Shown piece after piece: positions 1 through 64,000 of a DNA stretch of 64,000 nucleotides (within the stretch, counting starts at the first letter, position 1; each line of letters opens with the position of its first letter). Source of the stretch: an uncultured Acidobacteriota bacterium (GTDB lineage Bacteria > Acidobacteriota > Polarisedimenticolia > J045). The stretch is from positions 32,001-96,000 of the forward strand of contig CAVPCQ010000017.1 in NCBI GenBank assembly GCA_963702425.1, in the 5' to 3' direction. The notes under the pieces are model-generated. The model made no database searches, was not told where the DNA came from, and worked only from the letters and a program-made list of their open reading frames with translations. The position numbers and the translations under genes were made by a program.

Positions 1-82
1 TTTTCGAAGCACAGCTCTCGCCTTCCGCGCGGCGTGGCACGGCCTGGGGCGAAGCCAAGTCCTCCCGGCCGGGCTCCGCGGT

Positions 83-1570
83 TTACCGGTGCAATGGCCT
101 CCGCGCGACCTCAGCCAGCGCCGCGATCCCCGCCTCGATCTCGTCCGCCGACAGGCTCGAGAAGCCGAGCCGCAGATGGCGCGAGCCGCCCTTGTCCACG
201 CGATACGACGTGCCGTCGGTGACGAAGAGGCCGGCCCGCCGCGCCGCAACCGCGAGGCGCCGTGCGTCGGTCCGCGTGTCGAGCCACAGCGCCATGCCGC
301 CGGCGGGCGTGTCGAACTCCCAGCCGAGCGTCGCCGCGACGCGCGCGAGCGCGCCGACCATCGTGTCGCGCCGGGACTCGTAGTGCCGGCGCATCCGGCG
401 CATATGCCGTTCCAGTCCGCCCGAGTTGAACCAGCGCGCGATCGCGTCCTGGAGGATCGAGTCGTTCTGGTGCGTGACGATCCGGCGGAACTGCAGGAGG
501 GCGCGCTCGGCCGAGCGCGGCGCGACGAGAAAGCCGATCCGCGCCGCCGGGAAGAGGACCTTCGACAGCGTCGACGCGTAGATCACGCGCTGCTCGGGAT
601 CGTAGCTCGCGAACGGCGGCAGCGGCTCTGTCCGGTAGTGGAACTCGTGGTCGTAATCGTCCTCGAAGATCACGATGTCGTGGCGCGAGGCGATCTCGTA
701 GATCCGGAGCCGCTTCGCGACCGGCAGCGTCACCGTGGTCGGGAACTGGTGCAGCGGCGTCAGGAAGAGCAGCCGGATCGGGACCCGTCGCGCGAGGCGC
801 TCGAACGCGTCCACGTCGAGACCGTCGCTTTCCATCGGCAGGGCGACGACGCGCGCCCCCGCCGCGCGGTACGTCTCGCGCGCCGGCGGGTAGGTGAACT
901 CCTCCATCGCCACGACATCACCGGGGCGCACGAGCAGCTGCGCGACCAGGAACACCGCCTCCTGGGATCCGTTCGTCACGATCACGCCGCGTCCCGTGAG
1001 CCCGCGCATCCGGCGGAGGTAGTCCTCCAGGGCGGCCACGAGCGACGGGTATCCGCGCGGATCGCCGTAGTCGAAGATCGCGGTCCGGGGCCGGCGCAGG
1101 ACGTCGGCCAGGTGCGTGCGGAGCTCGGCCACCGGAAACAGCGCGAAGTCGGGAAGCCCGGACTCGAAGTTGAACCGCACCCCCGGCGACGGTGCGAGCG
1201 GATCGAGCCGCGCCTCGCGCGCCCAGTCCCAGGCGTGGGCGCGGGGTCGTCGTGGCGCGGACTTGGCCGACGGGGGGCGGGCCTGGAAGTAGTCGACGGG
1301 CAGCGCCGGCGCGACGCGGAACGCTCTCCGCTGCTCGCCGACGATTCACCCCTCGGCCTGCAACTCGGCGAGGGCCGCGACCACGGTGTTGCGGTGGACC
1401 CCGAGTTCCTCGGCGAGGGCGCGGGTCGAAGGAAGTTTCTCGCCGGGCCGCGCCAGTCCCCCGGCCAGCGCGTCGCGAATCGCCCGCGCGATCCTCAGGT
1501 AGTGCGGGCCGCCCGATTGCGGCACGTTCAGGGTCAGAGCACGCACGGTCGCTCCCGTCGGCGAGTCCAA
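83..1570 (-). pseudogene. MocR/GabR-type GntR regulator (wHTH + PLP aminotransferase domain) with one in-frame TGA
   Basis: HTH part 1346-1570 (LPSTRALAEELGVHRNTV) is in frame with the aminotransferase part 83-1180 (EDDYD, STLSKVLFP). A TGA at 1346-1348 sits where TGG (AEGWI) is expected. Confidence 0.8.
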
Positions 1571-1649
1571 TCTGGCCTAGGCGGATTATAGATTCTGGCT
1601 TTTCTGGGTGCTCCACCTGAATCGTACGCTCCTGATCGGAGGAGAAACG

Positions 1650-3940
1650 ATGCCGGAACTGAACCCGTACAAGAGGCGCGTGCACACCGCCCTGCTCGCC
1701 CTCGCGGTCGTCGCCGTGGGCTGGGCCGCGCCTGCGTTGGCCCACGTCGTACCGATGACCGCGGACGAGATGGTCCGCGCCGCACGCTTCGTCGTCGTCG
1801 CCACGGTGACCGACAAGCACGCGGAGTGGAACGACCGTCACAACCTGATACTGACCCGCTACACCCTGTCCGTAGAAGACGGCCTGCGCGGCAGGCCGCC
1901 CGCCGCGCTGACGGTCGTGGTGGCCGGCGGCACGCTCGACGGCGAAACGCACGAGTCGTGCATGACCGTCGACCTTGCGGTCGGCAGGCGCTACGTCCTC
2001 TTCGTCAACGACCCGTCCGTGCCGACGTTCAGCTCGTTCACGGGCGCCCAGGCCGGAGTGCTCGCCGAGGTCCGCACGACCGACGGGAGGGAGCCGTCGA
2101 TCGCGTCCGCCGGCGGAACGTTCGTCGCGCTGACCGGCGGCGAGCGCGTGCCGTTCCGCGAGTTCGTCGACCGGCTGCGCGCGTTCATCGACCTGGCGGA
2201 CCGCACCCTCGGCCCGCCGGCCCGCTCCCCGTCGTGCACGACCCGCCGCTGCCGGCCAAGACCTATGACCCGGCTGGCGCGAGCTTCCCCGAAGGCCGGC
2301 TGTTCGTTCCGCAGACCCCCCCGGCGGTGACCGGGCCAGGCGAGCCGGAACACCCGGTGATGTGGCATCTCGACGCGTCGTCCGCGAGCCTCGTCCCGCC
2401 GAAGCCGGACCAGGGGACCGACTACAGCTACTCCCGCGCACCCGGACGCTACATCGTCTGGAACGAACTGGCCCCGAACTTCGCGCCGTGGTCGCCGCAC
2501 GACCAGTACATGATGTCGCGCTGGAACGCCTACGGGGACATCCACCGCATCTCGGGGAACCCGACCGGGAACTGGGCGTGGCGCAACAACCGCTTCAACA
2601 TGACCGGATGGCCGTCGAGCCAGGAGATGATGAACGCGTTCGGCCAGGGCTGGGGCGCTGACGAGCTGGCCGTCTGCTGGGCGCGCTGGTTCGGCAGCGG
2701 GCCGATCGTCGAAGCCGACATCTCGATGAACCCGGCCTTCGGCTGGACGCTCGAAAACGAGTGGGGGACCCGCGGCGCCAACGGCGATTGGAGCTACGAA
2801 CAGACCGTGCTGCACGAGCTCGGCCATTCGTGGGGCCTCGGCCATCCCTGGGAGTCCCAGAACGTCTGGTGGGATTCGGTGATGAACTATGCCCCCAAGG
2901 AGTACCGCTCCCCGGTCCTTTTCGCCGACGACACGAACGCGATCCGCGCGGCCTACCCGGGGATCGGTGTCCACGACGGCCTGATCTCGATGTACCAGAC
3001 CGTGGACACCGCCAACGACAGCAACGCGACCTACCTCGACTCGTACCCGTGGGAGTCCAGTGTCCAGCAGGGCGACAGCATCCACTTCAACCGGAGCTTC
3101 AAGGTCGAGAACGCCGGCACCGACAACATCGTCGATCCGCGCGTCGACGTCTACCTGACGCCGCAGAGGATGAACTGGTCGGGGAACGTCTACCTGCAGA
3201 GCCTCTACTACTCGCTGACGATGGCGGTCAACTCGACCTGGAGGCTCGATCCCGGCCAGGTCTTCGTCCCGTACGGCACGCCGCCGGGCGACTACTGGGT
3301 GGCGCTCTGGCTGAACGATCCCACCGACGCGTACGCCTACAACAACGGCGCCTGGGGCATCCGTAGCCTGAGCGAGCTGACCGTGACCTCGTACCCCTGG
3401 ACGATCTACCCGATCTTCTACTGGCAGTACCAGGGCGTGACCCTCGGCCCGAACGGGCAGTACGACTTCTACTTCTACGGCTCCCAGGGGCAGCGCTACG
3501 ATCTGAGCACCTGCCCCGGCGACGGCGCCGGCGCGGGGTTCGACACGGTGCACCGCGTCTACGACCCGAACGGCGCGCTGGTCGGGTACAGCGACGACGC
3601 GTGCGGCTATCAGTCGCGCACCTCCTTCGAGGCGCGGACCGAAGGGCAGTACCACGTCACGCTGCGCGGGTTCGGCGCGAGCGACTACGGCTGGGTGACG
3701 ATGGGCTACCGCGCGCGGACGTTCCTGTCGAGTGCGGCGGCCTTCGAGGTCCCGCTCAGGAACCTCGAGGCCGACTCGGTCGCGCTGTCCTGGTTCGGGG
3801 ACAACGGCCCGTACGACCTCGAGCGCGCGACCTCGCCCGACTTCTCCGACGCCGTGCGACTGCTCGACGGTACGCTCGATACGTCCTACAGCGACCCCGT
3901 GCTCTCGGACGGTGTGACGTACTTCTACCGCGTGCGCTGA
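1650..3940 (+). CDS. Secreted metzincin/matrixin-like metalloprotease, frameshifted near 2220-2240
   Basis: Signal peptide in ORF 1608-2330 with an RBS before ATG 1650. HELGHSWGLGH and Met-turn SVMNY lie in ORF 1826-3940. The two frames join near 2230. Confidence 0.7.
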
Positions 3941-4061
3941 GGCTCGAAGAAACGGCCAGGGGGTGGCCGTTCGCGGCTGCCCCTGTCCCTCGCCGGCCGC
4001 TACCTCTCCTGGGCCGAGTTACTGCGTCGAGTGTTCGCTCTGGACGCCCTCCGCTGCCCGC

Positions 4062-4568
4062 AGTGCATCACAGACTACGTACCGCGATCTTGAACTTCCC
4101 GATCGTGTCGTTGTCACCCATCGGCCGCATCCGCTGCGAGGGCAGTCGCTGCAAGTGACCCGCCTGCGCCGGTTGGGCAGCGGGGCCTGTTGGTGCGTTC
4201 GTCTGCCCGACGGCTCCACCGGTGTCGTGCCGTGCCGCTGGACCGACCATCCGCTCACGGACGTCCCGCCGGCGTCGTCGGAGGCGCACGGCCGCGCGAC
4301 CCCGCGGGCGCTGCGCGATCTCACGCGACTGCTCGAACGGCTTGTCCTCCCGGACCCGGACCTCGATGCTCCCGCTGGCGATTCGGCAGAAGGAGGTCGG
4401 CATGGGCGAGCAAGGCCGTCTGTTCGAGCGGCACCCGCTCCCGTGGGTGGTGCGACTGTGGAGCACGATCGAGCCCGACGCGCGACGGGAGGTGGTCACG
4501 CTGCTGGCGGAGATGGCTCGCCGGTCGCTGCTCGCACGCGGGTCGGACGGCCCGGAGGAGTCGGATGA
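4062..4568 (+). CDS. DUF5372/Y4bD-like small protein without an evident start in the integrated state
   Basis: VTHRPHPLRG...LPDGS...VPCRWTD resembles ITHPFHPL...EDGS...VPRGWTS of type B. Confidence 0.6.
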   Translation, partial: SASQTTYRDLELPDRVVVTHRPHPLRGQSLQVTRLRRLGSGACWCVRLPDGSTGVVPCRWTDHPLTDVPPASSEAHGRATPRALRDLTRLLERLVLPDPDLDAPAGDSAEGGRHGRARPSVRAAPAPVGGATVEHDRARRATGGGHAAGGDGSPVAARTRVGRPGGVG

Positions 4569-4578
4569 TGAATCTTGA
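4402..4578 (+). CDS. Small protein upstream of LSR
   Basis: AGGAGG RBS, MGEQGRLF...; overlaps the LSR start; repeated at 29912-30088. Confidence 0.6.
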   Translation: MGEQGRLFERHPLPWVVRLWSTIEPDARREVVTLLAEMARRSLLARGSDGPEESDDES

Positions 4579-5974
4579 CGAGATCACCCCGGCCCAGCGC
4601 GCGCGGTGGGCCTGCGTCTACGTGCGGCAGTCGTCGCTCCACCAGGTCCGCCAGCACCCGGAGAGCCAGCGTCGCCAGCGCGAGCTCGTCGAGCGCGCCG
4701 TCGCGCTGGGCTGGCCGCCCGAGCGGATCACCGTCTTCGACCAGGCCTGGGCGAGACCGCGGCCCGCAGCGGCGAGCGCGCCGGCTTCGACGAGATGGTC
4801 GCCCAGACGGCGTTGGGACAGGTCGGCCTGATTCTCGGCCTCGACGTCTCGCGCATTTCGCGGAGCAACCGGAATTGGTACCATCTGCTCGACATCTGCG
4901 CGATCCGTCAGACGCTGATCGGCGATGCCGAAGGGATCTACGACCCGCGGGCCTACAACGATCGGCTGTTGCTGGGCCTGAAAGGGACGATGAGTGAAGC
5001 CGAGCTGCACATGATGAAGCAGCGCCTGGTCGAAGCGATGCGCAGCAAGGCGCAGCGGGGCGCGTTCCGCTTCCGGCCGGGTCCGGGTTACGTCTGGGAC
5101 GACGCCGGCCGCTTGGTGAAGGACCCGGACGCGCAGGTGCGGGCGACGATCGAGCGGATCTTCGCCTGCTTCGAGCAGCTCGGTACCGTGCGGGCCGCCC
5201 ACCGCGCGCTGCTCGCCGACGGGATCGAGGTGCCCGTCCTGAGCGGTCCCGGCCACCGCACGCGCTTCCAGCCGCCGGACGAAGGCTACCTGTATCGCCT
5301 GCTGCGGAATCCGCTCTACGCCGGGGCCTACGTCTACGGCCGGAGCCAGGTCGTCGAAGCGCTCGATGCGGCGCAGCGACCGATCAAGCGCCTGCGCCGC
5401 CGGGCCCCGGAGCAGTGGCCGGTGCTGATCCAGGATCATCACGAGAGCTACCTCGCGTGGGAGCAGTTCGAGCGCAACCAGCGCCAGATCGCGTCCAACC
5501 GCAAGGGACCGGGACCCGGCCCGCCGCGCGAAGGCCGGTCGCTGCTGCAGGGGCTCTTGCTCTGCGGTCGTTGCGGCCGGCGGATGCAGGTGAGCTATGG
5601 CCGTCGCGGCCGGCACGTGCGGTACACCTGCGGGGGTCGGCGCCGGCAGTTGCAGGGCGGTTCGGCAAGCTGCCCGGACGTCGGGGCGCTGCGGATCGAA
5701 CAGGCGGTCGAGAAGCTGGTCCTGAGCGCGCTGGAACCGCTGGGCGTGGAGGCGCTGCTCGAGGCCTCGGCGCGGCACGCCGAGGCGAGTGTCCAGGAGC
5801 GGGTGCGCTGGGAGCAGCAGATCGAGCGCGCGCGCTACGAAGTCGACCTGGCGCGTCGGCAGTACGAGGCCGTCGTAACCGTTCCGGCAACCGCAGGTTC
5901 CGCCCGGCAAGAATTCGAGCGAGCATGCGCATGCCATGAAACGGGACGTTGGCTGGCGGTTGGATCGGGGACGA

Positions 5975-7588
5975 TCAGTCGGTGGATTCAGGCCGACTCT
6001 GGCGCGCCGCGGCCCAATGCGGCGGGAGGAGTTCCTCGATCTGGCGCTGGGGCCAGCCTTCGGCGAGCTTCTCGAGGACGTCGCGCAGGTACGCCGCGGG
6101 ATCGACGCCATGCAGCCGGCAGGTGCCGAGGACGGTGTAGATCACGGCGGCGCGCTCGGCACCGACGTCGGAGCCGGCGAAAAGCCAGTTGACGCGGCCG
6201 ATGGCGATGCTGCGCAGTTCTCGCTCCACCGGGTTGTTGTCCAGTTCGAGCCGCCCGTCTTGCAGGAACCGACAGAGCGCATCCCACTGGTTGGCGGTGT
6301 ACGTGAGCGCCTGGCCCAGTGGACTCTTCGGCGGCGCCTCGCCGCGCATCCGGTCGACCCAGACCTTGAACTTGGCGAGGATGTCGCGCGAGTACTCGTC
6401 GCGCAGCGCCCTGCGCTGCTCGGGCGTGCAGCTGCGGCCGTCGGCCAACCACTCCACTTCGTACAGCCGGCGGACGAAGGCGATGCCCACGGCGGCGCGC
6501 AGATCGACCGCCAGCGCTTTGTGGTAGTACCGCCGCGCGTGGGCGAAGCAGCCGACCTCGACGAGCCGGGCCGCGGGGCCGCGGAACAGCCGGTCGAAGC
6601 CGGCGTAGGCGTCGGCCTGGAGCCAGCCCTTCCGCCCGGCCAGGACGGCCTGCGGTCCCGCGCCCGACCAGTCCGGGGTGTAGTCGTAGGTCACCCAGCG
6701 CCGGTCGCCGAGATAGGCCCACATGTGGCCCCGCTTCGATCCACCCGCCTTGTCGGCGTCGAGCACCCGCAACGGCGTGTCGTCCACCTTCAGGTCGTGA
6801 GCGGCGAGGGTGTGCCCCCGGATCAGGCGGGCCAACGGCTCGAGCTCGGTCGCGACCGCAGCGACCCAGCCGGCGAGGGTCGAGACCGCCAGATCGACGC
6901 CGTGGCGGGCGTAGATGCGGCGCATCCGGTGCAACGGCGCGTGGTCGAAGTACTTCCGGACGATCACGTCGGCCAGCAGGCCGGGGCCGGGGATCCCACC
7001 GTCGATCGGCTTGGGCGCGGGTGGGGCAATGCTGATCTCGCCCTCGCATTCCGCGCAAGCATCCTTGGCCCGCCGGATCTCGATCACCTTGAAGTGACCC
7101 GGCACCCACTCCAGCATCTCGCTTGTTTCAAAGCCGATGCGCTGTTGCTTTTCCTTCCCACAGACGGGACAGATGCGATCCGCTGCTGCGGGCTCCAGCA
7201 CGACGACCTCGCGCGGCAGATGCCTGGGCAGCGGCTTGCGGATCGCGCGCCGCTTGGGCGGCGCGGCGGGCGCGGGCTCGGGCATGCTGACGGGTTCCGC
7301 CAACTCGTCCGGCGTCGCCTGGGCGGAGGCGAGCACTTGCTCGAGGAACAAACCGAGTTGCGCACTCGGGATCTTCTCCGAGCGGCGGCCGAACTTGTCG
7401 GCCAACAGGCGGGCCAAGCGCACGCCGAGCCGATCGTTCTCCTGCTTGAGCGTGGACAGCAGCGTGACCACGAGTTCGACCGCGTCGGCGTGCCGACCTG
7501 CGGCGAGCAAGGACTCGATCTCGCCGCGGAACGCGTCGATGCTGGCTTGGGTCGCGGGCAGCGTCGCCATGACGCAGGAATCAGACAC
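5975..7588 (-). CDS. tnpC: IS66 transposase TnpC
   Basis: KFGRRSEK, CPVCG, DDTP, LQADAY, CFAHARR and DNNPVER motifs. Confidence 0.92.
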   Translation of the reverse strand: MSDSCVMATLPATQASIDAFRGEIESLLAAGRHADAVELVVTLLSTLKQENDRLGVRLARLLADKFGRRSEKIPSAQLGLFLEQVLASAQATPDELAEPVSMPEPAPAAPPKRRAIRKPLPRHLPREVVVLEPAAADRICPVCGKEKQQRIGFETSEMLEWVPGHFKVIEIRRAKDACAECEGEISIAPPAPKPIDGGIPGPGLLADVIVRKYFDHAPLHRMRRIYARHGVDLAVSTLAGWVAAVATELEPLARLIRGHTLAAHDLKVDDTPLRVLDADKAGGSKRGHMWAYLGDRRWVTYDYTPDWSGAGPQAVLAGRKGWLQADAYAGFDRLFRGPAARLVEVGCFAHARRYYHKALAVDLRAAVGIAFVRRLYEVEWLADGRSCTPEQRRALRDEYSRDILAKFKVWVDRMRGEAPPKSPLGQALTYTANQWDALCRFLQDGRLELDNNPVERELRSIAIGRVNWLFAGSDVGAERAAVIYTVLGTCRLHGVDPAAYLRDVLEKLAEGWPQRQIEELLPPHWAAARQSRPESTD

Positions 7589-7618
7589 CCATCCACGCGC
7601 CGTGTCAAGAGACTAAAT

Positions 7619-8002
7619 CTAATATTGCAGTCCTGCTCGCGCACCACCCGCGCGCGGCTCCCAGCGCGGGCGGCGCCGAGCGCCCGCCAGCTCGATCCCC
7701 TCCAGCATCAGCAGCAGTTCACCCGCTTCGACCTCGAGCACCACCGCCCCCGGCGGCACCTGTCGCGGCAGGTGGAACACGCCGCGCTCGAGCCGCTTGT
7801 AGACGATCACGAACCCGCCGCGGTCCCACCAGAGGCACTTGCAGGCGTCCCCGCGACGATTCCGGAACACGAAGAGATGCCCCGAGAGCGGGTCGTCGCG
7901 CAGGGTCTCACGCACCGCCGCCGACAGGCCGTCGAACGAACGCCGAATGTCCACCGGATCGACGGCCAGGTGGATCCGCACCGCCGGCGGCAGCGTCAGC
8001 AC
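7619..8002 (-). CDS. tnpB: IS66 accessory protein TnpB
   Basis: PVDIRRSFDGL, LFVFRNRR, LWWDRGG, KRLERG. Confidence 0.9.
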   Translation of the reverse strand: MLTLPPAVRIHLAVDPVDIRRSFDGLSAAVRETLRDDPLSGHLFVFRNRRGDACKCLWWDRGGFVIVYKRLERGVFHLPRQVPPGAVVLEVEAGELLLMLEGIELAGARRRPRWEPRAGGARAGLQY

Positions 8003-8373
8003 GGGCCCTGCAGCTCGCGCACGAGCGCCGCCAGCTCGGCGACTCCGAAGCGCCCGGCCAAGCGCGCGACGCCAGCGGCCGTCACCACCTCGAGCGCGCT
8101 CCCCGCACCGTTCGGCGGCGTGGCGATCAGCTCCACCAAGCGCACGGGCATCGCGCGGGAACCCTCCGCGAGCCGCCTCCGCCAGCGGTACAGCCGCTCC
8201 GCGGAGTAGCCTTCGCGACCTGCGAAGGCCCACACCGACAGCCTCGAGCCGCGCTGCCGCTCCAGAACCGCCCGCGCCTGCTCCGGCGTCCAGCGCTTCG
8301 AATCCTTGCTGCTTGCCGCACGCGAACGTGACCGGCCTCGCGACATCGCCATGCCTCCCGATGCGGGAGTCAA
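7996..8373 (-). CDS. tnpA: IS66 TnpA-like HTH protein
   Basis: SRLSVWAFAGREG...LYRWRRRL; first ORF of the element. Confidence 0.75.
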   Translation of the reverse strand: MTPASGGMAMSRGRSRSRAASSKDSKRWTPEQARAVLERQRGSRLSVWAFAGREGYSAERLYRWRRRLAEGSRAMPVRLVELIATPPNGAGSALEVVTAAGVARLAGRFGVAELAALVRELQGPC

Positions 8374-9745
8374 GCATCGCGCGCGGCGCGGGGGGCGCGG
8401 AAGATGCGGTTGCCGGAACGCTTACAGGCCGTCGATCCGGCCCACCGCCTGGTCGCCGGGGAGCTGGAGCGGCGCTGGGAAGTCGCCCTGAAGGCGCTGG
8501 AGGACGTGCGGCGCCGGGCGGAGGCCCAGCTCCGCACGCTCGAGCCGGCGCTCGGCGAGGACGACCAGCGACGGCTGCGGCAGACCCTCGCAGCGCTGCC
8601 GCGCCTGTGGCAGGCGGCGACGACGCGGGTCCAGGACAAGAAGCGGGTCCTGCGCTGCCTGATCGAGAATGTCGTCGTCGCGATTCCGGACGACGGCCCG
8701 GAGGTGCGGGTCGAGGTGCACTGGGTGGGCGGCGAGATGACACCGCTGGCCGTGCGGCGCGGCCGCCCGGGCGAGACACGTTTCATCGCCGACGAGGCGC
8801 TGGTGGCGCTGGTGCGGGACCTTGCCGTGGAGTTCACCGATGACCAGATCGCGCGGATCCTCGGGCGCAAGGGGCTCAAGACCCCGACCGGGCTGCCCTT
8901 CACGCGGCTGCGCGTGACCTCGATGCGTGGCAACCACGACCTCCCCGGGCTCGGACGCCAGCCGTTGGACGGCGCGGATGTGTACGACGCCGATCAGGCC
9001 GCCGAGAAGCTCGGCGTCGCGACCAGCACGGTGATCCGCTGGGTGGAGCTGGGCCTGCTGAAGGGCAGGCAACGCACGCCCGGTGCCCCGTGGCGCATCC
9101 GCGTGACGGCGGACGACCAGCGCCGGCTCACCGAGGTCGACGCGCCCGCGGGCTGGCTCCCGCTCAAGGCTGCCGCCCTCGCCCTGGGTGTCAGCCAGCA
9201 GACGGTCTTGCACCAACTCAAGGGCGGGCAACTCGAAGGCGTCCGGGTCCGGGTCCGAGCCCGATCGGCCTGGCGAATCCACGTCCCGTCAACGCGTTAC
9301 CCATCACGGACGACGCTCTTCGACTGAGCGGTATTCGAGGTGACTGAGTATGTGCGACACACCCCGCGCTGCTCGTCCCGCATGAAGATCCTGGCCCAGA
9401 TCCACCCGCCCGACACGACCCGCGCGATTCTCGACTGCCTCGGGCTGGCCTCTCGCGCCCCGCCCCGCGCGCCGGCCCGCGCCGAGCCCGACCCGCTCCC
9501 CTTTCCCGGGAACGCCGCCGCGGACTGAGCTCATCGACGAACGCCCGGGCCCTCGCGGGTCGTGCCAACCCGGAGGGCGGGACTCCGCCTCCGCGGCCGA
9601 CCTCCGCGCGTCCCTTTCGGCCCGCTCGCCGCGACGCGCCGCGTCCGACCAGGGCCGGCCCCCGCGGCTGGCCGCTCCCCCTTCCCCGGCAGGCCTGCGG
9701 CTACGCTCTCCGCCTCAGAATCCGCGGCTTGAATCGCCTATCCTC

Positions 9746-10617
9746 AGCACGGCCTGCTGCACCCACCGATCCACGACATTCGGGATACCGAGTCCCCGTT
9801 CGCCCCCGCCCGGCTTCGGAATCCAGACGCGGCGGATGTCTCCCGGGCGGTAACTCCCGTCCAGCAGTCTGCGTCGCAACGACCACAACAGACGAGGCGA
9901 AGCTGCGACCACCTCGTCCACGCTGCGACCGTCCACTCCGGGTGCCCCTTTGTTCCTTGCAACGTTCCTCAGGGCCACCGCCAGGTTTCGCGGCTCGGCA
10001 ATCCGGTCGAGCAGCCGATCCGGGGTGACCCTACTGGTGCCGCAGTCGTTTGTCGCGCTGTTCTTCGCTATGTGCAGCAGAAAGTCCCTCTCCCCGGATG
10101 CGTCCGTGGAGCGTGGCTTCCCGCCCCCTTGCGGGCTGGCGGCGAACGCGAAGACCAATTGACAGGACTCCGGCTTTCTCAACCCATCTCCCCCTTCGCT
10201 CGACCGACTTTCATCGGCTTCATCGCTACTACGAGGAGATCTGACTTCTCCACCGGCGTCGAGCGCTCGTCCTTCTCTCCTCGCGCTCTACCGCTGCCTG
10301 CGGACCCGTGGAGATCTCCCTGGGTAAGAACGAGCAATGTCCCGCCGCCGCCGCCCTCAATACCGTCCTGCCTCGACTGGATATCGGGCGTCGCGTTGAC
10401 GGGCACGCTCACCCGGATCAGGCCGGCCTTACGAGGGTTCACTTGCGTTCGGTGCTGCGGTTTGTCTAAGGCTTCTACCCCACACGCCCTCGCGGGTTCG
10501 GCCCGGTCAGCAGCCTTGAATGGCCGAGCCTCGTGCAGTTGCCTTCGACTCACGGTTGCCTCCAGTAGGCCCCGCAGGGGACTTCCACCCCCAATCACTC
10601 ATCCATGCCAGGCACAC
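9746..10617 (-). mobile_element. Group IIC intron, 5' part only, RT truncated by module 1 terminus
   Basis: 5' end GTGTGCCTGGCATGG at 10617. RT N-terminus NKGAPGVDG...IPKPGGGERGLGIP...DRWVQQA is cut at ~9745. Confidence 0.85.
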
Positions 10618-10751
10618 CCGGTCGCCCTCCGGGCTCCCTCCGCGCCCACCGACGGACCCTTCTTCCGATCACGTTGCCGTCTCGTCATGGTCGTCCCCTT
10701 GGACATCAGTCTCTCCTCTAAACTGTGTCCAAGAAAACCGGGTCCGCCTCA
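10618..10751 (-). mobile_element. Probable IS left-end remnant (IS3-like), interrupted by the intron
   Basis: TGAGGCGGACCCGGTTTTCTTGGACAC terminus-like sequence followed by a short ORF start. Confidence 0.4.
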
Positions 10752-10779
10752 GCGGGCCGTAGCGGAATAATGACAGGTG

Positions 10780-12180
10780 TCATGAATTGTGTCTGCGGAA
10801 TGCCGAGTCGATTAGTTGGTGAAGCCACCCACGACGTGGCAACTTAGGCAGGTGCGTGTCCTCGCCTGCCCTCTGTGAATACAGGTTCAGAAGACCGGCC
10901 AAGTCTCCTTTCGCCGACGGGTCATCCTCTCGCGTCAAGAGATCTCGGACTACCACTTCAACGGCCTGTGTCGATCGGCCCTCCAGCACCGATTCCTGCG
11001 CAATGTGCGTCGGGACCGTGGGCAAGTCCCAATGATTGTCCAACATCTGCGCGAGAGCGACCGCCAATCCCCGCGCGAGTTTGTAATCGCCGGCCTCGTG
11101 TGCGCACAACATCGTCAGGCCGGCCCACGATAGCCACGGAAGACCCGTGAGAACACCCGACAGACGAGTGAGGTCCTCGAGGCACTCTGCGCCCTGTCCG
11201 AGGTGGTACATGCAGACTGCGCGATTAACACGAGCGAAGATGTTGTTCTCCGACTTAGCCATCGCCGCCTCGCAATGAGGAAGCGCTGTGGCAAAATCGT
11301 AAGATTTCTGCAGGTCGAGGGCCCGCCCGAGGAGATTATCGTAATCGCGGCGCCGTTCACGACATGACTCAATCTCCGGGCGCCATTCGCTGGCCAGGGT
11401 GCCTTCGACCAGCCACTCCTCCACGCTAGCAAAGAGCTCAGTGGCCTTCTCAGGAAAATCGAATCGGGTTGCGATCCTCATCGCAGCGAGCCACGATTCA
11501 AGATCCCACGGGCAGCGGGCCAACGCCTTTTCCAGCACGGTGAGCGCTTCCTCGAACCTGCCAATGCGGCACAAGACGCCGGCCGATGTCCGATACGACC
11601 ACGGATCGTTTGGTTCGATGTCCCGGGCCTCTTCAAGCAGGGTGAGCGCCTCGCGTTCGCGGTGAAGGCTAGCAAGACAACCCGCTTTGTTCTGCAGGGC
11701 GTGGGAGTGTCTTGGATTGTGTTCAAGAATTTGATCGTAGACTCGGATTGCGCGACCGAGATCGAGTGCCTCTACCGCCGCGTGCGCGGTTTTCACAAGG
11801 GGTTCGCAGAACGCCTCATGATTCGGCCGTTCTGTCCCCACGTGCTCCTGAAAGATCACGATAGCTCCACCGGTCTCGTAAAATTCGGTGTGCAGCATCC
11901 TAACATTGGCTTGCGCTAACTCGACTTGGTGTTTCTTAGTAAAGGAGAGGATTGGGATATCACGCTGCTTCTTCTCCGCCTGTGGCGTGCCAGGCCGATA
12001 CTTGAAGATTTTCCCTACGAACCAGATGAGGCCACTTCGCTCGTTTCTAAGCGGGTAGACGAACGCTTCGGCCCCCTCGGCCATCAAGGACTCGAAAACA
12101 TAGGGACAGCCATTGATGGAAACGCGTTTGCCTGGAACGTCAGCGATGGAATGCGTCGTTAGGTCCAGCGAATTGTTCAT
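10780..12180 (-). CDS. TPR-repeat protein with kinase-N-lobe-like N-terminus; probable gene cassette
   Basis: Helical TPR repeats; AEGAEAFVY...VGKIFK; lower GC; lies downstream of an attC core. Confidence 0.7.
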   Translation of the reverse strand: MNNSLDLTTHSIADVPGKRVSINGCPYVFESLMAEGAEAFVYPLRNERSGLIWFVGKIFKYRPGTPQAEKKQRDIPILSFTKKHQVELAQANVRMLHTEFYETGGAIVIFQEHVGTERPNHEAFCEPLVKTAHAAVEALDLGRAIRVYDQILEHNPRHSHALQNKAGCLASLHREREALTLLEEARDIEPNDPWSYRTSAGVLCRIGRFEEALTVLEKALARCPWDLESWLAAMRIATRFDFPEKATELFASVEEWLVEGTLASEWRPEIESCRERRRDYDNLLGRALDLQKSYDFATALPHCEAAMAKSENNIFARVNRAVCMYHLGQGAECLEDLTRLSGVLTGLPWLSWAGLTMLCAHEAGDYKLARGLAVALAQMLDNHWDLPTVPTHIAQESVLEGRSTQAVEVVVRDLLTREDDPSAKGDLAGLLNLYSQRAGEDTHLPKLPRRGWLHQLIDSAFRRHNS

Positions 12181-12400
12181 GGCTCGTCCGAGATCCTCTC
12201 ATTCGCGTATGCGACGTAGAGGGGGGTGCCAAGCATGACCCTCTTTGGCCCAAGTACGAATTGGTCGCTGATCTCCCCGTGCAGAAGTGTCTTGGCCAGA
12301 AACTCAAGCCGAACTTTGGGTCCGTCCATGCTCTTGACCGCCCGTGCAACGGCACTGAGTGACTGCGATGTGCTGTTGGATCACGCCTCACGTTCGCCCA

Positions 12401-14333
12401 ATCGGGATAGGGAGGAAGCCTCACGGCTCCCCCCCTCCCACACCACCGCACGTACGGATCACGTATGCGGCGGTTCGGCGGATTCAGTAGTCGGGTCATC
12501 CCTCCACCAGACTCGGGAGCCCGAGCGCCGCGAAGTACCGCGCAGGCAGTGCGATCGCGAGTGCCGGGCTCTGACTCAAGCGCCACGGCCCGTGAGCTGA
12601 CTTGGCGGTATTCCAAGCCAGATCCCGAGAAATGCCCCGTTTCCTCAGTTCCCGGTAGCCCCGCCGACCCCATTGCTTCCAGTGGTAGCAGCGCAGCCGG
12701 CGCCGGATCCACTTGTCCAGATCGAGAAGGGGTGAGGTCACCTCGGCGAAGCCGTAGTACCCTCGCCAGCCTAGGAGGTTGGTCCTGAGCTCCTTCATGA
12801 TCTGACGCATCGTGCGTCCGCGCGTTCGACTCGTCAGCTCTCGCACCTTGGCCTTGAACGCCAGCAGAGACTTCGCGCTCACCTTCCGCCGGGGTGACCG
12901 GCCACGGGTAAACGTGAAGCCGAGAAACTTCCGGTTGGAGGGCCGGTCCACGGCGCTCTTGGCCTCGTTGACCGCGAGCTTGAGTCGGCGCTCCAGAAAA
13001 CGGGTGACACTGGCCTTCACGCGCTCGCCCGCACGACGACTCCGGACGTAGATGTTACCGTCGTCGGCGTAGCGGACGAAGCGGTGGCCGCGCCTCTCCA
13101 GTTCCTTGTCGAGGTCGTCCAGCAGCAGGTTCGCGAGCAGCGGCGAAAGTGGGCTGCCTTGCGGCGTCCCCTCCGCCGTCGGTTCCACCACCTTCTCCAG
13201 CGTGAACACTCCGGCCCTCAGGAACCGGTGGATCAACCGCACCACTCGGCGGTCTCGCACACGCGCCCGCACACGGCACAAGAGGACGTCGTGGTGGACC
13301 CGATCGAAGAACCGCTCCAGATCAAGGTCCACGACCCACGCGTACCCTTCCCGGATGTAGGTCTGCGCCTGCTCCACCGCCTGGTGCGCGCTGCGCCCCG
13401 GACGAAAGCCGTAGCTCGATTCCGAAAACGTGGGGTCCCAGTCCGCTTGCAGTACCTGCAGCAAGGCTTGCTCGACGAACCGGTCGAGAACCACCGGCAC
13501 TCCGAGATTTCGAGTACCTCCCCCAGCCTTCGCGATCTCGACTCGCCGTACAGGCTGGGGGTTGTAGGTACCCTCCAGCAGGGAGGTCCGGATGGCCGGC
13601 CAGTGTGCCTTGAGGTGGGGCGCTAAGCCATCCACGGTCATCCCGTCGATGCCCGGCGCTCCACGGTTGCGTCGGACCTGGCGGAGCGCACGCAGGAGAT
13701 TCTCCCTCTCCAGCACCCGCTCCATCAGGGCTGTCCCTCCCACCGGAGCGTCTTCTCCTCGTGTCCCAATCGCGGTTTCATCCCCCGGATTCGCCAGGGG
13801 CAGCAAGAGCTGCCTGCCGGATGCAGTACCGTCATTCGACACGATGGTGACTTCTCCCTTCCTTCAATCCCCTCGCGGGGCACCGTTCGGGCCTTCATCC
13901 CGCGGCGTTGCGGCTCGGCCTATCCGTTGCCCCGCCTTTCGGCTTTGGGGTGCCTCACTAGCCTCGCCTGCCTCGGGCCTACTACGCCCTCTGCTGACTT
14001 CTCCCGGCCGGTCGGCGTCGGTTGCCCGAAACCCAGTCCTTGCGGACGACCGGGAGATCTCCCAGGGTAAGACACAGATCGTTCCGCGCGTGGACGCCGG
14101 ATTTATAAAGCACACCCCGTTGCGGATGGAGGACTTCGCGGTCACGTGCCCGCTCGTCCCGGGTGCGCCACACCTCATATCCGGTTCCTGTTCGTCGCCC
14201 CGCGCGTTTTGGATTGGGCTTCCTCCAGACCCCAACTCGCGTTGACGCCCTTGCCCTTCTCCTTGCCTTCGGCTCCGCGATAACCTGGCACGGGGACTTC
14301 CACCCCGCTCGATCTGTGCCATGCCTGGCACAC
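12401..14333 (-). mobile_element. Complete group IIC intron inserted in an attC core site
   Basis: 5' GTGTGCCAGGCATGG; domain V GAACCGCCGCATACG...GCGGTGGTGT; 3' end CCCGAT. Confidence 0.92.
12496..13842 (-). CDS. ltrA: Group II intron reverse transcriptase/maturase (no endonuclease domain)
   Basis: GAPGIDG, SYGFRPGRS, GTPQGSPLSP, RYADD, FLGF; 448 aa. Confidence 0.95.
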   Translation of the reverse strand: MSNDGTASGRQLLLPLANPGDETAIGTRGEDAPVGGTALMERVLERENLLRALRQVRRNRGAPGIDGMTVDGLAPHLKAHWPAIRTSLLEGTYNPQPVRRVEIAKAGGGTRNLGVPVVLDRFVEQALLQVLQADWDPTFSESSYGFRPGRSAHQAVEQAQTYIREGYAWVVDLDLERFFDRVHHDVLLCRVRARVRDRRVVRLIHRFLRAGVFTLEKVVEPTAEGTPQGSPLSPLLANLLLDDLDKELERRGHRFVRYADDGNIYVRSRRAGERVKASVTRFLERRLKLAVNEAKSAVDRPSNRKFLGFTFTRGRSPRRKVSAKSLLAFKAKVRELTSRTRGRTMRQIMKELRTNLLGWRGYYGFAEVTSPLLDLDKWIRRRLRCYHWKQWGRRGYRELRKRGISRDLAWNTAKSAHGPWRLSQSPALAIALPARYFAALGLPSLVEG

Positions 14334-14388
14334 ACGCCCAAGGTCAGCGGCGCGGCTTGTCCGCGTCCGCTGCAGCGCCTGGTTCGGC
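14334..14388 (-). other. Integron attC site (R' box completed at 12396-12400 after intron removal)
   Basis: GCCGAAC...GCAGCGGACGCGG...CCGCGCCGCTGA...GT|TGGGC imperfect palindrome. Confidence 0.8.
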
Positions 14389-15369
14389 AGTTTCCCTGTC
14401 CTTGAGGATTGCCTGGATCTTCTCCACCACATCCGGTGATGGCAGGTTGCGCTGTCCCAGCACCAGAGATGCGAAGTTATCAGCCAATATCTCCTCGGGG
14501 TGAATGATGTATTCGGTGTTCTTGCCCACCTGCTCGAAGAATCCGGACACTTGCTGGATGTCCACGAGCATCGGCTTCGGGCCGTCGAACATCGGTGTGA
14601 CCTTGTACCCATCATTGGGCCGCTCAACCAGAAGCAACCGGAACTGAAGGTAGCTGAAGAACTCCCCACCACGGTCCACGGAGTACTTCTCAACGCTCGA
14701 AAACAGAATGGGAATAGCCCACTGTTCCTTGCCGGAGACGTTCACGCGGATGCAATGATCATTCTTCGGTGCGTCGGGGTTCGTGAGCTTTCGCGACTTC
14801 ATCTCCACTGGGAACTCAACCTCGCCGCACTTTACGAAGCCGATAGCGGCGTAGAGTGTCTCACGCAGACCAGGATTCGCTCTGGACATGATGTGAAAGA
14901 GTTCATGGGAAATAAGCTTCTGCAGACTGGCAACAGGTGCATTCAGAAGGCCAGTCGGCAGAACAATGGCATTGGCTCGGGTATACGCAGTTCCACCGTC
15001 TTCCTTTCCCGTGGTCTTGATGATCAACATCTCTTCCGGAAGCGGCAACGCCATCGCTTCAAGCGTTCTCTGCATGCCCTGCAAGGCGGAGTTGATCTTC
15101 TGCTTCTCTGCGTCGTTCCATTCGAGTACGTTCTTACCGACAAACTCCAGAAACTGGCCTTCCGAGACCTCCTTGTCTGTCTTCAGCCGTGCGGCACGGT
15201 CGAAAGGACTCATCCGCTCGACGAAATCATCACGGTTGGTCAGAAGTCGCTGACCTTCCGCGAGGGAAGCAAAGGAAAGCCTGACACCCCCGCGGCGTGC
15301 CACCTGCGCCATCACAGTCTTGGGGCCAATAAACAATAACGCCAAGACTGCGACGGACCTTGTATTCAT
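14344..15369 (-). CDS. Cassette-borne hypothetical protein with HExxH motif (putative zinc peptidase)
   Basis: ISHELFH and IHPEEILADNF; signal-like N-terminus; flanked by attC sites; RBS directly after GTTCGGT. Confidence 0.75.
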   Translation of the reverse strand: MNTRSVAVLALLFIGPKTVMAQVARRGGVRLSFASLAEGQRLLTNRDDFVERMSPFDRAARLKTDKEVSEGQFLEFVGKNVLEWNDAEKQKINSALQGMQRTLEAMALPLPEEMLIIKTTGKEDGGTAYTRANAIVLPTGLLNAPVASLQKLISHELFHIMSRANPGLRETLYAAIGFVKCGEVEFPVEMKSRKLTNPDAPKNDHCIRVNVSGKEQWAIPILFSSVEKYSVDRGGEFFSYLQFRLLLVERPNDGYKVTPMFDGPKPMLVDIQQVSGFFEQVGKNTEYIIHPEEILADNFASLVLGQRNLPSPDVVEKIQAILKDRETAEPGAAADADKPRR

Positions 15370-15380
15370 CTCATCTCCTT

Positions 15381-15459
15381 ACCGAACGCTGCGTTCAGCT
15401 GCGGGCGGCCCCGCGTCCGTTCCCGTCGCGATAGCCGCCGGGCCGCCCGACAGCTGCTA
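15381..15459 (-). other. Partial attC site interrupted by IS110/IS1111 remnant
   Basis: Palindrome CAGCTGTCGGGCGGCCC...GGCCGCCCGCAGCTG ending in GTTCGGT, complementary to GCCGAAC at 14382-14388. Confidence 0.75.
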
Positions 15460-15650
15460 TGATGGAATAGACTCCTCCCGATGACTGAACGCGGCATCGA
15501 TCGTGCCAAAGTCATCGTGCACTGGGTGTACCGCCCAAGGAGAAGTCCACCATGGATTGTAGCGCATCGATCGCCGTAGACGTGGCCAAGTCGGTCTTCG
15601 AAGTCGCGGTGTCGACCCAGCCAGGCTGGGTCTCCGAACGGCACCGGCTA
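15460..15650 (+). mobile_element. IS110 (IS1111-type) left end and transposase N-terminal remnant
   Basis: ATG 15552, IAVDVAKSVFEVAV (first DEDD motif); ~90-nt non-coding leader. Confidence 0.7.
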
Positions 15651-16277
15651 ACCCCAATGCCGGTTAGTTTGGCCGAAGCCGGCGTCATGTCAGGGTTTCC
15701 GGCGGTAGCTGGACATCTTGACCTTGACCGCCCGCGGATAGCGTCGGGCGCCTCGTCGGGGTGGCAAGACGAGCAGCGCGGATTGGGCGTCGAGCTGCTC
15801 GAGACGCCGCGGGACGACGCCGGGGCTGGCGGCCCAGACGGTGAGCACCGCCCCTCGCCAGCGAGCGGCTCTCCCGGCTCGAGGACGGCCGCCTGCTCTA
15901 CCGGCTCAAGCGCCGCTGGCGCGACGGCACGACGGCGCTCGTCTTCGAGCCGCTCGAATTGATCGAGCGGCTCGCCGCGCTGGTCCCGCCGCCGCGCCGA
16001 CACCTCGTCCGCTATCACGGGGTCCTCGCCCCCGCCTCCGCGGCGCGCCCGTGGATCGTGCCCCAGCCGCCCACCGAGGACGGGATCCCCGCCGACGACC
16101 TCACTCCTAAGGCGTCACCCCCGGCCCCGGGTCCGGGCCCCACGCCGCCGGCTGACCGGCCTCCCGGCGCTCGGTCTCCCGACCCCGGCGGCCGCTACCT
16201 CTCCTGGGCCGAGTTACTGCGCCGAGTGTTGGACCGACCATCCAACTGCACCCGGCACCGCCGCTGCGGCGCGCCGG

Positions 16278-16562
16278 ATGCGGATCACGCATCCGTTTCA
16301 CCCGCTGCTGGGGCATGAGTTCGTCATCCTGGACGAGCGCCACAACCGCCACGGAGATCGCGTCTGGTACCGCGCTGAGGACGGGTCCGCGCAGACGGTG
16401 CCGCGCGGCTGGACGAGCCTGGCGGAGGCCGATCTCTTCGCGACGATTGCGGCCGGGCGGGCCTGGTTTCGGTGGGACGACCTGCGGCGGCTGGTGGCGT
16501 TGATCGAGGAGCTGCGGGAGGGGCTGGGCCCGGGGGACGCGGGGGGCGGGGGTGTCAAGTGA
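16278..16562 (+). CDS. DUF5372/Y4bD-like protein
   Basis: RITHPFHPL.G.EF motif; the frame is open back to the att site. Confidence 0.7.
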   Translation: MRITHPFHPLLGHEFVILDERHNRHGDRVWYRAEDGSAQTVPRGWTSLAEADLFATIAAGRAWFRWDDLRRLVALIEELREGLGPGDAGGGGVK

Positions 16563-16739
16563 ATTTCGTCCATTTTGTCTGGAGTATTATGCTCGTAGGG
16601 GCAGGGGACGCCGCATCCGATGGGGCCTTGACCAGATCGATATTGCACAGAAGAGCGAAAGATGGCACTCGGCCCATGGACGCGGTTCTTGATGTGTATA
16701 TAATGGCCCTGACACACGGCGACGACCCAGGAGGAGACC

Positions 16740-17203
16740 ATGGCCGCACCGAGCGACGACTCCAAGCGCCGCGAGCTGGCCCGCGCGGGGCGCTGCACCC
16801 CCACGCCGCACAGGTCACGGATCCGCTCTTCGCGCGCGAGCCGTTCTTCGACCGCCGCGACGCGGTGCAGGTCAAGTACGAGATGCTGCGCAGCGTGCGA
16901 GCCGAGGGCCGTCCGGTGAGCCAGGCGGCGGCGCAGTTCGGCTTCTCGCGCCCGACCTTCTACGAGGCGCGAGCGGCCTTCGAGCGCGCCGGTCTGCCGG
17001 GTTTGCTGCCGGCGAAGAAAGGGCCGAAGCGCGCGCACAAGCTCTCGGCGGAGGTCCTGGCCTTCATCGACCGGCAGCTCGACGCCCGGCCGGCGCCGAC
17101 CATGGAGGCACTCAGCGCGCGGATCCACGAGCACTTCGGCCGGTCGGTCCATCCCCGCAGCATCCGGCGCGCCCTGCTGCGCCGCACAAAAAAAAACCCG
17201 TAG
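16740..17203 (+). pseudogene. HTH protein with 1-bp deletion near 16784
   Basis: Matches intact 37659-38123 except for a missing C. Confidence 0.75.
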
Positions 17204-17259
17204 ACCCGCGCCCGCCGGGGTCCGGTCTCGCCGCGCACTACGAGCGACTGCGGGAGGGT

Positions 17260-17490
17260 GTGCTCGGCGGCGACCGCCGGCCGTCGATCGGCGAGACGAT
17301 CGTCCGTGGCCAGGGACTGTGGGCCTTCATCGCGCTCGCCGCGGCCGAGGCGCCGAGCGGCACGCCACCGCGCGTGGTCACGGGATCGAGCGGCGCTCTG
17401 CCGGCACCGGCGGTGGCCGAGCGGGGCGCGCTGCTCGCGGCGTGGGCCGAGCTCGTCGTCGCCGTCGTGCAGCGCCCGGAGGTCTCATGA
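17260..17490 (+). CDS. Small protein coupled to LSR (start uncertain)
   Basis: Stop overlaps the LSR ATG (ATGA); conserved in three copies. Confidence 0.5.
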   Translation: MLGGDRRPSIGETIVRGQGLWAFIALAAAEAPSGTPPRVVTGSSGALPAPAVAERGALLAAWAELVVAVVQRPEVS

Positions 17491-19580
17491 CCGAGGCCAC
17501 GCCACAGAAGGTCGCCGCGACCCACCTGGCGCGCCAGGCCTTCCTCTACGTCCGCCAGTCGACGCTGCGCCAGGTGGTCGAGAATCCGGAGAGCACGCGC
17601 CGGCAGTACGCGCTGCGCGAGCGGGCCAGCGCGCTGGGCTGGCGGGCCGAGCAGATCGTCGTGATCGACTGCGATCTCGGTCGTTCGGGCGCGACGGCCG
17701 AGCGCGAGGGCTTCCAGCGGCTGGTCGCCGAGGTCGGGATGGGGCGGGCCGGGATCGTGCTCGGTCTCGAGGTTTCCCGCCTGGCCCGCAACTCCACCGA
17801 CTGGCACCGCCTGCTCGAGATCTGCGCACTGACCGAGACGCTGATCCTCGACGAGGACGGCCTATACGATCCGACGCAGTACAACGACCGTTTGCTGCTC
17901 GGCTTGAAGGGCACGCTCTCGGAGGCCGAGCTGCACCTGCTGCGCGCGCGGATGCGCGGGGGTCTGCTGGCCAAGGCCCGCCGCGGCGAGCTGGGCCTCG
18001 GTCTGCCGGTCGGCCTGGTCTATGACGAGCTGGGGCGCGTCGTGCTGCATCCCGACGCGCAGGTGCGCGAGACCCTGGCGCTGTTCTTCCGCACCTTTCA
18101 GCGCACCGGGGCGGCTTGTGCGACGGTCAAGTATTTCTCGACGGAGCAGATCCCTTTCCCCGCGCCGACCCGCCCGGGGAGTCGCTCGGCGCAGGTCGTG
18201 TGGGGTCGGCTCAACCTCACGCGGGCCGTCAGCCTGCTGCACAACCCGCGCTACGCCGGGGCCTTCGCCTACGGCCGGCGCCGCGCGCGGCGGCAGCCCG
18301 ACGGCCGCTTCCAGACCACGCGGGTACCGCGCGACCAATGGCTCGTGCTGCGCCTCGAGGCGCACCCGGGCTACATCGCGTGGGACGAGTTCGAGCGCAA
18401 CCAGGAGCGGCTCGCGGCCTCGGCCCGGGCCTACGGGCTCGACCGCCGCGACGGCCCGCCGCGCGAAGGCCCGGCGCTGCTCCAGGGGCGCGTGCTCTGC
18501 GGCCGCTGCGGCGCGCGGATGACGGTCCGCTACCATCAGCGACGCGGCCAACTCGTGCCGGACTACGTCTGCTGTATCCGGACGCTGCAACACCGCGACC
18601 CGCCGTGCCAGGTCCTGCCCGGCGGCGCGGTCGACCGCGCGATCGGGCGTCTGATCGTCACGACGCTGACGCCCTTCGCCCTCGAGCTGACGCTCGCCGT
18701 CCAGGCCGAGCTCGAAACCCGCCTCGACGAGGCCGACCGGCTGCGCGGCCAACAGATCGAACGCGCCCTGCACGAGGCCGAACTGGCCCGACGCCGCTAC
18801 CTGCAGGTCGATCCGACGCATCGTCTCGTCGCCGCCTCGCTCGAGGCCGACTGGAATGACCGCCTGCGCGCGGTCGCCGAGACGCGCGAGCGCGTCGAGC
18901 ACCAGCGCGACGCCGACCGCGGCGCTTTCGACGAGCAGACCCGGCAGCGGATCCGCGACCTCGCCGCCGACGTCCCGGCCGTCTGGGACGATCCCGCCAC
19001 ACCGCCGCGCGAGCGCAAGCGGATCCTCGGTCTGCTGCTCGCGGACGTCACGCTGGCCCGGCAGGACGACGAGATCACGCTCGCGGTCCGCTTCCGCGGC
19101 GGCGCGACGACGACGCTTCGCGTCCCGCTCCGGATCGGTCCCTGGCGCGGGCGGAAGACCCATCCCCAGGTCGTCGCACGGGCCGCGACGCTGCTCGCCT
19201 CCCACACCGCCGGCGAGGTCGCCGCGCGACTCAACGCGGAGGGCTTCACCTCCGGGGCCGGCCTCCCTTTCAAGCCGGACACCGTCGAGTGGATGGGCCG
19301 GCACTACGGGCTGACCAGCCGACGCGACCATCTGCGCGCTGCCGGCCACCTCACCGCCGTCGAGCTCGCCGCACGGCTCCGCGTCAGCGTCGCCCGCGTC
19401 GGCTGCTGGCGCGCCGAAGGTCGGCTCACGGGAGCGCGCTGCAACCAGAAGGACTGGCTCTACGACCCGATCGAGCGGCAGTCAGCGTGGATCCGGGAGC
19501 GTGCGGCGTGCGAAGATCGACCCCTCGACAGGCCGCGCGAAAACCGCACGATCACAGCGGCGACACGGGGTGCAGTATGA
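17487..19580 (+). CDS. Large serine recombinase B
   Basis: YVRQST, EVSRLARN, NPRYAG, CGRCG zinc ribbon, coiled coil, C-terminal HTH. Confidence 0.93.
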   Translation: MTEATPQKVAATHLARQAFLYVRQSTLRQVVENPESTRRQYALRERASALGWRAEQIVVIDCDLGRSGATAEREGFQRLVAEVGMGRAGIVLGLEVSRLARNSTDWHRLLEICALTETLILDEDGLYDPTQYNDRLLLGLKGTLSEAELHLLRARMRGGLLAKARRGELGLGLPVGLVYDELGRVVLHPDAQVRETLALFFRTFQRTGAACATVKYFSTEQIPFPAPTRPGSRSAQVVWGRLNLTRAVSLLHNPRYAGAFAYGRRRARRQPDGRFQTTRVPRDQWLVLRLEAHPGYIAWDEFERNQERLAASARAYGLDRRDGPPREGPALLQGRVLCGRCGARMTVRYHQRRGQLVPDYVCCIRTLQHRDPPCQVLPGGAVDRAIGRLIVTTLTPFALELTLAVQAELETRLDEADRLRGQQIERALHEAELARRRYLQVDPTHRLVAASLEADWNDRLRAVAETRERVEHQRDADRGAFDEQTRQRIRDLAADVPAVWDDPATPPRERKRILGLLLADVTLARQDDEITLAVRFRGGATTTLRVPLRIGPWRGRKTHPQVVARAATLLASHTAGEVAARLNAEGFTSGAGLPFKPDTVEWMGRHYGLTSRRDHLRAAGHLTAVELAARLRVSVARVGCWRAEGRLTGARCNQKDWLYDPIERQSAWIRERAACEDRPLDRPRENRTITAATRGAV

Positions 19581-19984
19581 ATGACGCTCCTTCGCTCTGG
19601 ACGCCCTCCGCTGCCCGCGCTGCTCGTCCCGCATGAAGATCCTGGCCCAGATCCACCCGCCCGACACGACCCGCGCGATTCTCGACTGCCTCGGGCTGGC
19701 CTCTCGCGCCCCGCCCCGCGCGCCGGCCCGCGCCGAGCCCGACCCGCTCCCCTTTCCCGGGAACGCCGCCGCGGACTGAGCTCATCGACGAACGCCCGGG
19801 CCCTCGCGGGTCGTGCCAACCCGGAGGGCGGGACTCCGCCTCCGCGGCCGACCTCCGCGCGTCCCTTTCGGCCACTTCGCCGCGACGCGCAGCGCCCGAC
19901 CACGGCCGGCCCCCGCGACCCCTTCCCCGGCAGGCCCGCGGCTACGCTCTCCGCCTCAGAATCCGGCTTGAATCGCTTATCCTC

Positions 19985-20683
19985 ACGCCGCAGAAGGAGT
20001 ACAGCCCGACCGCCTACCATGTCTTCGGCCCCAAGCTCGTCGCGACCCGCGGGCGCTTCGAGGATCGTGCGCTCGAATCGCGCTGCCTCACGGAAGAGCT
20101 GGGGACGCGCCGATTGCGGGCCGACATCCCGATCAGTCTGCCGGCCAGCTTCAAGACCGAGGCCTTGGTACTCCGCAACCGGCTGCTCTCGTTCCGCTTC
20201 AAGACGTTCGGACGGGAGCACCGGCTGGAAGGCCTTTCCGACCCGGCGGTCGAGCCGCGCCTGAATCAGGTCCTCGTTCCGTTGCTCGCGGTCGTCTCGG
20301 ACGAGCGCACGCGCGAGGAACTGCGGCAGCTCGCCCGTCGCTTCAACGCCGAGCTGGTCGCCGATCGCGGCCAGGGCACCGAGGCCCAGGTCCTCGAGGT
20401 GATCCGTGACTTGCGGGCCGCGGGACAGCCCCTAGCGGTCAAGGACATCACGGCGTGGTTCTCGGACCGCCACGGCGAGGACTACGAGCGCAAGGTCACG
20501 CCGAAGTGGATCGGTGCCGTGATCCGCAACCGGCTGCACCTCAAGACCGAGCGCCGGCGTGACGGATTCACGCTCGCCGCGGGAACGGACGCCGTGCTCA
20601 GGCACCTGTTCGAGCGCTACGGGATCGCCGCCAGCGCAGTGGATCTTGACCACGACGCCGCGTCGGACTCCGAGCGCCCGTGA
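19985..20683 (+). pseudogene. 5'-truncated hypothetical gene, possibly a replication protein of an integrative element
   Basis: Open frame PTAYHVFGPKLVATR...VTPKWIG begins at the module terminus; a paralogous remnant lies at 26955-27200. Confidence 0.5.
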
Positions 20684-20968
20684 ACGTCGTGAACTTCGGG
20701 AGGGGCTGTGGCTCGCGGAAAACGCGAGCGTTCGCACCGCGAAGGTTAGCCAACGCCGGGCACCCATAGCCCCGGCGAACGTTCACAACGTGCACGACGT
20801 TCACGTTCACGGACGGCCTTCGTACCCAGTCGAGCGCCGGACTCCGGTTGGATTCAGGGCAACTCCGCGGCACGCCGCCGAGGAGTCCACTTACCGGGAG
20901 GGCTCGTCCATGACCGCCAGCCGCTCCTTCGCGTTCGCGAATCCGCCTGCCGCGGCGCGCTCGCACCA

Positions 20969-21330
20969 CTAGCGGGCCTCCGCGAGGTCCTTGGGAACAC
21001 CGAGCCCCTCCTCGAAGTGCTGTCCTGCGTAGTACTCCGCCAGCGCCGCCGCGTCGCCCGGATGCCCCGGGTCTACGCGCGCTCGCCGAAACCAACGGAT
21101 CGCCTCCTCGTCGTTCCTCGCGGTGCCCCAGCCGAGTGCGTACATCAACCCGAGATGATACTGAGACTCCGAATGACCCGGTTTCGCGAGGAGCCGCAAC
21201 CCACGCTCGGCGGTCGGGTAGTCTTCGATGTTCAGCGCGTCGATCGCACGGTGGTAGGTCGCCCGCGACCAGACACGGGCTCCCACGAACACACTACCGG
21301 CCGCGGTAACCGCTGCACACAGGATCAGGA
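20969..21330 (-). CDS. SEL1-repeat protein (start uncertain)
   Basis: SQYHLGLMYALGWGTARNDEEAIRWF; GLGVPKDLAEA. Confidence 0.7.
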
Positions 21331-21353
21331 CGCGGGTTTCCCGGCGTCGATCC

Positions 21354-21763
21354 TCACCTCGGTGGCGCGCCACGGAGTCGCCACATCGACAGCACAACCA
21401 CCGCACAGCCCACGAATGCGATGCCCACCACTGCAAAGCCGCCGATGTCGACCACGGACCGTGGTGGTGCCGCTGCTACGAGAAGGGGAACGAGCACGCC
21501 GCTTAGCCCGGCGGCGAGCCAGCACAGTCGTTGCGATCTCGTGACGATGATCGCGATCGCAAGTCCTCCGACAGAGATCGACGCTGCGAGGACCGCGAGG
21601 ATGATGTATGCCGGCGATGCGGAGGCGGACAGCGGCACTCCCTGTGGAAGGTACCCGAGCATCGAACCCGCGTGTAGGAAACACCGATGGAGCACAACAC
21701 CCCACCCCACGACAGTAGTCGTGAAGCTGAGCGCTAGGACTCGGCGATACGATGCTGGTGTCA
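21354..21763 (-). CDS. Small membrane protein, candidate RHS immunity protein
   Basis: About four hydrophobic segments; starts 6 bp after the RHS stop. Confidence 0.5.
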
Positions 21764-21768
21764 TAGCG

Positions 21769-24700
21769 TCAGCGGCCTCCCGTCCGCTTCCGCCACCAGG
21801 TAAGATCACGTGGGCGTGCGAGGTCGAACGGCGTGGGAGCGAAGTCCCCGAGCCCCGTCATCTGGTTGACGAGTGTGTAGCACTGTGCACTTGGCTCGAC
21901 GCCCGGTGGTGTCCAGGCGGGATTCCGCGAGAGCCATTCGTACCAGCGCCGTTGGTAAGTGGCATCCGAGCCGCGACGCCACCACCCCGGCTTCCAATCT
22001 CCCAATATCTTCCAGCCTGCGTAGGGGTCTCGGTCGCCGTTCAAGACGACGATCGCAGCATTCGGGGAGCACTTCGCGCAGTTCTTCGTATTCCCAAAAG
22101 CGAGGATCAGCTCGTCGCCATTGCCATCATGGTCAGGAGTCGGGTCGTCCCACACGAAGGTGACGTCTCCACCAGATCCCGGTCGATTCGGGTCCTCGCG
22201 GTAGATAACGTCGCCTCGTCGATATAGCCCGAGAACATCAACCCACTTCATGGGGTTGCTTCTGACATAGGCGTACAAGAGGGGGCTGACGACCGCACCC
22301 AGCGGGTCGGCCTCGAAATACCGTCCGATCGTCGGCTCGTAGTCGCGAAACCAGTTCTGGTAGAGGCTTGTCTCCGCGTCACTGTACTGACCAAGGAACC
22401 GGAGGTTGTTCGTGACGAGGTTCACGGGCGTCGAGTCGAGGGCTCCGAACGGCCGGTGCTCCGCGCGCCACTGGACTGTCCCGGCTGCTCCGGTCATGGC
22501 GATCGGCGTGCCGATGTGGTCGCCGTGGTAGAAGAGCAGGCTGTCAGTGAACGTGCGCTTGAAGACCTCGTACTCGTAGTGGTTGCCGTTGGTCAGCACC
22601 GCATCGTCGAAGGTCCGCGTCGGGTCCTGGACCGTGCCGATGACGACGTTCCCGTCGAACGTCTTGTCGGCGTAGTTCACGATCTGCTTGCGCCGGACGA
22701 TGTACTCGTTGTCGTTCTGGGCGAAGAGCGTCCAGTCGAGGTGAACGTTCGGACTCGACTTCGTGACGCGGAGGGCGTTCCCGAGCGTCAACTCGGACGG
22801 CGCCCAGTCGACGCGCCCGAGCGGTTCGAGACCGAGGAACACGTAGTCCTTGCCCGTTTCGTCGGCCGCGACGAGCTCAGTCAGGAGCGTTCCACTCGCG
22901 TCGTAGAAGAAGAGCGTCGTCTTGCCGCCGGCCGTCTTGCTCGCCCGGCGTCCGTCGCCGTCGTAGCCGAAGGTCGCCGTGGTGCCCGAATCGACGGTCT
23001 GCAGCCGGGCGTTGTCGCCGTACTGGTACGTGTGCGTCCCGTCGCCCGTGGTGTTGCCGCTGTTGTCGAACGCGTAGCTCGCGACCTCGCCACCCGTCGA
23101 CGCCGACAGGCGATTCGTGCTGCCGGAGTAGGTGTAGGTCGTGGCGGGAGTCGTCTCTCCCTTGCAAAGGCGGTTGCCGTTCCTGTCGTAGGTGTAGGTC
23201 GTGCTGCCGGTGCAGGCTGTCGCGGCACCCCACGGCCCGGACCCGCCGATCAACCGATGCGCCCCGTCGTAGCCGAAGACGCGGTTGTTCGCCGAATCGA
23301 GGTCGTCCACGCGGGACGTGAGGTTCCCGTCGTTGTCGAACGTGTGCGAGTAGTTCAAGCGTCCGGTCAGCGTCCACGTGCCGAGCTGATAGCGGGAGTC
23401 GTAGGACCGGCTGTCGACGAGCCCGTTGCCAAACGTGACGCTCGTGTGCGGGCCGAAGGGCTTGTACGTGAAGCTGCCCGCGACGGTCGCCGTGCTGCCG
23501 TTGACCTTGGCCGTCACCAGCGTCACGCGGTCGGAGAGGTCGTACGCGAAGTCCGCCTCGCCCTGCCGGCGTGCGGCATGAGCCGTCGGGTAGAGGATCT
23601 GTGTTCGGTTGCCGCTCTTGTCGTAGCCGTATTGCGTCGTGTAAGTCGCGCCACCGGTCGTGCGCTCGTCCTTCAGCAATAGCCCGCGGCGATCGTAGTG
23701 GAACACCGACGACCCCGCGGCGTCGCTCATTCCCGTGCGCCGCCCAACGCCGAAGGACACCGACGGCGAATCGTAGGTGTAGCTCACGTTCAAGGGCGAA
23801 GTGGGGTAGATCACGCCCGTGATGCGGTTGAGCGCGTCGTAGGTTCGCGTGGCGGTGACGCTCCGCGGGTCGGTGTTCGACGTCAGGTTCCCGGCGGGGT
23901 CGTAGGCGTTCGTCGTTGCGCCGGTGTCGGGTGAAGCAACCGTCAACTGCCAACCGAGGTCGTGATTCGTGTAGGTCGTGGTGTAACCGTTCGGGTCCTG
24001 CACGCTCGTGATTCCGTCCAGGCGGTCGTAGCCGTACGTCGTGAGCAGCGTGTCGGCCCCGGCGGTCTGCGTAGCCGTCCGGAGGCGGTTCAGCTCGTCG
24101 TAGGTGTAGCTCGTCACGTGCCCGAGCGGGTCCTGATCAGTCAGGCGGTTCCCGTCGTCGTCGTAGGTGGACTCGCTGAAGATCGAGCCCGGGTTCTCTG
24201 GCACGGTCGCGTTGTGGTACACGTACTGGAGCCGGTTGTAGGTGTCATAGGCGAAGTTCGTGAAGCGCTGCACGACGTTTGCGGGATCCTGGTACTCCTC
24301 GCGCGTCCGATTGCCCTCGGTGTCGTACGTCGAGACGATCTTGTTCCCGACCGCATCCGTCACGCTCGTCAACCGGTTCACGTTGTCATAGCCGTAGACC
24401 ACGCTCGCCGAACACCCACCGCCCGCGTCGACGCAGGTCGGGCGCTTAACCCAATCCTGGCGGCCCGCGGCGTCGTAGTGGATGATGGTCACGATGTCGT
24501 CGGCCGTCGTCGGACCGTTGATCCGCGTCTCGAGGAGCCGATCGCGCGCGTCGAACGTGGAGTCGGTCTCGACGGTGTTTGGGTCGACCACCACCGTCGC
24601 GTTGCCCCAGAGGTCGTACCCGCTGTAGGTCGTGACGTGGCCGAGCGCGTCGGTCACCTGTGAGACGCGGCCCCGGCGGTTGACGTCACTGTCGCCGTCC

Positions 24701-26439
24701 GCGTAGTAGTCGGTCGTCGTGACATCGGAGATATCGGTCCGCGGTCCGTTGACGGTCGTGACCTGGCCGTGGGCGTCGTAGGTGTAGGTCGTGGTGTACG
24801 AGAATGTGTTCGTCCCCGCGCATCCCGTCACCTGCTGCGTCAAGAGATCACCTGTCGAGGAGCTGTAGGTGTTGGTCGTCGTGCGGTTCGCGTTCGCGCA
24901 CGCGCCCACGGATTGAATCTGCTCGGTCGCAAGAAGGGTGTAGGTCGGGTGGTACGTGAAGGTCCACGTGCGTTGCAGCCCGGCCACACCGACCGCGTCG
25001 ATGCGCGTGCCTGGGTTCCCCTTCGCGTCGTAGTTCTGCCACTGGGTTCGAGTGCCGCGCCCGTCGACGCGCTCGGTCAGGTTCAGGAACCGATCATACG
25101 TCAGGCTTGTGTGCGTCCCGCCAGTTCCGCACGAGGCGCAGCCGGGACCCGTGCTCGACGTCACCAGGCCGTTGAACGAGTCGTAGGTGTAGACCGTGTC
25201 GTGGCCGAGGCTGTTCGTGACCGTCGTTTGCGTCGTCGAGTCGAACGACAGGTCGTAGGCGTAGTTGCCGCCGTCCGACTCCGTGTGCTGCACCCGGTCG
25301 TTGGCGAGGTACGTGTGGCTCTCGATCACATGGTGCAACGCGTCGCGAGCCGCTGTCAGGTTGTGCGCGTCGTTGGGATCCGCGTACTCGTAGGTCACGT
25401 CCGACGAATCCGGGAAGTCCACGCGCGTCAAGTTGCCGCCCGAATAGGTGTAGGTCACGGTCCGAGCACCGGCGACCACCGTCTGCAGTAGGCCGCCCGA
25501 GTGGTTCAGCGTGACCGAACGGCCGAAGAGGTCGGTGATCGTCGTGAGGGTCGACCCGCTGTACGCGAACGTCAGCGCGTTGCCGTTCCGATCGGCGATC
25601 TTCGTCAGCTTGCCGCCGCTGTCGAACTCGTACTTCGTCTGGTACTTGTCGGTGACGCGCCATGCCGGGGTGCCCGGCGCAGTGAGAACCAGGTGCTCGA
25701 TCCGGTTCTCGTCCCAGCCTCCCGCGGCGTTCTTGGCGAAGTATACCCGCCGGCCCGTGGCGTCGACGAACACTTTCTGGCCCGCGGTGGGCGCCTCGAG
25801 CCGGATCGAGTAGCTGTGCTGCCAGCCGTATCCGAGCGGTCCGTTGTAGGACGACTGGTTGTCGTAGCGACGGGTGAAGACGATCGGCAGCGGGCCCTGT
25901 ACAGTCAGGTCGGTCATCGCGTGAAACATCCGGCCGGTCGCGACATCGACCGGGTGCCCGACGGTGCTCTTGTTGCAGTCGGTGCACTGCGTGCACGCGC
26001 TGTAGTTGCTCTGCCACACGGCGATCGTGTTCGACTGCGGCTTCGGGCTGCACGGTGTGAGGCACAGGACCGGGCAGCGCGGCGGAGGATCCATGACGAG
26101 TTGGATCGTGTTCATGCACGAGCTGAACGCGTTGCCGTCGAGCGTGATCGTGAACGTCGTGTCGTTGCACTGGTCGGGGAACGTGCACCCGCACCCCGCG
26201 CCGGAGCAACTCACGGGGGCACCGTTGACATAGGGGGTGATCGCGAAGTTCGCGCCACCGCCGCCGCAGGTGTTCCCGGTGACCTGGAAGGTCACGTCGA
26301 CCGTCGCGGGCGGTCCGCCGCCGCTGGTCAGGAACGCTTGGTCAGTCGGAGACACGATGGTGATTACCGGCGCGGCCGAGGCGGGGAGTGCCGCCAACGC
26401 CGCGAGGATCGGAACGACTAGGAGCCGCGCTCTCGTCAT
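21769..26439 (-). CDS. RHS/YD-repeat protein with signal peptide and unknown C-terminal domain
   Basis: HPVDVATG, LGYGWQH, many YD repeats, NLRFLGQY, YAYVRSNPMKWVDVLGL core end. Confidence 0.95.
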   Translation of the reverse strand: MTRARLLVVPILAALAALPASAAPVITIVSPTDQAFLTSGGGPPATVDVTFQVTGNTCGGGGANFAITPYVNGAPVSCSGAGCGCTFPDQCNDTTFTITLDGNAFSSCMNTIQLVMDPPPRCPVLCLTPCSPKPQSNTIAVWQSNYSACTQCTDCNKSTVGHPVDVATGRMFHAMTDLTVQGPLPIVFTRRYDNQSSYNGPLGYGWQHSYSIRLEAPTAGQKVFVDATGRRVYFAKNAAGGWDENRIEHLVLTAPGTPAWRVTDKYQTKYEFDSGGKLTKIADRNGNALTFAYSGSTLTTITDLFGRSVTLNHSGGLLQTVVAGARTVTYTYSGGNLTRVDFPDSSDVTYEYADPNDAHNLTAARDALHHVIESHTYLANDRVQHTESDGGNYAYDLSFDSTTQTTVTNSLGHDTVYTYDSFNGLVTSSTGPGCASCGTGGTHTSLTYDRFLNLTERVDGRGTRTQWQNYDAKGNPGTRIDAVGVAGLQRTWTFTYHPTYTLLATEQIQSVGACANANRTTTNTYSSSTGDLLTQQVTGCAGTNTFSYTTTYTYDAHGQVTTVNGPRTDISDVTTTDYYADGDSDVNRRGRVSQVTDALGHVTTYSGYDLWGNATVVVDPNTVETDSTFDARDRLLETRINGPTTADDIVTIIHYDAAGRQDWVKRPTCVDAGGGCSASVVYGYDNVNRLTSVTDAVGNKIVSTYDTEGNRTREEYQDPANVVQRFTNFAYDTYNRLQYVYHNATVPENPGSIFSESTYDDDGNRLTDQDPLGHVTSYTYDELNRLRTATQTAGADTLLTTYGYDRLDGITSVQDPNGYTTTYTNHDLGWQLTVASPDTGATTNAYDPAGNLTSNTDPRSVTATRTYDALNRITGVIYPTSPLNVSYTYDSPSVSFGVGRRTGMSDAAGSSVFHYDRRGLLLKDERTTGGATYTTQYGYDKSGNRTQILYPTAHAARRQGEADFAYDLSDRVTLVTAKVNGSTATVAGSFTYKPFGPHTSVTFGNGLVDSRSYDSRYQLGTWTLTGRLNYSHTFDNDGNLTSRVDDLDSANNRVFGYDGAHRLIGGSGPWGAATACTGSTTYTYDRNGNRLCKGETTPATTYTYSGSTNRLSASTGGEVASYAFDNSGNTTGDGTHTYQYGDNARLQTVDSGTTATFGYDGDGRRASKTAGGKTTLFFYDASGTLLTELVAADETGKDYVFLGLEPLGRVDWAPSELTLGNALRVTKSSPNVHLDWTLFAQNDNEYIVRRKQIVNYADKTFDGNVVIGTVQDPTRTFDDAVLTNGNHYEYEVFKRTFTDSLLFYHGDHIGTPIAMTGAAGTVQWRAEHRPFGALDSTPVNLVTNNLRFLGQYSDAETSLYQNWFRDYEPTIGRYFEADPLGAVVSPLLYAYVRSNPMKWVDVLGLYRRGDVIYREDPNRPGSGGDVTFVWDDPTPDHDGNGDELILAFGNTKNCAKCSPNAAIVVLNGDRDPYAGWKILGDWKPGWWRRGSDATYQRRWYEWLSRNPAWTPPGVEPSAQCYTLVNQMTGLGDFAPTPFDLARPRDLTWWRKRTGGR

Positions 26440-26954
26440 GGGTTCCCCCCTTCACACGTGCTCGGGATCGAGAGATATGCGATCTACGTGCCGGTTTCGC
26501 TCGGGGCGGGCTCGCCGGCAGTCCGACGACAGTGCCCTGCTACCGCTGACGCATCGCGTCCCACCGCGACGCACGAGCCAGGCAGCACCTGCAAGGGCTC
26601 GCGGGGAGCTGCCCCGTACTCGTTGGACGGCGCAGTAATGCGCAGCATCCTAGCACCCCGGCGGCCTGCGGGTCGCCGGGACTCCGCCTGTTACGGAACT
26701 GGCCTTGCAGTACCGCAAAGCGATGGGACCGGCCAGGCCCGGCCGCACCGCGCGCGCGACCCCCAAGGGCATGGGGTCCGAAAGCGCGACGCACCTGGAA
26801 CGAAACCGTAGCGACGGTGCCGTCGCTACGGCCAGCATCGAGCAGAGTGGGTGCGATTGCCGACGATCCGGCGTCCGCTCGCGCGTATCACGATATCGGG
26901 ACCACTTTGCGCTCCGGCAGGCGCCACTACCTTCGGCCGACGGCCTCCCGCGCC

Positions 26955-27277
26955 AGGAGCACAGCCCGACCGCCTACCCCGTCTTCGGCCCCAAAGAGCT
27001 CACGGTCCAGGCCGTCGCCGACTGGTTCTCCGACCGCCACGCCGACGAGTACGACCGCAAGGTCACGCCAAAGTGGGTCGGAACGATCCTCAGGAACCGC
27101 CTGCACCTCCGGACCGAGAAGCGGCACGGCGTGTTCACGCTCGCGGACAGCGAGGGACCGAAGCTCGATCTTCTGTTCGAGCGGTTCGGGGTCGCGAGCG
27201 GCGCCAACGACCCCACGTCGAAACGCTCACTCCCAGAGTCGATCAGCCCGAGCAGCCATCAAACACCGTGGGGATAA
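26955..27277 (+). pseudogene. Internally deleted paralog of the 19985-20683 gene
   Basis: SPTAYPVFGPK is joined directly to WFSDRH.DEYDRKVTPKW. Confidence 0.55.
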
Positions 27278-27311
27278 TCGAGCCGCACGCGGAATCTCCG
27301 AGGGAGAACCC

Positions 27312-27908
27312 ATGCCCGCCGATTCGAACATCTCCGTCTCGAGGCTCGTCACCCTCTTCCCCGAGACACTTCCGCTCGCTGCAGTGGTCGAGAGTGACGC
27401 CTTCACCGCTGCCGATCGTGATGCCCTGCGCGAGGCACTCCCATGGGGCACCATCTTCCATCTGAGCAACGTCTTCCACGCTCTTGCCCACGGCACCGTC
27501 ACAGAAGGCGGTCTCGCCCCGCTCCTTCGGCTGACACGGGGGACAGGTGCCAGCGGGTGTGGGCACCCCGGTGGACAACGACTCGGATCGGTTCGGGGTG
27601 TCTCCCGACCTCGGGTACGGATCCTCCGGACTCTCGGCATGAGCCTGCTGGAAATGGCTGCGCAGGTATCGGGGCTGCGGTTGCAGGCCTCGAACGTCAC
27701 GCGACTGCGGACGGTCATCGGTGACGCGGACCTCGGGACGTTCGTGGCGCTGCTGAACCGCTTGTGCGGCGAACGTGCGCGGACCATGGCGCGCCAGGGC
27801 ATCGCGCGCGACGACACGCCATCGGAGCGGCGCCCGATCAAGCGCAACGCGGCACGGTTCGCGTCGTCCCAAGGAAGGTCGACCGCCCGTCGCCCCGACC
27901 GCCCGTAG
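27312..27908 (+). CDS. Hypothetical protein, possibly degraded
   Basis: RBS GGGAGA then MPADSNISVSRL; only the N-terminal half looks protein-like. Confidence 0.35.
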   Translation: MPADSNISVSRLVTLFPETLPLAAVVESDAFTAADRDALREALPWGTIFHLSNVFHALAHGTVTEGGLAPLLRLTRGTGASGCGHPGGQRLGSVRGVSRPRVRILRTLGMSLLEMAAQVSGLRLQASNVTRLRTVIGDADLGTFVALLNRLCGERARTMARQGIARDDTPSERRPIKRNAARFASSQGRSTARRPDRP

Positions 27909-28274
27909 CGCCGGTTCCGAGGGCGACGCGGTCGGCGCCCGATGAGCCTATTCCTCCGGGCTCGGAGTGAGCGGCAACGGGGGTCTTTGAGGAGCGGTGC
28001 TCGGCGTCGACGAAGATCCGACTTCGATCGGGGGACTTCGGGGACATTGGAGACTTCGCTCGGTGCAAGTACCAGGCGGATTCCGCGGCTCTTCGCCGCG
28101 CGAACCTTGGCCAAGTGCGCACCTGCCATCTCCCGGGCAACGTCCCCCTCATCCCCCAAGTCCCCCGAAGCGCCGCCTCGCAAGCCGAACACAGGAACGT
28201 GCCGCCTCCGGCACGTCCTCCACCCTAGGCATCCTGCGTGCAGTTGCTACGATGGACGGGTAACCAAGGAGGGA

Positions 28275-28619
28275 ATGCCCAGACGCATCAACTATCTCCG
28301 CACCCATCGCAAGCGGTGCGGACTGTCCCAGACCGACGTGGCCTTCGTGCTCGGAGCCCACGGCGGTTCGAAGGTCTCACGCTACGAATGGCAGCATCGG
28401 ACGCCACCGCTGCCGACGGTCCTCGCGCTCGAGATCCTCTTCCACGCCCCGGCCCGCGATCTCTTCGGCGGGCTCTACGCGGAGATCGAGCGCGCCACGC
28501 TCCGCCGCATCGCGCAGCTCGCGACGCGGGTCGAACGTTGTCGTCCCGGTCAACTGCGCGACCATCGTCTTGCCGCACTCCGCGGCGCCCTCGATCGCGC
28601 CAGAACGTCGCGGTCATGA
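28275..28619 (+). CDS. XRE-family HTH regulator
   Basis: NYLRTHRKRCGLSQTDVAFVLG...VSRYE; AAGGAGG RBS. Confidence 0.8.
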   Translation: MPRRINYLRTHRKRCGLSQTDVAFVLGAHGGSKVSRYEWQHRTPPLPTVLALEILFHAPARDLFGGLYAEIERATLRRIAQLATRVERCRPGQLRDHRLAALRGALDRARTSRS

Positions 28620-28830
28620 CGAGGACCCCGAAGAATCCGCTCGTTCTCGCGGTGCAGCCGTCCTGCCGCGGCTTCGGGTTCGTGCTCCTCGAAAGCTGGA
28701 GCCGGCTCGTCGACTGGGGCCTCTACGGCGCGAGGACCGCGAGGAACGACGCGTGTCTCCGACGCCTCGAGCGGCTGCTCGACGCGTATCGGCCCGATGT
28801 CGTGATCGTCGAAGACACGGCCGCTCCAGG
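28616..28830 (+). pseudogene. RuvC/RNase H-fold-like protein, truncated by module 3
   Basis: VLAVQPSCRGFGFVLLE...LVDWG...PDVVIVED. Confidence 0.55.
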
Positions 28831-29571
28831 TCGCGCGCCTCGCGACCCGCGTGGCGGGGAGCCTTGCACGCCTGCTCACGCGCCGTGGTCTTGGACCGGA
28901 CGACGATCCCGAGCTCGCCGACCCGCTCGCCGCGGACGAGCCCTGGCTCGCGGCCCTCGCGGCGGCGTCGACCCGCGGCCGGATCGCGACCGGGCCGCGC
29001 GCCGGACAGCGCCCCCTGCGACTGGGCGACCGCGTCGATCCCGAGGATCTCCCGGCTTCCGGCGTCCCGCTCTGCGCCCAGGTCGCGGGGGTCTCGCTCC
29101 ACGCCGCCGTCGCCGTTCCGGCCCACGATCGGCAGCGGCTCGAGCGGCTTTGCCGTTACGTCGCCCGACCGCCCCTCGCCAGCGAGCGGCTCTCCCGGCT
29201 CGAGGACGGCCGCCTGCTCTACCGGCTCAAGCGCCGCTGGCGCGACGGCACGACGGCGCTCGTCTTCGAGCCGCTCGAATTGATCGAGCGGCTCGCCGCG
29301 CTGGTGCCGCCGCCGCGCCGACACCTCGTCCGCTACCACGGGGTCCTCGCCCCCGCCTCCGCGCTGCGCCCGTGGATCGTGCCCCATCCGCCCACCGAGG
29401 ACGGGATCCCCGCCGACGACGTCACATCCAAGCCGTCACCTCCGGCACCTGGCCTCACGTCGCCGGGTGCGCGGCCTCCCGGCGCACGGTCTCCCGACCC
29501 CCGCGGCCGCTACCTCTCCTGGGCCGAGTTACTGCGCCGAGTGTTCGCTCTGGACGCCCTCCGCTGCCCGC

Positions 29572-30078
29572 AGTGCATCACAGACTACGTACCGCGATCT
29601 TGAACTTCCCGATCGTGTCGTTGTCACCCATCGGCCACATCCGCTGCGAGGGCAGTCGCTGAAAGTGACCCGCCTGCGCCGGTTGGGCAGCGGGGCCTGT
29701 TGGTGCGTTCGTCTGCCCGACGGCTCCACCGGTGTCGTGCCGTGCCGCTGGACCGACCATCCGCTGGCGGACGTCCCGCCGGCGCCGTCGGAGGCGCACG
29801 GCCGCGCGACCCCGCGGGCGCTGCGCGATCTCACGCGACTGCTCGAACGGCTTGTCCTCCCGGACCCGGACCTCGATGCTCCCGCCGGCGATTCGGCAGA
29901 AGGAGGTCGGCATGGGCGAGCAAGGCCGTCTGTTCGAGCGGCACCCGCTCCCGTGGGTGGTGCGACTGTGGAGCACGATCGAGCCCGACGCGCGACGGGA
30001 GGTGGTCACGCTGCTGGCGGAGATGGCTCGCCGGTCGCTGCTCGCACGCGGGTCGGACGGCCCGGAGGAGTCGGATGA
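29572..30078 (+). CDS. DUF5372/Y4bD-like ORF (start supplied by ATG 32302 on the excised circle)
   Basis: Same as 4062-4568. Confidence 0.6.
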   Translation, partial: SASQTTYRDLELPDRVVVTHRPHPLRGQSLKVTRLRRLGSGACWCVRLPDGSTGVVPCRWTDHPLADVPPAPSEAHGRATPRALRDLTRLLERLVLPDPDLDAPAGDSAEGGRHGRARPSVRAAPAPVGGATVEHDRARRATGGGHAAGGDGSPVAARTRVGRPGGVG

Positions 30079-30088
30079 TGAATCTTGA
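29912..30088 (+). CDS. Small protein upstream of LSR
   Basis: AGGAGG RBS; MGEQGRLF. Confidence 0.6.
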   Translation: MGEQGRLFERHPLPWVVRLWSTIEPDARREVVTLLAEMARRSLLARGSDGPEESDDES

Positions 30089-32279
30089 CGAGATCACCCC
30101 GGCCCAGCGCGCGCGGTGGGCCTGCGTCTACGTGCGGCAGTCGTCGCTCCACCAGGTCCGCCAGCACCCGGAGAGCCAGCGTCGCCAGCGCGAGCTCGTC
30201 GAGCGCGCCGTCGCGCTGGGCTGGCCGCCCGAGCGGATCACCGTCTTCGACCAGGACCTGGGCGAGACCGCGGCCCGCAGCGGCGAGCGCGCCGGCTTCG
30301 ACGAGATGGTCGCCCAGACGGCGTTGGGACAGGTCGGCCTGATTCTCGGCCTCGACGTCTCGCGCATTTCGCGGAGCAACCGGAATTGGTACCATCTGCT
30401 CGACATCTGCGCGATCCGTCAGACGCTGATCGGCGATGCCGAAGGGATCTACGACCCGCGGGCCTACAACGATCGGCTGTTGCTGGGCCTGAAAGGGACG
30501 ATGAGTGAAGCCGAGCTGCACATGATGAAGCAGCGCCTGGTCGAAGCGATGCGCAGCAAGGCGCAGCGGGGCGCGTTCCGCTTCCGGCCGGGTCCGGGTT
30601 ACGTCTGGGACGACGCCGGCCGCTTGGTGAAGGACCCGGACGCGCAGGTGCGGGCGACGATCGAGCGGATCTTCGCCTGCTTCGAGCAGCTCGGTACCGT
30701 GCGGGCCGCCCACCGCGCGCTGCTCGCCGACGGGATCGAGGTGCCCGTCCTGAGCGGTCCCGGCCACCGCACGCGCTTCCAGCCGCCGGACGAAGGCTAC
30801 CTGTATCGCCTGCTGCGGAATCCGCTCTACGCCGGGGCCTACGTCTACGGCCGGAGCCAGGTCGTCGAAGCGCTCGATGCGGCGCAGCGACCGATCAAGC
30901 GCCTGCGCCGCCGGGCCCCGGAGCAGTGGCCGGTGCTGATCCAGGATCATCACGAGAGCTACCTGGCGTGGGAGCAGTTCGAGCGCAACCAGCGCCAGAT
31001 CGCGGCCAACCGCAAGGGACCGGGACCCGGTCCGCCGCGCGAAGGCCGGTCGCTGCTGCAGGGGCTCTTGCTCTGCGGTCGCTGCGGCCGGCGGATGCAG
31101 GTGAGCTATGGCCGTCGCGGCCGGCACGTGCGGTACACCTGCGGGGGCCGGCGCCGGCAGTTGCAGGGCGGTTCGGCAAGCTGCCCGGACGTCGGGGCGC
31201 TGCGGATCGAACAGGCGGTCGAGAAGCTGGTCCTGAGCGCGCTGGAGCCGCTGGGCGCGGAGGCGCTGCTCGAGGCCTCGGCGCGGCACGCCGAGGCGAG
31301 CCTCCAGGAGCGTGTGCGTTGGGAGCAGCAGATCGAGCGCGCGCGCTACGAAGTCGACCTGGCGCGTCGGCAGTACGAGGCCGTCGATCCGGCCCACCGC
31401 CTGGTCGCCGGGGAGCTGGAGCGGCGCTGGGAAGTCGCCCTGAAGGCGCTGGAGGACGTGCGGCGCCGGGCGGAGGCCCAGCTCCGCACGCTCGAGCCGG
31501 CGCTCGGCGAGGACGACCAGCGACGGCTGCGGCAGACCCTCGCGGCGCTGCCGCGCCTGTGGCAGGCGGCGACGACGCGGGTGCAGGACAAGAAGCGGGT
31601 CCTGCGCTGCCTGATCGAGAATGTCGTCGTCGCGATTCCGGACGACGGCCCGGAGGTGCGGGTCGAGGTGCACTGGGTGGGCGGCGAGATGACGCCGCTG
31701 GCCGTGCGGCGCGGCCGCCCGGGCGAGACACGTTTCATCGCCGACGAGGCGCTGGTGGCGCTGGTGCGGGACCTTGCCGTGGAGTTCACCGATGACCAGA
31801 TCGCGCGGATCCTCGGGCGCAAGGGGCTCAAGACCCCGACCGGGCTGCCCTTCACGCGGCTGCGCGTGACCTCGATGCGTGGCAACCACGACCTCCCCGG
31901 TCTCGGACGCCGGCCGTTGGACGGCGAGGACGTGTACGACGCCGATCAGGCCGCCGAGAAGCTCGGCGTCGCGACCAGCACGGTGATCCGCTGGGTGGAG
32001 CTGGGCCTGCTGAAGGGCAGGCAACGCACGCCCGGTGCCCCGTGGCGCATCCGCGTGACGGCGGACGACCAGCGCCGGCTCACCGAGGTCGACGCGCCCG
32101 CGGGCTGGCTCCCGCTCAAGGCTGCCGCCCTCGCCCTGGGTGTCAGCCAGCAGACGGTCTTGCACCAACTCAAGGGCGGGCAACTCGAGGGCGTCCGGGT
32201 CCGGGTCCGAGCCCGATCGGCCTGGCGAATTCACGTCCCGTCAACGCGTTACCCATCACGGACGACGCTCTTCGACTGA
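30075..32279 (+). CDS. Large serine recombinase A (intact, 734 aa)
   Basis: YVRQSS, DVSRISRS, NPLYAG, CGRCG, two C-terminal HTH-like segments. Confidence 0.93.
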   Translation: MMNLDEITPAQRARWACVYVRQSSLHQVRQHPESQRRQRELVERAVALGWPPERITVFDQDLGETAARSGERAGFDEMVAQTALGQVGLILGLDVSRISRSNRNWYHLLDICAIRQTLIGDAEGIYDPRAYNDRLLLGLKGTMSEAELHMMKQRLVEAMRSKAQRGAFRFRPGPGYVWDDAGRLVKDPDAQVRATIERIFACFEQLGTVRAAHRALLADGIEVPVLSGPGHRTRFQPPDEGYLYRLLRNPLYAGAYVYGRSQVVEALDAAQRPIKRLRRRAPEQWPVLIQDHHESYLAWEQFERNQRQIAANRKGPGPGPPREGRSLLQGLLLCGRCGRRMQVSYGRRGRHVRYTCGGRRRQLQGGSASCPDVGALRIEQAVEKLVLSALEPLGAEALLEASARHAEASLQERVRWEQQIERARYEVDLARRQYEAVDPAHRLVAGELERRWEVALKALEDVRRRAEAQLRTLEPALGEDDQRRLRQTLAALPRLWQAATTRVQDKKRVLRCLIENVVVAIPDDGPEVRVEVHWVGGEMTPLAVRRGRPGETRFIADEALVALVRDLAVEFTDDQIARILGRKGLKTPTGLPFTRLRVTSMRGNHDLPGLGRRPLDGEDVYDADQAAEKLGVATSTVIRWVELGLLKGRQRTPGAPWRIRVTADDQRRLTEVDAPAGWLPLKAAALALGVSQQTVLHQLKGGQLEGVRVRVRARSAWRIHVPSTRYPSRTTLFD

Positions 32280-32696
32280 GCGGTTTTCGAGGTGACTGAG
32301 TATGTGCGACACACCCCGCGCTGCTCGTCCCGCATGAAGATCCTGGCCCAGATCCACCCGCCCGACACGACCCGCGCGATTCTCGACTGCCTCGGGCTGG
32401 CCTCCCGCGCCCCGCCCCGCGCGCCGGCCCGCGCCGAGCCGGACCCGCTCCCCTCTCCCGGCAACGCCGCGGCGGACTGAACTCATCGACAAACGGCCCG
32501 GCCCACGCGGATCCTGACAACCCGGAGGGCGGATCTCCGCCTCCACGGCGGCCCTCCGCGCGTCCCAGGCGGGCCCGATCGCCGCGACGCGCAACGCCCG
32601 ACCACGGCCGGCCCCCGCGGCCGGCCGCTCCCCCATCCTGCCGGCCTGCGGCTACGCTCTCCGCCTCAGAATCCGCGACTTGAATCGCTTATCCTC

Positions 32697-32760
32697 TGAG
32701 GTTCAGGGCGTCCCCGAAGCGCTGGACGAAAGTCACGGCACCCCAGCGCGCGGCCCGAAC
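32697..32760 (-). pseudogene. Inverted IS91-like transposase internal fragment
   Basis: Minus strand reads GAVTFVQRFGDALNL, the motif preceding the HUH site. Confidence 0.65.
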
Positions 32761-32801
32761 CTTCCGCGCACCGCAATGCCGCTCCGATCCATCGCCAGGA
32801 G

Positions 32802-34892
32802 CTACAGTGACGGCGCTGGACTCTCCCCCGAACTCCGCTCCAGCACGATCCCTCCCCGCAGGAACTCCTGGATCGCCGCGACGAACCGTCGCGCCGCAGG
32901 GTAATCCGACGGCGGGACGACCGGCTTCTCCAGCATCAGCCCTCCGTCGAAGACAACCTCCCTAGCGTTCTCCCCCGGCCGCCATTCGGCCGAGAACTTC
33001 ATCCCCGGCCCGTCGATCTTCAGCTTTGGCAGCGTCCCCGTTGCGTGATAGCCGGCGGGAATCGTGAACGTCGACCGGCCGAGCACGCTCCGGACGTATT
33101 CCCAACGAACGCTGCCGAGCCGCTCGTCGGTGATCGGGAGGCCGATTCTCGATGAGTAGATGTCCGGCGGGCGAAGGAGGAGGGCATCCTCGAAGCGGAA
33201 GGCCAAACCACGCGTACGGCATCCATAGCGCATCGTAAGCGTCTTCTCGACGTCGTCCTGATTCTCGACCGTCACGGCCAGATCCTCAAGCCTGCCGCCG
33301 AACTCGTCCTGCAAGGCCCTCCGGACGCACTCGTCATCACAGTCCCCCAGCCACTCCCTCTCGGCCACCGCTTCCTGCATGTACCACTCGACTGTGCCCT
33401 CGATCCGCGAGTCGCCGGTCTCCTCTAGCTGGACCTGCTGCAAGTGCTTCTGGACGTTGTGATCCGCCGCACGTGCGGGAATGACATCGAGCCACTCGGC
33501 CACGCCAGAGCAGATCGAGCCCTCCCGTTCCCAAGGATCGACGCCGCAGAAGCCGACGGGTACTGCGATCCCTCCGGAACCGGGCCCGGAGCTGCGCCAG
33601 TGGACTACTCCGGCTGGGCAGCTGTCACATTCCAGATCGATGAAAATCCCGCTCGCGTTGACTCGCACGAGCATGCGTTCGCCGAGCGATGGATCCAGGT
33701 AGAACTTCGAGAGGTCGGCGAACGATCTGTCGTATGCCCAGACCACGCTCGAACGAAAGCCAGCCGCCGAGATCATCGTCGCCAGAACGATGGCACGCTC
33801 TTCGGCATCGCCGGAGCCGCTCTCGAGCACAGTGTTGACGTCTCGGGGCTCCCCTTCGTGACTGGTGACGCTGACGTTCGATCTCACCCAGCGGACCATC
33901 GTGCGAATCTTGGCTTCTCTCGTTTGGGCGGTCGCCAGTATGGCAGGGAGCAGGGACTTGAGTGAGCTGCGCTGTGCGACTGCCCTTCCCAAACGAACTC
34001 CCAGCCGGCCCCGATGAGAGTTCTGGTAGACACCCGGTCCATCCGGGGAGAGCGTCGCGTAGGCCCGGAGCCGATCGACATGGATGGGCCCCGAATGTGG
34101 CTCGGGCTCGTATCGCGGGACATCTCTGCACGTGAGGCCCGTCGTGTTCTTCTCAGGGCGAGAGTTCAGTTCGCACCGTTTAGCGTCGCGTCCCACGATC
34201 TCGACCGTCGGAGACAGCCCGGTCTTGCCTGCCACGGTGAGTTCGACATGGAGCGCAGGGACGGACGAATCGAGTTCCCACCAGCCGAGCCGCGAGTAGC
34301 CCGGGTACCAGTATTCTATGGACCACCAGTACGTGGAACCCTGCTGGTGCTCGAGCGTCGCGCCGGGAGACCCGAGTGTCGCACGCCAGGAGACAATGCA
34401 GCCTGGTCTGGTGTCCGGGTGCGTCCACTTGAGTGCACGGACCTCCGTATCGCCCCGGCGGTAGAGCACCACGGTCTGCTGCAAGTCTTCTGGCACGCGC
34501 CGCGATCCGTGGCCGGGACACTCAGACTCGGCCGCGAACTCGAGGACCCTGTAATCTTCGGGAATCTGCAACAGTCCGTTTGCCTGGTCCATTCCACGGG
34601 GACTCTGAACGAGGATGCGCCGCAAACGACTCAGTCGACGACGCGTCCCGAATGGTCCATCGACAGACCAGGTCGTCGCATCCTCGAGCGCCACCGCCGG
34701 CGCGTCGGGGAAGAGCCGGGCAGCCTCCGCACGCGGGTCGGGCGCAGCCTCGACTGCGCCGCCCGGGACCGCCGGGCTCTCTGCGCGGGGTAGGCTGCCG
34801 GAACCTGCTGCGAGCACCGTGAGTACGATCGCGCGCACGACGGCTTGTCGCGGGCCGACAAACGCGCCAAGCCCGTCGCTCCGCTCCCTCAC
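32802..34892 (-). CDS. DUF3857/transglutaminase-like domain protein
   Basis: PRDVNTVLESGSGDAEERAIVL; paired with the upstream paralog. Confidence 0.7.
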   Translation of the reverse strand: MRERSDGLGAFVGPRQAVVRAIVLTVLAAGSGSLPRAESPAVPGGAVEAAPDPRAEAARLFPDAPAVALEDATTWSVDGPFGTRRRLSRLRRILVQSPRGMDQANGLLQIPEDYRVLEFAAESECPGHGSRRVPEDLQQTVVLYRRGDTEVRALKWTHPDTRPGCIVSWRATLGSPGATLEHQQGSTYWWSIEYWYPGYSRLGWWELDSSVPALHVELTVAGKTGLSPTVEIVGRDAKRCELNSRPEKNTTGLTCRDVPRYEPEPHSGPIHVDRLRAYATLSPDGPGVYQNSHRGRLGVRLGRAVAQRSSLKSLLPAILATAQTREAKIRTMVRWVRSNVSVTSHEGEPRDVNTVLESGSGDAEERAIVLATMISAAGFRSSVVWAYDRSFADLSKFYLDPSLGERMLVRVNASGIFIDLECDSCPAGVVHWRSSGPGSGGIAVPVGFCGVDPWEREGSICSGVAEWLDVIPARAADHNVQKHLQQVQLEETGDSRIEGTVEWYMQEAVAEREWLGDCDDECVRRALQDEFGGRLEDLAVTVENQDDVEKTLTMRYGCRTRGLAFRFEDALLLRPPDIYSSRIGLPITDERLGSVRWEYVRSVLGRSTFTIPAGYHATGTLPKLKIDGPGMKFSAEWRPGENAREVVFDGGLMLEKPVVPPSDYPAARRFVAAIQEFLRGGIVLERSSGESPAPSL

Positions 34893-36865
34893 GGCTTGGC
34901 CCTCGTCTCCCGAACCACGACCACGCCTGCGTTGATCGAGGCGAGGGGGTCGCGAAGCGACAGCACCGCATCGCGCTTAGCGAGAGGGAGTACTGCCATC
35001 GCCAGCGTGAAGCTGCGAGAGACAACGAGCCGCCCGTCGGCGAAGGACACGTCCTGGGACACGCTGCCCACGTCGTTCGCGGCTTTGATTGCGCCGGGGT
35101 CGGACCATCCCGCAGCCGGCGGCAGCTCGATCTCGATCGTCTGACTCACGGTGCGCGGCAAGCCGGCGTAAGCCGAGCCTTCCGGCCCAGCGAGAGGCAC
35201 GGGCACGGAGCCCAAGTCCACGAATTCCCCCAGCGGCAGTGCGAGGAAGGAGCCGAATCGCCCCCACGGATTCGGACAGCGATACCCGTACGTGAATCGC
35301 CAGCGCAACTCGTCGACCGGCAGCACGTCGGTGACCTCGAGATTCTCGAAGGCGGGGCAGCGCTCCGCCGCACTCTCCAGCACCCACTCGCGCAGGTCGC
35401 GACCGCGAGCTGGCCGCCCCTCCTCATCGACGAATCTCGCGCGCAGGCTGCCTCCCATCGCAACCGCGACGGAGACCTCGAACCCCGCATCGGCGCGTCG
35501 CCAGGTCTCGTGCACGTCAGCGCGGTTGCGGTCAGGGCTGGGGGGCGGAACGCGGAGCAGCCCCGTGGTGCGGGGATCCATCGCCAGTCCGGCCGCCCCA
35601 TCCAGCGCGGGCGACAGGTCGAACGCTGAGTCCGGCTCCAGCGTCGCGTCGAACAGCCGGAGGCGACCGATCCCGGGGGCCTCGACGAGCGCCATCCCCG
35701 GGGCGGCGTCGCCCTTCCAGACGATGCCGACGATGGCGTGGTTGAACGCCTGGAAGGTCGGAAGATCCGGTGCGACGAAACCGTCTCGAGGGCTGATGAT
35801 CGCAATCGGAACCGCCTCGAGACCACGGGCGCGCAGCAACGCGAGCATGAGCGCGGTCTTGTCCTTGCAGTCCCCGAATCCGCGACTCAGTGTCGTCTCC
35901 GTCGGACGGGGCACCCACCCACCCCACCCGATACTGACGGCAAAGTACCGGATGGATCGCGCGATCCGCCCCGCGGCGCCGATCGTCGCGACCTGGTCGG
36001 TCGGAAGCTCCTTGACCAGCCGATCGATGCTGGCGTTCCTCTCCATCGCGGGCCGGGCGAGTGTCGCGAGCCAGCCGGCAACTCCCCCCCACGTCGAAAA
36101 GCGGGGCTCGCCGTTCTCCGGGATGGGCTCCAGGGTCATCGCGAGCCGCGGCGGAGCGGGGACCCACCCGCCGCTCGAGGCGGCACGCTGCGCGCGCACG
36201 TCGACGAAGCGCCATGTTCCGCCCGCGCTCTCGCCGGCCGGTCCAGGATTGCGTCCCTCCCCCACGGTCGATAGCACGCGCCATCCACGATGCGTCTCGA
36301 CGTCGACCTGGAATACGTCGACCGGCCAGGGTCCTTGCACGCGCAGGAGGTCCTGCGGCCAGTCCGACGCACTTTCGTAGCGGTACTGAACGGCGAAGAC
36401 CGTACCGGGCACGGCATCAGGGGGCGCAAGAGAAAGTAGCTCCGTATCGTCGAGTTCCATGACGTTGCCGAGGGACCGGAGGGTGCCATCCTCCTCGTCG
36501 AACGTCTCGACCCGACCCGACGGGCGCATGACCCAGCCCTTTACCTTGCTGTAGCGGACGAATGACGAGCGGTGGAGATCGACGCGTGCGGCGTCCTCCC
36601 CGTCGCGCGTGAGCACCTTGACCGCGAACCGGCGCACGCAGGTGCGCCCGCCATCGGAGACCACTTCACATCGGTGGTGATCGAGAAGAACGACGGCATC
36701 ATCTGTGGCGTGATGCGCTGCGCCTGCGGCGTCGAATTGCAGCGGGACCCAGTCCGGCATGGTTGCGGCGCGAGCGGACAGGCCAAGTACTTCCAGCAGA
36801 ACAGCCAGCGTGAGGAAGCTTGCCAGCCTTGCGGCGGACGATGGACTACCCACTCCGCGATCCAT
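34889..36865 (-). CDS. DUF3857/transglutaminase domain protein
   Basis: IRYFAV, GFGDCKDK, FNHAIV, LFDAT catalytic triad. Confidence 0.85.
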   Translation of the reverse strand: MDRGVGSPSSAARLASFLTLAVLLEVLGLSARAATMPDWVPLQFDAAGAAHHATDDAVVLLDHHRCEVVSDGGRTCVRRFAVKVLTRDGEDAARVDLHRSSFVRYSKVKGWVMRPSGRVETFDEEDGTLRSLGNVMELDDTELLSLAPPDAVPGTVFAVQYRYESASDWPQDLLRVQGPWPVDVFQVDVETHRGWRVLSTVGEGRNPGPAGESAGGTWRFVDVRAQRAASSGGWVPAPPRLAMTLEPIPENGEPRFSTWGGVAGWLATLARPAMERNASIDRLVKELPTDQVATIGAAGRIARSIRYFAVSIGWGGWVPRPTETTLSRGFGDCKDKTALMLALLRARGLEAVPIAIISPRDGFVAPDLPTFQAFNHAIVGIVWKGDAAPGMALVEAPGIGRLRLFDATLEPDSAFDLSPALDGAAGLAMDPRTTGLLRVPPPSPDRNRADVHETWRRADAGFEVSVAVAMGGSLRARFVDEEGRPARGRDLREWVLESAAERCPAFENLEVTDVLPVDELRWRFTYGYRCPNPWGRFGSFLALPLGEFVDLGSVPVPLAGPEGSAYAGLPRTVSQTIEIELPPAAGWSDPGAIKAANDVGSVSQDVSFADGRLVVSRSFTLAMAVLPLAKRDAVLSLRDPLASINAGVVVVRETRAKP

Positions 36866-37196
36866 GGCAGGTTAACCATAGCACGGAAGCGGTCGTAAAG
36901 AGCCCTCTGACGAGTGACATGCCGGACATCGGGACTCCCCTACGGCCGCCTTTCGCTTCCAGCCGGCGAAAAGAACAGTCCACGCGCTCCCGCAAGCCCG
37001 CAGTGCTGGTACGCGTCATAGGCACGTGCCCCGTCACCCCCGACCCCGGGACCTGGCCCCACGCCTCCGGGTGACCGGCCTCCCGGCGCTCGGTCTCCCG
37101 ACCCCGGCGGCCGCTACCTCTCCTGGGCCGAGTTGCTGCGCCGAGTCTTGGACCGACCACCCGACTGCACCCGGTACCCGCGATGCGGTGCGTCGG

Positions 37197-37481
37197 ATGC
37201 GGATCACGCATCCGTTCCACCCGCTGCGGGGGCGGGAGTTCGTCGTGCTGGACGAGCGCCGCAACCGCCACGGCGAGCGGGTCTGGTACCGCGCTGAGGA
37301 CGGCTCGGCGCGGACGGTCCCGCGGGGCTGGACGAGCCTGGGGGAGGCCGATCTCTTCGCGACGATTTCGGCCGGGCGGGCCTGGTTTCGGTGGGACGAC
37401 CTGCGGCGGCTGGTGGCGTTGATCGGGGAGCTGCGGGAGGGGCTGGGCCCGGGGGACGCGGGGGGAGGGGGTGTCAAGTGA
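37197..37481 (+). CDS. DUF5372/Y4bD-like protein
   Basis: MRITHPFHPLRGREF. Confidence 0.7.
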   Translation: MRITHPFHPLRGREFVVLDERRNRHGERVWYRAEDGSARTVPRGWTSLGEADLFATISAGRAWFRWDDLRRLVALIGELREGLGPGDAGGGGVK

Positions 37482-37658
37482 ATTTCGTCCATATTGTCTG
37501 GAGTATTATGCTCGTAGCGGTCGGGGGCGCCACATCCGATCGGGCCTTGATCGGTCCAATACCGCGCATCAGAGCGATAACTGGCACAAGGCCCATGGAC
37601 ACGGTCTTTGATGTGTGCATAATGGTCCTGACACACGGCGACGACCCAGGAGGAGACC

Positions 37659-38123
37659 ATGGCCGCACCGAGCGACGACTCCAAGCGCCGCGAGCTGGCC
37701 CGCCGCGGGGCCCTGCACCCCCACGCCGCGCAGGTCACGGACCCGCTCTTCGCGCGCGAGCCGTTCTTCGACCGCCGCGACGCGGTGCAGGTCAAGTACG
37801 AGATGCTGCGCAGCGTGCGAGCCGAGGGCCGTCCGGTGAGCCAGGCGGCGGCGCAGTTCGGCTTCTCGCGCCCGACCTTCTACGAGGCGCGAGCGGCCTT
37901 CGAGCGCGCCGGTCTGCCGGGTTTGCTGCCGGCGAAGAAAGGGCCGAAGCGCGCGCACAAGCTCTCGGCGGAGGTCCTGGCCTTCATCGACCGGCAGCTC
38001 GACGCCCGGCCGGCGCCGACCATGGAGGCACTCAGCGCGCGGATCCACGAGCACTTCGGCCGGTCGGTCCATCCCCGCAGCATCCGGCGCGCCCTGCTGC
38101 GCCGCACAAAAAAAAACCCGTAG
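37659..38123 (+). CDS. HTH protein
   Basis: AGGAGG RBS; VQVKYEMLR...AAAQFGFSRPTFY...GLLPAKKGPKRAHKL. Confidence 0.85.
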   Translation: MAAPSDDSKRRELARRGALHPHAAQVTDPLFAREPFFDRRDAVQVKYEMLRSVRAEGRPVSQAAAQFGFSRPTFYEARAAFERAGLPGLLPAKKGPKRAHKLSAEVLAFIDRQLDARPAPTMEALSARIHEHFGRSVHPRSIRRALLRRTKKNP

Positions 38124-38179
38124 ACCCGCGCCCACCGACGTCCGGTCTCGCCGCGCACTACGAGCGGCTGCGGGAGGGT

Positions 38180-38410
38180 GTGCTCGGCGGCGACCGCCGG
38201 CCGTCGATCGGCGAGACGATCGTCCGTGGCCAGGGACTGTGGGCCTTCATCGCGCTCGCCGCGGCCGAGGCGCCGAGCGGCACGCCACCGCGCGTGGTCA
38301 CGGGATCGAGCGGCGCTCTGCCGGCACCGGCGGTGGCCGAGCGGGGCGCGCTGCTCGCGGCGTGGGCCGAGCTCGTCGTCGCCGTCGTGCAGCGCCCGGA
38401 GGTCTCATGA
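38180..38410 (+). CDS. Small protein coupled to LSR (start uncertain)
   Basis: Same as 17260-17490. Confidence 0.5.
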   Translation: MLGGDRRPSIGETIVRGQGLWAFIALAAAEAPSGTPPRVVTGSSGALPAPAVAERGALLAAWAELVVAVVQRPEVS

Positions 38411-40500
38411 CCGAGGCCACGCCACAGAAGGTCGCCGCGACCCACCTGGCGCGCCAGGCCTTCCTCTACGTCCGCCAGTCGACGCTGCGCCAGGTGGTCG
38501 AGAATCCGGAGAGCACGCGCCGGCAGTACGCGCTGCGCGAGCGGGCCAGCGCGCTGGGCTGGCGGGCCGAGCAGATCGTCGTGATCGACTGCGATCTCGG
38601 TCGTTCGGGCGCGACGGCCGAGCGCGAGGGCTTCCAGCGGCTGGTCGCCGAGGTCGGGATGGGGCGGGCCGGGATCGTGCTCGGTCTCGAGGTTTCCCGC
38701 CTGGCCCGCAACTCCACCGACTGGCACCGCCTGCTCGAGATCTGCGCACTGACCGAGACGCTGATCCTCGACGAGGACGGCCTGTACGATCCGACGCAGT
38801 ACAACGACCGTTTGCTGCTCGGCTTGAAGGGCACGCTCTCGGAGGCCGAGCTGCACCTGCTGCGCGCGCGGATGCGCGGGGGTCTGCTGGCCAAGGCCCG
38901 CCGCGGCGAGCTGGGCCTCGGTCTGCCGGTCGGCCTGGTCTATGACGAGCTGGGGCGCGTCGTGCTGCATCCCGACGCGCAGGTGCGCGAGACCCTGGCG
39001 CTGTTCTTCCGCACCTTTCAGCGCACCGGGGCGGCTTGTGCGACGGTCAAGTATTTCTCGACGGAGCAGATCCCTTTCCCCGCGCCGACCCGCCCGGGGA
39101 GTCGCTCGGCGCAGGTCGTGTGGGGTCGGCTCAACCTCACGCGGGCCGTCAGCCTGCTGCACAACCCGCGCTACGCCGGGGCCTTCGCCTACGGCCGGCG
39201 CCGCGCGCGGCGGCAGCCCGACGGCCGCTTCCAGACCACGCGGGTACCGCGCGACCAATGGCTCGTGCTGCGCCTCGAGGCGCACCCGGGCTACATCGCG
39301 TGGGACGAGTTCGAGCGCAACCAGGAGCGGCTCGCGGCCTCGGCCCGGGCCTACGGGCTCGACCGCCGCGACGGCCCGCCGCGCGAAGGCCCGGCGCTGC
39401 TCCAGGGGCGCGTGCTCTGCGGCCGCTGCGGCGCGCGGATGACGGTCCGCTACCATCAGCGACGCGGCCAACTCGTGCCGGACTACGTCTGCTGTATCCG
39501 GACGCTGCAACACCGCGACCCGCCGTGCCAGGTCCTGCCCGGCGGCGCGGTCGACCGCGCGATCGGGCGTCTGATCGTCACGACGCTGACGCCCTTCGCC
39601 CTCGAGCTGACGCTCGCCGTCCAGGCCGAGCTCGAAACCCGCCTCGACGAGGCCGACCGGCTGCGCGGCCAGCAGATCGAACGCGCCCTGCACGAGGCCG
39701 AGCTGGCCCGCCGCCGCTACCTGCAGGTCGATCCGACGCATCGTCTCGTCGCCGCCTCGCTCGAGGCCGACTGGAATGACCGCCTGCGCGCGGTCGCCGA
39801 GACGCGCGAGCGCGTCGAGCACCAGCGCGACGCCGACCGCGGCGCTTTCGACGAGCAGACCCGGCAGCGGATCCGCGACCTCGCCGCCGACGTCCCGGCC
39901 GTCTGGGACGATCCCGCCACACCGCCGCGCGAGCGCAAGCGGATCCTCGGTCTGCTGCTCGCGGACGTCACGCTGGCCCGGCAGGACGACGAGATCACGC
40001 TCGCGGTCCGCTTCCGCGGCGGCGCGACGACGACGCTTCGCGTCCCGCTCCGGATCGGTCCCTGGCGCGGGCGGAAGACCCATCCCCAGGTCGTCGCACG
40101 GGCCGCGACGCTGCTCGCCTCCCACACCGCCGGCGAGGTCGCCGCGCGACTCAACGCGGAGGGCTTCACCTCCGGGGCCGGCCTCCCTTTCAAGCCGGAC
40201 ACCGTCGAATGGATGGGCCGGCACTACGGGCTGACCAGCCGACGCGACCACCTGCGTGCCGCCGGCCACCTCACCGCCGTCGAGCTCGCCGCACGGCTCC
40301 GCGTCAGCGTCGCCCGAGTCGGCTGCTGGCGTGCCGAGGGCCGGCTCACGGGGACGCGCTGCAACCAGAAAGACTGGCTCTACGACCCGATCGAGCGGCA
40401 GTCAGCGTGGATCCGGGAGCGTGCAGCGTGCGAAGATCGACGCCTCGACAGGCCGCGCGAGAACCGCACGATCACAGCGGCGACACGGGGTGCAGTATGA
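38407..40500 (+). CDS. Large serine recombinase B
   Basis: Near-identical to 17487-19580. Confidence 0.93.
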   Translation: MTEATPQKVAATHLARQAFLYVRQSTLRQVVENPESTRRQYALRERASALGWRAEQIVVIDCDLGRSGATAEREGFQRLVAEVGMGRAGIVLGLEVSRLARNSTDWHRLLEICALTETLILDEDGLYDPTQYNDRLLLGLKGTLSEAELHLLRARMRGGLLAKARRGELGLGLPVGLVYDELGRVVLHPDAQVRETLALFFRTFQRTGAACATVKYFSTEQIPFPAPTRPGSRSAQVVWGRLNLTRAVSLLHNPRYAGAFAYGRRRARRQPDGRFQTTRVPRDQWLVLRLEAHPGYIAWDEFERNQERLAASARAYGLDRRDGPPREGPALLQGRVLCGRCGARMTVRYHQRRGQLVPDYVCCIRTLQHRDPPCQVLPGGAVDRAIGRLIVTTLTPFALELTLAVQAELETRLDEADRLRGQQIERALHEAELARRRYLQVDPTHRLVAASLEADWNDRLRAVAETRERVEHQRDADRGAFDEQTRQRIRDLAADVPAVWDDPATPPRERKRILGLLLADVTLARQDDEITLAVRFRGGATTTLRVPLRIGPWRGRKTHPQVVARAATLLASHTAGEVAARLNAEGFTSGAGLPFKPDTVEWMGRHYGLTSRRDHLRAAGHLTAVELAARLRVSVARVGCWRAEGRLTGTRCNQKDWLYDPIERQSAWIRERAACEDRRLDRPRENRTITAATRGAV

Positions 40501-40915
40501 ATGACGCTCCTTCGCTCTGGATGCCCTCCGCTGTCCGCGCTGCTCGTCCCGCATGAAGATCCTGGCCCAGATCCACCCGCCCGACACGACCCGCGCGATT
40601 CTCGACTGCCTCGGGCTGGCCTCTCGCGCCCCGCCCCGCGCGCCGGCCCGCGCCGAGCCCGACCCGCTCCCCTTTCCCGGCCTCGCCGCGGCGGACTGAA
40701 CTCCTGCACGAACGCCCCGGCCCACGCGGGTCCTGACCACCCGAAGGGCCGCACTCCGCCTCCACGGCGGCCCTCCGCGCGTCCCATGCGGGCCCGAGCG
40801 CCGCGACGCGCGGCGCCCGAACGCGGCCCGCCCCCGCGGCCTGCCGCTCCCCCATCCCGCAGGTCCGCGGCTAAGCGCTCCGCCTCAGAATCCGCGGCTT
40901 GAATCGCTTATCCTC

Positions 40916-41711
40916 TCCGCTTTTCCGCCGGCTGCACCTCGCCAATGCACCGCGCGTGTGGCGGGAGCTGGCTGATCGCGCCGAACGCGAACAGTGGTCG
41001 TACCACGACTTCCTCAGCGCGCTCATCACCGGCGAGATTGCACACCGGCAGCAGACCCGCGTCCAACGCCTCGTCCGGCGTGCGCGCTTTCCGTATCTCA
41101 AGACGATCGACGACTTCGACTTCTCTCGGCAGACGGCGCTGCGCCCCAACCAACTGGGCTCATTTCTCTCGCCGGAGTTTGTTTCAGACGGCCGCTCCTT
41201 GGTCCTGCGCGGCAGGTCCGGCCGCGGCAAGACCCACCTGGCGATTGCAATCGCATACAAGGCAATCCAGAACGGCTTCGATGCGTACTTCGTGACCGCC
41301 GCCTCGCTGATCGACGATCTCTCCCGCGCCTCTGATGAGAAGCGGCTTGAGGCGGCTCTGCCGACCTACACGCACCCCGCTGTACTCGTCGTGGATGAAC
41401 TCGGCTACCTGACCTACTCCAACGACGCCGCCAATGTGCTGTACCACGTCGTCAACAACCGCTACCTGAAGCACCGCTCCATGATCTTCACGACGAACAA
41501 GCCCCTCGACGCATGGGGCGCCGTACTCCACGACAACGACCTCGCCACCGCGATCCTCGACCGGGTCCTCGAGCGGGGCCGGGCCCTCGTCCTGGACGGT
41601 CCATCTCACCGGACCATGCACCTCGGCCTTGACGACCCGACGGCCCCTGTGGCATAAAACGAACCGGCAGGACTTACTGGAAATAACCGGCAAGAGTTTC
41701 CGGAACCCACA
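40916..41711 (+). mobile_element. istB: IS21-family remnant: 5'-truncated istB (to 41657) and right end
   Basis: GRSGRGKTHLA, VDELGY, AILDR; downstream repeats ending CCGGAACCCACA. Confidence 0.85.
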
Positions 41712-41945
41712 CTCGTCTCACCGGCGAGCGACCCGGGCACCCAGAGCGATCGCTGCTCGTCTCGCTCACCTCGCTCCGGGTACATGATTGCGCGTCGGCG
41801 TAGACGCCGTCCGCGACGAGTTTGACGCCGCCCTCGCGCCGCACACAGCGTCCGGGAGCATGAGTGACGTCTACTGGTCCTGCTGTTGAGCCTTGATGAA
41901 GGGCGGTCTCGAAACGAGACTCAATCCGCCCAGGGAGAGTCGTTC

Positions 41946-43052
41946 ATGCGTCGTGTTGCATGTGTCGCCGCTGCCGTTGTCTGCTGCCTCTTCTCATTCG
42001 CCCCGGCCAGGGCGGATAGGACGGTCTTCTTCGCGGACTGCCAGGTTGCTACGCCGGTGGATTCCGGTATCACGTCCGACACCATCAGCAGCAACGGCTA
42101 CATCTTCACCTACACGCGCGACAAGTTGTTCACGGGCGGGACAGGGCAGCCGATCGGCCGCGCGGTCCGCGTGCCGTGGCCGGACGGCGTCGAAGCGCAG
42201 GCCGTGACGACGCCACCGCCGGGCGTGTTCGACTACAAGGCACGAATCACGCTCCAGCGGGTCGATGGGGGACTGTTCGACCTGCCGGCATTCACGGCCA
42301 AGCTGCTCGGCAACACGGCAGCGACCGGCGCGGCGATCGAGATCATGCCGCTCCTGAACGGAGAGGACGCTTTCGCCGATCCTCTGTACTTTGACGCTTC
42401 TGGGTACTATGGCCAGGACTTCTCTTACGACACGTCACCGAACCCGATGGGCAGTACCGCTCTGCTGGTCGGGTTCGACACGTACAAGATCAACCTGTTC
42501 GTTGATTTCGCACTGGTGGCTCTCACCCTCGACAGCACCGCGCCGGCCGAACAGTCCTGTTGCCTGGCCGGCCTCTCGTGCGCGGAGCTGAAAGCGGAGG
42601 CTTGCCTGCTGCAGGGAGGAACGCCGCTGGGCGCCGGAACGAGTTGTTCCTGCAACCCCTGCCTGGCGCCCACCGGTCCGCCTCCGGCCCCCGACGGCCG
42701 CGGCGCCACCGCGCCGCTGCGCGCCGCGAACCTGGCGACGACGGGTGACTCGATGCAGGTGACCTGGGACGCGTCTTCGTGCCCGGCAACCGACTACAAC
42801 CTGGTCCACGGGGACCTGGCCCAGGTCGCCGGCTACTCGCTGGGCGGCGCCGTGTGCTCGATCGGAACGACCGGCAGTTTCGACTGGATCGGTGTGCCGG
42901 CGGGGAACCTCTACTTCCTGGTCGTCGGCACCGACGGCGCGGGAACGGAGAGCAGCTGGGGTCTCGATTCAGCGAATCAGGAGCGCAACGGGCCCGTTCC
43001 GTCGGGCGCGTGCGGGGTGACGGTCAAGGACGTCTCCGCAACCTGTCCCTGA
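41946..43052 (+). CDS. Secreted hypothetical protein with Cys-rich linker and conserved C-terminal domain
   Basis: Signal peptide MRRVACV...ARA; C-terminal YFLVVG...ESSWG. Confidence 0.75.
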   Translation: MRRVACVAAAVVCCLFSFAPARADRTVFFADCQVATPVDSGITSDTISSNGYIFTYTRDKLFTGGTGQPIGRAVRVPWPDGVEAQAVTTPPPGVFDYKARITLQRVDGGLFDLPAFTAKLLGNTAATGAAIEIMPLLNGEDAFADPLYFDASGYYGQDFSYDTSPNPMGSTALLVGFDTYKINLFVDFALVALTLDSTAPAEQSCCLAGLSCAELKAEACLLQGGTPLGAGTSCSCNPCLAPTGPPPAPDGRGATAPLRAANLATTGDSMQVTWDASSCPATDYNLVHGDLAQVAGYSLGGAVCSIGTTGSFDWIGVPAGNLYFLVVGTDGAGTESSWGLDSANQERNGPVPSGACGVTVKDVSATCP

Positions 43053-43179
43053 TGCAGCGGCCGGTACCTTCAGGCGGCGACCAGGTCGGACGCGCCGATC
43101 GTGTTGGTCCAGGTCGCCGTTTTCCGTCCCCCGCAGTCGGTCCCGGACGCTTCCGGACGCGGCGCTCATGCGCCCCGCC

Positions 43180-44265
43180 TCAGTACCGATCGTCGTCTCC
43201 TGTCGGCGCCATCGGCAGCACGGGCCAGGTGGTTGCGTTGATCGTGGTGCCGCCGTGCGAGAAGGCCCCGGCACCCCGCACGAAGTCCGCCGGGAAGTTG
43301 AGCGCCGGCGCCGAGACCTCGTCCAGCGCGGCCCGCTGCTCCGGAGCCAGCACCAGGTCCAGCGCCGCGAGGTTCTCGTCGAGCTGGGCCAGCGTCCGCG
43401 CGCCGAGGATGGTCGACGCCACGCCCGGGCGTCCCTGCACCCACGCCAGCGCGACCTGCGCCGGGGTCGCCCCGAGCTCCGCGGCGACGCGTGTCACGAC
43501 GTCGAGCACCGAGAAGGCCCGCTCGTCGAGCGACGACACGACCCAGTCGCCGCGCCCCGGCGTCGCCTTCTGGACGCTCTCGCGCGTGTGCTTGCCGGTC
43601 AGCACGCCGTAGCGCAGCGGCGACCAGGGCGTCACGCCGAGCCCCAGCTCGAGCGCCATCGGGACCAGTTCCCCTTCGATCGTCCGCTCCAGCAGCGAGT
43701 ACTCGACCTGCAGCGCGATCACCGGCGACCACGAGCGGAAGTGCGCCGTGACCTGGGCCTGGGCGACCTTCCAGGCCGGCGTGTCGGAGAAGCCGACGTA
43801 GCGCACCTTGCCCGCCGCCACCAGGTCGTCGAGCACGCGCATCGTCTCCTCGATCGGGGTGATCGGGTCCCAGCAGTGCATCCAGTAGAGGTCGATGTAG
43901 TCGGTGTGGAGGCGCCGCAGCGAGTCCTCGCACGCGGCGACGATCGCCTTGCGGCTCGTGCCGCCGGCGTTCGGGTCGCCCGGGAAGAGGCTGGAGAAGA
44001 ACTTGGTCGCCAGGACGACGCGCCGGCGCTTGCCGGGGTGGCGCCCGAGGTGCTCGCCGAGGATCGCCTCGGAGTGACCCTTGGTGTAGAAGTTCGCGGT
44101 GTCGATGAAGTTGCCGCCCGCGTCGAGGTAACGGTCGATGATCGCCTTGGATTCGGTGGCGCTGGCGCCCCAGCCCCAGTCCTCGCCGAAGGTCATCGCA
44201 CCCAGGCAGAACGGGCTGACGGCGAGACCGGAGCGCCCGAGGGTCACGTAGTGGTTCAGCGGCAT
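43180..44265 (-). CDS. Aldo/keto reductase
   Basis: LGAMTFG, FIDTANFY, LATK, DYIDLY..H, WSPL. Confidence 0.95.
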   Translation of the reverse strand: MPLNHYVTLGRSGLAVSPFCLGAMTFGEDWGWGASATESKAIIDRYLDAGGNFIDTANFYTKGHSEAILGEHLGRHPGKRRRVVLATKFFSSLFPGDPNAGGTSRKAIVAACEDSLRRLHTDYIDLYWMHCWDPITPIEETMRVLDDLVAAGKVRYVGFSDTPAWKVAQAQVTAHFRSWSPVIALQVEYSLLERTIEGELVPMALELGLGVTPWSPLRYGVLTGKHTRESVQKATPGRGDWVVSSLDERAFSVLDVVTRVAAELGATPAQVALAWVQGRPGVASTILGARTLAQLDENLAALDLVLAPEQRAALDEVSAPALNFPADFVRGAGAFSHGGTTINATTWPVLPMAPTGDDDRY

Positions 44266-44354
44266 GGGTCTCCCTCCGGGAACCGGGACAGTCTACGCCG
44301 CGTGGCGAAGGGGGCAATCGTGGGGCACGATCGGTCGCGGGAGGCTCGCCGAGC

Positions 44355-44720
44355 ATGAGGAAGGCCAGGAGCGTCGAGGAGTACCTCTCGCGGCAGGCAC
44401 CCGAAGCGCGCGCGGCGCTGGAGCAGCTCCGCGCGACGATCCGCGCGGCGCTGCCGGAGGCGACCGAGGGGATCGCGTGGGGGATGTGCGCGTTCAAGCT
44501 GGGCGGGAAGACCACGCTCTGCTACGCCGCGTTCAAGGCGCACTACAGCCTGTTCCCGATGTCGGCCGAGGTGATCTCGGACCACGCGGAGGAGCTGGGC
44601 GAGCGCGCCGCGAGCAAGGGTACGATCCGCTTCGCGAACGGCGAGCGGCTGCCCGTGCGCCTCGTCAGGAAGATCGTGAAGGCGCGCGTCGCGGAGGTCG
44701 AGGCGAAGCGGAAGCGGTGA
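44355..44720 (+). CDS. DUF1801/YdhG-like protein
   Basis: SVEEYL...EGIAWGM...KGTIRF. Confidence 0.85.
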   Translation: MRKARSVEEYLSRQAPEARAALEQLRATIRAALPEATEGIAWGMCAFKLGGKTTLCYAAFKAHYSLFPMSAEVISDHAEELGERAASKGTIRFANGERLPVRLVRKIVKARVAEVEAKRKR

Positions 44721-44788
44721 TCTCGCCGGGACCGGCGCGGCGCTCCAGCCGTCGCTCCGGGCCGGCCGCCGCGCCAGCGTGGCCGTGG

Positions 44789-46426
44789 CTACGGGCAGTT
44801 GGTCGGGTCGACGAATGACTGGCAGGAGACGACCGGCGCCGGTCGCGGTGCTCCGGTCGAGTCGCTGCCGCAGTTCCCCTCGGTGGTCCCGTGCAGCGGC
44901 GCGACGAGGAAGTAGCGCGCCCCCGACGCGGGCGTCAGCGTCGCCTCGAGCACGCCGCCCGTCGTGCAGGCGACGGGCCGATGGCTCTGCCACGCCCCCA
45001 TCGTCCCCTCGTAGACGGCGAAGTCGCTCGCCGTGCCGCAGGCCGGGTCCCAGCGCAGGTCGAGCCCGGTTCCGCCCGCGTTCCGCACGACGCGCAGCCC
45101 GCCGACGCCGCCGGGGAAGGGCGGGTCGCCCGTCGCGCTCTGCGTGTAGTGGAACAGGACGAAGGGCGACTCCCCGACGACCGCGATCGTGCCGGTCGGC
45201 CCGCGGCGGACGCCGAGCCCGCGGACGGCTGCGTCGGTATAGGTGACCCAGTCCTCGTTCCCGGCCGCGGAGTACCGCACGGTGACGGTCTTGAGATAGC
45301 TCAGCTCGCCCGAGGTCGGGCCCGGGCCGCCCTGTCCCGTGACGTAGATCTCGTTCTCGGGACCGATCGTGACGAAGTAGGGGAACTCGTCGTTGTAGTT
45401 GTGGCGGTCGTAGACCTTCGACCAGAGCTGGGCGCCGCCGGAGTCGAGCTTGTAGGTCAGCCAGTTGGTGTAGATGCCGGTGTAGCCCGTGACGATGACG
45501 TTGCCGGCGGCGTCGACCGCGACGCGCCGCGCCGAATATCCCGGATACATCTTCGACCAGGCGATGTTCCCCGTCGGGCCGTACTTGACGACGTAGAACT
45601 GGTTCGAGGTCTGCTGGGTGTAGGTGCCGCCGACGACGTACGCTTCGCCGCCCGGCCCCAGGGCGATGTCGGCTCCGCTCGTCGACGCGGCCACGCGGGA
45701 GGACCACAGCAGGTTCCCCGCGGGGTCGTACTCGCCGGTGACGAACCAGCCGTTCGCACCGCCCGAGACGAGGACGTTCCCGTTCGGCCGGATCGCGAGC
45801 GCGCTCGGCCGATCGGCCGACAGGGCGTCGTACCCGAGGGCGCGGGTCCACGCCCGCTGGCCGCTCGCGGTGTACTTGACCGTGATCATGTCGTCGGTGC
45901 CGGACCAGGCCCGCGCGATGACGTAGGCGTTCCCCTGGGCATCGACTTCGACGCGATACGCGCGGCCGCGCGTGGCGGGGACGATGTCGCTCCAGAGCAC
46001 GGTGCCGTCGGCGTCGTAGCGGATCGTGACGTAGCCGGTGGTGCTCGAGTCCGAGAAGTCGCCGGAGACGGTGTAGCCGGTCACGACGGCGCCCCCGGCG
46101 GGGTGCACGGCGACCCACGCGCCCTGCTCGCGCGTCCCCGGGTTGTCGAACTCGCGCTGCCACAGCTGGTGGCCGAGCTGGTCGTACTTGGCGGTGACGA
46201 TCGTGGCGAAGGGGTACGAGCCGGTGACGTAGAGGAAGCCGGCGTCGTCGACCGCGACCATCGCACCGTAGAGACTGGAGGATCCCCACTGCGACACGGT
46301 GGCGGACCAGTCCTGCGACACCGAAGCGACGGCGAGCGCGGCGGGCCATGGAGCCAGCGCGATCGCGAGGGCCAGGAGGATCCGATTCCGGCAGGCTGCA
46401 GATCGGCGATGACGATGGCTGGACAC
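44789..46426 (-). CDS. Secreted beta-propeller (SBBP-like) protein
   Basis: Repeats of VDAAGN.YVTG...KYD..G..LW; signal peptide. Confidence 0.85.
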   Translation of the reverse strand: MSSHRHRRSAACRNRILLALAIALAPWPAALAVASVSQDWSATVSQWGSSSLYGAMVAVDDAGFLYVTGSYPFATIVTAKYDQLGHQLWQREFDNPGTREQGAWVAVHPAGGAVVTGYTVSGDFSDSSTTGYVTIRYDADGTVLWSDIVPATRGRAYRVEVDAQGNAYVIARAWSGTDDMITVKYTASGQRAWTRALGYDALSADRPSALAIRPNGNVLVSGGANGWFVTGEYDPAGNLLWSSRVAASTSGADIALGPGGEAYVVGGTYTQQTSNQFYVVKYGPTGNIAWSKMYPGYSARRVAVDAAGNVIVTGYTGIYTNWLTYKLDSGGAQLWSKVYDRHNYNDEFPYFVTIGPENEIYVTGQGGPGPTSGELSYLKTVTVRYSAAGNEDWVTYTDAAVRGLGVRRGPTGTIAVVGESPFVLFHYTQSATGDPPFPGGVGGLRVVRNAGGTGLDLRWDPACGTASDFAVYEGTMGAWQSHRPVACTTGGVLEATLTPASGARYFLVAPLHGTTEGNCGSDSTGAPRPAPVVSCQSFVDPTNCP

Positions 46427-47027
46427 GGCTCGTTCCCTCCCCGGGGCTGACAGCTTACGGCGGATACCGCGCTCCGCGCAGGATGGTGTGTGACGCCGGT
46501 CGCACGCGAGCTTACGGACTCGTTAGCATGCGGGTCGACGCGGCGGTGCTGGAAGGCCCCCGATCGGCAGCGGCTCGAGCGGCTTTGCCGTTACGTCGCC
46601 CGACCGCCCCTCGCCAGCGAGCGGCTCTCCCGGCTCGAGGACGGCCGCCTGCTCTACCGGCTCAAGCGCCGCTGGCGCGACGGCACGACGGCGCTCGTCT
46701 TCGAGCCGCTCGAATTGATCGAGCGGCTCGCCGCGCTGGTGCCGCCGCCGCGCCGGCACCTCGTCCGCTACCACGGGGTCCTCGCCCCCGCCTCCGCGCT
46801 GCGCCCGTGGATCGTGCCCCATCCGCCCACCGAGGACGGGATCCCCGCCGACGACGTCACATCCAAGCCGGCACCTCCGGCACCTGGCCTCACGTCGCCG
46901 GGTGCGCGGCCTCCCGGCGCACGGTCTCCCGACCCCCGCGGCCGCTACCTCTCCTGGGCCGAGTTACTGCGCCGAGTGTTGGACCGACCACCCGACTGCA
47001 CCCGGTACCCGCGATGCGGTGCGTCGG

Positions 47028-47312
47028 ATGCGGATCACGCATCCGTTCCACCCGCTGCGGGGGCGGGAGTTCGTCGTGCTGGACGAGCGCCGCAACCGCC
47101 ACGGCGAGCGGGTCTGGTACCGCGCTGAGGACGGCTCGGCGCGGACGGTCCCGCGGGGCTGGACGAGCCTGGGGGAGGCCGATCTCTTCGCGACGATTTC
47201 GGCCGGGCGGGCCTGGTTTCGGTGGGACGACCTGCGGCGGCTGGTGGCGTTGATCGGGGAGCTGCGGGAGGGGCTGGGCCCGGGGGACGCGGGGGGAGGG
47301 GGTGTCAAGTGA
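47028..47312 (+). CDS. DUF5372/Y4bD-like protein
   Basis: Same as 37197-37481. Confidence 0.7.
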   Translation: MRITHPFHPLRGREFVVLDERRNRHGERVWYRAEDGSARTVPRGWTSLGEADLFATISAGRAWFRWDDLRRLVALIGELREGLGPGDAGGGGVK

Positions 47313-47488
47313 ATTTCGTCCATATTGTCTGGAGTATTATGCTCGTAGCGGTCGGGGGCGCCGCAGCCGATCGGGCCTTGATCAGCCGAATGCCGCGCAT
47401 CAGAGCGATAATGGCACAAGGCCCATGGACACGGTCTTTGATGTGTGCATAATGGTCCTGACACACGGCGACGACCCAGGAGGAGACC

Positions 47489-47953
47489 ATGGCCGCACCG
47501 AGCGACGACTCCAAGCGCCGCGAGCTGGCCCGCCGCGGGGCGCTGCACCCCCACGCCGCGCAGGTCACGGACCCGCTCTTCGCGCGCGAGCCGTTCTTCG
47601 ACCGCCGCGACGCGGTGCAGGTCAAGTACGAGATGCTGCGCAGCGTGCGGGCCGAGGGCCGTCCGGTGAGCCAGGCGGCGGCGCAGTTCGGCTTCTCGCG
47701 CCCGACCTTCTACGAGGCGCGAGCGGCCTTCGAGCGCGCCGGTCTGCCGGGTTTGCTGCCGGCGAAGAAAGGGCCGAAGCGCGCGCACAAGCTCTCGGCG
47801 GAGGTCCTGGCCTTCATCGACCGGCAGCTCGACGCCCGGCCGGCGCCGACCATGGAGGCACTCAGCGCGCGGATCCACGAGCACTTCGGCCGGTCGGTCC
47901 ATCCCCGCAGCATCCGGCGCGCCCTGCTGCGCCGCACAAAAAAAAACCCGTAG
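47489..47953 (+). CDS. HTH protein
   Basis: Same protein as 37659-38123. Confidence 0.85.
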   Translation: MAAPSDDSKRRELARRGALHPHAAQVTDPLFAREPFFDRRDAVQVKYEMLRSVRAEGRPVSQAAAQFGFSRPTFYEARAAFERAGLPGLLPAKKGPKRAHKLSAEVLAFIDRQLDARPAPTMEALSARIHEHFGRSVHPRSIRRALLRRTKKNP

Positions 47954-50370
47954 ACCCGCGCCCACCGACGTCCGGTCTCGCCGCGCACTACGAGCGGCTG
48001 CGGGAGGGTGTGCTCGGCGGCGACCGCCGGCCGTCGATCGGCGAGACGATCGTCCGTGGCCAGGGACTGTGGGCCTTCATCGCGCTCGCCGCGGCCGAGG
48101 CGCCGAGCGGCACGCCACCGCGCGTGGTCACGGGATCGAGCGGCGCTCTGCCGGCACCGGCGGTGGCCGAGCGGGGCGCGCTGCTCGCGGCGTGGGCCGA
48201 GCTCGTCGTCGCCGTCGTGCAGCGCCCGGAGGTCTCATGACCGAGGCCACGCCACAGAAGGTCGCCGCGACCCACCTGGCGCGCCAGGCCTTCCTCTACG
48301 TCCGCCAGTCGACGCTGCGCCAGGTGGTCGAGAATCCGGAGAGCACGCGCCGGCAGTACGCGCTGCGCGAGCGGGCCAGCGCGCTGGGCTGGCGGGCCGA
48401 GCAGATCGTCGTGATCGACTGCGATCTCGGTCGTTCGGGCGCGACGGCCGAGCGCGAGGGCTTCCAGCGGCTGGTCGCCGAGGTCGGGATGGGGCGGGCC
48501 GGGATCGTGCTCGGTCTCGAGGTTTCCCGCCTGGCCCGCAACTCCACCGACTGGCACCGCCTGCTCGAGATCTGCGCGCTGACCGAGACGCTGATCCTCG
48601 ACGAGGACGGCCTGTACGATCCGACGCAGTACAACGACCGTTTGCTGCTCGGCTTGAAGGGCACGCTCTCGGAGGCCGAGCTGCACCTGCTGCGCGCGCG
48701 GATGCGCGGGGGTCTGCTGGCCAAGGCCCGCCGCGGCGAGCTGGGCCTCGGTCTGCCGGTCGGCCTGGTCTATGACGAGCTGGGGCGCGTCGTGCTGCAT
48801 CCCGACGCGCAGGTGCGCGAGACCCTGGCGCTGTTCTTCCGCACCTTTCAGCGCACCGGGGCGGCTTGTGCGACGGTCAAGTATTTCTCGACGGAGCAGA
48901 TCCCTTTCCCCGCGCCGACCCGCCCGGGGAGTCGCTCGGCGCAGGTCGTGTGGGGTCGGCTCAACCTCACGCGGGCCGTCAGCCTGCTGCACAACCCGCG
49001 CTACGCCGGGGCCTTCGCCTACGGCCGGCGCCGCGCGCGGCGGCAGCCCGACGGCCGCTTCCAGACCACGCGGGTACCGCGCGACCAATGGCTCGTGCTG
49101 CGCCTCGAGGCGCACCCGGGCTACATCGCGTGGGACGAGTTCGAGCGCAACCAGGAGCGGCTCGCGGCCTCGGCCCGGGCCTACGGGCTCGACCGCCGCG
49201 ACGGTCCGCCGCGCGAAGGCCCGGCGCTGCTCCAGGGGCGCGTGCTCTGCGGCCGCTGCGGCGCGCGGATGACGGTCCGCTACCATCAGCGACGCGGCCA
49301 ACTCGTGCCGGACTACGTCTGCTGTCTCCGGACGCTGCAACACCGCGACCCGCCGTGCCAGGTCCTGCCCGGCGGCGCGGTCGACCGCGCGATCGGGCGT
49401 CTGATCGTCACGACGCTGACGCCCTTCGCCCTCGAGCTGACGCTCGCCGTCCAGGCCGAGCTCGAAACCCGCCTCGACGAGGCCGACCGGCTGCGCGGCC
49501 AGCAGATCGAGCGCGCCCTGCACGAGGCCGAGCTGGCCCGCCGCCGCTACCTGCAGGTCGATCCGACGCATCGTCTCGTCGCCGCCTCGCTCGAGGCCGA
49601 CTGGAATGACCGCCTGCGCGCGGTCGCCGAGACGCGCGAGCGCGTCGAGCACCAGCGCGACGCCGACCGCGGCGCTTTCGACGAGCAGACCCGGCAGCGG
49701 ATCCGCGACCTCGCCGCCGACGTCCCGGCCGTCTGGGACGATCCCGCCACACCGCCGCGCGAGCGCAAGCGGATCCTCGGTCTGCTGCTCGCGGACGTCA
49801 CGCTGGCCCGGCAGGACGACGAGATCACGCTCGCGGTCCGCTTCCGCGGCGGCGCCACGACGACGCTTCGCGTCCCGCTCCGGATCGGTCCCTGGCGCGG
49901 GCGCAAGACCCATCCCCAGGTCGTCGCACGGGCCGCGACGCTGCTCGCCTCCCACACCGCCGGCGAGGTCGCCGCGCGACTCAACGCGGAGGGCTTCACC
50001 TCCGGGGCCGGCCTCCCTTTCAAGCCGGACACCGTCGAATGGATGGGCCGGCACTACGTGGCAGTTCCGGCGATCGTGATCACCCGATCCGGGATCGTGA
50101 TCACTGATTCCGCTGATGGTGATCACGCGTCGGAGCGAAGCGACGGTCGGTTCGTTCTAGTTTCGCCTCCTGTCAAGCCTCGGCAGATTCTAACGCGGGA
50201 TCCCGATCGGTTGAAGGCTGGGTGGCAGCAGGGCCTGTGGGGCCTGTGGGCGGCGCGGCCGTTCGCGCCGTCCAAGGGGCGGTGGGAAACGCGACGTCAT
50301 GCGTTTTCCACGGACCCGCCAGGATCCATAGGCCGTCGCGCGTCAGCGCGAGTTCGGAGCGCAGCGACGA

Positions 50371-51126
50371 TCATCGGGTCTTGTCTCCGCCACGGATCGG
50401 ACTGCGGAGCTCGCGTTGCGAGGGCCCTTTGAGATCGATCTTGTGCGCGCGGTGGACCAGGCGATCCAGGATGGCGTCTGCGAGCATCGCTTCGCCGATC
50501 ACCTCGTGCCAGGCTTTGATCGGGAGCTGACCGGCCAGGAGTGTCGAGCCACGCTCGGCGCGGTCCTCGATCACCTCGAGCAGGTCGCGGCGCCCGGCGT
50601 CCTGGAGCGGCGAGAGCAGCCAGTCGTCGATCACCAGCAGATCGAGCTTGGCCAGTCGGGCCAGCAGGCGGCCGGACGAGCCGTCGCCGCGGGCGACGGC
50701 CAGGGCCTGGATCAGGCGCGGGGCGCGGACGTACTGGGCGGTGAAGCCCTTGCGGCAGGCGCGTTCGCCGAAGGCGCAGGCCAGGTAGGACTTTCCCGAT
50801 CCGGTCGGGCCGGTGATGATCAGGTTGTGCCGCTCGGTGATCCAGGTGCAGGTGCCGAGCGCGAGCAGCACCTGGCGATCCAGGCCGCGCCCGGGCTTGA
50901 CCTCGACGTCCTCGAGTGCGGCGTCGTAGCGCAGCCGCGCCAGCTTGAGCCGCCGCGTCAGCTTGCGCTGCTCGCGCTGGGTCCACTCGTGGTCGACCAG
51001 CAGACCGAAGCGCTCTTCGAAGCTGAGCGCGACGTGTGTGGTGTCGTGTTGCTGCCGGTCGAAGGCCTCGGCCATGCCGTGCAGGTTCATCGCCTGGAGC
51101 TTGTCGATCGTGGGTTGGGTCAGCAT
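50371..51126 (-). CDS. istB: IS21 helper ATPase
   Basis: GPTGSGKS, IDDW, AILDRLVH. Confidence 0.93.
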   Translation of the reverse strand: MLTQPTIDKLQAMNLHGMAEAFDRQQHDTTHVALSFEERFGLLVDHEWTQREQRKLTRRLKLARLRYDAALEDVEVKPGRGLDRQVLLALGTCTWITERHNLIITGPTGSGKSYLACAFGERACRKGFTAQYVRAPRLIQALAVARGDGSSGRLLARLAKLDLLVIDDWLLSPLQDAGRRDLLEVIEDRAERGSTLLAGQLPIKAWHEVIGEAMLADAILDRLVHRAHKIDLKGPSQRELRSPIRGGDKTR

Positions 51127-52685
51127 TCGGTCTCCTGGGACACGTAGTAGTCCGCGCCACGGATGTTGGGATGGCCTTGCGGGGGGGGCGACAGAGCCAA
51201 CGGCTCGTCCGCGATCGGGACACGGTCGAGACCGGCTTGCAGGATGTTGTGCACGGTCTTGAAGCTCACGGCGGCGAGGCGTTCGGCCCGCGCACAGGCC
51301 GCCTCGAGACGGCCGTCGCCGTGCTTCTTGCCGAGACGCATCAGACCCAGACAGGCCCGATAGCCCTGCTCGGGGTGGGGCCTCGAGCGCAGGATCTGCT
51401 CGACCACGCGCCCCGTGGCCGGGCCGCTCTTCTCGGCCCAGTGGATCAGCCGCGAGGGCGTCCACTCGGCGTGGGCACGATGCGACGCGGGCATGTGCTC
51501 GGGGTAGGTCGAGCTCTGGCCGCGGCCCCGCAACCGCCGGTGCGACGTGATCCGGCGGCCGTTGTGGAAGACTTCGACGACGTCGGCGGTGAGGCGGGCG
51601 TCGACCTGCTCGTACAGCAGCGTGTACGGCACGCTGTAGGTGTTGTATTCGATCGCGATGTGGTAGTCGATGCTGACCCGGCAGGTCTTCCACTGGCCCA
51701 GCTCGTAGCGCCGCGGTGGCAGCGGCTTGAGTGCGGGCCGGTCGAGCTGCTCGAACAGCTCGCGGCGGCTGACACCCAGGGCGCGGATCCGCCGCTCGTT
51801 GAGGTGTCCGGTCAACTCCCGAATCGCCGCGTTCAGCTCGTGCAGGCTGAAGAAGATGCGATGCCGCAGCACCGCCAGGATCCAGCGCTCCGCCAGCAGC
51901 ACCCCCGCTTCGACCTTGGCCTTGTCCTTCGGCCGATAGCTCCGTGCTGGGATCACCGCGGTCCCGTAATGCGCCGCCATCTCGCCGTAGCTGCGGTTGA
52001 CCTCCGGCTCGTAACGACACGGCTTCGTCACCCCGCTCTTCAAGTTGTCGGGGACCAGCATCTCCGGGGCTCCGCCCCAGGCCTCAAACATGTGGACGTG
52101 TGCCCGGATCCACGGCTCCAGCTCCTGCGATTCCACCGCCTCGGCGTAGGTCTCACTGCTCGCCCCCAGCACCCCGACGAACAACTCCACTTCGCGCACG
52201 GCGCCCGTCGCGGGGTCAACGAGCCGCGGCTTGCTCCCGGCGAAGTCGACGAAGGCCTTCTCACCCGCCCGATGGACCTGCCGCATGCTCGGCTTGAGCC
52301 GCGCAGCGAAGCGTCGATACAACTCGCAGAACTGGCTGTAGCGATAGTGATTCACCGGGTGCGCCGCGGCGTACTCGCCCCACAGCAGCTGCAGCGTCAC
52401 GTGCTTGCGCCGCAGCTCCTGATGCACCCAGCTCCAGTCGGGGGGCAGCCGCTCGACCTCCACGCCCGGGGCCGGCGGGAACAGCCGCACCGTCAACGCC
52501 GCGTCGTCCAACTCCTCCGGCAGCGGCCAGGACAGACCGGCCGCCTGGGCGCGCTGGACGTAGGCGCAGACCGTACCCGTGCCGATCCCTGCCGACCGCG
52601 CGATCTCACGGTGCGTCAGCCGGCACTCCCATTTCAGTCGCAGGATCTCGCGCAACTTCCTCATCAGCAGCCTCTCGCCAGCCAT
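51120..52685 (-). CDS. istA: IS21 transposase
   Basis: FVDFAG, VPDNLKSGV, PKDKAKVE. Confidence 0.95.
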   Translation of the reverse strand: MAGERLLMRKLREILRLKWECRLTHREIARSAGIGTGTVCAYVQRAQAAGLSWPLPEELDDAALTVRLFPPAPGVEVERLPPDWSWVHQELRRKHVTLQLLWGEYAAAHPVNHYRYSQFCELYRRFAARLKPSMRQVHRAGEKAFVDFAGSKPRLVDPATGAVREVELFVGVLGASSETYAEAVESQELEPWIRAHVHMFEAWGGAPEMLVPDNLKSGVTKPCRYEPEVNRSYGEMAAHYGTAVIPARSYRPKDKAKVEAGVLLAERWILAVLRHRIFFSLHELNAAIRELTGHLNERRIRALGVSRRELFEQLDRPALKPLPPRRYELGQWKTCRVSIDYHIAIEYNTYSVPYTLLYEQVDARLTADVVEVFHNGRRITSHRRLRGRGQSSTYPEHMPASHRAHAEWTPSRLIHWAEKSGPATGRVVEQILRSRPHPEQGYRACLGLMRLGKKHGDGRLEAACARAERLAAVSFKTVHNILQAGLDRVPIADEPLALSPPPQGHPNIRGADYYVSQETEC

Positions 52686-52740
52686 CGGCCCCTCCGCAAA
52701 AGGGCCAGATTGACCGCGTTCGCTGCCGACGCCTACCAGT

Positions 52741-52885
52741 GATCACGATGCCCGGAATCCCTGATCACGATCCCGGAATCCCTGATCAGGATCCCGGAAT
52801 CCGCGATCACGATCCCCGGAACCGGTGATCACGATCCCGGAATCCCTGATCACGATGCCCCGGAATGAGCGATCACGATGGTCCG
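52741..52885. repeat. IS21 subterminal tandem repeats (GATCACGATCCCGGAATCCCT-like)
   Basis: About six imperfect 21-22 bp copies; inverted copies at 50070-50125. Confidence 0.85.
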
Positions 52886-53587
52886 GAACCGCCAACTACG
52901 GGCTGACCAGCCGACGCGACCACCTGCGTGCCGCCGGCCACCTCACCGCCGTCGAGCTCGCCGCACGGCTCCGCGTCAGCGTCGCCCGAGTCGGCTGCTG
53001 GCGTGCCGAGGGCCGGCTCACGGGGACGCGCTGCAACCAGAAAGACTGGCTCTACGACCCGATCGAGCGGCAGTCAGCGTGGATCCGGGAGCGTGCAGCG
53101 TGCGAAGATCGACGCCTCGACAGGCCGCGCGAGAACCGCACGATCACAGCGGCGACACGGGGTGCAGTATGAATGACGCTCCTTCGCTCTGGATGCCCTC
53201 CGCTGTCCGCGCTGCTCGTCCCGCATGAAGATCCTGGCCCAGATCCACCCGCCCGACACGACCCGCGCGATTCTCGACTGCCTCGGGCTGGCCTCTCGCG
53301 CCCCGCCCCGCGCGCCGGCCCGCGCCGAGCCCGACCCGCTCCCCTTTCCCGGGAACGCCGCCGCGGACTGAGCTCATCGACGAACGCCCGGGCCCTCGCG
53401 GGTCGTGCCAACCCGGAGGGCGGGACTCCGCCTCCGCGGCCGACCTCCGCGCATCCCTTTCGGCCACTTCGCCGCGACGCGCAGCGCCCGACCACGGCCG
53501 GCCCCCGCGACCCCTTCCCCGGCAGGCCCGCGGCTACGCTCTCCGCCTCAGAATCCGGCTTGAATCGCTTATCCTCTGAAGACGACC

Positions 53588-54376
53588 CTAATCCGGTTTG
53601 GTCGCAGACTGCAGCCCCCTGAGGCTTTTCCAAATGGCCGCGGGTAAACCGGAGGGTCGAGTTCCATAAAAGACAGCCTTCCGGTTAGATATGTTGATCG
53701 CAAGGTCCTCAGCGGCCTGCGCCACGAGAAGAACGTCCTTTCCCATGCCGTCCGCAAGCCCTGCCTCGTAGTAGACATTCGGATTGCGCCCGTCGGCGAC
53801 CACGAGGGATAGCTTGCTCTTCCGTATTAGCTCTCGCGTGGTGCTCTGAATACCCTTCCTATGGGCCACTTCATCCGCTCGAACGCAATTGAACCCGTAT
53901 TCCTTGATTGTGGGTCTGATGTACTTCGAGTACATCCCTTCTAGGTTCCTCGTAAAGGGCATCGCGACGAATACGTACTGTTGACTCCTCATTGAGCTCA
54001 TTTTGCGGCAAAGATCTAAGTCAAAGCTCTTCAGTCGCTCCTCACTCGGCTTCGGCATGAAGTCGTAGCCAGGGCTGCGCTCGCGCATGAGCTCGGCGGT
54101 GATGAAACGAGAAATGACCAAGATGGAGTTCGATCCGTATCGAGGATGAAGCTCATCCGCGAGCCTTAGGCCCCCGAACTCCAATCCCCTGTAGTCGAGC
54201 TTTGCATCAATAACGACGATATCAAAGAGCTGTCGCTCGGCTAGCAAACGCGCTGCAGTTCCTTCCGTTTGGACGGTCACCCGGAATCTGGAACGCCTCT
54301 GGATTTGTCGCTTGTAGAGATATGCCAGGTCGGCGTTGTCATCCAGGAGAAGTACCTTCCACTCCATCTGTCTCAT
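53588..54376 (-). CDS. Receiver domain fused to a nucleoside-deoxyribosyltransferase/TIR-like domain
   Basis: KVLLLDD, IVVIDAKL; YVFVAMPF, VRADE, NPNVYYEAGLA. Confidence 0.8.
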   Translation of the reverse strand: MRQMEWKVLLLDDNADLAYLYKRQIQRRSRFRVTVQTEGTAARLLAERQLFDIVVIDAKLDYRGLEFGGLRLADELHPRYGSNSILVISRFITAELMRERSPGYDFMPKPSEERLKSFDLDLCRKMSSMRSQQYVFVAMPFTRNLEGMYSKYIRPTIKEYGFNCVRADEVAHRKGIQSTTRELIRKSKLSLVVADGRNPNVYYEAGLADGMGKDVLLVAQAAEDLAINISNRKAVFYGTRPSGLPAAIWKSLRGLQSATKPD

Positions 54377-55559
54377 CTAAAGCCTCCGGCGGCAGGAGTA
54401 TGGTGACGGATGCGCCGCCGCGTCGATTCGTCTGCAATACCACGTTTCCACCCAATCTCTCGACGATCCTATAGACGCTCTGTAACCCAAAGCCACGTCC
54501 CTTGCCTTTGGTCGAGAAGCCGCGACCTCCTCTCATTGATGTGTTGAGCCGATCCAGATGTGATCCCCATCCCGGTCCGTTGTCACTCACCCTGGCCACA
54601 AACAAATTCCCCGGTGGCTCGCTACGAAGAACTACGGAGACCCGTGGGCGTGCGGGATTTGTCGCCCTGGCAGTCAAGGTCTCCGCAGCGTTCGCCAGCA
54701 GTGGTCGTAGCAACACGGTAATCACTGCACGGGGGAATACGTGAGACGGGTGCACGCGCTCTGTGTCGACAATCAACCTGGTGCCGCGCGGCGCAGGATG
54801 CGGTAGCGTCCGAAACAGGTCGCGAACGTGCTTCTGCAGAGAAGGAGCGACGATGGTGTCCGGAGGTCTTGGCGGGCGGTAGAATTGACGTACAAGGTCG
54901 TGAAGATCAGACAGCACGCGACATGCACGCGTTAGGGAGGACGTGAGCACTTCGAGGTCTCGTTTGTGCTCTTGTTTCACCGCTTCTAGTTCTAGGAGGT
55001 CAGCGCAACCTAGGGAGGCGCCAAGACAGTTTGCCAAATCGTGGCAATAGCCGCCAACGATCTCTGCTATGGCTGTGGCTAGAGGATGTGACGATTTTTG
55101 GCGCGGATGTTGCTGAAAGTAGTGACCGTACTTCTGAAGAAGGATCGCTCGTCTGTCGACACCTGGCTCTGCACGAAGCGCTTCGTCGATGCTATGGGTA
55201 AGAGCAGGAACATCTTGCGGCTTCGTGAGCATCTCAAAGATACCCAGCTCGATTCCGAAGTCCAGCCGAAAGCCCGGGTACCCCGTCAGTAGGATCACGC
55301 GCGTGCCGCTTCCGGCGATGTGTCCGGCGGCAGCGACTCCCCCTATCCCGGGCATTACGACGTCGACGAGCGCGACATCCGGCTTGAAGGCGGAGGCGAC
55401 AGCTATCGCCTCCTCGCCAGAAGCTGCCACCCTAACATCATACCCCTCGTGCCGTAGGGCCCTGGCTAGGCCTTCTCGAACGTCAGAGTCATCGTCTACA
55501 AGGAGAACCCTTCCCGTAGACCGGGTCGTATGTTTGACTTGTCGGCGATTCTGATTCAT
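54339..55559 (-). CDS. Hybrid receiver-histidine kinase (start uncertain)
   Basis: VLLVDDD, DVVMPG, CHDLAN, LLANA, VSDNGPG, GRGFGL. Confidence 0.85.
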   Translation of the reverse strand: MNQNRRQVKHTTRSTGRVLLVDDDSDVREGLARALRHEGYDVRVAASGEEAIAVASAFKPDVALVDVVMPGIGGVAAAGHIAGSGTRVILLTGYPGFRLDFGIELGIFEMLTKPQDVPALTHSIDEALRAEPGVDRRAILLQKYGHYFQQHPRQKSSHPLATAIAEIVGGYCHDLANCLGASLGCADLLELEAVKQEHKRDLEVLTSSLTRACRVLSDLHDLVRQFYRPPRPPDTIVAPSLQKHVRDLFRTLPHPAPRGTRLIVDTERVHPSHVFPRAVITVLLRPLLANAAETLTARATNPARPRVSVVLRSEPPGNLFVARVSDNGPGWGSHLDRLNTSMRGGRGFSTKGKGRGFGLQSVYRIVERLGGNVVLQTNRRGGASVTILLPPEALDETDGVEGTSPG

Positions 55560-56157
55560 CTGCTGCGCCTTCGGTCGCGAAGACGATCTCTTAGCGATTC
55601 GCGCCTCTCGGAAGTCAACGTTGACCGAGGGCATTCCTAGCGCCAAGCACAGTTGGCACGCGGTCCTCGCGCACGCTGTGCTCTACTCTACATCATGGAG
55701 AGGCATCCGAGCGTTGTCGCGTCGCCAAGCGCGGGCGAGCCAACATGGGCGGGCGTTTCGTTCCCCGCGTGATCGCCGCCGCCCTGATCGCACTCGGCCT
55801 GGCAGCGATCGGGCACGGCCGGACGAGCGGGACAATAGGCCCGGCCCGCGCCCGCATGGTTGCCTCGTCTTGAGGCATTCGGCAGAGGCGTGCCGCAAGC
55901 GAGCTCACTCGCGCAGCATGAACGGCTGGCCACAGGCTGCAGGCAGGGCCGCGAGGGCGGATAGCCGGTATTGGCCGCGTTTCCCCACCGGCTCAGGCTG
56001 GCACTGGCCGGGGGGGCTGACAGGCGGCCGCGGGCGCGGCAGCAGGAGGAAGCGGCCCGACGGAACCTCACGGGAGCGGCCCAAGCCGGCCGAGCTCGGG
56101 CTTCAGCGGCCGGAGCCGCCGCAGCAGGGCACAGCCCTCGCGGCGCGAGGCCTCGCC

Positions 56158-56347
56158 TCAGTCGCTGGACCAGTCGGGGTCGGGCTCGAACAGCGCCGCC
56201 GTAGTCCGCCGCGGCGGAGCCACGGGCGGCGGCCGGGCCGACAGCCCGAGGCACTCCAGGATCGCTCCGGCCGTGTCGGGCGGATGAATCGCGGCAAGGA
56301 TTCTCATCGGTCCGTGGCACCGCGGGCACTCCAGGACATCCACGGCG
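56158..56347 (-). pseudogene. 3' tail of a divergent IS91-like transposase
   Basis: FAVDVLECPRCHGPMRILAAIHPPDTAGAILECLGL. Confidence 0.8.
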
Positions 56348-56830
56348 AAGGAGCGTCATTCATACTGCACCCCGTGTCGCCGCTGTGATCGTGCGGTTCT
56401 CGCGCGGCCTGTCGAGGCGTCGATCTTCGCACGCTGCACGCTCCCGGATCCACGCTGACTGCCGCTCGATCGGGTCGTAGAGCCAGTCTTTCTGGTTGCA
56501 GCGCGTCCCCGTGAGCCGGCCCTCGGCACGCCAGCAGCCGACTCGGGCGACGCTGACGCGGAGCCGTGCGGCGAGCTCGACGGCGGTGAGGTGGCCGGCG
56601 GCACGCAGGTGGTCGCGTCGGCTGGTCAGCCCGTAGTGCCGGCCCATCCATTCGACGGTGTCCGGCTTGAAAGGGAGGCCGGCCCCGGAGGTGAAGCCCT
56701 CCGCGTTGAGTCGCGCGGCGACCTCGCCGGCGGTGTGGGAGGCGAGCAGCGTCGCGGCCCGTGCGACGACCTGGGGATGAGTCTTCCGCCCGCGCCAGGG
56801 ACCGATCCGGAGCGGCACGCGAAGCGTCGT
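56348..56830 (-). mobile_element. Right end of LSR element B, copy 4 (inverted, truncated)
   Basis: LSR C-terminus ...ITAATRGAV and attR with TT core. Confidence 0.9.
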
Positions 56831-57052
56831 ACGCCGCCGCGGACTGAGCTCATCGACGAACGCCCGGGCCCTCGCGGGTCGTGCCAAGCCGGAGGGCGGG
56901 ACTCCGCCTCCGCGGCCGACCTCCGCGCATCCCTTTCGGCCACTTCGCCGCGACGCGCAGCGCCCGACCACGGCCGGCCCCCGCGACCCCTTCCCCGGCA
57001 GGCCCGCGGCTACGCTCTCCGCCTCAGAATCCGGCTTGAATCGCTTATCCTC
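56831..57052 (+). mobile_element. Solo IS91-like tail and oriIS-like end
   Basis: Near-identical to 53355-53576. Confidence 0.85.
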
Positions 57053-57054
57053 TA

Positions 57055-57180
57055 CGCCGGGCCATGCCCCCGGCGGCTGGAGGCGCGCGCCGGGGCACGT
57101 AGCGCGAGACTGCGCGTTCCGGGACCTCAAGGCCAAGCGTCTGGATCTCGCCGTGGATGCGCGGCGCTCCCCGCGCCGGA
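57055..57180 (-). pseudogene. Fragment of the integrase-core transposase seen at 60615-61655
   Basis: GAPRIHGEIQTLGLEV.ER.VSRY. Confidence 0.65.
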
Positions 57181-57184
57181 TAGC

Positions 57185-57272
57185 CCGGCCGCAGCCCGCC
57201 TCCGCGGCCGGCCGCTCCCCCATCCCGCAGCTACGCTCTCCGCCTCGGAATCCGCGGCTTGAATCGCTCATC
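57185..57272 (+). mobile_element. Degenerate mini oriIS-like end
   Basis: GCTACGCTCTCCGCCTCGGAATCCGCGGCTTGAATCGCTCATC. Confidence 0.7.
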
Positions 57273-57637
57273 TGCCCAAAGCGAGGCCGTAACCGCAGCG
57301 ATTCCGGGAGCGACCTGCGTTCCCGTGAATGGTGTAGTTGCTCCCTCGGATCGAACGCCCCGGATTCTGCACCGCCGCCGGGCATCGATCAGTGACTTTC
57401 GTCACATTGGGGCGCGCGCCCATCCTCGCTGCGGGTCAGGGGGGCGGGCCGCTTCTGCCCTGACCTCCCCCAAATACGGTGTGTGCACGGGAAACGCCTA
57501 GCCGCGTCGGACTAATGGAAGTATATAAACGCGCCGCCGCCTGGACGGCGAACGAATCGGCGCGAGCGGATCGCAGCCCTGCGTTGGGCCTTTCCGATCG
57601 GCTGGAGCCCCCGACGGGGCGCGTAGAGGAGCTAGAA

Positions 57638-59671
57638 ATGCGGGGTTTGATCACATCGATCGTGGGGGCCATCGTTCTGGCGACGAGCGCCGTTCCCGTG
57701 TCGAGTCAAGGCTCTCCGGATTCTGCACCACCCGGGAAACCGATCGAGTTTCGTTACTACCGTGTCGGAAACACCGGCTTGCAGGGCGACACGAGCGAAG
57801 CGCTGTGGGTCGGGCCTGACGGCGATCCCTGGATCGGCGGGTACGATCCGATCTTCGAAGAAGGGGGGATCGCGAAGTTCATCCAGGCCGAGGAGCGCTT
57901 CGTGAACCTATCCAATGTCGAGCTCAGGATCCTGGGTCATCCCAGCGACACCGGCACGGTGCGCGTCCAGGACATCGTGGCCGACCGCCGTGGGGTGCTC
58001 TGGTTTCCCTCATGGACGGCGGTGTTCTCGTACGACCCCGCGGTCGGTCCGTCGTCCCTGCAGCGATACGATCTCGACGGGTCGAGCGGTGTCGACGGGG
58101 GAGCCACCGACGCCGAGGTGGCGCCCGACGGAACGGTGTGGATGGCGAGAAAGCAAAGCGTCGCCCGGTTCAACCCATCGACCCGCCGGTGGATCCACTG
58201 GAACGTGATCGCGGATCATCTGGCCGTTCAGCCGAAGCCGACCGGTGGATACTACGTCTGGGCCGAGTTCCACGAGTCCTTCCTGTCTGGTTTCGTTACC
58301 CGGTACGACAGCGCCACCGGAGTTTGGACGGACATGCCCGCCCAGGGCGGCCGGGGCCGGATCTTCATCCTTCAGGAGAAGGACGCGGTCGACGACGCGG
58401 GGAACGTGTGGGCCTACGACATCGGCGATGATGTCTTCAACGATCCCCTGACGATCGGGTACCTGCCTCCGAACGGCCTCTGGGTCGAGGTGCCGACGCC
58501 CTGGCCTCTGGGCGAACTGAACGAGTGCGCGGCGTTCAAGGCCTACGGCAGCGGCCGGGCGCTCTGCGCGTCGAGCGGCGGAACCGTCTTCGGTTGGGAC
58601 GGTGCCTCCTGGACCGACCTCGGCGTCGGTGGCGGCGACGCCTCGGCGATCGAGGCGGTCGACATCAACGTCGCCACTGGAACGGTGTGGACGACGGGTG
58701 CCGGCGGTGCGGCCAGGCGCGACCCCGCGACGGGGCATTGGCAGCGCTATCGGATCACCAACTGCTCGCAGGGGGACAACTTCGCGCTCGACCTCTCCCT
58801 CACTCCCACGGGGGAAGTGTGGACGACCGCCAACATCGGCACCGGCGTCGGTGGCTTCCAGCACTTCGACGGCACGAGGTGGCGAGGATTCAACCAGTTC
58901 ACCTACGACCTCCCCGGAACGGGTCCTTTCCCGTTCCCGTCGGATTCCACCTTCGCTATCGCCTACCGACCGTCCAACGGTCACGTGGCGCTCGGAATGC
59001 CCGGAGGCGGGGTGCAGGAGTGGACCGGAACCGAGTACCTCGACCTGGGGTTGAGCAACTGGTACCCGACGCGTCTGTTAGAGGACTCCCTGGGACGTCT
59101 CTGGGCGGGTGCCGAAGACTCCATGATCGGCATTTACTCCGGCGGCGCGTGGAAGACGTTCGACCTGACCCTGTTCGCTGGAGCCCCGGCTGCCGACCCC
59201 GATCGGCCGGGTTGGGTGTGGCTCACGGGGCCCGACGGCTCGGTCTGGACTGACGGAACGACCGTCGAGAACATCCTGCTCCCGGAGGTGCCTCACGGCT
59301 CGGCCCCGGTCGGCAAGAGCCGGGCGTGGGTCGGCGGTTCGGGCCTGTACCTCGTCGACATGGCGACGAAGACCTACGAGTTCTACGGCCCCGAGACGAC
59401 TCAGAGCCTGAATGCCCGACCGTTTGGCGTCTCCCCGGACGGGATTCTTTGGTTCGGGTGCGACGAGGGGCTGTGCTGGGTCGACACCAAGGTCACCCCG
59501 CTGCGCCGCGGCGGTGTCTTTCGCGCCCCGCCCAGCGGAGAGCCACAGTGGGGCGGGCTGCCCTGGTGGCCGGTCCGGGCCGAGCTCCGGGTCACGCCGG
59601 ACTACTACGAGATCTGGATGACCACGCCGAGCCGCGGGATCACGGTGCTCAAAGTCGCGCCCATGCATTGA
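57638..59671 (+). CDS. Secreted beta-propeller protein
   Basis: GAGGAG RBS, signal peptide, repeated D..G.(L/V)W blades. Confidence 0.8.
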   Translation: MRGLITSIVGAIVLATSAVPVSSQGSPDSAPPGKPIEFRYYRVGNTGLQGDTSEALWVGPDGDPWIGGYDPIFEEGGIAKFIQAEERFVNLSNVELRILGHPSDTGTVRVQDIVADRRGVLWFPSWTAVFSYDPAVGPSSLQRYDLDGSSGVDGGATDAEVAPDGTVWMARKQSVARFNPSTRRWIHWNVIADHLAVQPKPTGGYYVWAEFHESFLSGFVTRYDSATGVWTDMPAQGGRGRIFILQEKDAVDDAGNVWAYDIGDDVFNDPLTIGYLPPNGLWVEVPTPWPLGELNECAAFKAYGSGRALCASSGGTVFGWDGASWTDLGVGGGDASAIEAVDINVATGTVWTTGAGGAARRDPATGHWQRYRITNCSQGDNFALDLSLTPTGEVWTTANIGTGVGGFQHFDGTRWRGFNQFTYDLPGTGPFPFPSDSTFAIAYRPSNGHVALGMPGGGVQEWTGTEYLDLGLSNWYPTRLLEDSLGRLWAGAEDSMIGIYSGGAWKTFDLTLFAGAPAADPDRPGWVWLTGPDGSVWTDGTTVENILLPEVPHGSAPVGKSRAWVGGSGLYLVDMATKTYEFYGPETTQSLNARPFGVSPDGILWFGCDEGLCWVDTKVTPLRRGGVFRAPPSGEPQWGGLPWWPVRAELRVTPDYYEIWMTTPSRGITVLKVAPMH

Positions 59672-59822
59672 CTGAAGGAGACCAGCGATCTCGGATCGCG
59701 GCCCGGCGCTGTTTTCGCCGTCGACAAAGGCGGTCGCGACGCGCGCTCAGCGCGGCGAAGTCGGGTCGAGCGTGAGCACAGTGACGGGGTTGTTCGTCGA
59801 GCGGCATGCTGGGCTGCAAGAG

Positions 59823-60442
59823 CTGTCCCTCGCCACAACCCCGTCATCCGCTGGCACCGCGAGGGCTTCGGGCGGTACTGGCGCTGGACACCGAGGCGCC
59901 ACGCTGGACGACCGAGCACACGAGCCGACATCCGCGCCCTCGTGCACCGGATGGCCGCCAAGAAGCCAGCGTGGCGAGCGCCGCGCATCCACGGTGAGAT
60001 ACAGAAGTGTGGCCGCGAGTTCTCCGTACGCACCGTCTCGCGCACCATGCCCCGGCGCCGGGCCAATCCCGACGAACGGCAACGATGGCGCACCTTTCTC
60101 GCCAATTACCTCGCTACCTGATCCTCGACCGGGACGCCAAGTACGGCCACGAGGTCCTCGCCACAATCCGGCGCGCCATCGCGGCCCTGCAGGCCACGGT
60201 CGGGTGACGCTAAGGCCGACATCAACTTCCTCCTGACGGTGATGGGGAGGCGGTTCTTCGAGGCGACGCTGCCAGCGCTGGTCGCGGCGATCGAGAAGAT
60301 GAACCAGAGCATCGACCGCCCGCACCAAGGGCTCGGCAGTAAGGTCCTCACCCTGAGCGCCTCCGAGCAGCCGAAGGGCGGCGAGGTGGCCGTCAACGAA
60401 CGACTCGGCGGGCTGCTGCGCAGCTACCGACGGTCGGCCTGA
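59823..60442 (+). pseudogene. Degenerate copy of the adjacent transposase with deletions
   Basis: VIRWHREG, APRIHGE, RYLILDRDAKYGHEV and RLGGL fragments. Confidence 0.7.
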
Positions 60443-60614
60443 CGGCCAAACACATCGCGAGCACTGACCTCTTGACGTGGACCAGGGCCACCTGTCCCTC
60501 GCCAAAACCGCGTCCGCTCTGCCCATCAACGAGTTGCGCTCCTGTACAGGATGTCCGAATCGCCCGCGAACGAGCCCGGTTGCCCTCCGTTTCGACCGCC
60601 GTCATCGTCCGGGG

Positions 60615-61655
60615 ATGCTCAACCGCGCTCTTGCCGTCGCCCGGACTGTCCTCGCGATCTTCGCCCGCCGGGCCGACCTGATCCTGGAGAACCTCGCGCT
60701 CCGCCAGCAGCTCGCTGTTCTTCGACGGAAGCACCCTCGACCTCGTCTCCGCGCGTCCGATCGATTCTTCTGGCTTGCCCTGCGCCGCTACTGGCCGCGA
60801 TGGAAGGAGACGCTCGCCATCGTCCAGCCCGAGACCGTCATCCGCTGGCATCGCGAGGGCTTCAGGCGGTACTGGCGCTGGACACCGCGTCGCCGCGCTG
60901 GACGACCGAGCACAGGAGCCGATATCCGTGCCCTCGTGCACCGGATGGCCGCCGAGAATCCAGCCTGGGGCGCGCCCCGCATTCACGGCGAGATTCAGAA
61001 GCTCGGCCTGGAGGTCTCCGAGCGCACGGTCTCGCGTTGCATGCCCCGGCGCCCGGTCGATCCAGAGGCGCGTCAGCGCTGGCGAACATTCCTCAGCAAC
61101 CACCGCGAGGTCATCGCCGCGATCGACTTCTTTACGGTCCCCACCGCCACGTTCCGCGTGCTCTACGTCTTCTTCGTCGTCCACCACGCTCGGCGCGAGC
61201 TGATGCACTTCCGTGTGACGACCCATCCGACCGCGGCCTGGATCACGCAGCAACTCCGCGAGGCGTTCCCCTACGACCAGGCACCGCGCTACCTGATCCT
61301 CGACCGCGACGCCAAGTACGGCCACGAGGTCCTCACCGCGATCCGCCACATGGGCATCACACCAAAGCAGATCATGGCGCGCAGCCCCTGGCAGAACGGA
61401 GTCGCCGAGCGGTTCGTCAGCACCGCACGCCGCGATCTCCTGGATCACGTCATTGTCCTCAACGCGAAACACCTGCAGCGCCTGCTGGCCGGCTTCGCCT
61501 CGTACTACCTCAACGATCGGACGCACTTGTCCCTGGAGAAGGACACGCCCGCGGTGCGAGTCGTGGAGCCGAAGCCGCATCCAGCCGCCGCGGTCATCGC
61601 TCTGCCTCGCCTCGGCGGGCTTCACCATCGCTACGCCTGGCACCGCGCGGCCTGA
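60615..61655 (+). CDS. Integrase-core (rve) DDE transposase
   Basis: ENLALRQQL, WGAPRIHGE, IDFFTV, ILDRD, PWQNGVAER, LGGLHHRY. Element ends near 60492 (TGTCCCTCGCCAAAACCGCGTCC) and ~61700. Confidence 0.88.
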   Translation: MLNRALAVARTVLAIFARRADLILENLALRQQLAVLRRKHPRPRLRASDRFFWLALRRYWPRWKETLAIVQPETVIRWHREGFRRYWRWTPRRRAGRPSTGADIRALVHRMAAENPAWGAPRIHGEIQKLGLEVSERTVSRCMPRRPVDPEARQRWRTFLSNHREVIAAIDFFTVPTATFRVLYVFFVVHHARRELMHFRVTTHPTAAWITQQLREAFPYDQAPRYLILDRDAKYGHEVLTAIRHMGITPKQIMARSPWQNGVAERFVSTARRDLLDHVIVLNAKHLQRLLAGFASYYLNDRTHLSLEKDTPAVRVVEPKPHPAAAVIALPRLGGLHHRYAWHRAA

Positions 61656-61734
61656 CGCTTCCGCCCGACAAGTCCATGGACGCGGTCTCGTCGTGGAGGG
61701 CGTGTGCCCACGCAGGAAGGCGCACCGCCACCAC

Positions 61735-62396
61735 CGGGGCAGCCCGCGCTTGAGGAACGCCTGCTTGAGGCAGTCCTTGAGACTGCGCAGATGCTGCTCC
61801 GGATAGAACTGCGCGTGGGGGACGAGACGCGTGGCGTCGTCGAGGACGCCGATCAGGTAGACCTTGCGCCGCGAGCCGTCGGGCGCGGGCAGCGCCGGCC
61901 CGACCAGCACGTCGGTCTGCCAGCAGTCGCCGGCCAGGTCGAACGCGAAGGCGCGGTGGTCGCGGTGCCGCGGGACCCGACGCTGATCGAGGCCCTGAGC
62001 GCGCAGGAAGCGGTAGAGCGTCGAGAGCGCGGGCGGGCTGACCACCCCGCCCGCCCGCAATTCGGCGACCAACCCCGGGCCGTCGAGCTCGACATGACCG
62101 CGCGCGAGCGTGACGATCCGCTCCGCGAGTTCGGCGTCGATGCGGCGCGACGCGCCGCGATCCTTGCGCGCTTTGGGCACCAGCCCGTCGAGCCCCTCGC
62201 GGCGATAGCGGTAGAACCACTCCTCGAGCGTGCCCGGCGCGATCCGCAGCGGCCCGCGCTGCGGGTGCGTGTGGACCTGTTCCGCGCACTGTGCGAGGGC
62301 GCGACGCAGGGCACCCCGCGGGCCCGCGAAACTCAGCAGCGGACCCAGCACCTGGTAACGCCACAACGCGATCTGCAGACCCGGAGCATCGGCCAT
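61735..62396 (-). pseudogene. DDE integrase/transposase (Mu/IS481-like), 3'-truncated
   Basis: IALWRYQVLGPL, WQTD, LIGVLDDATR, KRGLP then a break. Confidence 0.8.
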
Positions 62397-62533
62397 GCCA
62401 CCTCCATTCCAGGGGGGGTGGCAATGTCCGAGCACCCGGGCGAGCCGGCACTGCCGAAACCGTGTGGCGCGATTGACTTCGGCGCGCCGAGCGACGCCCG
62501 TCCGACGAGGTCCCGGAGCAATCCGGTGACGGC

Positions 62534-63115
62534 TCAGGCCAAACCGATCCCGAATCGCGTTTGAAACGCTCGCCCATGGCCGCGGAACGCCGCGCCCACC
62601 TCCGGGCAGCCCGCGCAGAGCCCGCCCACCAGCAGCGCCAGATCACGCCACTGCGGCCGCGTCTCTTGCTGCGGAGTCGGTGCTCGCGCCCGGCAACTCG
62701 CGAGGTACTCCAGCACGAACGCCCGCCGCCCCAGGAACCCCCGCAGCAGCGCCTGGGCCACGGCGTGGCCCGCCCGCCGCCGCACACGCTGCAACGCGCT
62801 CGACACGCGCGCACCGCGCACGATGCCGGACAGGAAGCACCCCAGTATTTCCGGACCGTGCTGCCGCCGCGGCAGGCAGAAGTCGGACAGCAACGACATG
62901 GTCCGGCCCGTCACCGCACACAGCAGCCGCCGGACCGCGACCCGTTGCTCCGGCTCCGGATCCGGAAGCAGCGCCCACCGCTCGTACCAGCCGTGGCACC
63001 GCAGGGGGTGCCGCGACGCGCAGTACGGACAGCACCGCGTCGCGCCCGTCACGAGTTGCTCGGGCTGCTCCAGGTAGGACTTGATCCCGCCCGGAACCGG
63101 ACATACTCTCTGCAT
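62534..63115 (-). CDS. DUF6431-like zinc-binding protein of the same element
   Basis: CPYC, HGWYER, RRLLC...SLLSDFCLPRRQH. Confidence 0.7.
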   Translation of the reverse strand: MQRVCPVPGGIKSYLEQPEQLVTGATRCCPYCASRHPLRCHGWYERWALLPDPEPEQRVAVRRLLCAVTGRTMSLLSDFCLPRRQHGPEILGCFLSGIVRGARVSSALQRVRRRAGHAVAQALLRGFLGRRAFVLEYLASCRARAPTPQQETRPQWRDLALLVGGLCAGCPEVGAAFRGHGRAFQTRFGIGLA

Positions 63116-63423
63116 CGCATCGGTACGGGGAAACAGCCACTTGCGTCGAAACACGAGCGCTGCTTCCCACGCCTCACGAGCCCCGCAGTTGGCGCTGCGG
63201 GGCTCGACTCTTCTCGGGTGGGTGGTCGCCGGAATCTACCAGAGACTCATCCGGTCGTCGCCTCGGACGTCCGAGACCACAAGACCGTCACTCGCTCGGA
63301 AAGATCGCGGCGCACAAGAGGGCTCTCGGAGCGACGCGGGTGACATTGGTCTGCCCGTAGCACGTGCTCGCGACGTCTCGAACCGCGGTCCGCCTCGCTC
63401 GGCGGTCCGCAGTTCGAGACGCC

Positions 63424-64000
63424 CTATGCCAGTCGCGACAGCACGTGGCGCACTTCGCCGTCGACTTCGACGGGATCGTGCACCGTCGAGGCGATCTCCT
63501 CACGCAGCGCCTTCGCGTAGCGCTCGCGAAGTCGGTGCACCGCGATTCGCAGAGCGCCTTCCGAGCGTTCCAGCTCGGCCGCGAGCTCGCGATACGAGAT
63601 GCGCGCTTCGCTTCCGTCGAGATAGCCCAGCAGCCGTTTGAAGTCCCGGAAGTAACCTCCGTGCCGAGCCGCGCGTTCCAGACGTCTCAAGGCCCGTTGC
63701 CGCACCCGCTCGGCCCACTGGAGCTCGAATTCGTCCTCCGGGGTCCAGTCGTGTGCGAGCACCTCGCCGAGACGTTCGGATGCGTCGTGATCGTCGACTT
63801 CGACGGCGAAGCTGCCGCCCCCGCGCTTCAGCGCGCCAGCGTGCGAGGCCTGGCTCGCGAGAAACTGCTTGAGGGTGTGAAGGAGCAGGGCCCGAAGCCG
63901 ACCCGCTGCCGGGTTTGCCTTGGCCACGAACCGGCGCTCCATCAGGTAGACGAAGTAGGACTGGATGAGATCGCGCGCGTCCTCGTCGGGGTATCCTCGT
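63424..64000 (-). CDS. ECF sigma-70 factor (5' end outside window)
   Basis: GRLRALL, KRGGG, SYRELAAEL..SEGALRIAVHRLRERY. Confidence 0.85.
   Translation of the reverse strand, partial: RGYPDEDARDLIQSYFVYLMERRFVAKANPAAGRLRALLLHTLKQFLASQASHAGALKRGGGSFAVEVDDHDASERLGEVLAHDWTPEDEFELQWAERVRQRALRRLERAARHGGYFRDFKRLLGYLDGSEARISYRELAAELERSEGALRIAVHRLRERYAKALREEIASTVHDPVEVDGEVRHVLSRLA

What the first reader, a model, noticed from the sequence alone, without database searches (positions are those of the whole stretch)
3994..56830. Two minimal LSR elements that specifically parasitise an IS91-like transposase gene
Seen: all six LSR element copies sit in the same ~30-bp stretch encoding RRVFALDALRCPRC. Type B uses the TT core (GTG TT CGC) and type A uses CCCGC 21 bp downstream. 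Removing either element restores the reading frame exactly. Both reconstructed attP sites are imperfect inverted repeats, as established for serine integrases. No module carries both types. Inference: these are IS-of-an-IS parasites that hitchhike on rolling-circle transposition, may exclude each other through overlapping attB sites, and could act as reversible off-switches for the transposase.
Basis: partly seen in the sequence, partly recalled or inferred. Interest (0 to 1): 0.85.

Follow-up and report, generated by a model that had tools for sequence, protein, structure and literature searches.

The report
Serine-recombinase elements that hunt transposase genes
Two small mobile elements driven by large serine recombinases sit at two fixed spots in the tail of an IS91-type transposase gene, and their many relatives in other bacteria likewise insert into conserved motifs of genes belonging to other mobile elements.

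Summary
Two type A and four type B copies (one a fragment) lie in IS91/ISCR-like transposase remnants. B sits at a TT core and A at CCCGC, with 21 bp between them. Uninterrupted sites exist in this genome and in a same-genus genome. Near-identical elements sit in flanks about 10% diverged, and at the B2/B3 left junction identity switches exactly at the core. This fits independent site-specific integration. The elements are not minimal. B carries DUF5372, an HTH gene and the LSR. A carries a DUF5372-like ORF, a small ORF and an LSR with a fused HTH_17. Both belong to very large families. B relatives in many phyla sit at the same IS91 codon, or antisense in the catalytic D-[N/K]-x-x-E motif of IS3/IS21/IS481/ISNCY transposases. 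A relatives sit at the same C-P|x-C-G site. Further relatives sit in IstB, DDE_Tnp_1, IS66 TnpB, tyrosine-recombinase and LSR genes. The DUF5372 gene is split by the element ends: its SD and ATG lie at the right end and read in frame only across the circle junction (37 of 43 loci). A model supports DUF5372 binding the LSR. Hitchhiking, mutual exclusion and an off-switch role are untested. All host IS91 genes found here are 5'-truncated.

The parts
3987..4061 (+). IS91/ISCR-like remnant, 5' flank of A1 (only about 70 bp), ending in the attL core CCCGC at 4057-4061; the B site at 4028-4040 is intact
4062..9367 (+). Element A1 (type A); its LSR gene is split by an IS66-family insertion at about 5876-8422 (IS66 transposase 5975-7588, minus strand)
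9368..9745 (+). IS91-like 3' flank of A1, running to the conserved IS end ...GAATCGCCTATCCTC
15847..16230 (+). IS91-like 5' flank of B1 (Y2_Tnp profile positions 117-178), ending in the TT core at 16229-16230
16231..19592 (+). Element B1 (3362 bp). It holds the DUF5372 ORF at 16278-16562, an HTH_23/28/32 ORF at about 16820-17203, and LSR B at 17487-19580. The right-end SD and ATG (19577-19579) overlap the LSR stop codon. The attR TT lies at 19591-19592.
19593..19985 (+). IS91-like 3' flank of B1 (C-terminal 62 codons plus about 200 bp of non-coding end); the A site at 19608-19623 is intact
28806..29571 (+). Longest IS91/ISCR-like remnant (host of A2). Y2_Tnp profile positions 93-177. Best NCBIfam match is ISCR clade Ia, profile 228-464 of 509, below its cut-off. 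The attL core lies at 29567-29571.
29572..32319 (+). Element A2 (2748 bp). It holds a DUF5372-like ORF from 29572 with no start codon of its own, a small ORF at 29732-30088, and LSR A at 30075-32279 with a C-terminal HTH_17. The right-end ATG lies at 32302-32304 and the attR core at 32315-32319.
32320..32697 (+). IS91-like 3' flank of A2 (90.7% identical to the A1 flank)
37032..37149 (+). IS91-like 5' flank of B2 (117 bp), with the TT core at 37148-37149
37150..40512 (+). Element B2 (intact; LSR B at 38407-40500)
40513..40916 (+). IS91-like 3' flank of B2 (97.4% identical to the empty allele on C17)
46555..46980 (+). IS91-like 5' flank of B3 (99.3% identical to the A2 5' flank), with the TT core at 46979-46980
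46981..53184 (+). Element B3; its LSR gene is interrupted by an IS21-like element at about 50063-52894 (IstA 51120-52685 and IstB 50371-51123, both minus strand)
53185..53577 (+). IS91-like 3' flank of B3 (99.2% identical to the B1 flank)
56350..56840 (-). B4: about 490 bp of the right end of a type B element, cut off at 56840
56224..56349 (-). attR TT (56348-56349) and the 3' part of a divergent IS91-like gene (about 71% nucleotide identity; reads FAVDVLECPRC...) that hosts B4

Best explanation
A and B are autonomous, IS-sized integrative elements moved by large serine recombinases (LSRs). Each excises as a circle and re-integrates by conservative attP x attB recombination. B uses a TT core and A uses a core inside CCCGC. 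The two attB sites have 21 bp between their cores. Both lie in the part of IS91/ISCR-family transposase genes that encodes the C-terminal RRVF-ALDALRCP-RC motif.

B belongs to a very large family of about 3.35-kb elements with the gene order DUF5372, HTH, LSR. The y4bA-D element of pNGR234a is a member. A belongs to a second large family of about 2.75-kb elements whose LSR carries a fused HTH_17. Different lineages of this superfamily have each specialised on a short conserved motif in a gene of another mobile element. The targets seen are the rve catalytic-E motif, the IstB Walker A, DDE_Tnp_1 RWxIE, IS66 TnpB, tyrosine-recombinase catalytic boxes, the IS91 tail and LSR genes. Such sites are multi-copy and horizontally mobile, and disrupting them should cost the host cell little.

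The first gene, DUF5372, is cut by the element ends. Its Shine-Dalgarno sequence and ATG lie at the right end and join the ORF only in the excised circle. DUF5372 is predicted to bind the zinc-ribbon and coiled-coil base of the LSR.

Shown: the anatomy, the sites, the empty alleles, the family-wide targets and the junction-spanning frame. Inferred: circle formation, circle-specific expression and the role of DUF5372.
For: Domains: Resolvase + Recombinase + Zn_ribbon in both LSRs. Ser25 and the YVRQS box are invariant in alignment A1.

Junctions and cores. Empty alleles.

Independent insertion:
- B2 and B3 are 99.6% identical, but their 5' flanks differ at 19 of 115 positions, with 0 of 151 differences from the TT inward.
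- A1 and A2 are about 99% identical, but their 3' flanks are 90.7% identical.
- B4 lies in an IS91 lineage about 71% identical.

Same site in relatives:
- L004, L005, L012 and L013 read ...LL[RK][RK][AT]F| then the element then |[AD/E]..D..CP.C. L037 also carries IS91-like flanks, but its junction was not resolved.
- Type A relatives L120, L121, L122 and L125 sit at C-P|x-C-G.

Family architecture: DUF5372 found in 73 of 80 loci and the HTH gene in 79 of 80.

Targets of the B family:
- 28 of 44 antisense flank ORFs match rve.
- NCBIfam tallies are IS21 18, IS3 12, ISNCY_2 4 and IS481 22, overlapping, of 44.
- The junction lies in D-[N/K]-x-x-E.

Second set of loci: a mobile-element motif lies at the junction in 46 of 72, against 10 of 360 shuffled flanks and 0 of 24 far flanks. 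Pfam confirmed 9 of 10 tested flanks, and each match ends at the junction.

NGR234: ends were found for 7 of 9 copies, and all 7 lie in IS21-like or ISNCY-like transposase motifs.

Junction ORF:
- 41 of 43 loci are in frame, 39 of 43 have a start codon, and 37 of 43 have all three properties (in frame, open, start codon).
- 41 of 41 have no in-element ATG, and 25 of 41 have no ATG, GTG or TTG.
- Type A: 4 of 4 in frame and open.

Complex model: ipSAE 0.75 against a best control of 0.00. That mark was reached by 58 of 80 solved complexes and 2 of 110 mismatched pairs. The three runs agree in at least 82% of contacts, and partner pLDDT is at least 74.
Against: - No circle, empty-site read or transcript was seen. 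The sequencing-run tool did not complete.
- On the attR side, B2 and B3 share 150 bp of identical flank. B3 has an A2-like 5' flank and a B1-like 3' flank. Recombination between copies has therefore also shaped these loci.
- All copies lie within one 64-kb stretch.
- In the B-family set, 16 of 44 flank ORFs gave no rve match. About 7 of 49 loci stayed unclassified, and one flank ORF was a citrate synthase.
- In the second set, 26 of 72 flanks had no motif. The motifs were defined after looking at the data.
- The left-end calls rest on a motif search and were wrong for some loci.
- If DUF5372 were a classical excision factor, making it from the circle would be counter-productive. Its role is open.
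- The A-type DUF5372 match scores 24.0 bits against a cut-off of 25.
Confidence: 0.8

Rival explanations
1. The copies are passengers. One ancestral insertion into an IS91/ISCR element was multiplied by rolling-circle transposition from the conserved 3' (oriIS) end with early termination, or by segmental duplication. On this reading the six copies are not independent integrations.
For: All host remnants share a precise 3' end and have variable 5' truncations of 70 to about 770 bp. That pattern is what prematurely terminated rolling-circle copies would look like. This expectation rests on my knowledge of IS91/ISCR, not on a call. B1 and B3 have 99.2% identical 3' flanks.
Against: - Element and flank identities are incongruent: B2/B3 at 99.6% against flanks about 10% diverged, and A1/A2 at about 99% against 90.7%.
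- The same IS91 lineage carries A in one copy and B in others, and a close sister copy is empty.
- No intact Y2_Tnp gene was found in the assembly.
- Relatives in other phyla are at the same site.
Confidence: 0.08
2. The elements spread among IS91 copies by homologous recombination or gene conversion through the flanking IS sequence (passive homing). The LSR is not needed for this.
For: B2 and B3 have 150 bp of identical flank on the attR side. B3 has mosaic flanks. The left 600 bp of B1 are about 10% diverged while the rest is 99-100% identical.
Against: - At attL the identity switch lies exactly at the TT core, next to a mismatch at position -1.
- B4 sits in an IS91 copy about 71% identical, with too little homology for conversion.
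- Family members sit in unrelated transposase families at the same kind of core.
Confidence: 0.06
3. Insertion is not targeted. Elements land anywhere, and only insertions into dispensable mobile-element genes survive.
For: Disrupting a transposase gene should cost the cell little (inference). Some loci have flanks with no recognisable mobile-element gene.
Against: The junction is at the same nucleotide in independent copies and in distant lineages. It always has a defined core and lies inside a 3-5 codon motif. Far-flank controls give 0 of 24.
Confidence: 0.02
4. One reading: the elements act as reversible off-switches of the IS91 transposase and exclude each other through overlapping attB sites.
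For: Serine recombination is conservative, so excision would restore the frame. No site carries both types.
Against: - All host genes found here are 5'-truncated and cannot be switched.
- Only six occupied sites exist, so zero doubles is expected by chance.
- Each insertion leaves 22 bp plus core of the other site's half-site untouched. By my recalled knowledge of LSR attB sizes (about 34-40 bp in total), that may be enough for recognition.
Confidence: 0.04

Closest known systems
NGRIS-4 / the y4bA-y4bD (y4pH-K) element of Sinorhizobium fredii NGR234
   Same: The pNGR234a copy has the same gene order: DUF5372, HTH, a small 'transposase' ORF and a 694-aa-class recombinase about 52% identical to LSR B. 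It is 3320 bp long with TT cores and ends of the GGTGCA...-N-TT / TT-N14-ACTGCA type. All 7 copies whose ends I could find lie in IS21-like or ISNCY-like transposase genes. I recall that Perret et al. 1997 (J Bacteriol 179:7488) wrote that all nine NGRIS-4 copies had transposed into other ISs. That paper is not held. I saw only its title, in a reference list.
   Different: B targets IS91, in sense orientation, rather than rve-type genes in antisense orientation. That the name NGRIS-4 applies to this element is my recollection and was not checked. None of my searches found the LSR mechanism, the motif-level targeting, the phylum-wide spread or the junction-spanning gene described.
Tn4451/Tn4453 (TnpX) and Tn5397 (TndX): transposons moved by large serine recombinases
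   Same: An LSR excises the element as a circle and inserts it again. In Tn4451/Tn4453 the circle junction creates a promoter for tnpX (title of Lyras & Rood 2000, seen in the reference list of PMC13023037). The logic is analogous here: the junction completes the first gene.
   Different: Those transposons carry cargo (resistance genes) and use many sites with a short core. Durrant et al. (passages read) place the TndX-like LSRs in a multi-targeting clade in which most members contain DUF4368. A and B have no DUF4368 hit, carry no cargo and use one site each. What the junction restores here is an SD plus start codon, not (as far as shown) a promoter.
Phage and ICE serine integrases (phiC31, Bxb1, phiRv1) with recombination directionality factors
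   Same: The domain set is the same. attP is an imperfect inverted repeat, the central dinucleotide is shared, and there is no target duplication. phiRv1 integrates into a repeated element, REP13E12 (recalled). DUF5372 is modelled at the zinc-ribbon and coiled-coil base, which is where I recall RDFs being reported to bind.
   Different: The whole element is 2.7-3.4 kb with no phage or conjugation genes. The targets are genes of other mobile elements. DUF5372 has no fold match to solved structures at E <= 0.001.
Other site-specific 'hunters' of mobile DNA: Tn5053/Tn402 res-site hunters, IS1111 in integron attC sites, group II introns in mobile elements (all recalled)
   Same: A mobile element that uses conserved sequences of other mobile elements as safe and mobile landing sites.
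   Different: A different enzyme (a serine recombinase). The sites are coding motifs of transposase, ATPase or recombinase genes, not recombination sites.
IS607 family (small serine recombinase plus TnpB)
   Same: An IS-sized element moved by a serine recombinase.
   Different: The recombinase here is a large one with Recombinase and zinc-ribbon domains. There is no TnpB, and the target is highly specific.

Membership tests
Large serine recombinase (LSR) integrative element | N-terminal resolvase catalytic domain with the serine nucleophile | tested here: met
   PF00239 at E 1.8e-14 (A) and 8.7e-21 (B). R23-Q24-S25 is invariant in 23 sequences.
Large serine recombinase (LSR) integrative element | Recombinase domain plus zinc beta-ribbon domain after the catalytic domain | tested here: met
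   PF07508 and PF13408 found in both LSRs.
Large serine recombinase (LSR) integrative element | attP is an imperfect inverted repeat around a short core shared with attB; no target duplication; precise restoration of the target | tested here: met
   Cores TT (B) and CCCGC (A). The arms align. Empty alleles show the undisturbed sequence. The exact crossover dinucleotide of A is inferred.
Large serine recombinase (LSR) integrative element | Recombination activity on attP x attB | not testable with these tools
   Needs a plasmid or in vitro assay. Read evidence for circles could not be sought.
Large serine recombinase (LSR) integrative element | A separate directionality factor that binds the integrase | tested here: inconclusive
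   DUF5372 is modelled on LSR B with ipSAE 0.75 against a best control of 0.00. That mark was reached by 58 of 80 solved complexes and 2 of 110 mismatched pairs. The runs agree in at least 82% of contacts, and partner pLDDT is at least 74. Its effect on direction is unknown.
DUF5372-HTH-LSR elements (y4bA-D type of pNGR234a) | Gene order DUF5372, HTH, LSR on one strand, about 3.3 kb | tested here: met
   Met for B. Among relatives, 73 of 80 have DUF5372 and 79 of 80 have the HTH gene. The pNGR234a annotation agrees. A meets it only in part: it has no separate HTH gene, HTH_17 is fused to the LSR, and its DUF5372 match is just under the cut-off.
DUF5372-HTH-LSR elements (y4bA-D type of pNGR234a) | Ends GGTGCAGT-N14-TT ... 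TT-N14-ACTGCACC | tested here: met
   Met for B1-B3. The right end with TT was found in 62 of 80 relatives, and both ends with plausible geometry in 43.
DUF5372-HTH-LSR elements (y4bA-D type of pNGR234a) | Insertion inside a gene of another mobile element | tested here: met
   B lies in IS91-like genes. For relatives.
TnpX/TndX-type LSR transposons | DUF4368 domain and many target sites with a minimal core | tested here: not met
   No DUF4368 hit at E <= 0.01. Each type uses one site. The DUF4368 criterion comes from passages of PMC10083194.
IS607 family | Small serine recombinase with an N-terminal HTH, usually with TnpB | tested here: not met
   The recombinases are 697 and 734 aa with LSR domains. 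No TnpB-like ORF lies in the elements.
IS91/ISCR family (the host gene) | Y2_Tnp catalytic domain | tested here: met
   PF04986 at E 8.9e-21, but only profile positions 93-177. There are 3 hits in the genome and all are partial. The best NCBIfam match is ISCR clade Ia at 158 bits, below its cut-off of 925.
IS91/ISCR family (the host gene) | Complete transposase ORF with the N-terminal zinc-binding part | tested here: not met
   No copy in G000 reaches profile positions 1-91. The assembly is 91% complete in 42 contigs, so an unassembled intact copy is not excluded.

The most novel reading that the evidence does not exclude
A and B are two tips of a very large, essentially undescribed superfamily of IS-sized serine-recombinase elements that live as hyperparasites of the mobilome. 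Each lineage has evolved an attB inside a short conserved coding motif of another mobile element's gene. The targets seen are the catalytic-E motifs of DDE transposases, the IstB P-loop, IS66 TnpB, the IS91 tail, tyrosine-recombinase catalytic boxes and even the LSR genes of sister elements. The elements control themselves through a gene (DUF5372, a predicted LSR-binding subunit) that is physically split by integration and rebuilt only in the excised circle.
Probability: 0.6. Interest if true: 0.9.

Novelty: new variant of a known kind. Interest (0 to 1): 0.8.

Why it matters
If the reading holds, four things follow.

1. A sizeable and overlooked layer of mobile-element ecology exists. These are elements whose niche is the genes of other elements. 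They inactivate transposases and ride on whatever carries them. One 1997 observation in NGR234 (recalled, not checked) would then be explained mechanistically and generalised across phyla.

2. The family offers a large natural panel of serine integrases whose attP and attB can be read directly from genomes. The attB sites are short conserved motifs present in many bacteria. That is useful for genome engineering and for disabling IS elements in production strains.

3. It raises a tractable question about how LSR target specificity evolves. The outer attP motif stays conserved while the attB changes between protein families. Identical LSRs are also found next to dissimilar right-flank DNA (L063/L067).

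4. The gene split by the attachment site is a simple topological switch that can be tested at the bench. It is analogous to junction promoters of IS circles and of Tn4451.

Tried and rejected
- **Intact IS91 gene.** I looked for one in G000 and in five relatives. Only partial matches turned up, so the hitchhiking idea could not be tested positively.

- **Close relatives of A.** None was found in 119 genomes of the same class (best 42% identity) or in PLSDB plasmids (best about 42%). They were found only in the protein collection and in metagenome contigs.

- **Longest-ORF choice of flank frames.** This picked spurious frames in high-GC DNA. I replaced it with ORFs that abut the junction and with motif-anchored frames.

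- **Left-end motif search.** It gave implausible element lengths for several loci, for example L009, L010, L025, L054 and L067. Those loci were dropped, leaving 43 of 62.

- **Loci left out of the Pfam tally.** L004, L005, L012 and L013 were left out because their IS91 target is in sense orientation. L052 was left out as a duplicate of L050. So 44 of 49 loci were sent.

- **DUF5372 fold search against the PDB.** No match at E <= 0.001. Only weak SH3/KOW-like rows appeared.

- **DUF5372 in the second locus set.** A profile built from the B family found it in only 31 of 80 loci. I therefore do not claim it for all LSR lineages.

- **Literature.** Searches found no description of LSR elements that target transposase genes.
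  - Durrant et al. 2022 (PMC10083194, passages only) name Mg-chelatase, prolyl isomerase and competence genes as LSR targets. Their supplementary target tables, which I could not see, may list transposase families.
  - Perret et al. 1997 is not held.

- **Mutual exclusion.** I considered it and set it aside as untestable with six sites.

Full report
**What is in the window.**

The window is 68.7% G+C and lies at G000:C17:32001-96000, in a 5.1-Mb assembly of 42 contigs that is 91% complete. Self-BLAST, junction print-outs and pattern searches define two type A and four type B copies.

- A1: 4062-9367. An IS66-family element sits inside its recombinase gene.
- A2: 29572-32319, 2748 bp.
- B1: 16231-19592, 3362 bp.
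- B2: 37150-40512.
- B3: 46981-53184. An IS21-like element with IstA and IstB sits inside it.
- B4: a reverse-strand fragment of the B right end, 56350-56840.

Both recombinases have Resolvase, Recombinase and Zn_ribbon_recom domains. LSR A also has a C-terminal HTH_17.

Type B is bounded by a TT core and type A by a shared CCCGC, with 21 bp between them. Both lie in the codons for RRVF-ALDALRCP-RC. A copies keep the B site intact and B copies keep the A site intact. A fully empty site lies at C17:2284-2761, outside the window. The same-genus genome G004 holds empty sites at about 96% identity.

**The host gene.**

The flanks match Pfam Y2_Tnp, but only from profile position 92 onward. The best NCBIfam match is 'ISCR element clade Ia', below its cut-off.

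Every copy ends at the same 3' boundary (...GAATCGCTTATCCTC). Beyond it the DNA is unique to each copy. The 5' side is cut off at a different point in each copy, leaving 70, 96, 117, 384, 426 and about 770 bp.

No complete gene of this family was found in the assembly or in five relatives. The elements therefore sit in dead remnants here. An off-switch role cannot apply in this genome.

**Independent integration or co-duplication?**

Element identity does not follow flank identity.

- B2 and B3 are 99.6% identical. Their 5' flanks differ at 19 of 115 positions, the last one directly beside the TT. From the TT inward there are 0 differences in 151.
- A1 and A2 are about 99% identical, while their 3' flanks are 90.7% identical.
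- The A1 flank groups with those of B1 and B3 (97-99%). The B2 flank groups with the empty allele (97.4%).
- B4 sits at the same TT in an IS91-like gene only about 71% identical.

This fits repeated site-specific integration. It is hard to reconcile with one insertion copied along with its host.

Recombination has also acted on these loci. B2 and B3 share 150 identical bases beyond attR. B3 has an A2-like 5' flank and a B1-like 3' flank. The left 600 bp of B1 are about 10% diverged from B2 and B3, while the rest is 99-100% identical.

**The elements are not minimal.**

B carries a DUF5372 ORF at its very left end (E 9e-23). It also carries an HTH protein like the N-terminal domain of IS630/IS481 transposases, and then the LSR.

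A carries a DUF5372-like ORF (24.0 bits against a cut-off of 25) with no start codon of its own. It also carries a small ORF with high third-position G+C, and then the LSR.

**Relatives of B.**

LSR B has thousands of relatives. A search returned 8000 scored hits, which is its cap. Many lie on contigs of about 3.3-3.5 kb, roughly the size of the element.

The best 80 loci come from many phyla.

- Of the 80 loci, 73 have DUF5372 and 79 have the HTH gene upstream of the LSR, in the same order.
- The right end GAGGTGCAGTATGA-N10-TT is conserved.
- A right end with TT was found in 62 loci. Both ends with plausible geometry were found in 43.

L004, L005, L012 and L013 come from Myxococcales, Elusimicrobia and delta-proteobacterial MAGs. 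They sit in IS91-family genes at the codon used by B. In L005 the rebuilt ORF is 515 aa. L037, from a Planctomycetota MAG, also carries IS91-like flanks, but its junction was not resolved.

In a FastTree tree these LSRs group with B, L007 and L037, with support 80.

Most other loci sit antisense in rve-type transposase genes.

- 28 of the 44 flank ORFs sent to Pfam match rve.
- NCBIfam tallies, which overlap, are IS21 18, IS3 12, ISNCY_2 4 and IS481 22.
- Clustering gave groups of 18 and 16.
- The junction falls in the D-[N/K]-x-x-E motif around the third catalytic residue.
- About 7 of 49 loci stayed unclassified. One flank ORF was a citrate synthase.

A same-family genome, G006, has a B-like element in an IS3-type gene.

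**A cultured example.**

pNGR234a carries DUF5372, an HTH gene, a small 'transposase' ORF and the recombinase. These are the y4bA-D genes by my recollection. The two NGR234 plasmids hold eight full copies and one diverged copy.

For 7 of the 9 I found both ends, 3302-3321 bp apart with TT cores. All 7 lie in the K-[G/A]-K-x-E motif of IS21-like (5) or ISNCY-like (2) transposase genes. For four of them the script printed the IS21-type motif. L213, L219 and L220 I translated by hand from the printed flanks.

I recall that Perret et al. 1997 reported that all nine NGRIS-4 copies had transposed into other ISs. That paper is not held, so this is recollection only.

**Relatives of A, and more distant lineages.**

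LSR A also has thousands of relatives of about 731-740 aa with HTH_17. Many lie on contigs of about 2.75 kb.

Seven metagenome loci are 52-59% identical to LSR A. Four of them have informative flanks, and all four sit at C-P|x-C-G of IS91-family genes, the site used by A. Two LSR lineages that are 38% identical have thus each specialised on the IS91 tail.

The other loci of that scan are about 40% identical to LSR A. They showed further targets at the junction:

- the IstB Walker A, antisense;
- DDE_Tnp_1 RWxIE, antisense;
- IS66 TnpB, sense;
- tyrosine-recombinase LGH...Y, sense;
- the YNDRLLLG motif of LSR genes themselves.

A motif was found in 46 of 72 flanks. Controls gave 10 of 360 shuffled flanks and 0 of 24 far flanks. 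The motifs were defined after inspecting the data.

Pfam confirmed 9 of 10 tested flanks. Each match stops at the junction: IstB_IS21 at profile position 99 of 238, DDE_Tnp_1 at 163-164 of 200, Phage_integrase at 155 of 172, TnpB_IS66 at 61 of 101 and Resolvase at 114 of 145.

**A gene split by the attachment site.**

The conserved right end reads GAGG-N6-ATG.

- In 41 of 43 B-family loci this codon is in frame with the DUF5372 domain across the rebuilt circle junction.
- In 39 of 43 it is ATG, GTG or TTG.
- In 37 of 43 all three conditions hold (in frame, open, start codon). Two of the failures (L011, L036) had doubtful end calls, as did the right end of L050/L052.
- The distance is 63, 66 or 69 nt, always a multiple of three. 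The peptide M-K-x-x-P-W-x-x-x-S-T-A-P is conserved. It is encoded by the attP arms themselves.
- Within the element, none of 41 loci has an ATG before the domain, and 25 have no ATG, GTG or TTG. Most domains begin with F or V.
- Type A shows the same feature in A1, A2, L120 and L121.
- In B1 the ATG overlaps the LSR stop codon (ATGA).
- Gene callers give DUF5372 proteins of 79-197 aa with the domain starting anywhere from residue 1 to 118. That spread fits a gene with no proper start in the integrated state.

I infer that the complete DUF5372 protein is made from the excised circle. The closest precedent I know is the junction promoter for tnpX in Tn4451. I saw only the title of that paper, in a reference list.

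**DUF5372 and the LSR.**

A complex model supports binding but does not show it.

- ipSAE is 0.75 against a best control of 0.00. That mark was reached by 58 of 80 solved complexes and 2 of 110 mismatched pairs.
- The three runs agree in at least 82% of contacts, and partner pLDDT is at least 74.
- My own alignments were used, so the calibration holds only roughly.
- The LSR residues named in the interface are 337-342 (the zinc-ribbon cysteines), 393-412 and 481-541, flanking the coiled coil.

From memory, directionality factors of phage integrases are reported to bind in that region.

The DUF5372 model has pLDDT 83.8 and shows a small beta-barrel plus a helix. It has no PDB match at E <= 0.001, so the pass is unlikely to be a memory of a solved complex.

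Whether DUF5372 promotes integration or excision is open. Production from the circle argues for a role at integration.

- Hitchhiking on IS91 transposition is not supported here, because no intact transposase was found and the flanks are incongruent with the elements.
- Mutual exclusion cannot be judged from six sites. Each insertion leaves 22 bp plus core of the other half-site intact.

**What is known.**

My searches found no paper on LSR elements that target transposase genes. The passages I read of Durrant et al. 2022 name other targets.

**Verdict.**

A and B are new members of two large LSR element families. The wider pattern is targeting of coding motifs of other mobile elements, together with a junction-completed gene. 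That pattern appears to be a new variant of a known kind of system.

Noticed in passing
window 5876-8422 and 50063-52894: The LSR elements are themselves hit by other insertion sequences. An IS66-family element splits LSR A1. An IS21-like element (IstA 51120-52685, IstB 50371-51123) splits LSR B3. This gives three levels of nesting inside IS91 remnants.
   Followed up: partly
L144 (also L149, L164, L192 and L197 by eye): Some LSR elements of about 2.7 kb from metagenomes sit antisense in the YNDRLLLG motif of another LSR gene. The Pfam Resolvase match ends at the junction in L144. These are parasites of sister elements.
   Followed up: partly
L063 and L067 (one genome, two loci): Identical LSR proteins lie next to right flanks that share almost no DNA sequence. 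Both right flanks clustered with IS21-family transposases, but the left end of L067 was not resolved. How the enzyme recognises such different half-sites is unexplained. In the window, the B4 right half-site also differs from that of B1 at about 8 of 23 positions.
   Followed up: no
L071: A B-family LSR element sits in an IS91-family gene at a different place (KKPWSD|GTSS), in antisense orientation and with a non-TT core. An uninterrupted RRTF...C..C site lies in the same gene.
   Followed up: no
G000:C18:11237-11640 (locus L207): An IS91 3' copy whose similarity to the family degrades within about 18 bp upstream of the TT core and is lost beyond. It may be a scar of an aberrant recombination or a truncation close to the site.
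   Followed up: partly
window 56831-57053: An isolated 223-bp IS91 3'-end fragment (98.7-99.6% identical to those of B1 and B3) abuts the cut end of the inverted B4 fragment. The origin of this junction is unexplained.
   Followed up: no
window 16231-16830 against 37150-37750 and 46981-47580: The left 600 bp of B1 (the DUF5372 region) are about 9-11% diverged from B2 and B3, while the remaining 2.7 kb are 99-100% identical. The element is mosaic.
   Followed up: no
window 12496-13842 (minus strand): A group II intron reverse transcriptase/maturase ORF (RVT_1 + GIIM).
   Followed up: no
window 21769-26439 (minus strand): A 1556-aa RHS-repeat protein (RHS_repeat, DUF6531, RHS), of the polymorphic-toxin type, lies in the same island.
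   Followed up: no
window 14344-15369 and 56360-57385 (minus strand): Two 341-aa ORFs of equal length with no Pfam match. Whether they are copies of one gene was not checked.
   Followed up: no
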